Positions 1 through 64,000 of a stretch of DNA of 64,000 bases are shown here, piece after piece (positions within the stretch are counted from its first letter, which is position 1; each line of letters starts with the position of its first letter). The stretch is from assembly GCF_030684315.1 (NCBI RefSeq), contig NC_081363.1, forward strand, positions 26,724,116-26,788,115, read 5' to 3'. The notes beneath the pieces are model-generated. The model saw only the letters and a list, made by a program, of their open reading frames with translations. It was not told where the DNA came from and made no database searches. The DNA is from Stegostoma tigrinum. Taxonomy: Eukaryota. Made by a program: the position numbers and the translations under genes.

Positions 1-157
1 TCATTGTGTTTGGCTGCAGTTTCGTCACATTTTGTTTCAAAAGTCATTGCATTCTGATTATGTACATCGCCATTCTCCTGTATCGAGCACACATCAACAG
101 TGCCATCTTCCACTTTGGTCAACGATCCACTGTTATCAATGTCTGATGATTTGGTCA
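1..157 (-). CDS. UBR7: UBR7 exon 7 (runs off window edge)
   Basis: CAG acceptor at 160-158; phase 1 matches exon 6; open frame (V)TKSSDIDNSGSLTKVEDG... resembles human VTKISTEDDG linker. Confidence 0.85.
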
Positions 158-1527
158 CTGGGAGAAGCATACAAAATTAAGCTTTAATAACCAGATAGAA
201 ATCAGACACTTCCTCGACTCCCACCCCCACCGTGATGAATGTCAGCAAGATACCTTAACACCTCTGGATAGGCTACCTCCCATTCATATTCTTCCTTATC
301 AATCCAGCTAAAATAACCATAAAAGATAACAAAACACTTTGCTCTACCTCTTCACCCCCACCCTCCCCAGCTTTCAATGTTCAATTCCACCCACCAATAT
401 TATCTATTGACAACACACTAAAAAGCAATGACCCATCCAAGTAACGCCTGTCTTCGATAAATGCAAGGTGTAATCATGAACACTACAAAATTGTGGTTTG
501 ATACTTCAAAAAGGAGCAAAAATGTGCTGGAGAACTCAACAGATCTAGCAGCACCTGGGGAAGAGGACAAATGAGAGTGTTTCTTATTGGAAAGCAAGAG
601 TTCACATTTCAAGTCCATTACAACTCTTGTTTAGAACAGAGTTTGGCATTTTGTCATTCAACGAAAACATCTGGAGCTGTTTTAATACAGGATTAAAGAC
701 ACACAACAAAAAACTTTAAAAATCGAAAATCAGTCAAAGCTAAGCAATCTTCTTAAGAGGGGGATAATCTCCAGCAGGCTACATGCAATCACAGTTTGGC
801 TTTGGTCCATTTGAAAGCCAATCTAAAATTATATTCGCTTACACAATGGCGGTGGCTTTCCTCTCATCAAATGTAAATGCAAGGTTGGTAAGGAAAGGTT
901 TTATTGTTAATCTAGAAAGTGGGAAATATTTCCTGCTATGATGGCTTGCAGTCAGATTTATACAAGTGACAGATTTTGCCTAGTTAGCCACTACCCCCAC
1001 AGAAGATTAAACAGTTCAGGCAGCAAGTCAGACAGGCTAATGGGCAGGTTAGAGTCAGACATTTGGACTTTAGCTCATCTACCTGTCTTTGAAAGGTTAG
1101 GCAGCTTAGACGGTCATGGGCTCATCTGTTCTAATGAGCTTGGTTTTGAAGAAAGGTCCTTGTGAAACTTTTGAACTGTTTCCCTCTCCATAGTCCTGCT
1201 AAGTTCTCTAGACTCGTGTGTATTTATTTTAGTACCTGAGTTACACTGAGCCCTAACCAACATGTTTTACCAAGGTCAGTGAAAACAGGCCAAAAGCATA
1301 CAAGGTGAAAATGTGGCTCCTCTGTATTTGTTCATTTTAAAAGCAGTCAACATTACACAGCAGAGCTGGGTCTGATGCAGAGGTTAAGCAGGCTTAACAT
1401 TGCTGAACAGTGAAGGGGTTGACTGCTACATTCAACCAGCTGCTGATAACTAGTGATTTTACTAAAACTTAGCATTGTTCAAGACAGATAATACACTCAA
1501 CTGAAGCTGAATCAAGCTACTTCCTAC

Positions 1528-1633
1528 CTGTCACATGGGTTGCATAGGCCCAAAGAAACGAACATCTCTTCATACAGCTCCGACAGACCATTTCCTGATA
1601 ATCCTCATTATCTGGCAGAGTGGCACCAAGATG
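1528..1633 (-). CDS. UBR7: UBR7 exon 6 (second half of PHD finger)
   Basis: 106 nt, AG/GT bounded; HLGATLPDNEDYQEMVCRSCMKRCSFLWAYATHVT. Confidence 0.96.
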
Positions 1634-4600
1634 CTAAAAATCACATCGTCAGTCACAAGTTGATTAGCACTTAATCATTTAAAACTGTGATCATGGCAGG
1701 AATAGAAGGTGAACTATGCACTGTCACCAATTAAGCACCAGACACTTAAACAGTCAAGAGAAGCAGATAGGAATGCGCTTTGGTATCCGTTACTAATGTC
1801 CTAAAGCCATTTCAGTCAGTCAGTCTGTCCGTCTTAACATGAGATCCTAATGCAAGTGCCAAACCTGTGCCAATGCCAGTCAAGAGTACTGATGGTAAAC
1901 TAAATTCACAAGTAAACAGCAGCTTAAAATTAAAACCACTGCAGGATTCATACACCTAACTATTTACAGAATATAATCAATGTTAAACAGCCCGTAGCTT
2001 AAAAGTTGTTGGAAGCAGATTCAGTAGTTACCTTCAAGAGGAGAGTTTTTGACATTTCAAAACAAGAGAATTGATTGTACAGTTATGAAAAAAAAATGCA
2101 GAGCATTGGCCAAGGATAACCAAAAATATTTTTCCACTAGGGGCGGTCATAGGTACGATAGGTTAACTGGTTTGTGCATTGAAAGATACTACAGCACAGA
2201 AAGTGCTGTCCTTGTGTACAGTGATCCCAAGTGAATAATGAGCAGCACAGATTATCTGCTTCATTACACTTCCATCAAATGGGAATGAAGGCAGTTGTAA
2301 CAGTATTTTTTTGGCCCAGATAAGAAATTCAGACAGAGGGCACTAGGGCCTTCTGAATATTCTAACCATCTTGTGTGCAGTGATCTCAGTTCGGAAAAAC
2401 TGCTCTAAAACTATCAAGCTGCTTCAATCTGTAAATGATTATAGGGTGATTGGAACAGATCAGCATAAAACAGTTTAAAATTAAGAATGAGCCAGCTGTA
2501 AAAAGCAAAGAGGACTGGACAAGTTAAACAAAACTACTTGGACTCATTTATGTGGCACTTCAGGACAAAGGATGAACTTCAAAAGATTACCTGTCTCCCA
2601 TTCTCCCTCGGCTACCAGCACCATTTACAATAGAAACACGAGCATGCCATAGAGCTTCTTCCAATTTTTAAAGAGAGATCATAACTCATCTACACCTAAT
2701 TCTGTATATCTGCCTTTACCCACATATTGCTCAAAAAGTCAGATTTAAAACTAACAATTAATCATGCGTCAATTACTGTTTACAGAAAAGACTTCCAAGC
2801 CTCATCTGCAGTGTGGTAGTCTTTCCTAATTTTACCCCTTAAACAAAAGGGAACTCCTTTACGACTATGCTTCCTAGTCAGAATCTCCCAGCTAGCACCA
2901 ATAGCTAATTCTTTGTCAACTCCTTCTGTTTTCCTATACTTGACTGAAAACTTGAATCAAACCACGACTCATCCTCCAAATTCAGATTATGCAACCCTAG
3001 TTTCTGTAATCTCATTGAGAATTTATACCTTGTTGTACATGATATTCTCGTAAGTCAATGCTGCACACACTCCAAGATCAATATATTCCACCCCAAGGTC
3101 TAATATCTAGAACTGCAGACAGCTCTCTCACACACACACGCACGCACACATCCTTGTATTCTTGTGACGGTTTCCAATACCTTTCCTAACTGTTCTGTAT
3201 CTGTTCATGACATTTTAATAACTCAGTGTCTGGACCCATGGTCTCTTTAATACAAATTCCTGTGTTTCTGGCTTTCCATCATTTAAAAAACCCTCATTCT
3301 GTCCTTTTTGGGTGCAAGGTGGTCGACCTCACATTTGCCTACATTGAAATGTATTTCTCACAGCTTTGCACATTTACAACCTACTCAGTGCTCTTTGCAA
3401 GTTCAAATATCTATTATCCAGGACTCAATTCCCTGACACTTATCCAATGTTCTAACCAAATCAATAATTTGCCTTCAACTTTAGCCAGCAGCTAAAGCAA
3501 AGGGTTTCATGAAATGCCTTCAAAAAGTCTATTTTAAATAAACTGACAGTGACAACATCGTCGTATTCTAGTTTAGTTACATCTTCGGAACTTCAATCAA
3601 GTTAATCAAGTATGACCTACAAATTCATGTTGCTTTTCCCCCTCTGATTAGCTGCAAATTTTCAGTGTTCGGCCAATCTATTTTTATATTACTGTTCAGT
3701 AACTTTCAACAGATGTTAAGCCAGTCAGTCTATAAATGTCTGGCTTCAGTCTGCAATTTCCGAGATACTAAAATAACACAGACATTTTCTAAAACGTAGA
3801 GAAACAATTCCACAATCAGTGAAACTTTTGAAAACTGCAGCTGCTGTAAACAGGAATGCTCTCATCTACTTCCTTTGAAATAGTGGTAGTGAAAGCATCA
3901 GATCTTGGGAATTTGCACTCTTGCATGCCCCAGTTTTGGTTGTTGTTACGTTGATGTTAATTTTGCTGAATTGTGGTCCTTAATCCAACGTTCCAGCATT
4001 GTGACCTCTTTAGTATGAAACTGATGCAACATAATTATCATAATGCCTGCCAATTCGTCATTATCCATCTAAGGTGCCCCCATTATTCTGACCACTAGTT
4101 ACAATTTTGCATTTGCAAACAGTTTTGCATTGATGGCTAACATTGACAAGAAATTAGTGTATTGGAGTTTGAATAAATTAATCCATTTGTTTACATAATT
4201 TTTATTCAAGCAAAACTACTCGAGTTTTACTAAAGATTTAATGATTTTTAAAATGAAGAATAATTCTCCACCAAACTTTTAAACACATCTATTCACATTC
4301 ATATACAGCCAAATGGCTATTATTGAGCCAGTCACAAATCACTTTGCTAATCAAGTGGTTTTAAAGCATTAACCTTTCTAAAAAGATAAATTTTTAGGTT
4401 AACTCTTACAGAAGAAATTAAACAAGTCATACTCCAAAAGGACAGATTGAGCCCACAGATTTAAGCAACTCAATTAATTCAACAGACTTTAATGCAATTA
4501 ATCCAGGCACAAGTGTGCAGTTTGGCACAATAAAATGTCTGTAAAGAGAGAGTGTCACCTTACATAAAACAGTTACACAGAATTTACAGCACAGAAACAG

Positions 4601-4698
4601 ACAGATCGCTTTGTACTGCTGTTAATGCTGTACATGACTCTCATCCCACCCTACTGATAATATTGATGAGTGAGGAACAAACAGCTCTATGACATTTA

Positions 4699-5095
4699 AA
4701 GTTTTAGCAAAGATCTGTAGCTTGGGTTGTGAGCAAAGTTGTTGACTTGCTTGCTGAGCTGGCTTGTTTTCATTCAGCCACTTTGTCACCATGCTAGGTA
4801 TCATCATCAGTGAGGCCTCTGATGGAGCGATGTTGTTCTACTCCGCTCAGAATTTATACTGTCTGGTCTGTTATGGTGAGTGCCGTCATTTCCAGTTTTT
4901 GTTCTGTATGTATACAAAGCCATACGGAACAAAACCAGAAAACACAGCACTCACCATAACAGACCGGACAGTATAAATTCTGAGCGGAGTAGAACAACAT
5001 CGCTCCATCAGAGGCCTCACTGATGATGATACCTAGCATGGTGACAAAGCGTCTGAATGAAAACAAACCAGCTCGGCAAGCAAGTCAACAACCTG
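4699..5095. mobile_element. Palindromic Penelope-derived insertion, family C
   Basis: Inverted arms ~4738-4910 / ~4921-5092; TSD GCTCTRTGACATTTA at 4684-4698 and 5096-5110; hammerhead-like CTGATGA-stem-GTC at 5020-5053. Confidence 0.75.
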
Positions 5096-5180
5096 GCTCT
5101 GTGACATTTATCGTGACTATACCACATTAGCAGCTTAACTGCAATATGTCAACATTGCCAAAGAACAGGCATTTTCTTCA

Positions 5181-5310
5181 GAGATAATGGGAACTACTGA
5201 CGCTGGAGAATCCGAGATAACAAAAGTGTGGAGCTGGATGAACACAGCAGGCCAAGCAGCATCTCAGGAGCACAAAAGCTGACGTTTCGAGTCTAGGCCC
5301 TTCAGCAGAA
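5181..5310 (-). mobile_element. Single-arm Penelope 3' end, family A
   Basis: Same sequence as the 3' UTR of the GIY-YIG element at 55.4-57.0 kb; stops at a mutated hammerhead motif (CTGCTGA...GAAACGTC). Confidence 0.85.
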
Positions 5311-5784
5311 AAAGTTTCTTCTCAGCCTTTTGAGTAATTGGACCACCATTCTCTGTTCTCCTTCTTGAATTCCATCCTTACATACTCCAACACAGCCAAG
5401 CTACTTTTAGCAATAACATTCCTTCCCACCACTTCATTACATCTTAAGTCACAAAAGAGCCTGTCCCTCATTTACTGCCCCTTCCTGACATTATCTTGAA
5501 GTTAGCTTCTGCACCTCTGCCAATGATACCCAAATGTTTCCTCTTCAACTGCCACTGTATTGTTAGATTGCATGTCCAACATGTACCGTCTGCAAAAAGG
5601 CCAATGATATCACTGAGTTGGAAAGTCAGGGGTTCAAGTTCCACTTGAGAGACAAAAACCAAAAACCTAAAATACCACTCTGATGCAGTACTGAAGAAGC
5701 ATCTTTTAGTTAAGACATGAAGCCAAGGACCTGTACCTTTCAGAATATCTCACAGCCCCACTCGGAGGACAGAGAATTAAACTT

Positions 5785-6020
5785 TAAAATCAGGAACAAA
5801 GACAGAAGTTGCTGGAAAAGCTCAGCAGGTTTGGTGGCGTCTAAGAAAAAAAAAATCAGTTATCTGATTTCTGACAGTTCTGACGAATGGTCACTGGACC
5901 CAAAACGTTAAACTGATTTTATTTTTCTTCACAGGTGCTGCCAGACCTGATGAGCTTTTCCAGCAACTTCTGTCTCTGTTCCTGATTTACAGCAGGTGGA
6001 GTTCTTTCAGTTTTTATTTT
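5785..6020. mobile_element. Palindromic Penelope-like insertion, family B
   Basis: Inverted arms AAATCAGGAACA..GCTGGAAAAGCTCA / TGAGCTTTTCCAGC..TGTTCCTGATTT; GAATTAAAC duplicated at 5774-5782 and 6021-6029; hammerhead-like motif 5880-5909. Confidence 0.75.
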
Positions 6021-6534
6021 GAATTAAACCAGTATCCTCAATTTGAATTTAAATTTCTTGAGTTAAACCTGAGCACACGTTGATCACACAATCAAAATTA
6101 ACAAATAAAAAAGAAACAGAAAACAGGTTATGTTGTCATTATCACATCGTGTTAATGGGTGCTTATGTGCAAATTAGTTGTTGCACTTCTTACAAATTAT
6201 TAAACTTCAAAAAGCATTTTATCAGCTGCAAACTGTGGATGGAAGTGCAGTGCATTATAAACAGAATGTGAAAATTGGGAACTTGGTGAAAATAGGAACT
6301 TTGACAAGCAGTGGGTGAACATTTTAACTTTAATGTAGAATTTGAAAAATTAAAAATGAACTAAGAGGGGAATAGAAACTGCCTGTTGTTGCTGATTAGC
6401 TTTAAGAATCCTCTAAATAGAAGCCAATTACTGTCAGCAGGGAACAGACCATTTGCAACTTGCCTCAGGTCTTGCAGCAAAGTCATAGTCTCTCTACCTG
6501 AGCCAGAGGCCCGGTTTTAAGTCCTACCTGCACC

Positions 6535-8430
6535 AAAACAAAGAACAAAGAAAATTACAGCACAGGAACAGGCCCTTCGGCCCTCCAAGCTTGCCCCAAT
6601 CGAGATCCTCTGTCTAAGCCTATCATCTATTTTCTAAGGGTCTCTATCTCTTTGCTCCCTGCCCATCCATGTACCTGTCCAGATACATCTTAAAAGACAC
6701 TAACGTGTCTGCGTCTACCACCTCTGCTGGCAATGCATTCCAGGCACCCACCACCGTCTGTGTAAAGAACTTTCCACGCATATCTCCCTTAAACTTTCCT
6801 CCTCTCACTTTGAACTCAAGACCCCTAGTAATTGAGTCCCCCACTCTGGGAAAAAGCTTTTTGCTATCCACCCTGTCTATACCCCTCATGATTTTGTAGA
6901 CCTCAATCAGGTCCCCCCTCAATCTCCATCTTTCTAATGAAAATAATCCTATCTACTCAACCTCTCTTCATAGTTAGCACCCGCCATACCAGGCAACATC
7001 CTGGTGAACCTCCTCTGCACCCTCTTCAAAGCATCCACATCCTTTTGGTAATGTGGCAACCAGAACTGCACACAGTACTCCAAATGTGGCCGAACCAAAG
7101 TCCTATACAACTGCAACATGACCTGCCAACTCTTGTACCCAATACCCTGCCCAATGAAGGAAAGCATGCCCATATGCCTTTTTGACCACCCTATTGACCT
7201 GTGTGCCACCTTCAGGGAATAATGGACCTTAACACCCAGATCTCTCTGTTCATCAATTTTCCCTAGGACTTTTCCATTTACTGTATAGTTCACCCTTGAA
7301 TTAGATCTTCCAAAATGCATCACCTTGCATTTGCCCGGATTGAAATCCATCTGCCATTTATCTGCCCAACTGTCCAGTCTATCTATCTACATTCTGGTGT
7401 AATCTCTGACATTCTCCTTCACTATCTGCTACTGCACCATTCTTCGTGTCATCTGTAAACTTGCTGATCAGGCCACCTACACCTTCCTCCAAATCATTTA
7501 CATATATCACAAACAACAGTGGTCCCAGCACAGATCCCTGTGGAACACCACTGGTCACAGATCTCCAATTTGAGAAACCCCCTTCCACCACCACTCTGTC
7601 TCCTGCTGCCTAGCCAGCTTTTTATCCATCTAGCTAGCACACCCTGGACACCGTGCGACTTCACTTTCTCCATCAGCCTGCCATGGGGAACCTGATCAAA
7701 CACCTTACTGAAGTCCATGTATTTGACATCTACTGCCTTTCCCTCAATCAACTTTATCACGTCCTCAAAGAATTCTATTAAGTTGGTAAGATATCACCTT
7801 CCCTGCACAAAACCATGTTGCTTATCACTGATATGCCCATTTTCTTCCAAATGGGAATAGATCCTATCTCTCAGTATCTTCTCCAGCAGCTTCCCCACCA
7901 CTGACATCAGGCTCACCAGTCAATAATTACCTGGATTATCCCTGCTACCCTTCTTAAACAAGGGGACAATATTAGCAAGTCTTCAGTCCTCCGGGACCTC
8001 ACCCGTGTTTAAGGATGCTGCAAAGGTATCTGTTAAGGCCCCAGCTATTTCCTCTCTCGCTTCCCTCAATAACGGGGATAGATCCCATCCGGACCTGGGG
8101 GACTTGTCCACCTTAATGCCTCTTACGATACCCAACACTTACTCCCCCCTTATGCCGACTTGACCTAGAGTAAGCAAACATCTATCCCTAACCTCAACAT
8201 CTGTCATATCCCTCTCCTTGATGAATACTGATGCAAAGTACTTGTTAAGAATGTTACCCATTTTCTCTGACTCAGCGCATAACTTTCCTTCTTTGTCCTT
8301 ACGTGGGCTGATCCTTTCTCTAGTTACCCTCTTGCTCTTTATATATGAACAAAAGGCTTTGGGATTTTCCTTAACCATGTTTGCTAACAATATCTCATGT
8401 CCCCTCTTAATTCCTCGTTTCAGATTCGCC
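6535..8430 (-). mobile_element. 5'-truncated CR1-type LINE (ORF2 RT remnants), inserted in an older short repeat
   Basis: [56 protein letters not shown] fragments with frameshifts. Confidence 0.93.
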
Positions 8431-9729
8431 CTAATAACAACATATCTGAACAGATTGATTAGAAAATAATCACAAAACAGAGTATTTGTGACTGGTTTTG
8501 GGTCTTGTGGTACAGTGGGGGTGTCCCTCCCTCTGGGGAAGGAGGTCAGAATCCAAGTGCTGTCTGATCTGGACATGTCTGAAAGAGTGCAGCTAAATAA
8601 CTCAAGCACGCACAGTGCTGGTGCACAGACAGTGGTGGCAAATGCAGTAAATTTGTAAACCTACAATGAAAAAGACAGGATTTTGAGAGAGTGAGAATGC
8701 TGCTTTTTGCCTCCAGTTCTTTTGGTGGCTCATTTAAGTTTTCAGCAGTACATTATTGTCCAGTGTTTTAGATCTCCAGGCCAGCAAGGGTAAGAAAAGG
8801 AAAACCGAAATCTGAAACTAAGAAATACATATAAATAATCCAGACTAAGACATGGCAGAGTGTCTAACTGCAGAACCTTCAAGTCTGCAGTCGGTGGCAC
8901 TGTCCTGAAGGAATGCACCTACAGATTGGTCTTGAATCTCTCTTATTTATAGCCACTGAACTAGGATTGTGCTATATTGTCATTGAAAGGCAGCAGAGCA
9001 GCTTCTGGATAGTTTGCTCCAGGGTTTGAACATGTCTCATTCTGTACTTCTCCACGAGACAAGGATAGTGTGACTGATCAGGTACAAAACAAGAGGAACC
9101 CAAGGTGAGCTGGAGAACAAGGATCGCATTAAGTGATCCCACCCACCAGTACTCTGTGGATGAGAAGGATTAAGCCAGACAATTCAGATAGCTTCTTACT
9201 CAAGTGCCATGGTCTATGTGAAAGGGAGAAGGAAAAAAAAATTAACTTGAAGAGGAAATACAGTTGCAGTCCATATTGGGACCAACACCATGTGAAAAGA
9301 CCAAAAAAGGTCCAGGAGGAAAGCACCAGGCAGCCATGAACTGAATTTAATAAAAAAGACGGAACTTTAATCGATCTACATGTATATCATTACTCGAATT
9401 GTACGCAAACTGGCACACAGTGTTAAGTACATGAAGTAAGGGAACGCTACAGGACAGTGGTTTACACAAGAAGTGTGCCACTAGGATAACGTCCATCTGA
9501 ACTGTAATATCCCAGAGGGTAAAGGTTAAAAAGGGCAGTTAGAAGGTCTTTAAAAACAGAAAGGGCTGGTGGTGGTGGTGAGTATGAAGAAATTGGTATA
9601 AATAATAATTTTAAAACATCAAGGGAAAGAAAAGAGTGGAGTAACAGTCCAGTATAGAGATGTAAAGGTAAATAGAAAAGAAAGATATGGAGCGGTTAGA
9701 CTAAGCGAGCACTAAGTGACAGTGTAAAC

Positions 9730-10590
9730 ATTTCAGTAGAAGGAACAGAAGAAATTGGAGCAGTTGGCCATTCATCCCATAAAGCTCATGCTCCATTTAA
9801 TCATGAATGAACTGCCTCAAGCCTTAAGTCCTGTTTCCACATGGCCCTCAACTCCCAATCTATCACCTGCCTCTTTAAATACTTTTGATCTAGCCTCCGC
9901 AATGCTGTGGGATAGAAAATTCAAGACTGCCACTAACCTCAAGAAATTCCTTCACATCTCAGTTTTAAATGAGTGGCCCCATGTTCTGTACCTACGTCTT
10001 TTGTTCAAAGCTTCCCCACTAACACAAATGTCTTTGCAACATCTTACCCCGAGAAATCTTGTTATGTTTCAATGAGATCACACCTCATTCTTCTGAGCTC
10101 TAAAGGCATAAAGAGCTGTGTTTAGCCATCCTGGAGTCAATCCCCTCAGCCCGGGAACCAGCTTAAGGAATCTCTATGGACTGATTCCTATGCCAGTATA
10201 TCCTTTCTGAAATACAGAAAATCAAAACTATACACATTATTCCAGATGCAGCCTCACCAGGGTACTGCACAGTTGGAACAAAACTTGAATTACTTTTAAA
10301 CTCCAACTTCCCAAACCAGAAGGGCAAAAAAAAAATCCACTTGCCTTCTAACTACTTGCTGCATCTGCATGCTAACCTTTTGTGTTTCATGCCTAAGAAC
10401 ATCCAGATCCATCTGCACTGTACTTCATTGGAGTTGTTCACTGTTTAACATCCTGCTTTTCAATTCTTCACACACAAACACGCACTCTCCTATATTAAAC
10501 TCCATCTGCCTAGTTTTGCCTGTCAATATACCCTTGCAGATTTCTTGTGTCCACATAACGTGCCCTCCCACCTACTTTTAGTATCCTCAG
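9730..10590 (-). mobile_element. Degraded CR1-type LINE 3' fragment
   Basis: Recognisable similarity to the CR1 3' regions at 6.6-7.4 kb and 60.1-61.0 kb. Confidence 0.6.
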
Positions 10591-11070
10591 CCCCCCCACC
10601 CCCTGCAGTGAACCACCGGTGGAATATGAAATGTTTGCCACAAGCCATGGTTAAAGTACAGACTCTACTGCATCTTTTTAAAAAGGAAATGTGACAAAAT
10701 ATTATAAGCGAGTGATAAAAGGTGACAGGGAAAAAATGTCAGTGGAATTGCTTTTGGACTGAAAAATGATCAGCTATGTTCTACTAACCTCAGTAGATCC
10801 AAAACAATAGGTAATTAGGCATTTTAAAAATAAAAAAAAATCCATTATAGCATTAATATTAGAGGTCCAAAAAGCAAAAGCCCATTATTGCGAGACCATG
10901 TTAATTTAAAAATAAACCTACTTTCTCAAATTTTTAAACCAGTAATAGGGAAGACTCATCTCATTTGGGAGCCACAAACATTCATATGTCCAAGACTAAT
11001 TTGGAGGTAGAATGAATCATTTTAGTTATAAATATATACAGTGGAAATCCATGATATGAAGTTGCCTTAC

Positions 11071-11124
11071 CCTTCCATGAAACCAGTCTTCACACACAAC
11101 ACATTGAATCATTTCATCAGGTGT
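11071..11124 (-). CDS. UBR7: UBR7 exon 5 (PHD finger)
   Basis: 54 nt, TAG/GTAAG bounded; TPDEMIQCVVCEDWFHGR. Confidence 0.97.
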
Positions 11125-11221
11125 CTAAAGGAATAAGGATACACAGGCACCGTAAGACACTCAGCTGGCTTTATTATCAAAACTATGCAGCACTACCAAG
11201 ACCAGAATCTGAATATCTTAC

Positions 11222-11317
11222 CTCATCCTCAGGATCTGGGTAAGGCCTCTTACAGGTACAGTACAGTCCAAAGAAATTATCATTATATTTATTGCCATAA
11301 TTTGCTTTGTCTTTTTC
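11222..11317 (-). CDS. UBR7: UBR7 exon 4
   Basis: 96 nt, CAG/GTAAG bounded; EKDKANYGNKYNDNFFGLYCTCKRPYPDPEDE. Confidence 0.97.
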
Positions 11318-12959
11318 CTGTTAACAACAACAACAAAAATAAAGAGAAAATCAGCTGCTGACATAATGACCGGCGCTAAACTCAACTACCACTCCATTAA
11401 GATAAAAGTCAAAAGCCAAACACTTTTTGTATCTCACATGACATTTTCTGATGGTTATCAGGCTCACTGTGATAATAAATAAAGCCAAGAATATGAAACA
11501 GTCCAGCAATGAAATAGATTCAAGAAATTGCAATTGGAAAAAAGTACAAGGGGGTTAAAAAAAAAAGGATTGATGAATCATCCATTCACCGTCTACAGTA
11601 GCATATTGTATACCCTGGTATACAATGTATTTACAAATGCAATATTTTAGATTGAGGAAAGAAAAAGCCCAAAAATGAAATTAACATGCCAAAAGCCACA
11701 ACATTGAATGATGCCTCTGTGTCAGACCTGCTCCCTGGGCTCACATTATCTTTCAGCTTCTCCTAACTTGTCATTCTTCTAGCTGTCCATCACTCCCACC
11801 TTGTTTCTTTACTTTTTCCATTACTGCCCTCTCACAAAACACATTGATCAGCAGTGAGTTCTTGGACTCACAGGTCTAGCACCTCCAAAACAGAAAGGAA
11901 CATCTTACTCAATTCTTTCACTATGCAACAGAATAGCAGCAGAGCTGCTGTCCCCATCCAAGGAACTGTAGGGGAATTTTCCTTTTCACCTCCTGTCATC
12001 CCCCACAACTCAAGGTTCTCCTTCTTGGATGTGCTTCTCTTAAGAGAACACAAGGCAGTGGAAGGAGGAAGTGGATGAGCTGCATCTAGTCCTGATACTC
12101 CAGCCACTGTAAAGACTCAAGACAATCTTGATGTACATCAAAGTCTTTCCAGCCTTTCAATTTTGTATGTTTGTCTTTATAGCAGAAGGTTATTTTAAGC
12201 TTGAGCATGGCCAGTAGGCTCCTCCTCTATCACAACCACACAGACACTCCACCACCGTCCCCCACAACCCCTAGCATTATTGAATTATGGTGGTCTCTTT
12301 ATACTTCCATTTAGATTTGATTCTACGATCATTACCGTGTGCAACTGTAGGATCATTCTGTTATCAATGCTAATTATAAGAAGTTAAACTATTTTCCAAA
12401 ATGATCTTTATTTATGCTAGATAAATCTTCAACCCTTACATTTGGAATTTGGCCTCTACCTAATGCTGATCGATCAATTGTTCTTATTTTAAACTGGTGA
12501 TTTAATGCATGCAATTGTAATGTTAACTTTCAGGAACTGGATCCTTTACGAAGGTGCAGAGATCATAGGATTTTCAGAACTGGATCCTCTTTTGCTGATA
12601 TAGTCAATAATAACATGAGAAACTGGTTTTGTTGAAAGTATACACAGACCTGAAGCATTAACTTTGCTTCACTTTCCACAGATGATGCTTGGCCTGCTAA
12701 GTGTTTTGAACATTTTCTGTTTTTTGGTTCATATCTCCAGCATTCTGCTTGGCCCAAAAGCAATTGTTACGGGAGTGGGCAGACGCACCCAAAAACTAGT
12801 ACTCACAACTAGCATGGAAAAAGTACACAAGTACAGCTTGGCGCATTGGTGGGTGCAGCATGCAGCTCACATTAAAAGCTAACCACAAGATCTCAACATA
12901 TACATTAAAACACTAGATTCACTCATGTTTCTTACTGCCTACAGATAAGCTTCAAGATG

Positions 12960-13175
12960 GATTCCTCCCACAGTCCAAAAATGTGCGGGTTGGGTGGATT
13001 GGCCATGCTAAAACTCCCCATAGTGTCCAGGGATGTTTAGGTTAGGTGGGTTAGACATGGGAAATGCAGGGATAGGATAACGGGTCTGAGTGAAATGTTC
13101 TTCAGAGGGGTGGTATGGACACTTTGGGCTGAATGGCCTGTTTCTACTCTGTAGGGTTTCTGTGATTCTGTAAAG
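12960..13175 (+). mobile_element. SINE body/tail (HE1/V-SINE-like)
   Basis: CTCCCACAGTCCAAA..GGTGGATTGGCCATGCTAAA..GGGCTGAATGGCCTGTTTC, shared with 52100-52320. Confidence 0.75.
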
Positions 13176-13261
13176 ACAGCATCTATAGTATTGCCGTTAA
13201 ATGCTGATGGAAAATGGACTCCAATTTAAACTGGTTAATGACCACAGCAAGAAAAACTTAC

Positions 13262-13322
13262 CGAGAAAAACTTGCACTGCAGATTGTTAAATTTGCTGTT
13301 CCCACAATCGCAACGAAAATTT
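13262..13322 (-). CDS. UBR7: UBR7 exon 3 (end of UBR box)
   Basis: 61 nt, CAG/GTAAG bounded; (R)NFRCDCGNSKFNNLQCKFFS. Confidence 0.97.
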
Positions 13323-14132
13323 CTGGAATACAAGTTGGCACATTTTGGTGATGGGAAATTATCCTGCAACACTAGGATTTTTTTTTTAAAAAAAACTTAA
13401 CAACAACTCTGTTTAAAATCTTTTCTTTTAAGCATTACATTCTTTGACAATCTATTATCAACCAGGTATTGATTATTACTTAATTATAGCTAGTGTTTCG
13501 CTAATTCTTACAGAATATTAAAAATACCATCAATTCCTACTGCTGTAAAACAAAATCAGGGATTATTTAAGCAATTGTTTTTGCATTGGTACCTGCAACA
13601 GATTTCATCTAATGTTGTAGGTCGGCCTTCAACACCCAAATGTTCCACTATTTGATTTCACCCTTCCAGCACACCGTCCGTTAGAGACGGCTCAGTGGAA
13701 TACAGCACACAAGCACCAGAAGGAGCTTCACAGGGGCACATATAAAGTTTGAAATTAAAGTTTCTGTTTATTTCACGGGTCCTTGGTCACAGGTAAGAGC
13801 AAATTCTGTTTGCGGATTTATCTGCCAATTAGGCAATAGCGCCAGGAACAGAGTTTCCAGCTTGCAGTGCCATAAATAAGCAAAATGGAAGTACATTCAT
13901 TAAAAATTCAGACTGCAGTTTGAAAATGCCACTCTTTATCCAATGTTGTGAGTAAAGGCCCAGTGTCCTGACCTTAACCAGGCTTCCAGTACTTCATATC
14001 CTCACAACCCTGAGGCTGTGCTCACTTATGTCACTGTCCTGATGCATGATACAATTGTTCTGGATTTCCCTTCACTGTCCTATTTAGTGCCTTAACTTTC
14101 AGCTTGAAGTGTGATGGAGAGCAACATTGTAC

Positions 14133-14266
14133 CTTTTAGTGTACAATTCAAACAACTCATGGCCTTCATGACACTTGTAGCTACAGGCTAGACAAATGCC
14201 AGCAGGCTGTCCTCCCTTTGGTGTACAAGTATTACAAGCATACAATGCCTGTCTCTTCACATAGCC
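14133..14266 (-). CDS. UBR7: UBR7 exon 2 (UBR-box zinc finger)
   Basis: 134 nt, CAG/GT bounded; GYVKRQALYACNTCTPKGGQPAGICLACSYKCHEGHELFELYTK(R). Confidence 0.98.
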
Positions 14267-14689
14267 CTGTAAGGAAAACAGCAACAGTTAGAACGGAAGA
14301 GATTGCGAAGTGCAGCTGCAACATCTTCCGACCAGTAATGCAACAACTGATATAGAGCAAATCCACAAGAGGTTACAGCAGAATTAAACGAATTGGGCAG
14401 GGAGTGAAAATGAGCTTATGGTACTGTTATACCACTGACTGAAATACATTCTAGATTAATAAAGGGGCAGTGAGGAGGGATTACAGTTTTAACTTTGGAC
14501 AAGATGTTTCTAAATTGACTAAGCGCAAATTAAGTTAATAAGTCAGGAGCTAAGGATTCTTGGGGTGTGCCAACAGAACTTCCTGAACCAGGAAGCCAGG
14601 TTTCAAGTCCCACCTGCCCCAAAAGTGTGTAATGACATCTTTGAATACTTGAATGGAAAATCCAAAATCAGAAGCTTCCAGAGTTCTAA

Positions 14690-14990
14690 TCTAGAATCCC
14701 TACAGTGTAGGAACATGTGATTTGGCCCAGCAAGTCTGCACCAACTCTCCAAAGAGCATCCCACTCAGACTCACCCCTCTACCCTATCCCTGTAGCTCTG
14801 CATATCCCACAGCTAATCCACCTAACCTACACCCCTGGACACTGGACAATCGCTAATCCACCTGTACACCTCTGGACTGTGGAGGAAACCCACACAGATA
14901 CAGAGAGAACACTCCACACACAGTCGCCCGAGGCTGGAATTAACCCAGGACCCTAGTGCAGTCAGGCAGCGGTGCTAACCACCGAGTCAA
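14690..14990 (-). mobile_element. tRNA-derived SINE
   Basis: A/B-box-like head at ~14930-14990, conserved core, CR1-like tail. Confidence 0.75.
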
Positions 14991-15832
14991 CATGACAGCC
15001 AAAGGAAATCAGTGAACCAGATGGGTTATTATTCCTGACAATTGGCAACCATTATATAGTCAAACTCTTAGTCCCAGGCTGTTACTGAATTCAAATTCCA
15101 CCACCCACCTTGGTGGGATTTGAATTCGTGTTACCAGACCATTACCTTGATTTCTGGATTAACAGTCATCTAGTGCCAACGAAGCGTTGTACAAAATGAA
15201 ATGGGTTGTCTACAACAGAATTCAACAGCCTAATGGTTTTCAAAAATAGTTTTGTGCAAGACTTCCCACAAATAATGAAGCACTCCAGAGGGCCAGATCC
15301 TAACTTGAAAGGAAGCGTTAACCGCCTTAAAAGGAAAAATGCCAGGCACAACAGAAACTCAAGAGATTTCTTTTTTCATACCTTCAGCTGAAAGAAACAT
15401 TGTCGCACACAACAAACAGAAATCAAGCTTGCACTTACAAGTGTGACCCTACACATCCTGACTGGTTCCCCATATCACACACAAACTAGAGCTCACACAA
15501 ACACGTTGTGCTGACCAAACTTGCACCAGCCCCACACATCCAGCCCTGTGCTTGATGAACTACATTGAATCCCAACTCAAGCAATGACTTGATTTTAAAT
15601 AATTCAACCTTATTTTCAAGTCTATCCTTGACCTCACTCCTCTCCATAATCCAAACACCCTTCAAGGTATCTCCATGTTTAACTCTGATCTTCTGGATTT
15701 TCATCGGTCCACCATAAGGGGCTGAAAGCATTGTCCTCAATGTTATAGGCTATGGAACATTCTCTTTGAATCTCTACATCTTCTCCATTCTTACAAAGGT
15801 GGCACTTCAAAATATTATCTTAGGTTGGGCAA

Positions 15833-16049
15833 AGAGATCAAAGTGTGAAGCTGGATGAACACAGCAGGCCAAGCAGCATCTCAGGAGCACAAAAGCTGAC
15901 GTTTTGGGCCTAGACCCCTCTCTGATGAAGGGTCTAGACCCGAAATGTCAGCTTTTGTGCTCCTGAGATGCTGCTTGGCCTGTTGTGTTCATCCAGCTTC
16001 ACACTTTGTTATCTTGGATTCTCCAGCATCTGCAGTTCCCATTATCTCT
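15833..16049. mobile_element. Palindromic Penelope 3'-end insertion, family A
   Basis: ~85 bp near-perfect arms meeting at the hammerhead motif (15922-15949), ~35 nt tail on right arm. Confidence 0.9.
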
Positions 16050-17028
16050 TTGCCCAACCTATTCAGCTTTTGCCATGATATTTCCTTACGTGGTTAGTCT
16101 CAAATTTCGACTCGCTACGTTTCTGGAGGCACTCTCCATCACATTAACGTTAGGTGCTGATACACTGCTCGGTTAGTAGATGAAGCAGCAGCTCAGTCAT
16201 TGCAACATCTATGGACAGCGCGCGCGCCTCCACTAGTTCTATAGGGACGGTGGCAGCCCAGCTCTCAGCCTGCGGCGGCTCAGGGGCTTTTGATTCGCGG
16301 TGTCGGATCGTACAAAGCAGATCGAGCACAGAACAGGCTCCCTGAATCCAGGAGGTGCAGACTTCTCAAGATCGCCCCAGACTCCCACAGATCAGATGCC
16401 CACCGACTCCCACCCCGTGCCACCACGACAGATCAGGAGTGCTCTTCCCCATTCTCCACCAGTCCCTGGCCCCGCCCCTGGATAAGTATCAACATTCCAA
16501 ATTGTAACCAATCCTCTGCGCTCTGGCCAATCACAAAGGCTGAAACATATGACATGAAAAAGGCGCCAGATGGAAGGGGGGCGGGAGGGCTGATATCGAG
16601 ATGTAATTAACACGGCTGTTGTTGCTGAATCTACAGGGACCCACCAATTTGCAGCAAAATCTTGTATCTTTCATTAAATATGCTAGTTTTCCAGCGGATG
16701 GCTCCTGCCTTTTTGTGAGTTTAATGATTTCTTTTGGGAGTTGGGGCGGGGAGGGGAAGAGGAGGAGGGAAATCAGATGATATCCGCGCACATATACACA
16801 AGGACATACAGTTACAAATATTTCTTTAGACCACGCACGCCCCTTTCCAGCTGTGAATCGAGATTCCCCGGTTTTCAAGACCTCGACCCGAGCCCGGGGG
16901 TCGGACTGGGATGGGGAGGGGTCGGGAGGGAATTGCACGATTCCAAGGAGTTCAGCACAGACAAAGAACACATTCCAAACCCCACCACCCCCAAAATCAC
17001 CGGCACACCATCAAAAATAAAACCTCAC

Positions 17029-17181
17029 GTCCGAGTAGGAACATCTATCGGAGTCGCTGCCGCCTAAAACGGCGCAGGCTTCATTCTCCAGCTCCTCATC
17101 CTCTTCCAGAACATCGGCCAGAGACACGATGGGATCTTCCTCTTCTAGCGGCCGCTTGTGATTCCCCTCGTTTGCCGCCAT
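17029..17181 (-). CDS. UBR7: UBR7 exon 1 coding part (E3 ubiquitin ligase / histone chaperone)
   Basis: ATG at 17181, 153 nt to GTGAGG donor; MAANEGNHKRPLEEEDPIVSLADVLEEDEELENEACAVLGGSDSDRCSYSD; phases of exons 1-7 join in frame. Confidence 0.97.
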
Positions 17182-17493
17182 CTCGAAGTGTACAAAGACT
17201 TCCGGGTTGGGGCTTTTTAAAGCTGCATCCCCTTCCCCGCCCCCCCCCCTTCACTCTAACCCTGTTTCACTAAATACACCGCCCGCTGTAAATAAGAGAC
17301 TGAGGACCGCATCCGGATCCTACACTTGGTGACTTTGGGCGGTTTCTTATTGTTACGTCCGTTTACCGGAAAGCTGCCTGCGCTGCGCTGTCTCTTTTGC
17401 TACCACCCATTACTGATTATTTTCTTCCGCTGTCGATAGTGAGAGGCGGCCCTGTGCCCGGGCGGGACGGTACTCCGTGGCCCCGCAGTTGGA
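17182..17493. promoter_or_regulatory. Bidirectional CpG-island promoter shared by UBR7 and GON7
   Basis: 312 bp between divergent ATGs; CpG-rich; ETS-like ACTTCCGG 17198-17205 and CCGGAAA 17366-17372; GC box ~17235; YY1-like GCCGCCATCT over the UBR7 ATG. Confidence 0.85.
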
Positions 17494-17719
17494 ATGTCCG
17501 CCCCGGCCTCTGACTGTGAGCTGTGCGGGGAGTTGAGCTCCCGGGGCGGCGAGCGCCGCCACTTCACGGTCCGCACCTCCTGCACCATCCCGGGCGTCCT
17601 GAGCGGAGTCCGCCTCCTGCAGCAGAAACTCCAGGTACCTCTGACCGAGCTCGTCCTGCAGGAGAAGCAACAGGGACAAGGGCAGCGCTGCCCTGAAAGC
17701 CCGGCCTCCAGCACTGCCG
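17494..17719 (+). CDS. GON7: GON7 (C14orf142), KEOPS complex subunit, exon 1
   Basis: MSAPASDCELCGELSSRGGERRHFTVRTSCTIPGVLSGVRLLQQKLQVPLTELVLQE... resembles human ELLGE..GLLSGVAQM; phase-1 GTGAGT donor at 17720; syntenic position head-to-head with UBR7. Confidence 0.88.
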
Positions 17720-18034
17720 GTGAGTCGGGGGGGTGGGGAACGTGTGGTTATTCCTTAGGAGAATACTTCTTAATCTATTGTAGATCTGAGAGTCGGAATT
17801 CTCTCCGTACAGACCCGTCGAAGCTCCGTCCTGGCTAAGGTAGGGATTTTGAGTCCCTGTGGTGTACAATGTTACACCATGATGGTACTGAATGGCGGGC
17901 CAGGCTCGATGGGTTGAATGGCCTGCACCTGTTATCCCGCTGTGGTGATCTTGTTCGCGCATCTAAGATCCTGAGATGGATACCAGGGGGATGCTTTCTC
18001 CTTGTGGTGGAGACAAGAATTACTAGAGATGGTT

Positions 18035-18205
18035 AGTCGTAGAATCCCTACAGCGTGGAAACAGGCCATTCAGCCCATTGAGTCCACATCCGAAGAGCGT
18101 TCTACCCAGGCCCACTTTCCAACCCTACACTACATTTCCCATGGCTAATCCACCTAGCCTGGACAGTATGGCCAATCCACCTAACGTGTACGTCTTTGGA
18201 GCTGA
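18035..18205 (-). mobile_element. SINE 3' fragment
   Basis: TAGAATCCCTACAGCGTGGAAACAGGCCATTCAGCCC tail as in other copies. Confidence 0.65.
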
Positions 18206-18689
18206 GTGAGGACGTGTGAGAATTCTTTTCTGAAGTTCTATAGAGTGCAGGTGGTTTTCAATTTGAGCCAGGTTGGCTTGATTTTGACTCACCGGTGAGT
18301 TGTGGGGTGCTGACAGTAAAGTGTAGATAAGATCACAGAAAAAACTGCCATTGTAGATGAATCACGATGGTCCTCTCTTGGTCTGAAACCAAATGTTTCA
18401 GTCTTCATGCCCCCCACAGTAAATCGAGAGTTAATTCTTGGTGTAGCTCTGCTTTTAATTCTCCATACCTCCCTCGACACCCTCTCCATCATGGATGGAA
18501 CCCTAACATCATGATAGGTGTTGGCCTTTTTTTCTATCCATTGTAGTTTGAGTGAGGGATTGACTTAACCTTGTTCAGAACATGAGTATAAAAGGAAGTG
18601 TGAATAAGCTTGTACATGACCTGTCCCCTCATGACCAACAGTTTGAACCTATTTCCTTCTCCATTTCCCAGCACTGCATTGTACTCCTT

Positions 18690-19000
18690 CCTCCCTGCAG
18701 TGTGGAAACAGGCCATTTGGCCCAATATGTCCACACCAGCCTTCCAAAGAACATCCCTCCCACCCCTGCATTTCCAGTGGCTGAAACACATATCCCTGAA
18801 TGTTATGGGCAATTTAGCATAGCCAATCCATCTAACTTATGTCTTTGAACTGTGGGAGGAAATCGGAGCACCCAGAGGAAACCCATGCAGACACGGGGAG
18901 AATATACAAACTCCACACACAGTTGTCCGAGGCTAGAATCAAACCCGTGTCCCTGGTGCTGTGAAGCAGCAGTGCTTACTGCTGAGCCATGATGTTGCCA
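18690..19000 (-). mobile_element. tRNA-derived SINE
   Basis: Reverse strand reads TGGCTCAGCAGTAAGCACTG..GGGTTTGATTCTAGCC (A and B boxes), then core and tail. Confidence 0.8.
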
Positions 19001-20287
19001 TTCCTATCCCACCACCCTTATGTTCTCCCCTCCCTAACTAGAAAATAACCAGCATTTGTATGACAGTGAAAAGGGAAAAAACTGTTGATGGAAGGGCTGA
19101 AACGAAGGGAACATGGAACGAGGCTAATTGGCAAAATAACTCAACACAGGGGGAAAGCCTCTTCATTCAGCCACTTGGGTTCAGGTCTGGACTCTGAGTC
19201 TGGAGTCACATTCAATTGGGGAATTCAAGAATGAATTAAATTATGAAGGAATTGTTAAACCTGCAGGAGGAGGCCGTTTGGCCGCCCTTGTCTGTACAAT
19301 TAATTGATTAAGTGCCATTCTCCAGCCCTCTCCTTGTAACGCTGCACGTGTTATCTTTCCAGATAATGGTCTAATTCCCTTTGAATGCTTCATTGAACCT
19401 GCTTCCAGTGCACACTCAGGCAGTACCTTTGAGGCCCTAACCTCTGTTGGGGGGCAAAAAGATTTCACCTTCCGTATTTGAAAAGGAAGAAGGCAGAGGT
19501 ATTGGCTTTTGGTACGCTGCTCCTTCAGAGAACAGAGGTAGACATGAGGGGCCAAATGGTCTCCTTCATTGCTGTGACCATTTTATGATTGTGTACAGCA
19601 TCTTTCCCAACCTTTGAATGCTCCAAAGTTCTTCACTATCGGAGCAGAACTTTTATAGTGATTCTTGTAATGCAGGCAAATAATGGAACCAATTTTCATG
19701 CAGTGAGGTAACACAAAAATGTGAATTAGATAAATGATGAACAATTAGTTTAGGGTGTTGTTGAGTGATCAGTGTTGGCCATGACTTTGGAACTCCTCAT
19801 GTCTTCTAAAGTGGTCATTGTTTAATATCCAGTTCAAAAATGTTACCGCCTGACAGTGTCATACTTTTGTCCTGCATCTGTTTCTTTGCTGTTTTGTGGG
19901 AGTTAGGCATTACTGGCATGGCCACCGTTTGTTGCCCATCCCTAATTGCCCTTGAATGGAGGACAGAGGACAGTTAAGAGTTGACCACGTTGCTTTGAAT
20001 CTGGAGTCATTAAGCAGACCAGGGAAGGATGACAAGATTTCCTTCCCTAAAGGAAATTAGTGAACCAGATGTGCTTTTATGACAATTGACAATTGTTATG
20101 TTGTTGCCATTAGGCTAGTTTTAATTCAAGATTTTTATTTACTTCAGACTTTGCCATCTTATGGTAGGATTCAAACCTGTTTCCCCAGAACATTAACCTG
20201 CAGTTTTCGACGACTAGTCCAGCAACATTAACACTGCCCCATCTCTCCATAGTGGTGATATCAAGTGTCAACAGACAGCAGTTACTG

Positions 20288-20489
20288 AAGATAACAAAAT
20301 GTGAAGCTGGATGAACACAGCAGGCCAAGCAGCATCTCGGGAGCACAAAAGCTGATGTTTCGGGCCTAGACCTAGGCCCAAAATGTCAGCTTTTGTGCTC
20401 CTGAGATGCTGCTTGACCTGCTGTGTTCATCCAGTTTCACACTTTGTTATCTTTGGATTCTCTAGCATTTGCAGTTCCCATTATCTCAG
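20288..20489. mobile_element. Palindromic Penelope 3'-end insertion, family A
   Basis: 16 bp TSD AGCAGTTACTGAAGAT 20277-20292 / 20490-20505; centre GGGCCTAGACCTAGGCCC. Confidence 0.9.
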
Positions 20490-23400
20490 AGCAGTTACTG
20501 AAGATTTTGGATTTGGAGTCACATCCTTCTGACTCTAGGGAAAGAGCATTATCACTGAGCCATGGCAGACAACTTGGAGCACCTCGTCTTCCCCTTCCCT
20601 TTCGTGCCTTGGGCACTGATTTCAAATTCAATCCTTCCAGCTGTTTCCCTTGACCTCCTGTCTCCCTTCGACTCTATATCAATTTTATAGACGTTCAAAG
20701 CAAATTGTCTTCATAGTCTATTGTAGGTAGCAATTCAGAATCACAGGTGAGGAAACAAAATTTTGTTTTCTTTTTAAACTGCTTCTACAGAACAGAGTTG
20801 AAGTGGAGAGGGATAGGAACTGTGGGAAAGAGAATGAACTAAAATATGTCAAAAAGGAAGAGAAGAGAAGTATTTCAAATAAAGTGAAGTGGCTATTGTG
20901 AGCAGACTGCATCAATGGTCGCAGTTGAGACTGCCGATGTCCCCATCTTGTGCTTGCTGGCATTATGTGAATGTTATCACTTTGACAGGAGGAGTACTCC
21001 AGTAATCAAGTCCCACTTCTCCATAGGATGTCCTGAAATTGTAAATATTCAACTGAATCACCAAGATTTTTAAATTTACAAATATCTTGATCAAGAAAAA
21101 GACTTACACCTAATTTTTAATCAATAAACACATAAATGTATTTATTATGAATAAACTTAGTCTGTAGAAAAAGGCAAAATGCGTTATTAACTCCTACAAG
21201 GTAAGCTTTGACCTTTAAACCCTAGCACGTACATGTTCATGCACAGAGGGGACAGGACATAGAATTCAGGGTTATTATAGCAAAAATGAAAATCTCATCA
21301 GGAGTCCTAACCTAATGGACACAAATGGAGTTCAGCAAGAAAAGTTGGGTGGACTGTTTGAGTGAATGGTATCAAGATTAGTCATGTCACTAAACGTGTG
21401 CCTTATGAAAATGTGGCACTAACAACAGCCATTTTACTGTATAATTTAAAATATCCACATGCATTCATCATAACTATAAAACCATATTCAATATTTCCCA
21501 AACTGTATTTAAGACAAAAATATCCCAGGATACATGGTGCCAAGGCATGAAACATGAGCTGCTTGCTACTAAACAGTGTTGACTTATATGCAGTAGTGAT
21601 TTTAAACAATATATAATCTGATTTATGTGAAGAATGCTGCTAAAGGCCTCTTGAAGTTTCCATTGAAGACTGATTCTCAATGTTCCACTAGGCCTTTTCT
21701 TGATTGATCAAGACAAGACTAATTGTTTGGAAGCCATCTTCCCCTCCCAGTTATAAATATTCTAGTTGCCAGTTGTACAATGAGAGTGGATTCATCCTTG
21801 GTTGTATTTTTGATATTGATCTTGACTTTTAACTTGTATTTTTCTTTTTGATTTTTTTTGAGGTGTTTTGAACCCATGTGCCAGAATTCTGCCATTAATA
21901 TGTTGGAACTGTTTTAAAACACTAAGAGAACAATCTGGAACATCTCATTGTTTCATCAATTCCATCTCATTGCTTCTTCCTTGCATTTCTCCCCACGGGG
22001 GTACCTCCTAGTTTCTGCTTGCTTCGGCATGTTGTACATTTCAGATTTGCTGCAGGATCTCTTAGTAAGAACACTGTTAAAATGAATAATTATTGTTACT
22101 TTCCCTCTAGAATGAAAGATTGGAATGTATTCTTGGTATTTTTAACAATGTGTTTTTGTGAAAATCATTTGTAGGTTTTTTTAAAAAGTAACTCAGAATT
22201 GTGCTTTGTATTCTACAAAGCAATATATTCTATATGTTATTCTATATAATAACATGGATGTTACATTGTTTTAATTGCTTTAAAAGCTCCCTTTCTTTTC
22301 ATAGTCATTGGAGAAAGTATTAAGTGCATGTTGTTAGGCTTCCTAGAAAAGGCAGAGTTATTGACAAGTACACTAGCAGCTAGCAATAATTTGGCATGAA
22401 GTATATGTTGTTACTTAGCATTTTTAATTAATTTTAAAGTATGAGCAGAGACTGGTGGATTTGCAGTATATCCGAAATGGCTTTTTAATTCTGGCAGGTA
22501 CTGCCTGACAACATGATTCATTCAAAATAATAACTCAACTGGCAATACATTTTAAAAATGGTTCTAGAGAACAGTCCAGCCTTTTGCACAAGTAAGAAAA
22601 AAAGGCTGAAAATCATTTTGTTCAGTTAAATGTTTTCATGATGACAGAATTCATAATTACCTTTTTGCATCTTCTGGGAAATCTCCTTTCACGTAAAACA
22701 AAATCTTCATTGTTTTACCTTCTTAACTGTGAAAAGGATGTTTGTAAATTTCAGTAAAATGAACCATAATAAATGCTGGAAATCTGAAATAACATTAATA
22801 GAAAATTCAGTAAGTATACAGCTGGCCTGTCAGCACTTGTCAAGGTACAGAATAACTTGTTTTCCAAATTTATTTCCTGCTAATTAGTCTGGGATTTTTA
22901 AATCTGATTGGCCTTTCCCTTGAGATTTACCTAGCTTTGTCTAGATGAGAAGGTGTTAATGTTGTGATGCCTACAACCGTGTGAGACTGTCTAAGTGAAC
23001 TGGTATTTTTTTTTGATAATTTTGCCTGTTTTCAGTGTCTAACCCTTGGTGGTGTGTGTTTTCGGCAAGTTTGGTTTTTAAATTTCAAGTTTGCTTTGTA
23101 ACAAAGTTTCCTAGCTAGTTTGCATACTATTATTTCACTTTTTTTGCAAGAAATTATTCCTTTCCTAGTTTTGTTAGAGTCATTGCTGTCATTGTTCAGT
23201 CAATTCAAATGAATGTTATGCACTTTTTTAAAAGTAACCTCACTGTTCCACCATGCCCCCACCCCAAACAAAATATTGAGCTTTAAATTTAATGGTTTTG
23301 TGCAGAGAAGCTGCACTAGTGTACAATTACTAGGAACAATGACTGAACAGATGTGAACATGAATTTACATTAAGGAAAATATACTGGTATCTGTAATATG

Positions 23401-25137
23401 AATATGATTGACAAAGAAAATTTTATTAATGCCAGATGAATCATAATTGTGGAGCTCTTGGTTTTAGCTATCAACAAGTCTATTCAGGATAAATCTCTTG
23501 TCGGACCAAAGTTGAGCTCCATGCAATGTCTTTTAGCGTATAATGCTACAGTCTTGGCTTGAGAGAATTTTTCAGCCATGGTTTGGCAACAGTGCAGTTA
23601 AGTAGATATTGTACCTCATGATCCAGAAGTGAAGATGATTTTGATGAAGGAAACTTGTGTGCTTTTGAAAAGAGAGGAATTGAGTAAAAGGTGTTTATCT
23701 TTAGTAAGCTGAGACGGCAATGGATCAATTTAATTTAAAAATAAGGCAGGTCAACGAAGGTGTTATCAGGATAATTTGCAACATACAAAGTGCTTCCTAA
23801 AGCATTTTCAGCACGGAAATAAGTTTTTCTCACAAGCCGCCTTTCATGCCGTTACATCTAACGTCATACATGTTATAAAAGACCATCTCCCTGCCTTGCT
23901 TTTTAAATTTTATTGCAAGGGCATGTTCTGTTTGATTGTCTTGTTGCTATGCTTTATTCCTTCACAGCCCCAGTTTCTCCAATTGCCTGACTCCTTTGCA
24001 TGGGTTTCAGCATCTTTCTTTCTGGCTTGTGAATGTCTCTGGCTAGGCCAGCAATTTTTTTTCATCCCTTAATTACCCTGAGAAGCTGGTGGTGAAATTA
24101 GTTTAGCTGAGAAACCCATAGCACATGTTGGAGGATTTTATTCTGCTTGTGGAACTGAACTTTCCTGAGCCTACATTCACCCTGCCCTATCACAGGTTTC
24201 TGTAATAACTTTGGAAACCATTAGTTGCCATGCAGGAGCTTCGTGGAATTAAGGATTCTGCCAATCCAAATAGATTTCATCTAATGTTCTTTTTGGTGCA
24301 CGGTTCAATGAGAATTTGTCACTTTGTTCACTCAGAGGGGATTCCTTGTGCGTGAACCTAAATAGTTGGTAGACTAAATTTTTGGGGCAGTTGGCAGGAT
24401 AGTAGATAGTATAATTGAGCCTGATGCAATCATCACCTTGCACTCCATTACAATGAGCCTTGATGTTAAGCCCAGCCAATTTTTTCACCTGCTTAACATA
24501 GGTGTTTAGCAAATCATAGCTTGGATGTGACAGCTCCATAGACTGAGGAATAAATCGCAATCTTAATCTTTACAAAAGCACGTTTGGAAACTTTTTAGTT
24601 TAACAAACAACTGAGATTGGAGTTTAATTTCTATTGAAGGACCGAGTCACCCAGTTATGTCTTTGATTTCAGCCACACTCTGGGGCTGACTGACAAATGA
24701 CCAGACTTAGGTAATATCATTTCTTCATTTAGGACTTAAATAGTCTAGATATCATGATGTCACACTCATAACGTTTGGTGTCCAATGCAGTGTTTTGGTA
24801 ATATGCTAGAAATATCAGCAAGTCTAATTACCTCAATGGTTAATCTTTCACCAAGTTGATTTAGAGGTCACACTTTAAAACCTGTAATTACAGCTCCTGC
24901 CAATTTTAATCTTTTCTATACGTGCGGCATTACTCTTCCTCCCACCCCTATCCTTGGCTTACAGTATCATCCTTTTCGGAATTTAATATCACTTGCCTTC
25001 CACCCAATGCTGTTTCTTTCTTCAAGTATTACCAGCAATCTCAAGAGTTTGCTTTTGTTATCGTGTATTGGAGCCTGGATCCAGATGTTCAGATTGCTAA
25101 CTTATAAAATATGTTTTGCTATAATTGTTTCAATCAG

Positions 25138-25229
25138 ATGAAGATGACGAAGATGACAGTGAAGACGAACCAGCTGATAAAGGAGATGGAGATGCTCCTC
25201 CTTCAAAAAGGACTAGGAAACAATGTTGA
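25138..25229 (+). CDS. GON7: GON7 exon 2 (acidic tail and basic NLS-like end)
   Basis: CAG acceptor 25135-25137, phase matches; DEDDEDDSEDEPADKGDGDAPPSKRTRKQC* resembles human DDEDDAEDE...GPSAKRPKTPS; spliced product 105 aa. Confidence 0.9.
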
Positions 25230-25915
25230 CTTACCATCGGAAGCTGTCTAACTGCTCCAGTTTGAGATGCTGCAATGACGACTTCCTTTAAAAACACTCA
25301 CCTTTTTAAATTCAGGCATTTCATGGCTGCTGAACCTTTTCTAATACTCAAAGATATTTTTGAAAGTGGACAAATTTTGAAAAACCTGATATTTGTTTCT
25401 AATGTAAACCATAGAAAATGATAATTCTACAATGTTCTTGTTTTTGCTTTTTCAGAGAAAATTAAGTCTTCAGACTGTGAGTGACAAAGACAGATATCTA
25501 GTGGAGATTGTCTAAAATGATACATGAATAAGAACATAGTGACTATTTTAACAAGTTTAATGATTTTAAGACAGATAATCAAGTCTGTCATTTACCCAGG
25601 TTCCCATAGTAAGCCTAGATGATTGCTGTTAGATTGACTGATTCTGCTGAGAAGGCAGTGGGAGTTTGTAATTAGATTTCTTCATTAAAACAGCACTATA
25701 CTTTTCATGTCTTGCTGGCTCAGCTTCAGAGGTGTAGTACTGAAAAGATTGAGTAATTGTATAAAATGCTGTAATATGATCCCAAACTGAAATCAGGCTT
25801 GATATTTCATGCTGTTTTTTGTTTTTAACGTGATCTCTCACTGTAATGTGTAAGCGTGCAGTGTTGCAGATTTGGTTTTAACAAAAAAAAGTTCCTTACA
25901 TGAAGACTGAATTAG

Positions 25916-25921
25916 AATAAA
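25916..25921 (+). terminator. Candidate GON7 polyadenylation signal
   Basis: AATAAA ~690 nt after the stop codon. Confidence 0.5.
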
Positions 25922-27199
25922 TCAAATTTTACATATTACATTTAAAGGTTTTGAAACACAGTAGAAATACAATCTCATTAATCCCAAAAATATCCCCTTA
26001 CAATATTCAAAATGCCAGTGAGAATGTTCTATCCCACATTGGATTTGACCTGGCTGTGGCTTCAGTTCCCAGTCATGAAAATCTGTTGGCTTCTTCCTTA
26101 ATTGACCTTATAACTGAACTTGGATCATGTGGAGGTGAGAAATTGAGTTTTTACCAAACCCTGAGGGTCTAGAATTTTTCAACTAAATTATTCACAATGA
26201 GGTAACTTGTTTTAGCAATTCTAAACAATTTTCTCCCTTTCACATGAGAAACTACCTTATATGTCCAGTGTTGGCCAATTACTACGTGCAGAACTGACTT
26301 AACTTTGTAATTAGCATTTTAATTTCACTTTATGGGTGTTTTCCTTAGGCTTCCAAAAATAACCCCAGAATCTTCAATCTGAAAGCATTACTTTGGGAGA
26401 GTTTACAAGTGAACAATGTAAAAGAGTTTCCATTAACTTTAAGTTTTTTTTGAAAGTTTAAGCGTCAAGAGCCAATTAATCATAAACTGCTTCAGGCACA
26501 CACAACCTGCATGACACTAGCTCAATTCAAAAATAAATTACATTAAAATATATGAATCACATACATTACTACTATCATAACACCAGCTACCAACATTATT
26601 GCCATTAGTTGATGCTGTGTTGTCAAATGATCACTTAGAGGCACAGCATGATTGCAATGTAGAACCCACCATGCATCTTAGCCTAGTACCACTCACCCCC
26701 TCCCATCCAATGTTCCATTTAAGCTACATGACCTCATGGTTTATCAGACTGTCTGGGCAAGCCAACTGGTATGTGGGCATTGGACATATTTGCAACAGCA
26801 GAAAAACATTAAATCATAGCTTTCACCTCACATTGCGTGTTTTAACCAGTTAACTATGCAACTCTTGCTACCACCACTGTCAGGCATTGTAATGCAACTC
26901 TGAAGAGTTCACCTTGTATTTTTTAACAAAATCTTCCATCAGTGCTTGTTTTGACAAATCATTTTAACCTGTGACCACTGGTTCTGAATCCATCCATCAA
27001 TGGAAACAGTTTCTTCCCCATTATACACCTGTCCAGATTTTGAATATTTCTATCACATCTTTTTCAAGAGGGATGGTCTGTTTTTCAAATCTACCCACAT
27101 AACCAAAGCTTCTGAACTTTGAACAATTATGAATCTTTTCTAATGCTATAATCTCTCCTGCTGGACCCCATACTTCATGAAAGGCTGAACCAATGTTTT

Positions 27200-27385
27200 A
27201 AACAAAAACTGAAATTACCGGAGAAGCCCAGCAGGTCTGGCAAGAAATGTGGAGAGAAAGCAGAGGCAATGTTTTGGATCCAGTGACCCTTCAGAACTGA
27301 CTATAGCTAGGTAAAGCTGGTACATATGCTGAAGGGGGGGGGGAGAAGAGAGAAACAATAGATGGCAATGGAGCCAAGAGAGAAC
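27200..27385 (-). mobile_element. Family B Penelope-like 3' end fragment
   Basis: CCCAGCAGGTCTGGCA..GGATCCAGTGACCCTTCAGAAC as in other family B copies. Confidence 0.6.
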
Positions 27386-27860
27386 AATGTTTCAAGTATT
27401 TTTTTTGTAAAATCAAACCTTCCTTAACAAGCAGTGCAAAATCTGCTATTCCTTAAGCTAATGAAATTATTGTACTATGAATTTCTGGACTGCTAATCAT
27501 TCTGTTTTGAAGATGTATCAGCAAGGATCCACAATGCCTGTTATGGTTGGAATAAAGTTGAATCTATTACAAAATTAATTTTGAACGTGAGTTGCAAAAT
27601 TAGTTTGAATTTTGGATCATGACTGCACTTTTAAAATTTTTTTTTACATTTGTTATAATGTCCATATTTTAAGAAAACTATTCCTCTAACCACCTATTTT
27701 GATGGCTAGCTCTGATTGGTCTGTTTACATGTAATATTACTTGTTAGAAATTTCTAAACTTTATTTTCATTACTAAGCCAAGGCTAGAAAGTTTACTTCA
27801 CTCGGGATTACTGATGTATTTTTATTATTTAACTCACCAAAAATCACTTAAAACAATTCT

Positions 27861-28495
27861 GTACTAAAACGATATTTATTGTGTTTCAAAAGGAAAAGGA
27901 CCAAGTGACAATCATTGAAACAACAATTATACATCTTTCATGTATAAACATAAATATCATGATTCGGTTTCTATTGGCCTGGATATCTAGTTACTGTAAA
28001 CATGAAGATACTTCTACTCCCGGTAAATGTACCAGATAAACAGTAAACATGAGGAAAAATAAAGACTTCATGGGCTGTAGAGTTCATACAAAATAAAATG
28101 TGGTGCTCAACCATGAAGTAGTACTCATACATGGCTACATCTATTTGTACCACAAAGTCTTTCGTGTAAATATAAATTTACTTTGTTTCCACAATGAACC
28201 TGAATCTTCTGCTGTCCCATAGCCAAGCCAATATGGCCATTTTTTTTTTGCTGTTCAGTCACTGAGGTAATCACAAGCATGATTCCTTGCTCAACACCTA
28301 TGTACAATCAATTTGCTACGACTCTACGAATATGATGGCACATTGGAACCAACTGTCAATGCACTGACTATTGAAATGCCTGAGATCCGCAAATTCCACA
28401 TAGATCACGTATTGAATCATCAAAAAGTACTTAAAACAATATTTATTGTATTTCAAAAGCAAAAGGACCATTTGACAATCATTGAAACAACAATT
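27861..28495. repeat. ~68 bp direct repeat, 27861-27928 and 28427-28495
   Basis: GTACT(T)AAAACRATATTTATTGTRTTTCAAAAGSAAAAGGACCA..TGACAATCATTGAAACAACAATT in both. Confidence 0.9.
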
Positions 28496-29829
28496 CTTGG
28501 AATAGCCACTCTTTCAATCACTCCCACTAGCACTTCCCCCAAGGTACTGCCCAGTGGTCAGCAGTAGACTTACCCAAATCATAAAGTAACTTTTGGATCG
28601 TATGTTGGAGTTTAGTGGTCTAGTTAAGGATTTGTTTGTATTTTGAAAGAAAAGGAATGTTTTTTTCTTTCAGAACTTTGTACGTTAAAAACATTTGTTT
28701 CTTAACATCAGCTTTACTCGATTTGAAATCTGTGTCCAGAAGACAAGAATCTTGTGACTTTTTAAACATCGAATACAGGGCCACCAATTGCTATAAATGA
28801 ACGTGTATTAAAAAGAGGTAGACTATTGCTATTGAAAAATGTATTGGGTTAACATGATTGCTTGAACAATCTCTAGGTTTCTATCGGTTTCAAGTAAAAC
28901 AATTCTACATGAGAAGACACCAGGGAATTAAATGCCACAAGTTAGTTTTGCATGCATTTATAAAACTTTGTAGAAGTTGTACTCATTTGCATGGCTGGCA
29001 TGCACATAAAGTACTGAAACAGAGGAAACCGATCCCACACATTAACAATTCAGTACTTGTTTATTCCCTGCATAGTTCTCTACATGAAGTAACAATGAGA
29101 TAGATGCTCTAACTCCTGTATTACAAGTACTTCAGTTGGTAGCCTGTTGTTTCTACATGGAGACACTTTAATTAAATGATACAAAATACATTTTCGATCT
29201 TAAGATGACTTCAGAAGTTATCATTGAGGGGATGAATGTACCTCCTTAGTTTTGATTATTATGTTTATCTAGTTTTACAAAGATCCAAACAAACACTTAG
29301 AAACCAACTACAGAACAATTCTACAATGGACAAATTGTAAGCTGGGAGATTTAGACCATTTGCAATATTGCCATTGTGTGCACAAGCCATTTGATTTAGC
29401 AGTAATAAGATTTTAAAAGGCAAAATACAGACTTTAAGCTCCTAACCGTAAATGATGTCAAGTAACACAGCATTCATACTGTTCTCATTAATGATTAATT
29501 TTTAAGAAATAACTATATAGTTAGTTCTTGTCAGCTGTTCGTGGCTGTTGCAACAATGTGAGGTTATTGAAAGCACTGTCAAACTCAGCCACATATATAG
29601 GTCTCACCTATAAATCAGGTGATGATAATAGCTGACAACCTTGCTTCTTTGGAGTTTGCTGAAGAATTGCATTCAACAGAAATCTGTAGATTATTTCTGC
29701 CAAGTGAAGTCAAATTTTCTGGTAGCAGTGAAGCACACAGCAAATGCTAAAACTAAATTTAGAATGCACATAAAAATTATGGGACCAAAACTGAATATTG
29801 AAAATTTTAAATCCAGCAGAACAATACCC

Positions 29830-29976
29830 GAGATAGTAAGAACTGCAGATGCTGGAGAATCTGAGATAACAAGGTGTAGAGTTGGATGAACACAGCAGGC
29901 TAAGCAGCATCAGAGAAGCAGGAAAGCTGACGTTTTGGGCGTAGACCCTTCTTCAGCTCTACACCTTGTTGTCTTA
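29830..29976. mobile_element. Asymmetric palindromic Penelope insertion, family A
   Basis: TSD AGAAYAATACYCGA 29818-29831 / 29976-29989; long arm ends exactly at the CTGAAGA box. Confidence 0.85.
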
Positions 29977-32331
29977 GAATAATACTCGAACTATGTTTCT
30001 TATTAAATGACTTTAGAGCACCAAGGTGACTTGGTTACATCTAAGCCCATCTGACTAGAACGTTAGCACATTCACAATTTCCAGTCCTATAGATGAATTA
30101 TTTTCACTTGGGTATTGAAAACAGCAAGATACTTCTGAGTCTACATAATACTGGATATTGTTAAACTGGTTTAAACCAAATGTTCACACTCATTAAAAAC
30201 TTTCTTATAAGGAAGTTTTGTAATAATAGAAGCAGCAGCAAAACCAGCACCATATTTATTACAATTGTCTATATATCAGTTAAAACACATAGGTATTCTG
30301 TATGAGCTGGGGTTCAAAACAATAGCACAGGTCTTAAGTGCTTAAATGGCTTTAATATACATATTTTTTAAAAAAGCAAAACATTCACAGCTGTCTTATT
30401 GGCACCATATTATAATATTAGCTTATGGTAACACCATTACATTCATTTTACATGCAGCAATCAGCCACACATAAATAAACAAAACATCCCCTGCACAGTC
30501 TGCTGTTTCCTTTCAGACAGATGAATGATCCAAATTTATGTCCCATGTAGGAGAAAATGAAGGATTAACTGCCTCAGCACACATCAATAATCCTTCATTC
30601 CTCAGCTATTCATACTACAGAGTCAGGTCAGCATTTGAGCAGCACTTGATGACATTGCTACAGAAATATTTCAGGGTAGTCTATATAGAATCAATACACT
30701 TCAAATGAAGACACTTCAAATGACTCCCTCTTTGGCCATATTGTGCAACAAATACAGGTAATTTCCCAAAATATAGTTTTCAACATCCAGATGGAGTGCA
30801 GAGAGGCAACAGAAGTACCCTCTAGTAGACGCATTAGATGCATGCTGGACCTACCTTGGTTATTCAGCACCTCTTGGAAGTCAGTTAGACTCCTTTTTAT
30901 ACGTTTTATATAATCGTGTCAGGTTAAGTCTGTGACAGTTGTCTTGTGACAGTTTTCTTTTCCAACTCCAATAATCAAGTCACAACAGGAAGTGAGATGA
31001 ATGTTGCACAGAATTTAATTTATCCTAAGAGCAACTGAAATTTCCTGGCATAAGGTAATAGGCTGCAAATCAGGATTTATATAAAATTACTTGAGTAAAA
31101 AGATCTCTCCTTGTGGTACGATCACTGAAATGCTCTTCACTAAAAATATAAAAACAATTTACATTAGAATTTATAGAAAACCATGTAGAGAGTGCAGTGT
31201 CATTCTGTAATTTTTCACTGCAGTCTGCTGCTCTGCAAAGTGATACTTTGCCTGGATCACAATAAGCTGACTTTCCCCTGTCAGTGCTTTTGTGAAGGAC
31301 TTACGATTATAATTTAAAATCTGATTTGTCTTTCAAATACTTTTGATCAGGTTACAATGCATGATAAATGGCTACTAGTTTAGTACAGGTTAATCTTCGT
31401 TTGACCATCTTAATGCAAAGTCCAGTGCTGTTTAAATTTGTATTTAAAAATTAACTAAACAGAAAATAAGTGATTTTGAATCTCGCTTCTCTACACAACT
31501 AATAATCAAGACTCACAATTGATACATTAATCACCCAAATATGATTGGCCTGTGACTGCTGGTGAACTGAGTCACACATTATGTACAGAACCTGGTGATT
31601 TTATATTTAAAACAAAAGGTTTACCAGCTCTTCCAGTTTATCCAAAATGACTTTAGTTAAGGGATAGCCCTTTATTAAGTGAATACATGAATTTACAGTA
31701 AATTATGTTCCTTTGCTACATTCTGGCAAGGGAACTGAAGTGAACACAGGTTAAAGTTTTGTGCAAACAAAAAATAAGGAAATGACATTAGTAGATGGTC
31801 AAATAATCTTTATTCACAAGGCCATTTTGAAAACACACCATTTCCAAAAATGATTGGTGTGAATGTAATCTGTGTTTTTTGAATCAACCGAAATAGACAT
31901 TTTGTTAGAAATAGAAAAACATTTACTGGATCTCATTTTCAGTCACAGTTAAAAACTGAAGTGCAAAAGACAAAAATATAAGCTTAAAGCATCTGGAAGG
32001 ATAAAGAATGAAAACCCTTGCCATCAAAGTAGCCTTAAAAGAGCTCAGAATTCCCATTGGAAAATAATGAAAATTTCTGAAATGTGCACGCTGTGAGGGG
32101 TTACTGGAGTGATTCATGGTGATTGACTCTTAAACATTAACAAAATCCAAACAATGTCAGCCTACACAGTTGTCTGCAGGATTTGTACCATCCCAAATAA
32201 CATAATTTTAAAACCACAATGAAATTTCAGGTGCAGCCAGATATTTCGTTACAGATTACAACAAATTAAGCATTCATGCTCTGAATCTTGATTTGGTGTT
32301 AACTTATCATACCCTAAAGTGACAGGTCCAT

Positions 32332-32727
32332 TCATGTGTCAATTATTTTTAATCTATTGATTTGATTGGAAGCTTTGACAAAAGCTTGGTGGCGATTGCA
32401 AACAACAGCCAAGTAGATTGGGAAAATACAGTAGCCAACTGTTTTGGGATTGGCTCTTGTACACGAGTACAGGAACAAGAAGATTTGCAGGTATGGAATC
32501 AGAAACAGGAGACCCCACAGCCAGAATGGGAGTGAAAACAAGCGTGCTGTTACTGTCTGTGTCCAAGAAGCTCCATTGCCCAGGTCCTCAGAGTTCCGTT
32601 GAATATGCTCTAAAGCCAGTTGGTTGTAAGTTTCATTTATTTCAAATACATAATAAATGGCTGCAGCACTTGCTAGAAGATATAATCCTACTCCAATCCA
32701 ACCCATTCGCTGGCGAAAGTTCATCAT
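32332..32727 (-). CDS. LYSET: LYSET / TMEM251 (lysosomal enzyme trafficking factor), 131 aa
   Basis: MMNFRQRMGWIGVGLYLLASAAAIYYVFEINETYN...LPFWLW...PYLQIFLFLYSCTRANPKTVGYCI; two hydrophobic segments; CAG acceptor at 32750-32748; synteny. Confidence 0.97.
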   Translation of the reverse strand: MMNFRQRMGWIGVGLYLLASAAAIYYVFEINETYNQLALEHIQRNSEDLGNGASWTQTVTARLFSLPFWLWGLLFLIPYLQIFLFLYSCTRANPKTVGYCIFPIYLAVVCNRHQAFVKASNQINRLKIIDT

Positions 32728-33666
32728 TCTCCATAATCTACTTTTTTCTGAAATATAAAAAAGGATGAAAGATGGATTACAATAAGTGAAAAATCTCAGT
32801 CCATCTGGAAGGGAACAACTGACTCGTGATTTGCCCTACCACCATGATTTCAGTTCTCCCTCTGAATCCCACTGGGTTCTAGATGTTAAAACAAGAAACT
32901 TATAAATGCACACAGTCAGTAACTGAAAGAAGAAGCTAAATTACTATTTCACATGCGAAGGGCCTTTCTCTCAGATTTGATCATTACAGCCTCTCTAATG
33001 ATTTTTCAGCGATCATTTCTCCAGCCATCCCTCAAACAACACCTCTGTCTTATCATCTCATCTGCTTTCAAAAGGCAAAAATGTTTTTGGCCTTGATTAT
33101 CTCCTTTCTACTTAGCATCTATTCTTCCCCAATTCTACAAAGTATTTAGAGGTATTTACGACTGTGAGAAATGCTCCAGGAAACTCCTGCTGAGGCATCA
33201 GTGATTTCAGACTGGGGAGAGGCCATTTAGCTTCTCTGAGTGTGGGGAGAGGTTTTCTTCATCCAACCTGTAGTCACACAAGAGCGTTCACATTGCTTTG
33301 AGACCCTTTAAATGTTCGTTGGGGTGACAAAAGGACAGATGCTACATCTCCTGCAGTTGGTTGGAAAGATGCATGGGGGTGGTGGGAGAAGACAGTGTTA
33401 AGGGTGACTGAGTAATTACCTCCATTACACCCAGGTTCAAGGTTCCCTTGCACTGAAACAGTAGGAGAAAGGAAGGTATTTGGTGGTATCAGCTAGAGGT
33501 GGAGGATGGTCCATTGAAAGTGAAGACTGGTGTGAGGAGAATCAGGATAAGGTTAACTTATTTTGGAAAGGAATGGATTGAGAGCAGAGGAATAAAACAA
33601 ATGGGCAGGAAAAGAGGGCATTCAACTGCAGTGGTGTGACAATTCTTGAAGGAAAAATGCCCCAGG

Positions 33667-33958
33667 GTTAATTAGAGGGCGTAGATATAAGGTGAGAGGG
33701 GAAAGATTTAAAAGGGACCTGAAGGGCAACTTTTTTCACACAGAAGGTGGTGCGTATGTGGAACAGTCTGCCAGACAAAGTGGAGGAGGTGAGTAAAATT
33801 ATAACATGTAGAAGACATTTGGACAGATACATGGAAAGAAAATGCTTAAAGGATAAAGGGCCAAACGCAAACAAATGGGTCTACTTCAGTTTAGGAAACC
33901 TCGTCAGCATGAACAAGATGGGCCGAAGGGTTGTTTCCACGCTGTACGACTCTATGAC
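33667..33958 (+). mobile_element. CR1 LINE 3' fragment
   Basis: FFTQKVVRMWNSLP..HLDRYM motif followed by CR1 tail. Confidence 0.85.
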
Positions 33959-36900
33959 AGCAACCTTTTGTTTCCATGTATCATTATTAGGCAAACGGGA
34001 ATATGGATAAATTGATTTTTCAAAGTTAAACCATTGTTGTGAAAAGAATAGCCAGGTCTGAGTGTGAACTATGGGGGTGCTGAATTTCTGAAGGAGTGTG
34101 CACCAGTACTTGGCTGTCCACGTAATTAGCAGTATGCCAGGCTCCAGAGCAGAGCTCCTGCAGCAGCAACTCTTCAGTACCCTGACTGAACTATTTTTAC
34201 AGAAGCAGCAACACCAGCATCTCTAGTGTGACTTCCAGCTGCTGCTGAGTCTATAGGAATCAAGTATAAATTGTGAGGAATATTATGAAGAACCCATCCA
34301 TACTTAACGTGTGCAGATCTTATCCCACTGTGAAGTTATTGAAATATCTAAGAGGTGAGGGGGCTGACTACCAGGAGGATGTTTCTTTTGTCAGAGAGAC
34401 TAAAATTAGAAGGAAGAACTGTTTTCCTTTACAGCATAGGATTTTCTTCCCCTAGAGATAGTGGAGATTTTAAATTTATTCGAGGCAAGATTGGATAGAT
34501 TTCTGACAGATAAGAGAATCTACGGTTGTAAGGGAAGACAGGAAGATGAAGATGAGACCTCAACTAAATCAGCCATGTTCCTTTTAAATGGAGCAGGATC
34601 AAAAGCTCAAATGTGCTACTCCTGCTTCTAAGTTCTTTTCCTCTGTATTCATTTCAAATATTAGTGTCTGGAATTATGGCTGAAAGAAACCACCCACATT
34701 ATTCAAAATCAGCTTCCTCCAAAGCGTACTTAATTGTTTCAAAATTACCCTGATCAAACTATATATTCTTCCCCTGTGCGCAATTGTGGCTCATTTACAA
34801 AAAGCATTCTTCAGCATATCACAGTTCGATTTCTTGTCTATCTAGCCAGATCTTTTGAAGAAGATGTTCTCCACAATGCAGAGTAGAAGCAGAGTTCAGC
34901 AAACGTCTTTGCCACATTATCAAATGAATGAGTTCAATGACAACACTATATACTCACACGTATGTATTGATATAGACTGCAGTGTTCATTCCCTCCTCTT
35001 CAAACCAAGATGCTGGTCCCAAAGTGAAGTATGTGAGTATGACTATTGATGTTAGTCACCCATCAGTACTTTTTCCAACATTGCATTTTTCTCTCTCAGC
35101 CAACCAAACAAAGCCATTGTACATTAGTTAAGTACTTGATCATTTCAGAAATGTGACCGGAAGTACCTGTAGTAAACACAGTTCATCTGATACACATTTG
35201 ATGCGTTCGTGGACATACATTCATCTGTTGCACCCAGGAGCAACGTAGAGGATTTGTGTTAGGCAACTCAATGATTAGCGCTATTGAATAGAAATAGCAA
35301 AAATGGGCTTCAATCCAATATAAAAACTGCCTTAAAACTTTGTTAAGAACCCACGTGATCAATTTTGCTTCGGAACGTGCTGATTTCAGCAAACGTCATA
35401 ACTGGTAACAGGATGAATTATTACTACAATAACTGGGCTATCAACTCATCCATTGTCAACAAAACCAGTAAATTTCCAATCATTAAAGCAGGCCACAACT
35501 GTATTGCAACTGGCTCAATAGCATGCTGAGACACCTATAAAAAGTGGGTTTCTCAAACAGCGAATTATTTGGAAATTAACTTGTTTGTAGGAGGAGATCT
35601 TGTCCGTACATAAAGACAGAGGGCCATGCTCCATCAATCAATAAGATCATGTCTGATCTTCCGCCTTAACTTTACCTTCCTGCACTTGCTCCTTGGCCCT
35701 AAATTTGTCTAGCATTGAAAAATATATCAGTATGTCCTGAAAATGCACAGCAACAGAGCATTTACAATCTTAAAGATTCACAACCCTCTAAGTGAAGAAA
35801 TTGTTCGTCATTTCAGTTCAAAATTATCGATCCCTTATTCTGTGACTATGACCAAGTTCTGAATTCCTGAGTCAGGAAACAAAGAATATTTTCTCACATC
35901 AAAATGTTGCAATTAACCCTATTCTTCTAAACATCCTCAGAGGAGTACAGCAACCAAAAAAGTCAACAGGTAACAAAATGGTAACCAGACCTTTAAAAAA
36001 AAACCAGAAGGCTGCAGGAAAACTGCAAAGTATCCAAGCAGATTCACTTTTTGATATAAACCAGGCAATACTTCCTCCAATGATTTCATATAAAGATGGC
36101 ATTGTAACAAAATAACTTGTAGCTTCAGCACCAACTTAAAAACACATGGTCACTGATAAGTAAACAAGGCAACTACTTCGTTGAAGATCACAAAAGTGAA
36201 TTTCTTTTGCTAAAGATCTGAAGTACGCAAAGCCAACATCTTTCCCAAGACATACTGCAAACCAATAATATTATTCAGATTTACATTTAGGTCATAAATA
36301 ATGTCTTTATGGAGTTACTCATCACACCTTGCAGAAGCATTCTGAACAGTGCTCCCTTGAATGCTATTGATGTTGTATGTGCAAACATGCATGATTTCAC
36401 GTTAATCTTTTGGTGGTGCAATTCAGAGACAAATGTTGGCAATTCCAATAATTTCCTTGTTCTTGCATGAAGTACACAAGCTTTTTTCATCCATATGGGC
36501 ATGCAGTTGGAGGTTTCAGAAGGACAGTCTTCAAACAAAGCCCCACTGGCCCAGAAAAGCACCAAAATATTCACATGCGGTGGCAAAATTGTTAAAGAGA
36601 TCAGCCCTGACCAAAGCCAGTCACAGTGAGACAGACAAACACTTACGGAGCACAATGGGTTGCCCCACGGCCATGCAAACCATTTCTTCGTCATTTTCGG
36701 GCACTTGAGGTTAAGTCACTGTTCCAATGCAGTGAAACGTGGCAGGAAGAGACCCAGACACAGCAACGGTTAATCTGCGCTGTTAATAATGTTGTCATTC
36801 ACAACACGGTGGAAAAACTTCGTCGCTCTCATCTTTCAGGAGTATTGGGGCAGTCGGGGTGGGGGTGATTTCTTTTTAAACTCCCACGTGGGAGAGAAGA

Positions 36901-37131
36901 GAACAGTTGAAGGTTTTATGCAAAAAGTCGGCACCTCTGACAGTGCAGCATCCCTACCCAGGGCAGTCCTGTCCTGTAGACCCGGAGTCAGGACAGTGCC
37001 AACACCCGGGGCTGATGAAGAAAGACAGCTCGGCGGGCCGGCCCTCCCTCTCAGAAACTGACGGAGAGACCGAGCTGTCAACGCCGGGGCCTAGAGCCTG
37101 ACCCACTCCCAGAGCGCCAGGCCGTACTCAC

Positions 37132-37300
37132 CATGTAAAGAAAGGAAAGGCAACTACAGGACCGGCGACAGGAAGGGAAGGGGCCGCCGCGGCGCTCGAT
37201 CCCCCTCCCCGCTTCAATCCATCGCTTCCTTTCTCTCTGTTTCCGCAGCCGCTGCCGGCTGACCAGTCATAAAGCGACCCACTTCCGTCTCCTCACCAAC
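37132..37300 (-). promoter_or_regulatory. LYSET: LYSET exon 1 (5' leader) and CpG-island promoter
   Basis: Consensus GTGAGT donor at 37131-37126, CpG-rich 37030-37400, ETS motif ACTTCCG 37281-37287; TSS approximate. Confidence 0.75.
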
Positions 37301-37470
37301 TCTATCCGGGCTGTTGCCCGGGGAACCAGGGCACAAGAGATAACCTCCACCACCAGCCTCTTGTGTGGACTCCAACGCGCCTCTAGCGCCTGGAGGACCT
37401 CACTTCCCTTCACATGCTCTGCCCACTGGTGCAATCTAATTGAGTCACAAACTCAAAGCTACCCTTGATT

Positions 37471-38155
37471 AAGATAATCAAATGTGAGGCTGGATGAACA
37501 CAGCAGGCCAAGCAGCGTCTCAGGAGCACAAAAGCTGACGTTTCGGGCCTAGACCCTTCATCAGAGAGGGGGATGGGGAGAGGGTTCTGAAATAAACAGG
37601 GAGGGGGTGGAGGCAGACTGAAGATGGCTAGAGGAGAAGAGAGTATGGGTGGGGAGGTAGGGAGGGGATAGGTCAGTCTGGGGAGGACGGATAGGTCAAG
37701 GGGGTGGGGTGAAGTTAGTAGGTAGGAAATGGAGGTGTGGCTTGAGGTGGGAGGAGGGGATAAGTGAGAGGAAGAACAGGTTGGGACGAGCTGGGCTGGT
37801 TTTGGGATGCAGTGGGGGGAGGGGAGATGCACATTCTCCCCGTGCATCAAGCCACACCTCTATTTCCTACCTACTAACTTCACCCCACCCCCTTGACCTA
37901 TCCGTCCTCCCCAGACTGACCTATCCCCTCCCTACCTCCCCACCCATACTCTCTTCTCCTCTAGCCATCTTCAGTCTGCCTCCACCCCCTCCCTGTTTAT
38001 TTCAGAACCCTCTCCCCATCCCCCTCTCTGATAAAGGGTCTAGGCCCGAAACGTCAGCTTTTGTGCTCCTGAGATGCTGCTTGGCCTGCTGTGTTCATCC
38101 AGCCTCACATTTGATTATCTTGGAATTCTCCAGCATCTGCAGTTCCCATCATCTC
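37471..38155. mobile_element. Young, large palindromic Penelope insertion, family A
   Basis: ~275 bp of near-identical inverted arms; 15 bp TSD CTACCCTTGATTAAG 37459-37473 / 38155-38169. Confidence 0.93.
37537..37564 (-). ncRNA. Minimal type I hammerhead ribozyme motif with intact core
   Basis: CUGAUGA-A-GGG(UCUAGG)CCC-GAAAC-GUC^AG; palindromic ACGU in place of helix III, as in dimeric Penelope hammerheads. Confidence 0.8.
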
Positions 38156-38204
38156 TACCCTTGATTAAGTTTTCTACATTTTTGTGTCAGACTCATTCGG
38201 AACA

Positions 38205-38420
38205 GGAGTAAACAGAAATCCCGGGAGAAACTCAGCGGATCTGGTAGCATCTGTGGAGAGAGAAACAGAGTTTGATGATTCAAGTCCAATATGACTTCTT
38301 AGTTTTTCAGGGTCATACAGACTCAAATTCCTTTTTCCACAGATGCTGTCAGAACTGCTGAGTTTCTCCAGCACTTTCTGGTTTTATTTGATTTCAGGCA
38401 TCCGCAATAATTTGCTTTCA
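38205..38420. mobile_element. Older palindromic family B-like insertion
   Basis: GGAGAAACTCAGCGGATCTGGTAGCATCTGTGGA / TCCACAGATGCTGTCAGAACTGCTGAGTTTCTCC inverted arms. Confidence 0.65.
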
Positions 38421-40055
38421 CAATTCTTGTTCTTCAGGTCTTACTGCCTATTGGTATTATGTTAAAAGAAATGTTTGTCCTTCAATTTTATCAACATTAA
38501 TGTGTTGTCAAAATGTAAAGCTAACACTTCATTGAAAAATGAGGGAATGCTGCACTGTCAGAGGAGTTATACTTCAAATGAAATTTTAAGCCTAGGCTCA
38601 CCTAACGGTGGGAGGTAATGATCCCAAGGTATTATCTCACATAGGAGCAGAAGAGTTTTCCCCGCTGACCAGGCCAACATTTATCCCTCAATCACCACAA
38701 CAACTAAATTATCTGTTTACTAACTACCTCATTGCTGTTTGTGGCAGCTTGCCATATGCAAATTGACTGCAGTGTTTCCTAAAATAATGACTAAAATTCA
38801 AAAATACTTAACTCACTTTGAAGTCCCTTGAAATATGATTGTGAAGTGTGTCATAAAAATGCAAATAATACAACCTAACTATCAGAAGAGAAAGGTCCTT
38901 TACTTCCCAGCATAAGATGCTATTACTTGTAATAGCATTGTATCCTTTGATGATAATGGAGCTTTCATCATCTACTTTAATACTATCAACCAGCTCTTTG
39001 GTGAAGACAAGAAACGATCATACTCCTGTAAGAAGACAGAAGTCTATTTATTCTAACTTGATGTTTCAGTGCATTAACAGTATTTCTTTTTGATATAAGT
39101 TACGAAAAGACAACTTATCATGAGTTCAGAGTACCATAACATATTTAGGAATCTATCTCGTGAGAAGCATGATCAAGCATAGTCAAAAAGTCATAGGTTC
39201 GATCCCCAGTTTGTGTTGAGTTATCTGAACTCATCCAAGCCAGCAACAAGATTTTCTGCTTCTTCAGGCTAAGAAGGAAAAAAATTCTTCCAGGTAACTT
39301 TTTTGCTCATTATTGGGAATGTCACCACCAGCAAATTTCTTCCCAAGGCACACACCATCCTGTCTTAGAAGAAGAAAAATCACTGATCCTTCACTATTGT
39401 GAGGTCCAATTCTAGAACTCCCTTCCTAACAGCACTGTGCCTATCTCTACATCTCAATGATAGCATCAGTTCAAAAAGACAGTTCACTATTATCGTCCCC
39501 AACACAATTAAGGAAGCACCAGCTAGCGGTGCCCAAATCCCATGAATGAATATAAAAACAAATCAGTGACAACTTCTACTAGTGCATATGCACGCACATT
39601 AGTTGACATTCTGTACAATCTGGACAGTGGAGTGCCTTCTGATGAAATAGATATTTCTGTGAATTTTAATACAAGTAGCTGGAGATATACTCATTGTAAT
39701 TCAATTAAGGCTGACTTAGCCTCCTTCTTACATACTGACACAAAATCACTTCTTTCTACTTGGTTGGTGCATCACCCATGAGCAGTCAATTGAAATATAT
39801 AAACTCATTTTTTCAAAGGCTTGCAGATAAGTACTTGCCGCAGCCAAAAAAACAAAACAGAGAGGCATCTAGAGTTCTTCAAGCTGTGCTGAGAATCGGT
39901 TCGCCTCTGGGCCACCAGACTGGATGCAAAAATTGTTGTCACTGTCTCTGGGAGAAAATTATATGCTGCCTGTTGTTAGTTTTGTGCATGTGGCTGTCAG
40001 ATGAGAACACAGTTATTTTAGCTGTAATTTGTTCCCCACCCACGCATTCCATATA

Positions 40056-41641
40056 CAGTCGGTTCTGCTATAACATGGTAGTTACGTTCCTGTGCTATAG
40101 AAATAATGGGCCTATAGGAAAAGTGGGGTTCAGGGCAGACCACCAAAAATGTCACTCAAAAATCAATCAAAAGCCTAACACAAGGGATAGCACAGTTTGA
40201 ATCAATGTTTAATTCATATCTAATAATGAAACAAAAGTAAATTTAACATCTTACCTTGAAAAAATATCAAGATGACTTGATGGGGAAGGAGGTTTTGAGG
40301 TTGCTCTGTTCTTAATGCAGGGGCTGAGGGTTATCGTCATGATCATCATCATCACCTTTAGGTGCAACTGTGCTTGCAGGGTTAGGGCGAAAAATAAACA
40401 ATCCAGAAGTGGATGGTTGTGGTTCATTGTCTTCAGACTGTTTCCTGGGGTTTGGCTTAAAAAAGACATCCAGTTTTTTCTGCATTTCCCTTTTTCTTTG
40501 TTCATGAAGAAGCAGCTCATAGGGTGTCAATGAAGATCTTACTTCACAAATTGCTATTCTGCTGCATTGTATATTGTGATCGTTGTCCTCTAATCACTGT
40601 ACATGCTTCTCAAATTCCCTCAGGATAGAAGATAAACCAGAAGTAGAAAGATCTCGTGGTGCTGCATCCTGGATTTCATCTTCTTCATCTCTAGCTTCCA
40701 ACGTCATACAATCCTTTGCCAACTTAACACCTGGAGCATGTGCTTCATTCTTAGAAACATAGGTTATTGATGGCATTCATTTCCAGTATAAATCTGTTTC
40801 ATCCAAATTGAAAATTTGATCTAAGTTGTAGCCTTCTTTGCCAATTAATTCTTTTACTGTGGGAGGGAATACCATTACTTGTTCCTCATCTGCACTGGCA
40901 ACTTCACCATATAACTTTACATTATGAAAAGCATAGCAGTTCTTAAAACCAGCAAACCAGTCACTGCTAGCACTAAAGGCAGGCACATCTGCAGGATTTT
41001 CAGCTTTTTTTGGTAGATCTTCATAAATTAATATGGCTTTCTCTTTTATGCTTAGAAAGGGAGATCCAGATTGTGTTTTCACTTGGCCTTGTATCCACAC
41101 ACTTAGAGGTTGTTCTATTTCCTCAAATTCCTTTGGCCATGATCTCTCAGATTTACTAGCACTCAGACTTGTTCCAGCAATATAGCTTCCTTTAACTTTT
41201 TCTGCATTGTCTCCAATGGTATGTAAGGTAGACTCTTTTATTCCTGTTAGGCAAACCATTTCGTATGTTCTTTCATTATGATCAAAATGTTTCGTCACAT
41301 CTAACATCTCTTCCAGTATTATAGCCTTTCATTTATGTTCAACATCTGCAATTTTATCACCACAGTGCTTCTTGCTAACATTGTTGACAGTCTGTCCTTA
41401 CATTTCTGTGGGTAACACGGCAGAATTTGCAGACAAAGAATGAAAATCATGGAGTACTGTACCTCTCACAGAAAGCACTTCACAACAAAGCCTGTGAAAC
41501 GATTATGTGATGTCAACACATACTTCTCCACGTACCGGTGAAATCGTGTTATAGCCAACACAAGTTCGCATTTTAGAAATTATGAAATCACATTGTAATG
41601 AATTCATGTTGACAGAACACACGTTATAGCAGAACCGACTG
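40056..41641 (-). mobile_element. Tigger/pogo-type DNA transposon, internally deleted
   Basis: TIR CAGTCGGTTCTGCTATAAC at both ends, TA TSDs; decayed transposase with CENP-B-type HTH (FSASSDWFAGFK) and QIFNLDETDLYWK; rest of the DDE domain missing. Confidence 0.93.
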
Positions 41642-42387
41642 TAGCTTTCTGGCACTTTAGGTTCATGCATGATGGATGGGTACAGACTGTACTTCTGTTG
41701 GTGCATGCAAAGTCACACACCAGCAGGAATCAGCACTTTCGGGACAGGAAAAGGAGTCAGCTGAGCCGTCAGCAAACATACTTAGAAAGTCACTGTGCCT
41801 TGGCATTGTGTCACTTCAATGGTGCTTAGTGCTACATCATACTAACACTTGCCTCATAAAATTTGAACATCAACATTCCATGGTGCTTCACAGAAACTTT
41901 GCAGTTGTAGGAGAGGTGGCCACAAGCCCTGTGGAAAAGATAGGTTTTCAGGAAGCTATTAAAGGTGGAGATTGTGTTAGGAGGAGTGTTTAGACAATTA
42001 GACTGTGATGGCTGGATATGACTTCTGCTGCCATTTTTGGAAAAGCATTCAAAGACGGTATGCATTGAAGAAAGAAAGGTGGAAAATTCATGAGCTGTTG
42101 CTTATAGCTGAACATGGTTTCAGAGGAAGGATGAAATGAGTCACTGAAGAGGTTTGTGTTGCAGGATTAAGATTTTAATCTGAGGAAACAGAAAACTATG
42201 GAATCCAATTAGGATAGGGCTAGCTGCACTCAGACATTGAATGGCATGCCACTTGCGTTACTAGACTGGATAAACCAGAAAGTGTGGGTTGATATCCCAC
42301 ACGGCAATTTAAGGATTTATCAATCAAATCGCCCAGGAAGCAGTTGCATTGTTGTCCAAACAACAGAGCAAGCAGTCTACTGTTCGT

Positions 42388-42571
42388 GATAATAAAATGT
42401 GAGTCTGGATGAACACAGCAGGCCAAGGAGCATCTCAGGAGCACAAAAGCTGACGTTTAGGCCCGAAACGTCAGCTTTTGTGCTCCTGAGATGCTGCTTG
42501 GCCTGCTGTGTTCATCCAGCCTCACATTTTATTATCTTGGATTCTCCAGCATCTGCAGTTCCCATTATCTC
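42388..42571. mobile_element. Palindromic Penelope 3'-end insertion, family A
   Basis: 15 bp TSD CAGTCTACTGTTCGT 42373-42387 / 42571-42585; centre CTGACGTTT|AGGCCCGAAACGTCAG. Confidence 0.9.
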
Positions 42572-43759
42572 AGTCTACTGTTCGTACCCGATCTGGCCTA
42601 TAGGTGACTCTAGTCGCATTCTGATAAGGATGAATGTTAATTGTCCTGTGAAATAACTAAATGAGCCCAGCAGTTGTATCAACGTTTCTCAAGCCAAGGA
42701 GGAACGGGCAACAGGTATAAAGCTAGGGAGAATAGGCAAGGAGCGTATTCAACTTGCGGATCTGGAGGCAGCAAAGGCATGACTAATAATTTCACTTCAT
42801 AAAGACTGAGTCATTGGCAGAGTCAGCGTGACTGGGAATGTCTTGGATGTCAGAATCGTAACAGATCTTAGCTATTACCAGAATTACTAGTTAAAAAAGA
42901 AAGCTCAACAAAAGAAACAGAAGGTTAGGAAGTTGAACTGAATAATCTTTACAAACGCTCGTTTTTCAATAGAACTGAAAGTGACGCCCGCTATTGAAAA
43001 TGATTGTAATGACACTTAATCAAAAATCATAAATGCTCTTTAATAGCAGACTGGAGTTTTGAATATCACCCAATTGTTTCCTGGCATACTTTTACAGGTG
43101 ATGCTAGCCCAGCAGTTCATGGCTGAATCATTAAACTATGTCCTTTCACCACGTCTGTGCCAGTCTGTCATTCATCAACACACATAGAGCCCAGAACATT
43201 GATCAGTCAACCACCGAGTGAGAAACCCATTTTTGAACAGAATTTTTCGATAATTTAAAATAATGTGTATAATTTATGGCACATAATTACCCAAAAGACC
43301 TGCCGCTGGTCATTTGACAAACGCCAACTCCTCCATTCTATTGAAATATACAGCAAAGTTGCTGACTCTAAAACACAAACTCCAGGAAATTATGTTTCTA
43401 GCTTAATGTGAAATGGGTGGTTTGGGCAGTGTGATGCGCTGTTCACTTCTACAATATATTGTATGCAATCCGGGAGTAGGCTACTCTGTATTCACCAAAC
43501 AAAATCCTTCAAATTTTCGTTAAAAGAAGCATCTAACTCAAAGGCAGACCCCCACCCCCGGGAACCCTGTAAGGAGAAGGTCACTACGACTTGATCAGTA
43601 AGAGCGAGTGCTCCTCACAAACGTCCCCCACCGCCCATTCCAGGTTAATGTAATATCAAAGAGAATCCGTAGTCTTCTACAGAAAATTCTAACTCGAAAC
43701 GTAGCACTGGATAAATGTTAACCCCGGGGCAAGAAAAATATAAGTTCCAGGAATAATTT

Positions 43760-44290
43760 AGTCGTCACCGGTTAGCTTGAAGGAACGCAGATCAACAGAA
43801 ATACTTGCATCTGTGTAGCGCCTTACATGGTTTCGTGAGGTCGCAAAGCGCTTTACAGCCTTTGTTTTTGTTAGAAGGGCGGTCGCTATTGCAATGTACA
43901 AATCGGTTCAGTGGTGAGCGGTTGGAGGATTTGCATTGCACACAGGCAAGCCAGTTGTCAAACTTTCTCCTTGACTGTGTCCGGGGTGCTGAACGAAAAC
44001 AGAAAATGTAACGGACAGTCGTTGGTTTGATTGCGCTGTTGTGCCTTTGCGTCTCCTCCGAAGTACAGCCCACTGTTTCGCTGCTGTTACAGACTCGGGG
44101 GCGTTTTCATCTTTCGCCGCGGTTATTGCAGGGAAAGGAAGTCTCAATTTAAACAGCGTAAGTATTTTACATTGTTGAAAATCAAATGGATACATTTTAT
44201 GATCGTAACTTTCATACTCTAAACCGGTATTGAAAAGTGACGTTATTTAGTTCTCACGTTTAAGAACTTGATTATATCATTCTCAGGTAA
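43760..44290 (+). promoter_or_regulatory. Orphan CpG-rich region; candidate distal promoter / non-coding first exon (ITPK1?)
   Basis: CpG density well above flanks, not recognisably repeat-derived, GTAAGT at 44158-44163 and CAG|GTAATG at 44287. Confidence 0.45.
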
Positions 44291-44752
44291 TGTATTTTCA
44301 TCTTTGATGCCTGTTCACTCATTTTTCACCCTGTATGTGTGAGTAGATGTTTTGGGAAATATACACTTGTACTTAAATGTATATTGTCTCATGTCAACTA
44401 TGGGTAAGGACTAATCGTTTTCTCAGCGCGGATTATGTACTTCCAGATGATTCCTACGTTGGGAATGGTTTCGTTTTAGTTTATTTTATTTTGCCAGCCG
44501 AATAAGATAGAAGTGCTTGCATTTATATAGCACCTTACGCGACCTCCGGGTGTCTCAAACCTTGTTGCAACTGTTGAAGTACTATGTAATGTTACTATGT
44601 TATTGCAGTAATGTTGGAAACTTTACAATGTGATAATGACCACATAATGACTATACTATTGTACAGATCTGAACTGCATTTGTGACTGGATATATAGAAA
44701 GATTTTTTCACGGATGTGTTTCACTGATGACATGTGAGGGTACATATAAAGG

Positions 44753-44857
44753 CAGGAACAAAAATTGAAGTTGCTGGAAAAGCTCGGCGGGTCTGACAAC
44801 ATCTATGAAGAAAAAAAAGTGTTAACTCTTCGGGGTCCGGTGACCCTTCCTCAGAAT
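44753..44857 (-). mobile_element. Family B single arm ending at the hammerhead motif
   Basis: Reverse strand CTGAGGAAGGGTCACCGGACCCCGAAGAGTT. Confidence 0.7.
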
Positions 44858-45169
44858 CGCACTAAGGGCATTGCTGGAGACGTTGTATTTTGGGTGTGAC
44901 GTTCAACGAAGCCTTGCTGGCTATCTGTGGTGTGCAAAAAGTTTTAATGGCACTCTTAGGGGTGTCTTGGTCAATGTTTGTCGCTCAAACACCACTAAAA
45001 CAGATCATATGCTCATTATCACATCGTTGTTTGTTGGGAATTGCTGTGTGCAACTTGTTGTTTTCTTTTCTATTTTCTTTTATCCAGATGTTATTTTATT
45101 TCAAAAATACACTTTATTCGTAAAAATAAGTCATTATAGCAGAAGGACAAAACAAGCAAACATTGGGGT

Positions 45170-45600
45170 TTGACTCTATCCAAACAAACCAAAGCCATTT
45201 GTTTGAACCAGACCGTATTTACATGCATTTGAGTCAGCAGGAGGGTCTGATAACTGAACAGACCCCCACTTAACTTCAGCGGCAAGACCTCAGATGATGG
45301 TCTTTCCCCACTGTGTCTCGGCAGCAGCTACCTCAAGCTTTAGTGCGTTCCTCAGCATATACTCCTGAATTTTGCACTGTGCCAGTCTGCAACACTCACT
45401 CAAGGTCAACTCCTTGTTCTGGAAGACCAACAAGTTTTGGGCAGACCAAAGAGCATCATTCACCAAGTTGATGGTTCTCCAGGTGCAGTTGATGTTTGTT
45501 TTGGTGTGCAACCCAGGGAACTTATCCAGAAGTATTATCACAGGCTATGGAATGGCTACCTGCCCAGCACTGGTGTTGCTCTGTTTCCTATGTTACAGGA
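45170..45600 (-). mobile_element. Tx1/L1-like LINE 3' fragment
   Basis: WRTINLVNDALWSAQNLLVFQNKEL..QWGKTII resembles the Tx1-type ORF2 C-terminus. Confidence 0.6.
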
Positions 45601-46189
45601 ACGACCATACCTAGGTGCACTTCATTGGATCTAAAACATTTTGCCCTGTGTAAATGTAAATCATTTTTTCTCATTTTAGTCAAACCGATCAACCCCAAAA
45701 CCCAAGAATAGAAAACAAAATTTATAGTTGATACCGTAAATCAGATTTCTTGCCAATACCTGTCTAATGTTCTGTTAACATTACTGATGCAAATCGGTCT
45801 TCCAGAGCCACTCATTCAATCTTCAACATCTTTTAGGATCGTAGAATAGAGGTGCTCAGCAGTATAGAAAGAGATCATTTGGCCCATCATTCCTGTGCTG
45901 GCTCTTTGAAAAAGCACCTTGGTTTAGCTTAGCTTTCTTGGTTTTCATCTGCAAGTTCCATATACTCAAGTACCTGTCCATCCCTTTAGTAAAATTACTT
46001 ATGGAACCAACTTTGCACTGAAATTTCAGGTACAGCATTCCCAGTCCACCAACTCACCGGGTGAAAAAGGCTGCAATTTCTTTCTAGGTCATACACCGAT
46101 GATTATAAGTTCATGACCACTGGTTGTTAACTGACATACCAGCAGAAAGGGTTTTTCCTCTATCTGCTCTGACAAAATCAATATTTCTT

Positions 46190-47000
46190 CTATTCATTTG
46201 TGGGACTTGGGTGACGCTGGCTGAGCCAGCGTTTCTTGCCCATCCCTAGTTGCCCTTGAGAAGGTGGTGGTGAGTTGCATTCTTGAACTGCTACAGCCTT
46301 CCTGCTGTGGGTTGACCCACAATGCCCTTAGGGAGGGAATTCCAGGATTTTGATGCAGTGACAGTAAAGGAATGGCAATATATTTTCAAGTTAGCGGTCA
46401 GTGGCTTGGAGGGGAACTTGGAGGTGGTGGTGTTCCCTTATGTCTGCTGCTCTTGTCCTTCTAGATGGAAGTGGTTTTGGGTTTGGAAGGTGCTGTCTGA
46501 GGATCTTTATGAATTTCTGCAGTGTATCTTGTAGATAGTACACACTGCTGCTACTGAATATCAGTGGTGGAGGGAGTGGATTCCTGTGGATGTAGTGCCA
46601 GTTGAGCTGGCTGCTTTGTACTGGATGGTGTCAAGCTTCTTGAGTGTTGTTGGGCTGCACCCATCAGGCAGGTGGGAAGTATTCCATCACACTCTTGGCT
46701 TGTGCCTTGTAGATGGTGGACAGGCTTTGAGGTATCAGGGAGGTGAGTTACTTGTTGCAGAATTCCTAGTTTCTGACCTGCTCTTGTAGCCACTGTGTTA
46801 ATGTAGTGAGTCCCAGTTGAATTTCTGGTCAATGATAACCATCAGGATGTTGATAGTGGGGGATTCAGTGAAGGTAACACTGTTGAATGTAAAATGATGG
46901 TGGTTAGATTGTCTCTTATTGGTGATGGTCATAGCCTGGCATTTGTGTGGCATGAATGTCACTTGCCACTTGTCAGTCCAAGCCTGGGTATTGTCCAGAT
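46190..47000 (-). mobile_element. CR1/L2-clade LINE 3' fragment
   Basis: HYINTVATRAGQKLGIL RT-thumb-like remnant; tail shared with short repeats at ~19.9-20.2 kb and ~59.2-59.6 kb. Confidence 0.7.
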
Positions 47001-48354
47001 TCTTTTAGACATCTCTAGGTCACCGCTTAATCTTTTCAGTTTTAAGGAGTACAGCCCTAACTTTTCAAACGTGAAGTCCTTCCCCCCGCTAACATCTTGC
47101 TATGTATCTTCTGTATTCTTTCAAAGGCTTTTGCCTGAGGCCATAATAAAATTCCTCAGTGGTATCACATGAAAGGTCTTAAGTGCAGATATACACATTT
47201 TCTGCACTACCTTGATCAACCTTCTTTGATACCTCATCAAAATATTCAAGCAAGTTAATAAGACTAATTGATGTTAGCTGTCCTTAATTAATCCATGCTT
47301 TCCCAATTAAAAGTTTATTTTATCCTTGTTAATAGTTTCCATTAGCATCCCAACATTGTTGGTAGGCACACTTGTTATTAGTTTCCTAGTCACTATATTT
47401 CTTTTGGTATTACGGTACTAGCAGCTGTCTGGTCCTTCAGCACTATGAATTGAAGGATTGTGATCAAAGCATCTTTTATTTCTAACTTTGCGTCCTTCAG
47501 CAACCTAGATTGCATTCCATCTGGACCTGGTTATTTTTCAACCTTCTGTAATACAAATCTTTTCAGTGTATTTTGTTTATTTGTTATATCCTGTTCATAA
47601 CTTCTCTTTTCTCCTTTAGTGTGATTGTCACATCATCCACTTTGTTTGTGAAAATACAAAGTATTCATTTAGCATTTCAGCTCTGTCTCCTGCCTTCGCT
47701 TGGGTCCTTATGAGGCCCAACTTTTCCCCAACTAATGAGTTATGGTTTATAAAGATCATGGGACTCACTCATTGTTGCCCACAAACTTTTTTTCACAATA
47801 TTTCTTTGTCTCATGTTTAACATTTTCAATTTGCTATTATACTTTTTATAATCTTCCTGATTATTAACTGAATCTGCTCCTGCCCTTTATCATAGGCTTT
47901 CTTTTCTCTTTTATTTTGACTTTTCATCCTTTGCAATTAGAGTGCTTTAGCTTTGGAACATCTACCTTTTCCCTTCAAAGGTATAAACTTAGTTTCACCC
48001 TGAATTATTCTTTGCAGAATGCCTTCTATTACTCTATTCCTGTTTATCTGGCAATTATCTTTTTTAATGTACATGAGCTAGGCCTCTTGTTCCTCCTTGT
48101 GTATCTTAATACTCATTCTGTTTTCCTCTTTGAGAATAGTGGTACAGATTAGCATGCTGATCCACATCATGTTGATCGACATCATGAATGTTATTTCAAT
48201 GGACTGCAGGTCCTTATAAGACTAAACAAAAAAAAATGTGAATGCTGAAAGTCAGAAACAAAAACAAATTACAAGAAAAACTCAGCACGTCTGGCAGCAT
48301 CTCTGGAGAGCAAGCAGAGTTAACATTTCGGTCCAGTGACCTTACATCAGGACC

Positions 48355-49100
48355 GTTGATCAGGGCAGGATTAATACAATTAAACATAGGGGCTAGGGGT
48401 AGTGTTGTAGGACAGAAAGACCTAAGGGTTCAGGTGAAGTTTGAAGTTTGTATCGCATTTTGATTGGATGGTCAAGAAGTGTTTAGCATACTTGCATTCA
48501 TTGCCTAGACGTTTAAGTATAGGAGTTGGGACATTATGTTGAGGTTGTACAGGACATTGGTGAGGCCTCTTTTGGAGTACCGTGTCCAGTTCTGGTAACC
48601 TTGTTATAGGAAGTGTATTATTAAGCTGGAGAGGATTCAGGAAAGATTTACCAGGATGTTGTCAGGAACGATGGTTTGAGGGATAAGGACAGACTGGATA
48701 GGCTGGGACCTTTTCACTGGAATGTAGGAAATTGAGGGGTGGGTTTATAGAAGTTTATAAAACCATGAGGTATACAGATAAGGTGAATGGCTTTACCCCA
48801 GAGTGGAGAATTTCAAGACTGGGGGCATATTTTTAAGGTGAGAGGAGAAATGTTTAAAAAAGGCATTGAGACAAATTTTTTACACAGATGGTGTTTTGTG
48901 TGTGCAATGAATTTCTAGAGGAATTGGTGGAAGCAGGTACAGTTATCATGTTTAAAAGGCACTTAGATAAGTATATGAATAAGAAATGTTTGGAGAGATA
49001 TGGGCTAAACGCAGGGAGGTGGGACTAGTTTAGTTTGGGATTACAATTGGCATGGACTGGTTGGACCGAAGGGTCTGTTTCTGTGCTAAATGACTCCATG
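48355..49100 (+). mobile_element. CR1 LINE 3' fragment between the arms of a family B palindrome (~48225-48350 and ~49101-49175)
   Basis: LYRTLVRPLLEY-type coding remnant and CR1 tail between two inverted family B arms. Confidence 0.8.
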
Positions 49101-51159
49101 ACCTGAAACTTTAGCTTTGCTTTCTCTCCACACGTGCTGCCAGACTTGCTTAGATTTTCCAGTAATTTCCGTTTAAGTCCTGATAGGAACTTGAACCTGG
49201 AGCTTCTCGTCCTGAGATAGGGACACTACCACTGAATCTCAAGATCTCTAAGTCTCATCTTAATTCGCTGAAATAAAGACTCATGTCAGAAACAGCTGCA
49301 CTGATAAAAATGTGTTTTATTTGTATTTGATTTGTCCATAATACAGATTTCACACAATTTAGCATAACTTAAATATTTGACTTGGAGAAACCATGCAGTT
49401 AACTTATATGGAAATATAAAAGTCTGTACTGGGTTAATATGTTTTTATCTCGAATTTAAGAAATGTGATGAATTGAGTTGACTTTCTCTGGGCTTCAATT
49501 TCTTTTATTATAAAAAAAAGTGCTGTTCTAAAATTAAGCATGTTATTAGAGCAGCAGAGAACCAGTTTGCCTCTGCATTCATTTTGTACCATGTCTAATC
49601 TGGGAGTGGTTGTGTTGACATTGGATGCCAAACTGAAAAATGACTCTGGCACCCTTTCAGGGCAATGTATAATAGCTCACAAAAAGAGAGGATGCCTCTG
49701 TAATATGACCTATAATCCTCACTAAATGGTTTTCCATCATCTAAGACCAAGAATAGAAGTATCAACCTTTTGACATGCTGTTGAATCTGTTACAAAGATA
49801 CTGAAAGATGCATAGAAAGGCCATTTCGGGAGTGCAATTTCTCACACCACTGCCCTCAATTCATTGTTATATTCATGCTGTAGCAATGCAAGGAGTTAGG
49901 GGTGAAAAGATCTACTTACACACAGATGTAACATACATGTTCATGTGTTTATCCTAAAGGATAAAGGTCTAAATAACTTCACAACAGTTAAAACCAGGAG
50001 ATTTTTAACTATATCAAGTCAAGTCAGGAGGTGAGGAAACTTGACAAACTATCTAACCACAGGCTAAGCTTCTGCCAACCCCATTCTGTCATTAAGTTCA
50101 CTTCAATCCAATGCAATAAAATTTCCCTGTTTCAACCTGCCCATCAAATGTCTTCATCATTTTGAGCTTCAACTTCTGTATTGCTTTCTCAAGCCTCACA
50201 AATTACAACACATTTAAAAATGAACAATCTCCTACAGAACTTGTCATCCCTCTGTGAAAACCCCACTGATTGTCTGTCTTCAGCAACTTGATTTCAAAAT
50301 TATTGTTCTTGCATTTTGTTATATTTCACAGTCTCCACAGTGTGTGGTGCAAGGGCTCCAGGACAGTCTGTGCCTCCATTTGTTGGGTGTAGGCCCTTGT
50401 CAAAACTATTCTGACAAATTAAATATTAAATTGGCTCATCACTTCATTAATATTGTCAAATTTGCCCTGCATTTCCAGCATCTTATTTTGTTTGACATAT
50501 CAGCAGTTAAAATTATGGCAAAGCAATTTACTACACATGACAGTACTTTGAGTCATGAGGCATGTTTGTTGCAATGTAGCTTATAATTTCGGAGTATGAC
50601 ACCCACATTAATAAATAAGAACTGATACTTCTTCAAAAATAAAATATCCAATGTAATTCATTGATTGAAAGATGTTTTGAATGTCCTTAGGACAATGAAA
50701 TAAAAACTGAAAGTGCTGGAGAAACTCAGGAGATCTGGGAGCATCTGCAGAGAGAAAATAGAATTAATGTTTCGAGTTCCATGACTCTTCTTTTGAGTTG
50801 AACGGGGATTGAAAGTCACAGTATTTATCTTATTGACAAAGAGGGAAGAGGAATAAGTGAAACAGATAGTGAAGGACAAGGGAGGGGAGGGAAAGGTATG
50901 TTTGCTGGCTATCTTCTGCCATTTCAGCCATCACCAAGCACATGTTCTTGTACTTCCAACCCAAGTCAACGCAACCTGGAGAAACAAAATTTTAGGTACT
51001 TCACAGATCTACGGACTCATCAATGATTCCTGAACAGCCTCAGAACATGAATAATACTCTCCATTTTGACCCCCCCAACCCCTGCCACTCACCATATCTT
51101 GCTTGTTAGCAGTTACCTAATTTCAACTATCCACAGATATCTTTAACACCTATTTTGCA

Positions 51160-52425
51160 TTGAGTCATAGAGAGATTTACTGCATTGCAAAAGGACCTTT
51201 GGCCCATTGTATCCATGTCAGTCAAAAACAACCACCTAACTATTCTAATCTCATTTTCTAGCACTTGGCCCATAACCTAGTATACCTTGGCATTGCAAGT
51301 GTATATCTAAATACATCTTAAATATTAGGAGGGTTTCTGTTTCTACCACCCTTTACAGGCAATTAGTTCCAAATTCCCATCCCCTCTCAGTGAAAAAGTC
51401 TTTCCTAAATCTATGCCCCTGGTCATTGATCCTTCCATCAAGAGGTTGCATTTCTTCCTGTTTACCCTATCTATGCCACTTATAATGTTATACATTCTCA
51501 CACTCTTTTCTTCTAAAGAAAACAGCCCTAGTATGTCAATCTGTCTTGGAACTCTCCAGTTCAGGCATATCCTGGTAAATCTCCTCTGCACCCTCTCCAG
51601 TCCAATCAATTCTGGCTGATAATGTGGAGTCCAGAACTGCACACAATGCGCTCCCTGTGGCCTAACCAATCTTTTATGCAGTTCCAGCATAAATTCCCTG
51701 CTCTGTGTCTTGACTAATAAAGGCAAGTGTACCATATGCCTTTTTAACCACTTTATCCGCCTATCCTGATAACTTAAGGGATCGGTGTACGTACTGTTCA
51801 CCATGAATTCTTTTGCCTTGTTTGTCTTGCTTGAGTACATCATCTAGGATTTATCTGGATTGAATCTATTTGCTCCAGATTAGCCCATTTGTCCAGTCCA
51901 TCTATATCCTCTTGTAATTTAAGGCTATCCTCCTCATTATTTACCAACCCACCAATTTTTGTACCAGTTGTGAACTTAATGATCAATCTTCTGATATTTA
52001 AGTCTAAATTTTTATACAATCACAAACAGCAAGGGCTGCAAGACTGACTCCTGTTGGACTCCACTGCACACAGACTTCCAGTCGGAAAAACACCCCTGCG
52101 ACTGTCTGTGTGGAGTTTCTTCCAGGTGCTCCGGTTTCCTCCCACAGTCCAATGATGTTCAGATGAGGTGGATTGGCCATGCTAAATTGTCCGTAGTGTT
52201 CAGGGAGATGTGGATTCGGCAGGTTATAGGGGGATGGGCCTGGTTGGGATGCTCCAAGGTTTGGTGTGGACTTGTTGGGCTGAAGGGCCTGTTTCCATAC
52301 TTTAGGTAATCTATGATTCTATGAACTATCACCGTCTGCTTTCTGCCACTCAGGCAATTGTGGATCCATTTGCCAAATTTCCTTGGACCCCATTGGTTCT
52401 TACTTTTGCTAACAGTTTCCCATGT
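51160..52425 (-). mobile_element. CR1 LINE fragment with nested SINE (52100-52320, plus)
   Basis: LVRPQGAHCVQFWTPHYQ..LERVQRRFTR remnant. Confidence 0.8.
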
Positions 52426-53269
52426 GATTCCACTCTTTTACTACGATTAGCACTCCTTTTGCTTTTTGCTCAGGATACTTTCACCGTTTGTTCCACTCAC
52501 TCCTGTTCCATCTTTGCCAATAATATGAAAAGCATCATTTTTCAGCCCCCCTCAACTTTGAAGAATAGCCATGGGATGGGAGACTTGAATGTTGATTTTG
52601 TCTCTCTTCCCACAGTTGCCACTAGACCAGCTGAGTTTCTCCGACATTTTCTGTTCTTGGTTCGGCTCGCCAGCATCTGCAAAATATTACTTTTATCTGA
52701 GGATCTTGAAGGCCTGTCTAAACACAATCTTTTGAAATCGTGATCTTGGCAGGGAGTCACTCAAAGTTAGATACAAAAACCAAATGAAAATCAATGAACC
52801 ATTTAGAAGAAAAAAATGTATAAGCTGAATACGATTTTAAATCTCATGAACACAAGCTGCATGCAATCCCTATTCCATAACAAAGCGAATGAAGTCATAG
52901 AGATGTACATCTTGGAAATATTGATAACTACAAACCAAATAGGGGAATCACTCTGCAGTAGTGTAGCCCCTCAACAATATAGCCAGCAAACCAGTAACAG
53001 TAAATTCAGAAACAATCACCTCAGAGCTGACCTCCAAGGCAGTAACAGTACAATGTTGAACCAACATTGAGATCCCTCCGAAGGCACTCTCAAGCTTTCT
53101 ACCAACATCAACTTTAAACAGTCTAGAAAATATCACTCGACTATTTCTGCTGCAAGCTACACCAAGGAAACGGTTCACAGCTCCTTCGGTCCCAATCGTC
53201 CATGCCGACCAGATATCCTAAATGAATCTTGTCCCGACTGTGCAGTGAATTTAGATTGCACAACCTAAA

Positions 53270-54330
53270 GCAGGCGCATTTGACGTGCAATTTCACGGCC
53301 GACATTTTCAAAACCGGCATTGCAGGAACGGTAGAGACAACTGCAGTAGAGTAGCTTAATGGTGTCTTTGAAATGTTTTCCTGTGTGCGGAAGGGTAGGA
53401 CAGCTTTAAGGGACAGAGTTTGGGGTGGGAGGGGAGGCGGAGAGGATGACTATGTTTGCAGGCGGCTCGGCAGCGTCCCCTGTTGTCCCGATGCGCCGCT
53501 GCCTCTATTTATTTAGAATGCGAGCTGAGGTCTGAGGGATTTCAATGAGCCGAGGGACTAGGCTCTGGAGGAGGGGAAATCGGGCTGCAGGCTGTCGCCG
53601 GCTCTTGGTCTCTGTCCTGCCTTGTCCCCCCGCCCCCTGACTGTGTGTATCTGCGGCTGGGTTGGGCTTGGAAGCCGCACTCTGTATTTGAGAGACGATT
53701 ATTGATTGAAGGAGGTCTCAGAAACAGCGGCGTCTGATCAGAAAGCCCAGGCGCGAATACCAGGGCAGAGGGATTTGTGATGAACTGGGCACTCACCATT
53801 GATAGAGGTCTTTTTGCAGTTTTTCTTTCCCCCCCCCCCCCCCGCCACCTCCAGCCCTGCCCCCGTGTGTTTTGTTATTTCCCCCCTCCCTTCTCTGTGT
53901 TAATTTTTTTTGTTTGCTGTTGTAGTGTGTCCGGTATTGGGTTCCTGTGCACGGAGGGGGGGAATATAACGTAATGCAAAATGTTGTATGTATGAAATGT
54001 TGCCACTCTGGTGTAAAAGGTAAACCATTGATTTCCAGGTTTGTTAACCTACGGGAGGCACACGGTGTAGATTTCACTTCCGCACTTGTTCCGTTTCAAG
54101 ATGCAGACTTGGCTGAAAGGCAAGCGGGTCGGGTACTGGCTGAGCGAGAAGAAGATCAAGAAGCTGAATTTTCAGGCCTTCGCGGATCTTTGCAGGTAAA
54201 GCCGAGAGCACCCCCGCCCCCTCCGCGGTCTGAGAAACGAATTCGATTGCGTTTGGACTTGGGGAGAGGCGGCAGGAAATAACGCCGATCATGTAGGCAG
54301 CAGCCCATGTGCAATCCGCTTCACTGCCAC
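53270..54330 (+). promoter_or_regulatory. CpG-rich ITPK1 proximal promoter / 5' region
   Basis: CpG/GC enrichment, GC boxes (~53430, ~53627) around the start exon. Confidence 0.65.
54101..54195 (+). CDS. ITPK1: ITPK1 (inositol-tetrakisphosphate 1-kinase) first coding exon
   Basis: MQTWLKGKRVGYWLSEKKIKKLNFQAFADLC(R), 95 nt then GTAAA donor; nearly identical to the vertebrate ITPK1 N-terminus; candidate acceptor TTTCCAG ending 54038; missed by ORF track. Confidence 0.97.
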
Positions 54331-55442
54331 CAGCTTCAAGGAAAGGGGGCAGAGAGAGAGAGAAAGCCTGAAATAACCAGTGATCTGCTGCTCTGCACGG
54401 TCACCCATCATTCTCACTTGAGCGGGCTAAAGGGAAGGAGGGGTTATGGTTATTCGGTGTTAATTTCCTCCAATTGTATAAAACAATAAGATGCTTCCTT
54501 TCAAGATTTACATCTATAGGCATTTACTTTCTGCAAGTGAAAGTATCATATTTTTTACTCACACGATAACCTTTCTGGTCGGTAACAGAACATTGCCAAT
54601 GCAGTGAGTTGAAAGAGGGAAGGTTTTGTTTTGATGATGGAAGTTTAGAATGGAGAACGTGGTTCTGGATCTCGGGCTGCATGTGTTGTGGAACTGTGAG
54701 CCCGTCCCTTGGTGTAGCATGTAGCAGAGTTAGTCGGGTGATCTTTTCTAGACTGTTTAAAGTTGCTGTTGGTAGCCAGCTTGAGGATGCTGTCAGAGGG
54801 ATCTCAATGTTGGTTTAAGGCAGGAACTGTACAGACTTGGAGGTCAGTTCTGAATTTGCTGTTCCTGGTTTTCGGGCTACGCTGCTGCAGACTGATTTCC
54901 CCCTATTTAACCTGTTGTGTTATCAATAGAATGATTGATATTGGTTTTTTTAATTGCCAAGTGTTTGGAGGTCTGAAGGGGCTTTACAAGATAAGTGCTG
55001 GCAAGAATGTTTTTCTTGAGGGAGAATCTAGAACCAGGAAATGCACTTAAAATGATGGATTTCCCATTTTATAACAGAATTTCACGGAGTCATTAATCGT
55101 TGGTATTCTCTTCCTATAAGAGCAGTGGGTCATTGAATATATTCAGGGCTGAGTTCAATTGTTTCTTTTTTCTTAATCAACAGGTGAGATGAGGGTAACA
55201 GAACCCACAAGGAAAAGGCAGTTAAGGCCGCATCAGATCCATGTTTTTGAATAGCTGAGTAGGCTTGTTAGTCTTAATGGACTAGCCCTGTTCCTGTTAA
55301 TGATCTCTTAATAACTATGTAGAAATACAATTCTGAATATTGTTGTGTTTCAGTAGGATCACCTCTCATTCTTCTAACTTGTAATGAATATAGGTCCAAA
55401 TTGCTCAACCTTCCCTGCTGATAAGACAACGTTCATCATACT

Positions 55443-57030
55443 GAGATAGTGGGAACTGCTGATGCTGGAGTATCTGAGATAATAAGGCGCAGAGCTGGAT
55501 GAACACAGCAGGTCGAGCAGGAAGGCTGACGATTCGGGCCTAGGCCCTCCTTCAGAAATGGGGGAGGCAGACAGACTGGTCAAAGAGGCAGGAATGGAGC
55601 CAGTAGGTGGGGAGGTAACATTTCCTGTGGTTGCAGGGAAAAGTGCTTCTGTCTCCTTCCCAAAATCCACAAACCTGACTGCCCTGGTCGAAACAACTGC
55701 TGTAGTGACATCAATCGCCTAAACCTCTCCACCCCTCTCACCCACTCCAACCTCTTTCCCCCGCAGAACATGCAGCCCTCAGCTCCCTCCACTCCAACCC
55801 TAACCTCACACAAAACCAGCGGACAAGGGAAGCGCGGTTGTAGTGCGGCGCATGACCACTACGTTGCCGAGGCCAGATGCCAACTCTCTGACACCACCAC
55901 CTACCGCCCCCTTGATCATGACCCACCCCTAAGCACCAAACCATCTCCGACACAATCCACAACCTCATCACCTCAGGTGACCTCCCACCCACAGCCTCCG
56001 ACCTCATTGTTTCCCAACCCAGCACCGCCCACTTCTGTCACCTTCCCAAAATCCACAAACCTGACTGCCCTGTTTGTCTGCCTTCTGGACGGACCACTCT
56101 CTCCATGACTCCCTTGTCTGCTCCACACACTCTTTTCTATACCACCCCCCCCACCACACCCAGCACTTTTCCCTGCACCTGCAGCAAGTGCTAAACCTGC
56201 CCCTATACCTCCCTCAGCCCCATCCCAGGCCCCAAAAAGACTTTCCACGTCAAGCAGATGTTCACCTGCACATCTGCTAATGTGGTATCCTGCATCCATT
56301 GTACCCGTTGTGGCCTCCTGTACATCAGGGAAACCAAGCGGAGGCTTGGGGACCACTTTGCAGAACACCTACACTTGGTTTGCAGTAAACAACTGCACCT
56401 CGCAGTTGTGAACTATTTCAATTACCCCTCCCATTCCTCAGATATGTCCACCCTGGGCCTCCTGCAGTGCCACGTTGATGCTAAACGAAGGTTGCAGGAA
56501 CAGCAACTCATATTCCGCTTGGGAACCCTGCAGCCCAATGGTATCAATGTGGATTTCACCAGCTTCAAAATCTCCCCTTCCCCAACCGCATCCCAAAACC
56601 AGCCCAGTTCGTCCTTCCTCCCACCTATCCCCTCCTCCTACCTCAAGCCACACCCCCATTTCCTACCTACCAATCTCATCCCGTCCCCTTGACCTGTCCG
56701 TCCTCCCTGAACTGACCTATCTCCTTCCTACCTGCCCACCTACATTCACCTTTACCGGCTTCATCCCTTCCTCTTTGACCGGTCTGTCTCCTCTCCACCT
56801 ATCTTCTCTAGCCATCTCCTATCTGCCTCTCCCTATTTATTTCAGATACCCCCTTCCCTTTCCCCATTTCTGATGAAGGGCCTAGGCCCGAAATGTCAGC
56901 TTTCCTGCTCGTCTGCTGCTTGGCCTGCTGTGGCACTGCTGGAGGCCCAGGGTGGACATGTCTGAGGAATGGGAGGGGGAGATGAAATGGTTGGCCTGCT
57001 GTGTTCATGCAGTTCTACACCTTGTTATTT
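55443..57030 (+). mobile_element. Rearranged Penelope-like element (Neptune-like) with GIY-YIG endonuclease remnant and inverted 5' arm
   Basis: FTCTSANVVSCIHCTRCGLLYIRETKRRLGDHFAEH..EQQLIFRLGTLQPNGINVDF (56258-56570); LPKIHKPDCPGR motif; hammerhead 56870-56897; 13 bp TSD TTCATCATACTGA 55432-55444 / 57029-57041. Confidence 0.92.
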
Positions 57031-57044
57031 CATCATACTGAAAC

Positions 57045-58090
57045 TTCTCTGAACTGCTTCCAATGCAAGTATATTCATACACACTACTTCTGGCATAGTC
57101 TTGTCAGTGCCGTCTACGACCACAGCAAGACTTCCCTAGTTTTGTAATCAATCCCCTTTGCAATAAATGACACCATTCTATTTGCCTTCCTAAATAATGT
57201 GTGCCAACTTTGATTCATGTACAAGGACACCCAGACCCTCTACTGTATCATGCAGCAGTACCTCTCCATTTAAACAATTTTCTACCTTTCTATAATTCCT
57301 GCTAAAGTGGATCACCACACAATTCCCACATTTTTCCCCATTTGGCAAATCTTTGCTTCCTTAAACAATCTACATTCCTTCACACATACTTTGTGTGTTT
57401 ATCACTGCTTGCTTTCCTACCTACCTTTGTCTGATTAGCCAGTCTAGCTGTAGTTCAATCTACTAATGACTTGGATGAAGTGATATAGATAGAACATTGA
57501 AGCTCCAGTTCTACTGTGACACCCTGTTAGTTAAAGTTTGCCAGCCTGAACATGGCCCTTTCTTTTCATCTCTCATTGCTAGTTGGTCATTTCTTTGTCT
57601 GTTCTCATGTACCACCTTCTTGTAATGCCACAGAAAAGACTGCAGCATAAGAATATCAAATGCCTGAAAGAAATTCAAATACACTATGTTGACTGGCTTC
57701 TCTTCATCCACCTGCTTGTTGCATCCTCACAGAATTCTTAATGAATTTGTCAAATGAGATTTCACTTTCAAAAAAATCTTATTGACTCTGCCTGATTTAT
57801 GATTTTCTGAGTGTCCTGATATTCCTTCCCAATAAATAATGGATTTCATCATTTTCCTAGTGGCAGCAATGAGACTGACTGGTCCACCAATTTACACCTT
57901 TTCTGGCCCACTTTTTCTGATTCGTGGTGTTAATTTGGTTTTAATCTGCTGAGACACTTTCAGAATACTGAGAATTTTGGGAGATTCCTTTTTAAGGATG
58001 TAGGATGGAGGCCATCAGGTTCCAAACATGTCAGCCTTGAGTCCCATTTATTTGCCTAGTATGTTTCATCCGGTGATTGATTGCTCTAAC
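57045..58090 (-). mobile_element. Degraded CR1 LINE (host of the Penelope insertion, continues at ~55.3 kb)
   Basis: VNIVYLNFFQAFD RT-motif remnant. Confidence 0.6.
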
Positions 58091-58149
58091 TTTTTTCTTG
58101 TTGATCTCTACACTTATTTATTTATTTATGCTATCTTTTGGGATGTTTT

Positions 58150-59170
58150 CTGTGCCTTCTGAGTTTGATTTATTGTTGTCACGTGTACTGAGATACAGTG
58201 AAAAGTGTTGTTTTGCACACTCCTCAAGCAGATCATAACCAAACAAAATACATCAAGGTGGCAAAACATTGTGTAAAGTACAGTTTTGCAGCTGCAGAGA
58301 AGGTGCACAGAGAGGTAGAGATCAAAATTTCAGAGGCCTGTTCAGAAGTCCGCTAACAGCAGGGAGAAGCAGTTCTTCAATCTGTTCACACATGTATTCA
58401 AATTTTGATGTCTTCTGCCAGATGGAAGAGTATAATTGGGCTGAGAAAGGTCTTTAATTATGTTGGTTGCTTTCCCGTGGCAGAAGGAGGTATAGATGGA
58501 GTTAATGAATGGAAGGCTGGTTTGTGAGATGGAGTAGGTGGTGTGCATGACATAGTTTTTTTTGCTGTCTTGGGAAGAGCAGTTGCATCAGTGTGGGATG
58601 ACATCCAGATAAGATGCTTTAGATGGTGCATATAATAAAAATTGGTGAGTCATTGTGGACATGCCAAATTTCCTTAGTCTTCTGAGGAAGAAGATACACT
58701 GTCATGCTTTCTTGACAGCAGTGGTGGACCAGGACAAATTGTTGGTGATCATTACTGCCAGGAACTTGACGATCTTGACCACCTTCACCTCAGGACCATT
58801 GATAGACAGGGGTGTGTCCTCCACACTGCTTCCTGAAGTCAATAACCACCTCCTTTGTTTTGCTGACATGATGGAGCAATTGTTGTCATTACGCCATGTC
58901 TCGTTATTGAGATCTGACTTGCAACACTGGCGTCAGCAAACCTGTTAATGGAATTGTGGCAAAATTTGGCCACACAGTTGTGCTTGTGTAAGGAGTATAG
59001 CAGGGGGTTGAATACACAGCCTTGCTGCAGTACCGGTGTTGAGGATGATGATGGAAGTGATAGTCGTGGCCTATAGGTTAGGAGGTCGAAGATCCAGTTA
59101 GAGTGGGGAGCTGTTACCTAGGTCTTGGAATTTAGAGATGAGTTTGTCTGGAATTAAGGAGTCGAAGGCA
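58150..59170 (-). mobile_element. Rex1/Babar-like LINE 3' fragment
   Basis: KATNIIKD..LPSGRRHQNL..NRLKNCF C-terminal signature. Confidence 0.65.
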
Positions 59171-59609
59171 GTGCTGTGTACAATAAATAGGAGAACAAGT
59201 ATCTTTTATTCACTTCAGGTAATGAGGGTGTTGTTGACTAGACCAGCATTCATTGTCCATTCCTAATTGCCCGTAAGGCAGAGTCAACCACATTGCCGTG
59301 GGCCTGGAGTCACATGTAGGCCAAGCCAGGCAAGGTAAGGATGACCAGTTCCCTTCCCTAACGGACACTAGTGAACCAAGAGGGTTTATCTGACCATCGA
59401 CAATGGATTCATGGTCATCATTAGGCTCTCAATTCCAGATTTATTTTTCTTTTTTGCATTTACTGAATTCAAATTCCACCATCCGTTGTGGTGGGTCTCT
59501 GGAACATTCTTGGGTCTCGGGCTTAAAAGTCCACTGATAATACCGTTAGGCCATCACCGCCTCATCCTACCTTCTATTGTGAGGTAGATACAAAATTTTT
59601 GTTCAAAGC

Positions 59610-59767
59610 AAACGCAACAAGAACAAAATTGCTGTAAAAGCTCAGCAGGTCTGGCAGCATCTGTGGAGGAGAAAACAGAGATAACGTTTCGTGTCCGGTG
59701 ACCCCTCCTCGCCCTTTCCAGCAACTTAGTTTTTGTTCCTGATTTACAGCATCCGTTGTTCTTTTGC
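59610..59767. mobile_element. Palindromic family B insertion
   Basis: 12 bp TSD TTTGTTCAAAGC 59598-59609 / 59768-59779; left arm ends inside the hammerhead CUGANGA box. Confidence 0.75.
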
Positions 59768-60104
59768 TTTGTTCAAAGCTCCTGTCATTCCTTTGCTTCC
59801 CCTTTTTAATTCCAGTGTCACCATTTAAGGAGCAAACACTCACTTTATTTTTATATTGCTTTTACTGTATCATATTGTATTTGTTGCTAGTATTTGCTCT
59901 ATTGCAATCTCTCCAACTTTTAATTTATCTTTTTCATGGTTTTCAAACATCTCTCAATATTTTGGGATATGCTAATCTTTCTTTCACTTTGATATTATTC
60001 TTGTGTTCCTTTTAAAGCAGGGTTGCATCCTTCTGATGTTAACGTTCTTGTGCAACAATGCACTGTCAAAAGACAGGAAATATAGATAATTAAATGCTTG
60101 AGTG

Positions 60105-63100
60105 CTCCTACATAGAAGATAGGAGGAGGCCATTCAGTCCTTCTCACCTCCTCCACCATTCTTCACGATCCTAACTGGTCTTCCAACTTAATAGCCTGAT
60201 CCTGCTATCTCCCCATTACCTTTGATCCCATTTGCTCCAAGTGCTATGTCTAGTCGCTTCTTGAAAATGTTCACTGTTTTGCATCAACTACTTCCTGTGG
60301 TAATGCATTCCACAGGCTCACCACTCCCTGGGTGAAGAAATGTCTCCTCATCTCCATCTTAAATAGTCTATCTCAAATCCTCTTAGTGTGGGCCCTGGAT
60401 CTGGAAACACCCACCATCGGGAACGTCCTCCCTGCATTTAACCTGTCCAGTCCTGTTAGAATTTTATAAGTTTTGATGAGACTGCCCTGCACCCCCATTC
60501 ATCTGAACTCCAGCGAAAACAATCCCCACCTAGTCAATCTCTCCTCTCCTCATATGTCAGATCCGTCTGGTAAATCTTCGCTGCACTCCCTTAAGCAACA
60601 GCATCCTTCCTCAGAAAAGGAGTCCAAAAGTCTGCACTATATTACAGGTGTAGCCTTACCAAGGCTGTGTATAACTGCAACAACACATCCCTGCTCCAGT
60701 ATGCAACCCCTCACAATGAAGGCCAGCATAGCATTTGCCTTCTTTACCACCTGCTGCACCTGCGTGCTTGCCTTCAGCAACTGGTGCACAAGGACACCTC
60801 AGGTCCTGTTGTACCCTCCCCTCTCCCAATTTACACCCATTCACAAAATAATCTGCCTTTTTTTTTCTTCTTCCAAAGTGAGTAACCTCACATTTATCCA
60901 AATTATACTGTATTTGCCATTGATTTGCTCACTCATCCAACTTGTCAAGATCATCTGAAGGATCTCTGCATTCTTGTCACAGTTCACCCTCTTACCCAAC
61001 TGAGTATTACCTGCAAACTTGGAGATGTTACTTTTTTGTTCCCCCATCCAAATCACTAATATATATTGTGAATAACTGGGGTTCCAGCACCGATTCGATA
61101 TTCTTTGTTTTTTCCTCTGCCAATCAATTTTCTCTCCCTCTTAATACACTTCCTCCAATCCTGTGTGCTTTAATCTTGCAATTAATCTGTTGTGTGGGAC
61201 ATTGTCAAACAAAGTCCCAATATACTGCATGGAGTTGACAAAGAGGAACTTGTAGTTACATCCTCCTAGAATTCCAGCAGATTTGTCAAGCATGATTTCC
61301 CCTTCGTAAATCCATGGCTACTCTATCTGATCCAGCCATTGATTTCTAAATGCTCTGCTATAAAATCCTTGACAAAGGATTTGAGAATTTTCCCCATAAT
61401 GATGTTAGCCTCACCGATCTGTAATTTCCTGCTTTCTCTCTACCTCTCTTTTTGAATATTGGAATGACATTAGCCATCCTTCAATCTGCAGGGACTACTT
61501 CGGAGTCTAGAATCCTGGAAGATATCCACAAATGAATCTGTTATTTCTGGAGCTATTTCCTTAAGTACTCTGGGATGTAGATTATCAGGCCCTGGGGATT
61601 TATTGGCCTTCAACCCCAACAACCTTCCTGGCACCATTTCTCTACTAGTATTGATCTCCTTCAATTCTTCCTTCTCTCTAAATCTTGCATCCTCCAATAA
61701 TTCTGGTATCTGATTTTTTTTGTCCTTTTTTTTTTGTGAAGACAGAACAAAAGTATATATTCAGTTCCTCAGCCATTTCTTTGTCACCTATTGTACATTC
61801 CTCAGTTTCTGCCTATAGGGGACCTACATTTGTCTTTATCAATCTCCTTCTGTTCACGTACCAATAGAAACTCATAGCATCAGTCTTTATGTTCCCTGCA
61901 AGTTTACTTCTGCGGTCTATTTTTTCCCTTAAGCAACCCTTAAGTTTTTGCCGAATTCTAAGCTGCTTCCAATCCTCAGATGTATTTTTTTTGGCCAATC
62001 TGTATGCTTCTTCCTTGGATCGGATACTATTTCTAATTTCTTTTTGTAAGCCGTGGATTAGCTGTCTTACCTATTTTTTGTTTTCTTTTTTTGTTTTTGC
62101 GACAGGAATAAACAGTTGTTGCAGTTTTCCCCCATGCATTCCTTGAATGTTTGCGAATGCCTATCTACTGTCATCCCTTTTTTAAGTAACTTTTCCCTAA
62201 TCTATCGAGGCCAACTCACACCTCGTACCCTGTAGCTTCCTTTATAAAGGTTCAGCACCCTTGTCTCTGAATCAATACCCTCACTTTCCATCTTGATTTA
62301 AAAAAAAAATTCTTCTATCATGTTATCATCACACTCCCCCGCGCACCCCCCCCCCCCCAAAAAAAAGGAGATCTCGCACAGCTAGATTGGCAATGATTCC
62401 TTTCTCATTACACAGCACCCAGTCTAAGATGGCCTGCTATCAAGCTGGTTTCTCCATGTATTGATCAAGTAAACCGTCCCATGTACATTCCAGGAATTCC
62501 TCTGCTATGGTGTTATAGCTAACCTGATTTGCCCAATCAATGTGTAAATTAAAATCACTGACAGTGCCTTATCCCATGCATCTAATTTTCTGTTTAATGC
62601 CATTCTTAACATCACTGCAGTCTGGGGGTCTGTATATGATACCTAATGCTTTTTTGCCCCTTGGTATTTCTCAAATCTACCCAGACAGACTCCAGTTGTC
62701 AGAGCTGTTATCCTTTCTCACTACTGTTAATTTCCTCTTTAACCAGCAATGCCACTCCACCACCAACTTTCTTTTTGCCTGTTGTTCCTAAATACTGAAT
62801 ACCTGGGACATTCAGTTTCCATCCCTAGTCACTTTGTAGCCATGTCTCTGGGTACAATATAATTGGGATTACATTTACAATTAGTTGATCCACTTTATTG
62901 CAGATGTTCTGCACAAAGCCTTTAAGCTTGTCCTTTTAACATTATTTGTCTCCTTAATTTTGTTTGAACAGCCCTGTTTGAATCTTGACCTTGGTTTCTC
63001 AGCCTATCACTTTTTTTTTCTTTCCCTCTGAGTCTTACATAGCTTCTCATTCCCCTGGCATTTTAGTTTAAACCTTCCCCGGTGGCTCCAGCAAACACAC

Positions 63101-63530
63101 TCTCTTCTCCCTAGGTCATCAGCCCCAGTCCTGCCCATGTGTAGACTGTCCAATTTGCACAGGTCTCACCTTCCCCAGAAGCAGTCCCAATGCCCCAGGC
63201 ATCTGAAACTCTTCCCCTCGCACCTCCCACTCCCAACAGCATCTTTTCAGTCACGTAGTCATGCAGTATATCCTATCATTTTTCCTCTGACCGGCACGTG
63301 GTATCAGAGTAATCCTGAGATCACTACCTTTTTTGTGATCAGATTTCTTCACTTTCCTCTTAGCTGCCTGTATGCTGCCTTTTAGGACCTCCTCCTTCTT
63401 TTTTCCCCACCCATGTTGTTTTTACTGACATGTACCATGACCACTGGCTGTTCACCCTCCCCCCTTCGGAATCCCCACCCTCCCCCTTAGGAATCCTGTA
63501 CCTGCTTTGAGACATCCTTGATCCTGCTAG
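60105..63530 (-). mobile_element. Long decayed CR1 LINE (ORF2 plus esterase-type ORF1 remnant)
   Basis: KSPGPDNLHPRVLKE, KCEVTHFGR in ORF2; GEGEQPVVMVHV.. SGNH-esterase-like ORF1 remnant near 63420-63465. Confidence 0.85.
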
Positions 63531-63534
63531 AGAA

Positions 63535-64000
63535 CCCAAGATAACAAAGTGTGGAGCTGGATGAACACAGCAGGCCAAGCAGCATCTCGGGAGCACAAAA
63601 ACTGCCATTTCGGGCCTAGACCCTTCTTCAGAGAGGGGGATGGGGAAGAGGGTTCCGGAATAAATAGGGAGAGAGGGGGAGGCGGACCGAAGATGGATAG
63701 AGGAGAAGATAGGTGGGGAGGGGATAGGTGAGGACGGATAGGTCAAGGGGGTGGGATGAGGTTCGTAGGTGGGAAATGGAGGTGCGGCTTGAGGTGGGAG
63801 GAGGGGATAGGTGAGAGGAAGACGATGTTAGGGAGGTACGGATGAGCTAGGCTGGTTTTGTGTTGCACTGGGGGAAGGGGAGATTTTAAAGCTTGTGAAA
63901 TCGACATTGATACCATTGGGCTGCAGCGTTCCCAAGTGGGATGTGAGTTGCTATTCCTGCAACCTACAGGTGGCACTGCAGGAGGCCCATGATGGATATG
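63535..64000 (-). mobile_element. Penelope-like element 3' end (family A), continues beyond window
   Basis: End of GIY-YIG coding region, pyrimidine-rich 3' UTR and hammerhead motif with GUC>GGC change at ~63604-63631. Confidence 0.9.

Follow-up and report, generated by a model that had tools for sequence, protein, structure and literature searches.

Introduction

Penelope-like elements that carry an endonuclease (EN+ PLEs) are described with an inverted 5'-truncated copy of themselves and a tail of 30-40 bp that is often found at one end only (PMC8557442; PMC3846280). According to the same sources, their target-site duplications (TSDs) are 8-10 bp long, one empty site is documented in a rotifer, and a hammerhead motif is located in the terminal repeat. 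A CX2-5CxxC linker is the diagnostic motif of Neptune and Nematis (PMC8557442). There, the inversion is attributed to self-priming and the tail to resolution by the endonuclease (PMC8557442; PMC3846280), and the origin of both inverted repeats and tail is called unresolved (PMC8557442; PMC11167929; PMC3846280).

For PAc, a Poseidon element of Anolis carolinensis, both target strands are cleaved and extended in vitro (Frangieh et al. 2024, PMC11167929). Two internal starts of reverse transcription (RT) match the tail borders and are located downstream of the hammerhead; neither strand is reported to prefer one of the two sites, and initiation was also observed at a site non-homologous to the cut DNA (PMC11167929). 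In L1 twin priming, both target ends prime on the RNA; the products have TSDs, one arm in inverted orientation and microhomology at their joints, and the second priming site is described only as internal (PMC2912911).

Here, we analysed a 64-kb stretch of Stegostoma tigrinum DNA (the window), for which a first-pass annotation had listed nine palindromic insertions. Their joints suggest that each strand of the cut DNA started a copy from the RNA.

Double-ended insertions in the window

The reported design, i.e., two 3' ends facing outward with an extra tail on one arm, is present at 9/9 listed sites. All nine are real, but the list omitted a tenth double-ended copy, single arms, possible split pairs and a copy at 63.5 kb. 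The EN+ PLE combination of inverted 5'-truncated copy and 30-40 bp tail is seen in 10/10 double-ended copies of the window, and such miniature copies are dense (about one per 6 kb).

Family A includes the copies at 15.8, 20.3, 37.5 and 42.4 kb, of which the one at 20277..20505 is flanked by a 16-bp TSD (20277-92/20490-505). Its short arm (minus strand, 20288-20371) overlaps the TSD by 5 nt, and its tail arm (plus, 20372-20487) is separated from the right TSD by 2 extra bases. At 37459..38169 (TSD 37459-73/38155-69, 15 bp), a short arm of 360 nt that reaches the ORF end (minus, 37471-37828) and a tail arm of 275 nt plus tail (plus, 37847-38155) are 99% identical and enclose an 18-nt centre insert. 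The copy at 42373..42585 (TSD 42373-87/42571-85, 15 bp) consists of a short arm (minus, 42388-42461) with zero overlap at its end and a tail arm (plus, ~42461-42571). The copy at 15814..16061 (short arm minus, 15839-15920; tail arm plus, ~15919-16048) carries an 18-nt duplication that is exact but inverted (15821-38/16044-61) and shares 5 nt with the element end; the last 7 nt of the left flank (15814-15820) repeat the end of the tail. A second subfamily of family A is found at 29818..29989 (TSD 29818-31/29976-89, 14 bp, 2 mismatches), with a tail arm (minus, 29830-29956) and a short arm of only ~22 nt (~29954-29975), and in the long copy at 55432..57041 (TSD 55432-44/57029-41, 13 bp). The latter shows three inversion joints between a tail arm (minus, 55443-55647), plus-strand ORF pieces (55646-56932), an inverted endonuclease piece (56930-56992) and the short end (56988-57030).

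Family C provides the copy at 5774..6029 (TSD 5774-82/6021-29, 9 bp), where a short arm (minus, ~5787-5864) and a tail arm (plus, hammerhead-like motif at 5880-5909, tail at ~5989-6020) meet at a small inverted templated insert, and the copy at 59598..59779 (TSD 59598-609/59768-79, 12 bp), with a short arm of ~100 nt (minus, 59610-59710) and a tail arm of ~29 nt plus tail (plus, 59711-59767). The tenth copy is an old family C insertion at 38205..38420 with its tail at the right and no recognisable TSD. Family B is represented in the window by one copy without ORF that covers ~200 nt of the 3' end. It is located at 4684..5110 (TSD 4684-98/5096-110, 15 bp, 1 mismatch) and has arms of ~170 nt, i.e., a tail arm on the minus strand (tail ~4699-4737) and a short arm on the plus strand up to ~5095.

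At least 5 window copies, as well as one in another locus (L003 3242-4494), are single-armed without clear TSD. Single arms are found at 0.5, 5.2, 12.6, 27.2 and 44.75 kb, where the one at 5.2 kb is a minus-strand family A arm with tail (5181..5309) and a doubtful TSD (score 7, p ~0.03). The 63.5 kb copy of family A includes the ORF 3' end (63525..64000, minus); its tail breaks off after ~13 nt, and its other end is beyond the window edge. For two possible split pairs, at 48.2+49.1 kb and at 50.7+52.6 kb, the TSDs are not significant (p 0.09 and 0.28, respectively).

Arms, tails and centres

Three dissimilar families had been proposed. Only family B is unrelated to the others, while A and C are homologous (local alignment score 60-62 vs. 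a shuffle maximum of 33-35, 0/500), such that we distinguish two lineages rather than three. The tail length, given before as ~35-40 nt, holds approximately for family A (34 nt) and family B (~38 nt) but not for family C, whose tails of 22-32 nt imply that its long end is not one fixed point. Full family A tails stop at the same base in 7/7 copies, and family A short ends fall within ~3 nt in 5/6 cases, the 15.8 kb arm lacking 2 nt. The idea of fixed RNA sites does not hold throughout: the 63.5 kb copy and a copy in locus L001 end elsewhere, and the long ends of family C differ by ~10 nt. The 5' ends vary freely and are located between ~20 nt and 360 nt or more 5' of the short site, and centres range from ~20 nt to >1 kb.

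Exactly one tail is present in 14/14 double-ended copies (10 from the window and 4 from loci L002, L003 and L006 of an unrelated animal-like contig set). Independent site choice would produce this with a probability of at most 0.5^14 = 6e-5, where 9 of the 14 copies had been chosen beforehand for that very design. In three copies (59.6 kb, 37.5 kb and L002 2818-4212) the arms are mutually non-nested. Most extreme is L002 2818-4212, whose tail arm comprises only ~30-40 nt of tail and has no sequence in common with the 1.37-kb short arm. Since neither arm is contained within the other in such copies, a simple fold-back is ruled out for them. Among the 9 simple window copies, the tail arm is longer in 4 and the short arm in 2 (37.5 and 59.6 kb), while 3 are about equal or unclear. 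Given this mixture, no leading/trailing rule emerges.

The two arms differ at 36/727 aligned columns (20/727 outside CpG). Compared to the TSD divergence of 1/70, the non-CpG arm divergence is not increased (Fisher p 1.0, low power). Between the hammerhead site and the short end, the shark family has 66 nt and a distant family 67 nt, and both end in TTATCTT; the alignment similarity of the two past the hammerhead is not significant (118/500 shuffles). RNA folds of 7 end segments did not beat their shuffles (z -1.4 to +1.1), and we therefore claim no structure for the start sites.

Element identity

A coding remnant with broken linker (CX4CxxC) and GIY-YIG endonuclease is found on the plus strand at 56171..56626. 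It is 82.6% identical to residues 322-469 of the whale-shark protein P0001 and continues into the 3' UTR and a hammerhead-like motif (56870-56897). P0001 itself reaches 23.2 bits for Pfam GIY-YIG (cutoff 22.6) and 22.7 bits for RVT_1, i.e., below the cutoff of 29.6; RT-region pieces at 55.6-56.1 kb have matches among the relatives. Through P0001 and these pieces, family A displays the EN+ PLE arrangement of RT followed by GIY-YIG in one ORF. Because the family A end is contiguous with the RT/GIY-YIG remnant, the sense strand is fixed and the 3' ends point outward. The ORF is broken in the window, and Pfam applied to window fragments alone gave no match for the PLE remnant. No intact ORF was detected in the 64 kb, and neither the window nor the 7 loci include a full-length copy in which a complete ORF could follow directly repeated tandem pseudo-LTRs. 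A PDB sequence search with protein P0002 returned no significant match, and the exact sequence of the family A tail had 0 matches in bacterial and archaeal genomes.

The window remnant, P0001 and 45/47 relatives that show the YIG motif all carry the CX2-5CxxC linker in front of GIY-YIG. This linker is thus directly found for family A and reaches family C only via its 3'-end homology to A. Judged by sequence, families A and C are assigned to the Neptune/Nematis type and B to a separate lineage of putatively Poseidon-like look. In the Penelope/Poseidon clade, RT and endonuclease occur without a zinc finger in the linker. Using our own descriptor, we obtained 9 hammerhead-like matches, 8 of them inside A or C copies, compared to a mean of 0.9 in 30 shuffles; that is, a predicted minimal hammerhead motif is part of the terminal repeat. 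For family B, such a motif was spotted by eye only. The Rfam scan reported 11 matches, all to miRNA hairpin models under gathering scores, and no hammerhead. Taken together, the insertions are almost certainly products of endonuclease-bearing Penelope-like retrotransposons.

Target-site duplications

As annotated before, direct TSDs flank 8/9 listed copies (9, 12, 13, 14, 15, 15, 15 and 16 bp), and the exact 18-nt duplication of the 15.8 kb copy is indeed inverted. Based on sequence, these 8/9 copies would fit the variable-length TSDs of EN+ PLEs. Six TSDs score above all of 1497 random flank pairs, the best of which reaches 10, while p-values of ~0.003 (5.8 kb) and ~0.01 (29.8 kb) result for the other two. 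Over 12 copies, the TSD length has a mean of 13.8 and a median of 14.5. No microsatellite targeting is observed at the 8 TSD-bearing window sites, and the rebuilt empty sites of the 8 insertions have no uninterrupted second copy within the window.

Target/RNA overlap

We evaluated the overlap between element ends and TSDs for 10 short-site junctions. The pooled set excludes the copies at 5.8 and 59.6 kb (ambiguous alignment), 15.8 kb (inverted) and 38.2 kb (no TSD) as well as a SINE-like L002 copy. The total overlap amounts to 19 nt (strict) or 26 nt compared to 7.0 for permuted real target sites (strict p 4.6e-4), whereas the window-only test is marginal (strict p 0.06). Zero overlap is found at 3/10 (lenient count) or 5/10 (strict count) junctions. 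Since the RNA sequence past the tail could not be deduced from the N-termini of relatives, long-end overlap was counted inward only, which resulted in 6 nt over 5 junctions (p 0.03).

Among the overlaps quoted for family A, AAGAT, AAG and GA are present, while CT reduces to 1 nt unless the RNA continuation is T. A TSD overlap at family A stop points in general does not hold, since the 42.4 kb copy has none at its short end. The proposed microhomology guidance of priming is consistent with the enrichment, but overlap is absent at the junctions given above and homology-free initiation is reported in vitro (PMC11167929). Overall, short-site overlap is enriched yet not required.

Mechanism and rival explanations

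Paired target-primed reverse transcription, i.e., twin priming from both strands, is the best-fitting model, and we consider it likely. The RT/GIY-YIG protein would bind the RNA immediately 3' of the hammerhead motif and cut both target strands, as shown in vitro for PAc. The TSD geometry points to nicks ~9-17 bp apart with 3' overhangs, of which one 3' end would prime at the tail end and the other 34-53 nt further upstream. In vitro, RT is seen to start at two sites that border the tail, and the one-tail copies (14/14) suggest that one is used per strand within one event. A few bases of target/RNA pairing may help priming without being needed, as the enrichment indicates. Each cDNA would end on its own, in many cases at the hammerhead, before the two are connected by host end-joining, which could leave the short overlaps or small templated inserts seen at the centres; gap filling would yield the TSD. 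The earlier reading as retrotransposition products of two-site both-strand priming thus stands as best-fitting, but twin priming alone does not explain the inverted duplication at 15.8 kb, which would need fold-back or a later template switch. The ends of the 63.5 kb and L001 copies off both sites also argue against it, as do the absence of a strand preference in vitro (PMC11167929), the short junctions with zero overlap and the single-armed copies that have no clear TSD.

The same palindromes could be hairpin DNA that arose by self-priming on an antisense transcript, was cut by the endonuclease such that a tail is left at one end, and integrated with TSD. Self-priming was put forward for head-to-head palindromes (PMC3846280), the tail is ascribed to endonuclease resolution of an intermediate (PMC8557442), and the single tail per copy as well as private variants common to both arms, as at 37.5 and 42.4 kb, are predicted. 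We nevertheless regard it as unlikely: a hairpin yields arms without common sequence, as in L002 2818-4212, only with added deletions, the arms at 29.8 and 59.6 kb have just 22-29 nt in common, and the tail borders equal RT starts on sense RNA primed by cut target DNA (PMC11167929). Rather improbable, too, is a single priming at the tail end. Here, the cDNA would fold back on itself and be copied towards the outside, and microhomology-mediated repair would then connect it to the second end of the target at the short site or close to it. This accounts for the inverted duplication at 15.8 kb (copying would slip from one TTATCT repeat to the other and enter the target DNA), for the short inverted pieces inserted at the centres of the 5.8 and 37.5 kb copies and for the short-end overlap. 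It needs, however, a short arm within the tail arm, while at 37.5 kb (360 vs. 275 nt), at 59.6 kb (103 vs. 29 nt) and in L002 it is the short arm that extends further 5'; a later flip between arms could save 37.5 kb but hardly the other two. The role of the short site as RT start in vitro is left unexplained.

If both target ends primed on separate RNA-protein complexes, each picking either start site independently, the 36/727 arm differences would be accommodated, and either strand is reported to use either site in vitro (PMC11167929). Given the one-tail rule in 14/14 copies and a non-CpG arm divergence not above that of the TSDs (at low power), this is very improbable. The hairpin look, long inverted arms and TSDs also resemble MITEs moved by a DNA transposase, a reading with next to no probability left. 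No two copies share centre or length, the ends are asymmetric, TSD lengths vary between 9 and 16 bp, and the copies derive from the 3' end of an RT/GIY-YIG element. The pattern named beforehand as refuting retrotransposition, i.e., one fixed centre with fixed ends and a constant TSD, was looked for and is not what the copies show; with centres varying from ~20 nt to >1 kb they are not MITEs. MITE identity was accordingly rejected for the window copies, for which neither uniform length or centre, nor symmetric termini, nor constant TSDs are found.

Returning to paired priming, it may even be the programmed, normal Penelope pathway, an extension that we put forward tentatively and with more doubt than trust. 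Here, one complex with two RT active sites and one RNA would allot one start site to each strand of a cut with 3' overhangs of ~15 bp. The inter-site spacer would correspond to the tail, with the inner site ~66-67 nt past the hammerhead at a TTATCTT kept between the shark and a distant animal. If true, inverted repeats, one-sided tail and TSD would arise together in a single step, and neither self-priming nor endonuclease resolution would be needed to explain them.

Comparison with known systems

The layout is published (PMC8557442; PMC3846280), and two-site both-strand biochemistry was shown in vitro in 2024 (PMC11167929). Added here are the single tail in 14/14 double-ended copies, the non-nested arms and the enriched short-site overlap. 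A literature search, mostly of open-access papers, revealed neither a statement of paired twin priming for PLEs nor a description of these shark hairpins. From each double-ended copy, the stagger, the join and the two points of priming can be read. Furthermore, such hairpins can be mistaken for MITEs or microRNA precursors.

Compared to canonical EN+ PLEs as described by Craig et al. (2021) and Arkhipova et al. (2013), the shark copies are alike in the inverted truncated copy, one-sided tail, TSD and hammerhead motif. They differ in their longer TSDs (mean 13.8, median 14.5 over 12 copies vs. 8-10 bp), and most are cut down to two ends, which causes the MITE-like look. With Neptune/Nematis they share the C-terminal GIY-YIG with CX2-5CxxC linker (remnant, P0001 and relatives). 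That linker is linked to microsatellite targeting, yet none is seen at the 8 TSD-bearing window sites.

Cutting and extension of both strands, as proposed here, and two start sites at the tail borders, downstream of a hammerhead, are shared with PAc. As in PAc, the arms run past the predicted cleavage site, i.e., uncleaved RNA would have served as template. PAc is, however, a Poseidon element and thus of another clade than families A and C, and its main text describes neither a pairing of the two sites in one insertion nor TSD formation (PMC11167929).

The geometry of L002 2818-4212 is that of L1 twin priming. In L1, the second site varies and the arms do not overlap. In contrast, the second site of the PLEs is set and adjoins the first, and their arms usually repeat the same sequence.

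Anatomy of the double-ended insertions

Self-comparison, an inverted-repeat scan and direct reading recovered outward-facing pairs of Penelope-like element (PLE) 3' ends at all nine sites proposed by the first-pass annotation (9/9), and at each of them (9/9) the extra 3' sequence, i.e., the tail, sits on a single arm. The feature is genuine, and insertions of this kind, here in a shark-like genome, are already known. Tails measure 34 nt in family A, about 38 nt in B and 22-32 nt in C, which corrects the length of about 35-40 nt assigned earlier. The description of the three families as mutually dissimilar has to be given up as well, since A and C align along their entire 3' ends (0/500 shuffles match the score); family B aligns with neither.

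Direct target-site duplications (TSDs) had been claimed for eight copies, and a boundary-anchored search found them at 8/9 sites within 9-16 bp (15, 9, 16, 14, 15, 15, 13 and 12 bp). As a null model, we used 1497 random flank pairs, which reached a top score of 10. Six of the eight TSDs score 12-16, above every null pair; those at 5.8 kb (score 9, p~0.003) and 29.8 kb (score 8, p~0.01) were rated against the same pairs. At 15.8 kb, the duplication is indeed inverted and exact over 18 nt, and the last 7 nt of the left flank match the end of the tail; this heptamer occurs at 1.7e-4 of positions.

The window also holds an unlisted tenth double-ended copy (family C, 38.2-38.4 kb, without TSD), five unlisted single arms and an unlisted copy at 63.5 kb that terminates within its tail. 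No double-ended copy with two or zero tails was found in the window. Old family C ends point outward at 48225-49185 and 50697-52697, with one tailed end per pair and an interior that we take to be LINE-like fragments. These are possibly double-ended insertions split later by other repeats; their TSD scores are not significant.

Element identity and mode of transposition

The family A insertion at 55.4-57.0 kb contains a coding remnant whose frame (56.2-56.6 kb) is matched by annotated shark proteins, at 82% for Rhincodon typus and at 77% for Stegostoma tigrinum, so that a carpet shark is the probable host. Among its relatives, protein P0001 shows the domain order RT then GIY-YIG, and the reading frame of P0002 extends through to the end sequence of family A. 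This links the hairpin sequence with the ORF and settles how it is oriented. The CX2-5CxxC linker, a Neptune/Nematis mark according to PMC8557442, is present in the remnant and in 45/47 relatives having the YIG motif. A minimal hammerhead descriptor gave 9 matches, 8 of them within A or C copies (shuffles: 0.9); PLE repeats are known to carry minimal hammerheads (PMC4209133). For family B, no ORF was found within the window.

The near-constant outer ends and variable inner ends led us to reject a reading as MITEs. Full family A tails share an identical end base (7/7), and family A short sites, i.e., the end points of tail-less arms, agree within ~3 nt in 5/6 cases. Measured upstream from the short site, inner ends lie at 76-101 nt for most arms, at ~22 nt for the 29.8 kb copy, at 275 and 360 nt for the two arms of the 37.5 kb copy, and at more than 1 kb for the one at 55.4-57.0 kb, where three inversion joints occur. 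Fixed 3' ends, 5' ends truncated at different points and TSDs of differing length are what target-primed reverse transcription entails. Many arms end in or slightly past the predicted hammerhead, and the majority extend beyond its cleavage site, which is in line with an uncleaved template. In contrast to the Penelope hairpins, 40054-41643 is an ordinary DNA transposon, with 24-nt terminal inverted repeats flanking the remnant of a transposase of Tc5/Tigger type (Pfam HTH_Tnp_Tc5, E 0.002).

Other features of the window

A TMEM251 coding exon lies on the minus strand at 32335-32835 (Pfam E 5e-67). A weak DUF4611 match in a CpG-rich stretch (17443-17835, plus strand, E 0.07) is presumably GON7, which we take to adjoin TMEM251 in other vertebrates. 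At 52930-54910, inverted repeats of more than 200 nt (77% identical) enclose a GC-rich 1.5-kb interior, possibly bordered by a 4-bp flanking repeat; the inner frames have no Pfam or atlas match.

Replicate loci

A profile from 18 relatives, searched against bacterial and archaeal genomes, yielded seven loci (L001-L007) on MAG contigs that look eukaryotic. Animal-like contigs with Neptune-type retrotransposons occur inside two bacterial MAGs and are probably mis-binned host DNA. The Neptune-type family of these loci has a protein identity of ~50%. Three of its copies have both ends, each with a single 53-nt tail and with TSDs of 17, 15 (2 mismatches) and 13 bp. A different family supplies a fourth copy, which has one tail and a TSD of 12-15 bp. 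In the respective null, 3/775 score at least 12 and 4/775 at least 9. A tail is also present in L003 (3242-4494, no TSD) and in L004 and L005, where the opposite end lies off the contig. L001 ends 50 nt short of the short site, and L007 is one diverged end only. The hammerhead cleavage position precedes the short site by 67 nt in the replicate family vs. 66 nt in shark family A, and the site reads TTATCTT in both; beyond the hammerhead, their segments show no significant alignment.

L002 further contains a repeat with a tRNA-like head (6054-6981, by eye) that is arranged head-to-head with a one-sided ~50-nt tail and an 11-12 bp TSD, i.e., the design of the Penelope hairpins in one composite copy only. 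ARAGORN detects no tRNA in it, and its end does not resemble the Neptune ends significantly (121 and 11 of 500 shuffles). Possibly this repeat is a SINE mobilised by a Penelope-like protein. L003 has additional palindromic repeats that are near-perfect (1679-1937 and 2721-3217) and have no relation to the Neptune end.

Priming mechanism

Exactly one tail is found in 14/14 double-ended copies from the window and the replicate loci. Under independent site choice this has a probability of at most 6e-5, where 9 of the 14 copies were pre-selected by the first-pass annotation and the other five alone give 0.03. Besides priming from both strands of a staggered cut, as proposed there, a single priming at the tail end with the cDNA copied back outward (fold-back) has to be considered. 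The short arm should then be contained in the tail arm, but ~75 nt of it are missing there at 59.6 kb and ~85 nt at 37.5 kb, and the arms of the L002 copy (2818-4212) have no sequence in common; 29.8 kb is the mirror case of the nesting at 59.6 and 37.5 kb. The inverted duplication at 15.8 kb fits fold-back with slippage across the tail, and it also fits a replication template switch at a later time. We counted it against paired priming, along with two copies ending off-site and the frequent single arms.

At the short site, TSD and RNA overlap by 5, 3, 3, 0, 0, 4, 6, 3, 2 and 0 nt (10 junctions). These sum to 26 nt, or 19 nt in a strict count where a boundary mismatch voids the junction's count, compared to the 7.0 nt obtained when the real targets are permuted (p 4.6e-4 for the strict count over 10 junctions). 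For window family A only, p is 0.06 at the short site (strict) and 0.008 for both sites. Repair joining or nuclease preference could likewise generate this enrichment. The centre inserts at 37829-37846 and ~5865-5875 are short inverted copies of adjacent sequence, and short inverted templated inserts are expected from polymerase-theta-type end joining. The analysis thus shows the anatomy of the insertions, the identity of family A, arms that are not nested and the enrichment of overlap, and from there we infer the polarity of the stagger, pairing inside one complex and repair of the centre.

Comparison with known Penelope biology

An inverted 5'-truncated copy with a 30-40 bp tail, frequently at one end only, is described for PLEs in PMC8557442. 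PMC3846280 shows it again, along with TSDs of 8-10 bp and an empty site, and the layout recurs in PMC2377424 and PMC8969392. PMC3846280 proposes self-priming on an antisense template; for L1, PMC2912911 gives a summary of twin priming. The covered parts of PMC5753468 and bioRxiv 10.64898/2026.07.22.740005 hold no description of these hairpins, and paired twin priming for PLEs was not found in the literature searched, with older subscription literature outside this coverage. According to PMC11167929, an anole protein, predicted to be a dimer, cuts and extends both strands, and reverse transcription begins at two internal sites bordering the tail; the start sites are given without strand difference and without homology. 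The mechanism suggested by the first-pass annotation is largely a corollary of this 2024 biochemistry, and its microhomology guidance reduces to a modest bias. Both this bias and the assignment of one site to each strand exceed the text covered, and both can be tested directly.

Follow-up and report, generated by a model that had tools for sequence, protein, structure and literature searches.

Genomic copies of a hugely amplified Penelope-like element (PLE) have two sharp 5′ boundaries around a minimal hammerhead ribozyme (min-HHR), one at about position -4 and one at exactly +28, the first base past the predicted cut. Our data suggest that the hammerhead, carried in the pseudo-LTR (pLTR) of the element, probably cleaved a minor fraction of the element's germ-line RNAs at GUC^AG, and that the reverse transcriptase (RT) likely copied these cut RNAs into the genome. 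This kind of motif is already known from PLEs; the apparently novel part is that the genome has recorded two RNA 5′ ends. The rare copies that start exactly at the predicted cut make germ-line cutting likely, which for these elements would be a first. What hammerheads do in endonuclease-bearing PLEs has been described as unclear (PMC8557442), and the only biochemical study gives no RNA ends at the cut in the sections available (PMC11167929). The ends can be read from DNA because a family of more than 100,000 copies supplies enough rare events. If true, cutting is a minor route that removes the cap and first 32 nt and leaves an uncapped product on which a telomerase-like RT tends to make serial template jumps. 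Such a tally of junctions needs no additional experiments and could be made in any genome that holds a large PLE family.

The hammerhead and its host element

We began from a 64,000-nt stretch of DNA (the window), in which all seven motif places listed in the earlier note are present at the coordinates it gave. The exact, intact copy is a minimal type I hammerhead at 37537..37564 on the minus strand, with CUGAUGA, an extra A, GAAA, and, where helix III would otherwise be, a palindromic ACGU; cutting is predicted after 37537 (C17). Helix II had been described as 3 bp. The stem itself was confirmed, but it has 4 bp (GGGU/GCCC) and a CUAG loop, and the fourth pair is retained in the variants GGGC/GCCC and GGGU/ACCC. 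On the 5′ side, positions -4 to -1 (37565..37568, minus) contain the 5′ strand of a 2-bp helix I and the putative capped transcription start of the family. The pLTR "tail" 3′ of the cut, from +28 to about +93 (37471..37536, minus), ends at the first 3′ end. This tail stretch is also the repeat unit of tandem arrays located elsewhere in the genome. The surrounding 5′-truncated PLE copy (3′ UTR, hammerhead, and short tail; 37472..37825, minus) forms a 286-nt inverted pair with a long-tailed partner (37848..38156, plus), which has a hammerhead at 38028-38055 with G8>A.

The remaining copies are variously decayed. Two plus-strand hammerheads, at 15922..15949 and 56870..56897, carry C15.2>U. The resulting GAAAU had been noticed before; its origin is CpG decay of C15.2, which strikes copies at random. 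The former starts near -7 and lies at a head-to-head junction with an inverted arm (15833-15920), while the latter lies 3′ of a decayed PLE ORF with an internal deletion (55694..56625, plus), retaining RT N-terminal fragments and a C-terminal Zn-linker and GIY-YIG in frame from 56102. On the minus strand are a short copy that starts just before the core (5281..5308, A6>C), an older-subfamily copy (55528..55555, A9>G and A15.1>U), and, at the end of the copy 63539-64000, a hammerhead at 63604..63631 (U16.1>G and C15.2>U), where CUGAAGA differs only at variable position 7. Additional features were absent from the earlier note: an eighth copy (29929..29956, minus, G12>A) starting at position 0 behind a G, and a minimal hammerhead, now decayed, from a second PLE-like family (5020..5053, plus), which has a 6-bp helix II and an extra U and lies where the inverted repeat 4731-5099 ends. 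Head-to-head pairs at 20288..20456 and 42386..42571 are truncated within helix II and lack the core. An Rfam scan of the window returned no hammerhead family at E<=5 and only subthreshold hairpin-type microRNA matches.

The host of the motif is a PLE, with pLTRs around an ORF for RT and GIY-YIG, which bears out the proposed identity as a PLE minimal hammerhead. Three full-length copies (L116, L117, and L118) have a pLTR-ORF-pLTR arrangement with the motif in both pLTRs, once roughly 230 nt past the ORF and once ahead of it, 3.5 kb apart. The placement in a 3′ UTR was half right, as the segment is a pseudo-LTR that doubles as the 5′ leader for the ORF that follows. Two tail ends were found in element copies. 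Pfam matched RVT_1 and, at the C terminus, GIY-YIG in the ORF, below cut-offs; the 132-aa window fragment had no Pfam match and the ORF no PDB match. The linker CNRRKCYTC in the L118 ORF (CX4CxxC) fits the CX2-5CxxC between RT and GIY-YIG that defines the Neptune clade (PMC8557442), making the element a candidate Neptune PLE.

The extra nucleotide after A9, the ACGU, and the 2-bp helix I had been regarded as oddities. All are already published for PLEs, and the motif is therefore a further PLE minimal hammerhead. Metazoan PLE min-HHRs, as described in the accessible part of Cervera and de la Pena 2014 (PMC4209133), share the core in type I order (here CUGANGA...GAAA...UH), one nucleotide between A9 and G10.1, the G10.1-C11.1 pair, the palindromic 15.2-16.2 (here ACGU), the lack of helix III, the presence in both pLTRs, and mostly lone genomic copies. 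Helix I here has 2 bp, as in D. virilis in the same part of that paper, whereas helix II here has 4 bp compared with 6-8 bp in its examples.

Abundance, decay and conservation

A very large copy number had been predicted, and this was upheld. An exact 30-mer matched 90,316 times in the 3.2-Gb genome (reversed control, 0), and intact cores numbered 130,576, compared with about 4,000 in Latimeria and 9,000 in Xenopus in the text available from PMC4209133. For axolotl, the published account as far as accessible gives 126,247 hammerheads; these are canonical motifs, and the genome there is roughly ninefold the size. Scanning 834 kb with a structure descriptor yielded 41 matches, compared with 0 in reversed DNA.

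Describing these copies as latent ribozymes overstated most of them. Among 134 sampled motifs, neighboring pairs within 4 kb were on the same strand in 6 cases and on opposite strands in 46. CpG decay reached 10-22% at C11.1, G12, C15.2, and G16.2, and predicted folds trap the core. Most copies are lone, decaying by-products.

Across PLE families of the genome, the core is conserved while the helices have changed and yet remain paired, a pattern seen in families that were themselves found by a core-biased scan. Helix II has 4, 5, or 6 bp, and the closing pair of helix I is U-A or A-U. Pairs were judged by eye, since the MAFFT alignment of families with a long helix II did not follow their structure.

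Two 5′ boundaries of genomic copies

To locate the 5′ ends of copies, we used 213 sampled tail-anchored copies. Of these, 67 (31%) start at -10..+2 (5.15 per nt), compared with 18 in -140..-11 (0.14 per nt), and the boundary peaks at -4/-3. The base before -4 was G in 1,799 cases and A or T in 694 combined, and by hand tally 24 of 42 tail-to-start junctions carry a G from neither side. An untemplated G at a copy start is the signature of a capped RNA 5′ end; a literature search found no paper for this signature. The untemplated G here suggests a capped transcription start.

The second boundary appears within junctions. Simple 5′ ends fell at +28 in 0 of the 213 copies, with 3 within +26..+30. 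Among the first 100 of 167 short-tail junctions, 76 restart at +28 by hand tally, and this restart occurs at 42 of 63 loci and 12 of 13 multi-unit loci. Long-tail junctions totaled 104; by hand tally, 55 of the 95 listed that were new also begin again at +28, and 7 more are compatible. In many +28 junctions, one A matches the upstream side as well and permits a reading as +29; those lacking the A fix +28. None of these 131 junctions at +28 has an extra G. Strict single-boundary counts were 215 at +28, 51 at +26, and 232 at +30, the last mostly from recurrent microhomology junctions. Head-to-head palindromes centered on AGCT were found at 566 loci, compared with 37 and 21 for the controls ACGT and GGCC.

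Within a single array, upstream ends varied while +28 was fixed, and arrays hold different subfamily variants. Five single arrays (L216, L219, L220, L222, and L229) each combine unit lengths from among 67, 68, and 69 nt, which implies repeated template jumping; other arrays are uniform, with four 68-nt units in L217 and four 69-nt units in L232. Using exact-match patterns, which miss old copies and take one tail variant per search, we found 6 junctions in the older subfamily, none clearly at the cut, and 2 in the second PLE family, neither at the cut. Depth over two contig runs of unspecified kind gave a 3′-biased profile, which is unable to show RNA ends.

Probable cutting and re-priming, and alternatives

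These boundaries are consistent with the following model. Transcription would start at about -4 in a pyrimidine run, yielding a capped RNA with the ribozyme as its first 32 nt. Most molecules would stay uncut because the RNA normally folds into other shapes, and these would give the copies starting at -10..+2, often with an untemplated G. Occasionally two motifs may pair through ACGU and cut, leaving an uncapped 5′-OH end at +28; by analogy with the anole element, this pairing is probably aided by the element protein. The RT would begin internally near +94..+97 or +125..+135 and run to +28, often re-priming at the same internal site to produce tandem units of 67-70 nt or about 100-106 nt in a telomerase-like repeat addition. 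Two cDNAs ending at +28 could anneal by their self-complementary AGCT, forming head-to-head copies. Most insertions would need no cleavage. Double-cleaved, unit-length RNA was rejected as the normal template, as copies do not as a rule start at +28 and end 65-105 nt beyond.

A boundary at +28 could also arise on uncut RNA if the CUGAUG/CGUCAG hairpin over helix II, or a bound protein, made this site a hot spot for RT stalling or template switching. We consider this unlikely. The hairpin (0-29) has predicted pair probabilities of 0.67-1.0 in short nascent RNA, its end at +29 could stall RT nearby, and the older subfamily, where the junction signal is absent, has a weaker form of it (A at position 4). 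In the anole, no reads end at the site in the available sections of Frangieh et al. (PMC11167929). However, stalling at the foot of this hairpin should give +30 or +29, each seen once among the first 100 short-tail junctions against the 76 at +28, the hairpin is not predicted in longer RNA, and the boundary coincides with the scissile bond to the base. More doubtful still is that the cut 3′ product was circularized (5′-OH +28 ligated with a 3′ end around +95 or +130) and reverse transcribed by rolling circle, a route proposed for PLEs and retrozymes, for PLEs in the accessible text of PMC4209133. In vivo cleavage would still be implied. The uniform arrays fit a circle, but a single circle would yield one junction, and varied junctions in one array therefore speak against it: single arrays mix 67-, 68-, and 69-nt units, and an array on C17 shows five different upstream ends among its six junctions. 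Array 3′ ends are also genomic tail ends, that is, RT start sites.

It is very improbable that the motif is a non-functional relic carried as a passenger in an amplified element end, with arrays derived from DNA slippage or one ancestral array. Neutral decay of copies, including CpG loss at G12, the good proliferation of hammerhead-less PLE clades (PMC8557442), and the lack of cleavage in vitro of 8 of 9 Xenopus dimers (preprint 10.64898/2026.07.22.740005) would all fit such a relic. In contrast, the 42 loci share a fixed junction side while differing in subfamily variants and upstream ends, the junction has no homology to drive slippage, and the core is retained with re-paired helices across families. 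Our preferred reading remains probable cutting at GUC^AG followed by copying of the cut RNA. We lean, by a narrower measure, toward its fuller form: that this is the first in vivo record of PLE min-HHR cutting, that a telomerase-related RT performs repeat addition with the ribozyme cut as the template 5′ boundary, and that capped, uncut RNA gives the bulk of insertions.

R2-type RTs perform template jumping, and telomerase adds repeats by copying to a fixed 5′ template boundary and re-priming. In comparison, the boundary here would be a ribozyme cut, unit lengths span 67-106 nt, and re-priming occurs seldom and imprecisely. Telomerase RT has the PLE RTs as its sister group (PMC8557442). Another close system is the anole Poseidon element PAc; the element studied here differs in having the Neptune-type CX4CxxC linker. 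In the portions available of Frangieh et al. 2024 (PMC11167929), PAc shares a hammerhead at the pLTR-ORF junction, two internal RT start sites making the tail, priming of both DNA strands, and uncut RNA as its main template. Its hammerhead cleaves only with protein, no reads end at the cut, and ribozyme mutants have no effect. Those portions report neither restarts at the cut nor cut-bounded tandem units, both of which are seen here; PMC4209133, in its accessible part, likewise holds no in vivo evidence, whereas our genomic junctions map to the cut. A literature search found no matching report of cut-site junctions, although Lunse et al. or Arkhipova et al. 2017 could hold a prior one.

Short tandem pLTR derivatives are also described for non-LTR retrozymes in the sections available of Cervera and de la Pena 2020 (PMC7229834) and the Li et al. 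2026 preprint. Retrozymes carry a hammerhead in each tandem unit, whereas units of the +28 arrays lack the core and are ragged in length. A few short direct dimers here do contain two hammerheads, 315-600 nt apart (L087, L089, L091, L097, L114, and L115), as in the non-LTR retrozymes of those sections.

The motif and its host element

Positions are counted from C3 of the hammerhead core (position 0; window 37564, minus strand), with the predicted cut between +27 (C17) and +28; the tail is the pseudo-LTR (pLTR) stretch downstream of that cut, up to the 3' ends of the copies. All seven motif places listed in the earlier note were found in the window sequence (G000:C12:26724116-26788115 of the 3.2 Gb assembly). 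Genome-wide, the exact 30-mer gave 90,316 matches (45,079 + 45,237; reversed control, 0), and a pattern fixing only the core and G10.1-C11.1, at the helix length of the motif, gave 130,576 (control, 1). An unbiased sample of 117 10-kb stretches plus the window (1.234 Mb in total) held 25 exact 30-mers and 213 tail-anchored copies, which extrapolates to roughly half a million tail-anchored copies. Since axolotl has a published count of 126,247 canonical hammerheads in a 28 Gb genome, the number counted here is no record, but its density is about nine times that in axolotl.

In kind the motif is ordinary, as its odd-looking features are published ones of Penelope-like element (PLE) minimal hammerheads. 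The extra base after A9, palindromic ACGU and 2-bp helix I, pointed out earlier, all appear in Cervera and de la Pena (PMC4209133), whose general features include a nucleotide between 9 and 10.1, G10.1-C11.1 and palindromic 15.2-16.2, and who give D. virilis a 2-bp helix I and count ~4,000 motifs in coelacanth and ~9,000 in Xenopus. The GAAAU variants also noted earlier are real copies, and represent CpG decay. Among 79 young copies, from a scan limiting core mismatches, CpG products occurred at C11.1 (17), G12 (12), C15.2 (8) and G16.2 (14), with 0-4 changes at each other motif position. Helix II has 4 bp; with its loop (37545-37556) it forms a near-perfect 12-nt palindrome, which a predicted two-strand fold pairs between molecules, a pairing that could be in competition with the active dimer.

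The host repeat presumably resembles those of cartilaginous fishes. A decayed Zn-linker and GIY-YIG region is encoded upstream of the motif (56102-56700), and a genome search returned 227,538 first-look candidates, 150 of which were scored. Long copies matched RVT_1 plus a GIY-YIG at the C-terminus, both below Pfam cut-offs. The motif lies ~230 nt past the ORF stop on the same strand, and walking outward along the tail led to the ORF N-terminus. Three loci (L116-L118) are pLTR-ORF-pLTR copies, each with two motifs 3,471-3,564 nt apart. The linker, CNRRKCYTC, is of Neptune/Nematis type as judged by its motif (definition, PMC8557442). Copies end near +92 and at +125..+130. These ends correspond to the PLE 'tail', which Frangieh et al. 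(PMC11167929) link to a pair of internal start sites for RT. Two short upstream frames can be read (L116:1396-1530, plus strand; window 37564 downwards, minus strand): one of 13 codons begins at the AUG within CUGAUGA, and another starts in the tail, in frame with the main ORF and parted from it by a lone UGA near the long-tail end.

Two 5' boundaries of inserted copies

Among the 213 sampled copies, 5' starts fell past -140 (81), in -140..-11 (18), in -10..+2 (67, peaking at -4 with 17 and -3 with 14), in +3..+25 (33), in +26..+30 (3, none at +28) and in +31..+50 (11). This pLTR start agrees with that described for D. virilis Penelope (PMC2377424). Patterns that barred both the consensus base and the perfect-palindrome base at position -6 gave G just before -4 in 1,799 copies versus A or T in 694 (window G+C, 41%). 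At tail-to-start junctions, a G from neither side was present in 24 of 42 (hand tally, two ambiguous cases omitted). An extra G opposite the cap is a signature of RT reaching a capped RNA end; a literature search for this signature found no supporting paper. On this evidence, most insertions derive from uncut RNA. The presumed start (37565-37570, minus strand) reads C then pyrimidines in two subfamilies, resembling a TCT-type initiator or 5'-TOP start.

The second boundary coincides with the predicted cut. Plain boundaries did not clearly single it out: they numbered 2,787 at +28 versus 519 at +31, with 63 of 100 among the matches listed being palindromic junctions; stricter patterns gave 215 at +28, 51 at +26 and 232 at +30, and 68-nt periods were visible among the strict +28 matches. 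The exact tail|+28 junction occurred 51 times at 34 loci. Arrays starting at +28 reached 9 units in 20 inspected loci (L216, 9.4 copies at 98% identity), mixed 67-, 68- and 69-nt units within one array, and carried subfamily variants that differed from array to array.

A search that left the junction open (tail end, then 0-16 unspecified bases, then +37 onward) found 167 junctions for the first tail end; by hand tally, 76 of the first 100 listed restart at +28 (42 of 63 loci), the other 24 being scattered across +20..+37. For the second tail end (104 junctions), 55 of the 95 new ones listed restart at +28 (tallied by hand after removing 5 that repeat the first set), 7 are ambiguous through microhomology and 33 lie elsewhere. 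None of these 131 restarts (76 + 55) carries an extra G. Some +28 junctions share an A and are readable as +29, and many have no shared A; restarts without that A number three in both lists together. In one array of ~100-nt units (G000:C17:68221148-68221681), six junctions, each at the cut site or beside it, show five distinct upstream ends. The same +28 signal was not found among 6 junctions of an older subfamily or 1 + 1 of a second family.

Palindromes, predicted folds and the probable origin of +28

Head-to-head palindromes occupy 566 loci when centred on AGCT (+28..+31), versus 37 when centred on ACGT (+23..+26, with CpG decay tolerated) and 21 when the centre is a tail GGCC. At L218, L219, L221 and L229, array and head-to-head ends at +28 are both present. 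Among 134 motifs, neighbours within 4 kb formed 6 same-strand versus 46 opposite-strand pairs, which leaves little scope for cis dimerisation among genomic copies. Six loci (L087, L089, L091, L097, L114 and L115) are direct dimers that have internal deletions and carry two hammerheads spaced by 315-600 nt; they are natural candidates for cis-dimer cleavage and retrozyme birth.

Judged from sequence, the two boundaries probably reflect one capped RNA. Transcription would start at -4 and leave most RNA uncut, with occasional dimer- or protein-assisted cleavage giving a 5'-OH end at +28. RT would then run from an internal start to this end and re-prime; alternatively, two cDNAs ending at +28 would anneal via AGCT. 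Cutting would be rare because the hammerhead fold appeared in none of the predicted folds of short and longer RNA. In the short RNA the prevailing predicted structure is a CUGAUG/CGUCAG hairpin, and in longer RNAs different folds prevail. That hairpin is why an RT stall at +28 must be weighed too; we consider it unlikely, as stalling would give +29/+30, not +28. Passage of the cut RNA through a circle, which still implies cleavage, is less probable again, and there is very little chance that the motif is a passenger. The interest lies in the junction record, the hammerhead itself being of known PLE kind; a literature search covering part of the relevant papers returned no report of the motif in such a genome, nor of cut-site-bounded arrays.

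Related hammerheads in the genome

The core is kept across other families; variation falls at position 7, at the extra base, in loop II and at N17. Helices re-pair, with helix II of 4, 5 or 6 bp and helix I of 2-4 bp closed by U-A or A-U. Conservation of this kind, which the earlier note had itself proposed as a test, was thus observed, in a scan that favoured intact cores. One other family encodes a GIY-YIG 35-39% identical to that of the host element, ~230-250 nt upstream of its own cut. A 169-nt inverted repeat in the window (4731-5099) carries a terminal hammerhead from a second PLE-like family; the stop codon of the ORF in its relative D1 falls inside helix II/loop II. Tails of older related families (D3, D7 and D8) lie at 5800, 27206, 38210, 44762, 48260, 50704 and 59620, and the hammerheads of these families have a 5-bp helix II, a GUU cut triplet and a 3-4-bp helix I.
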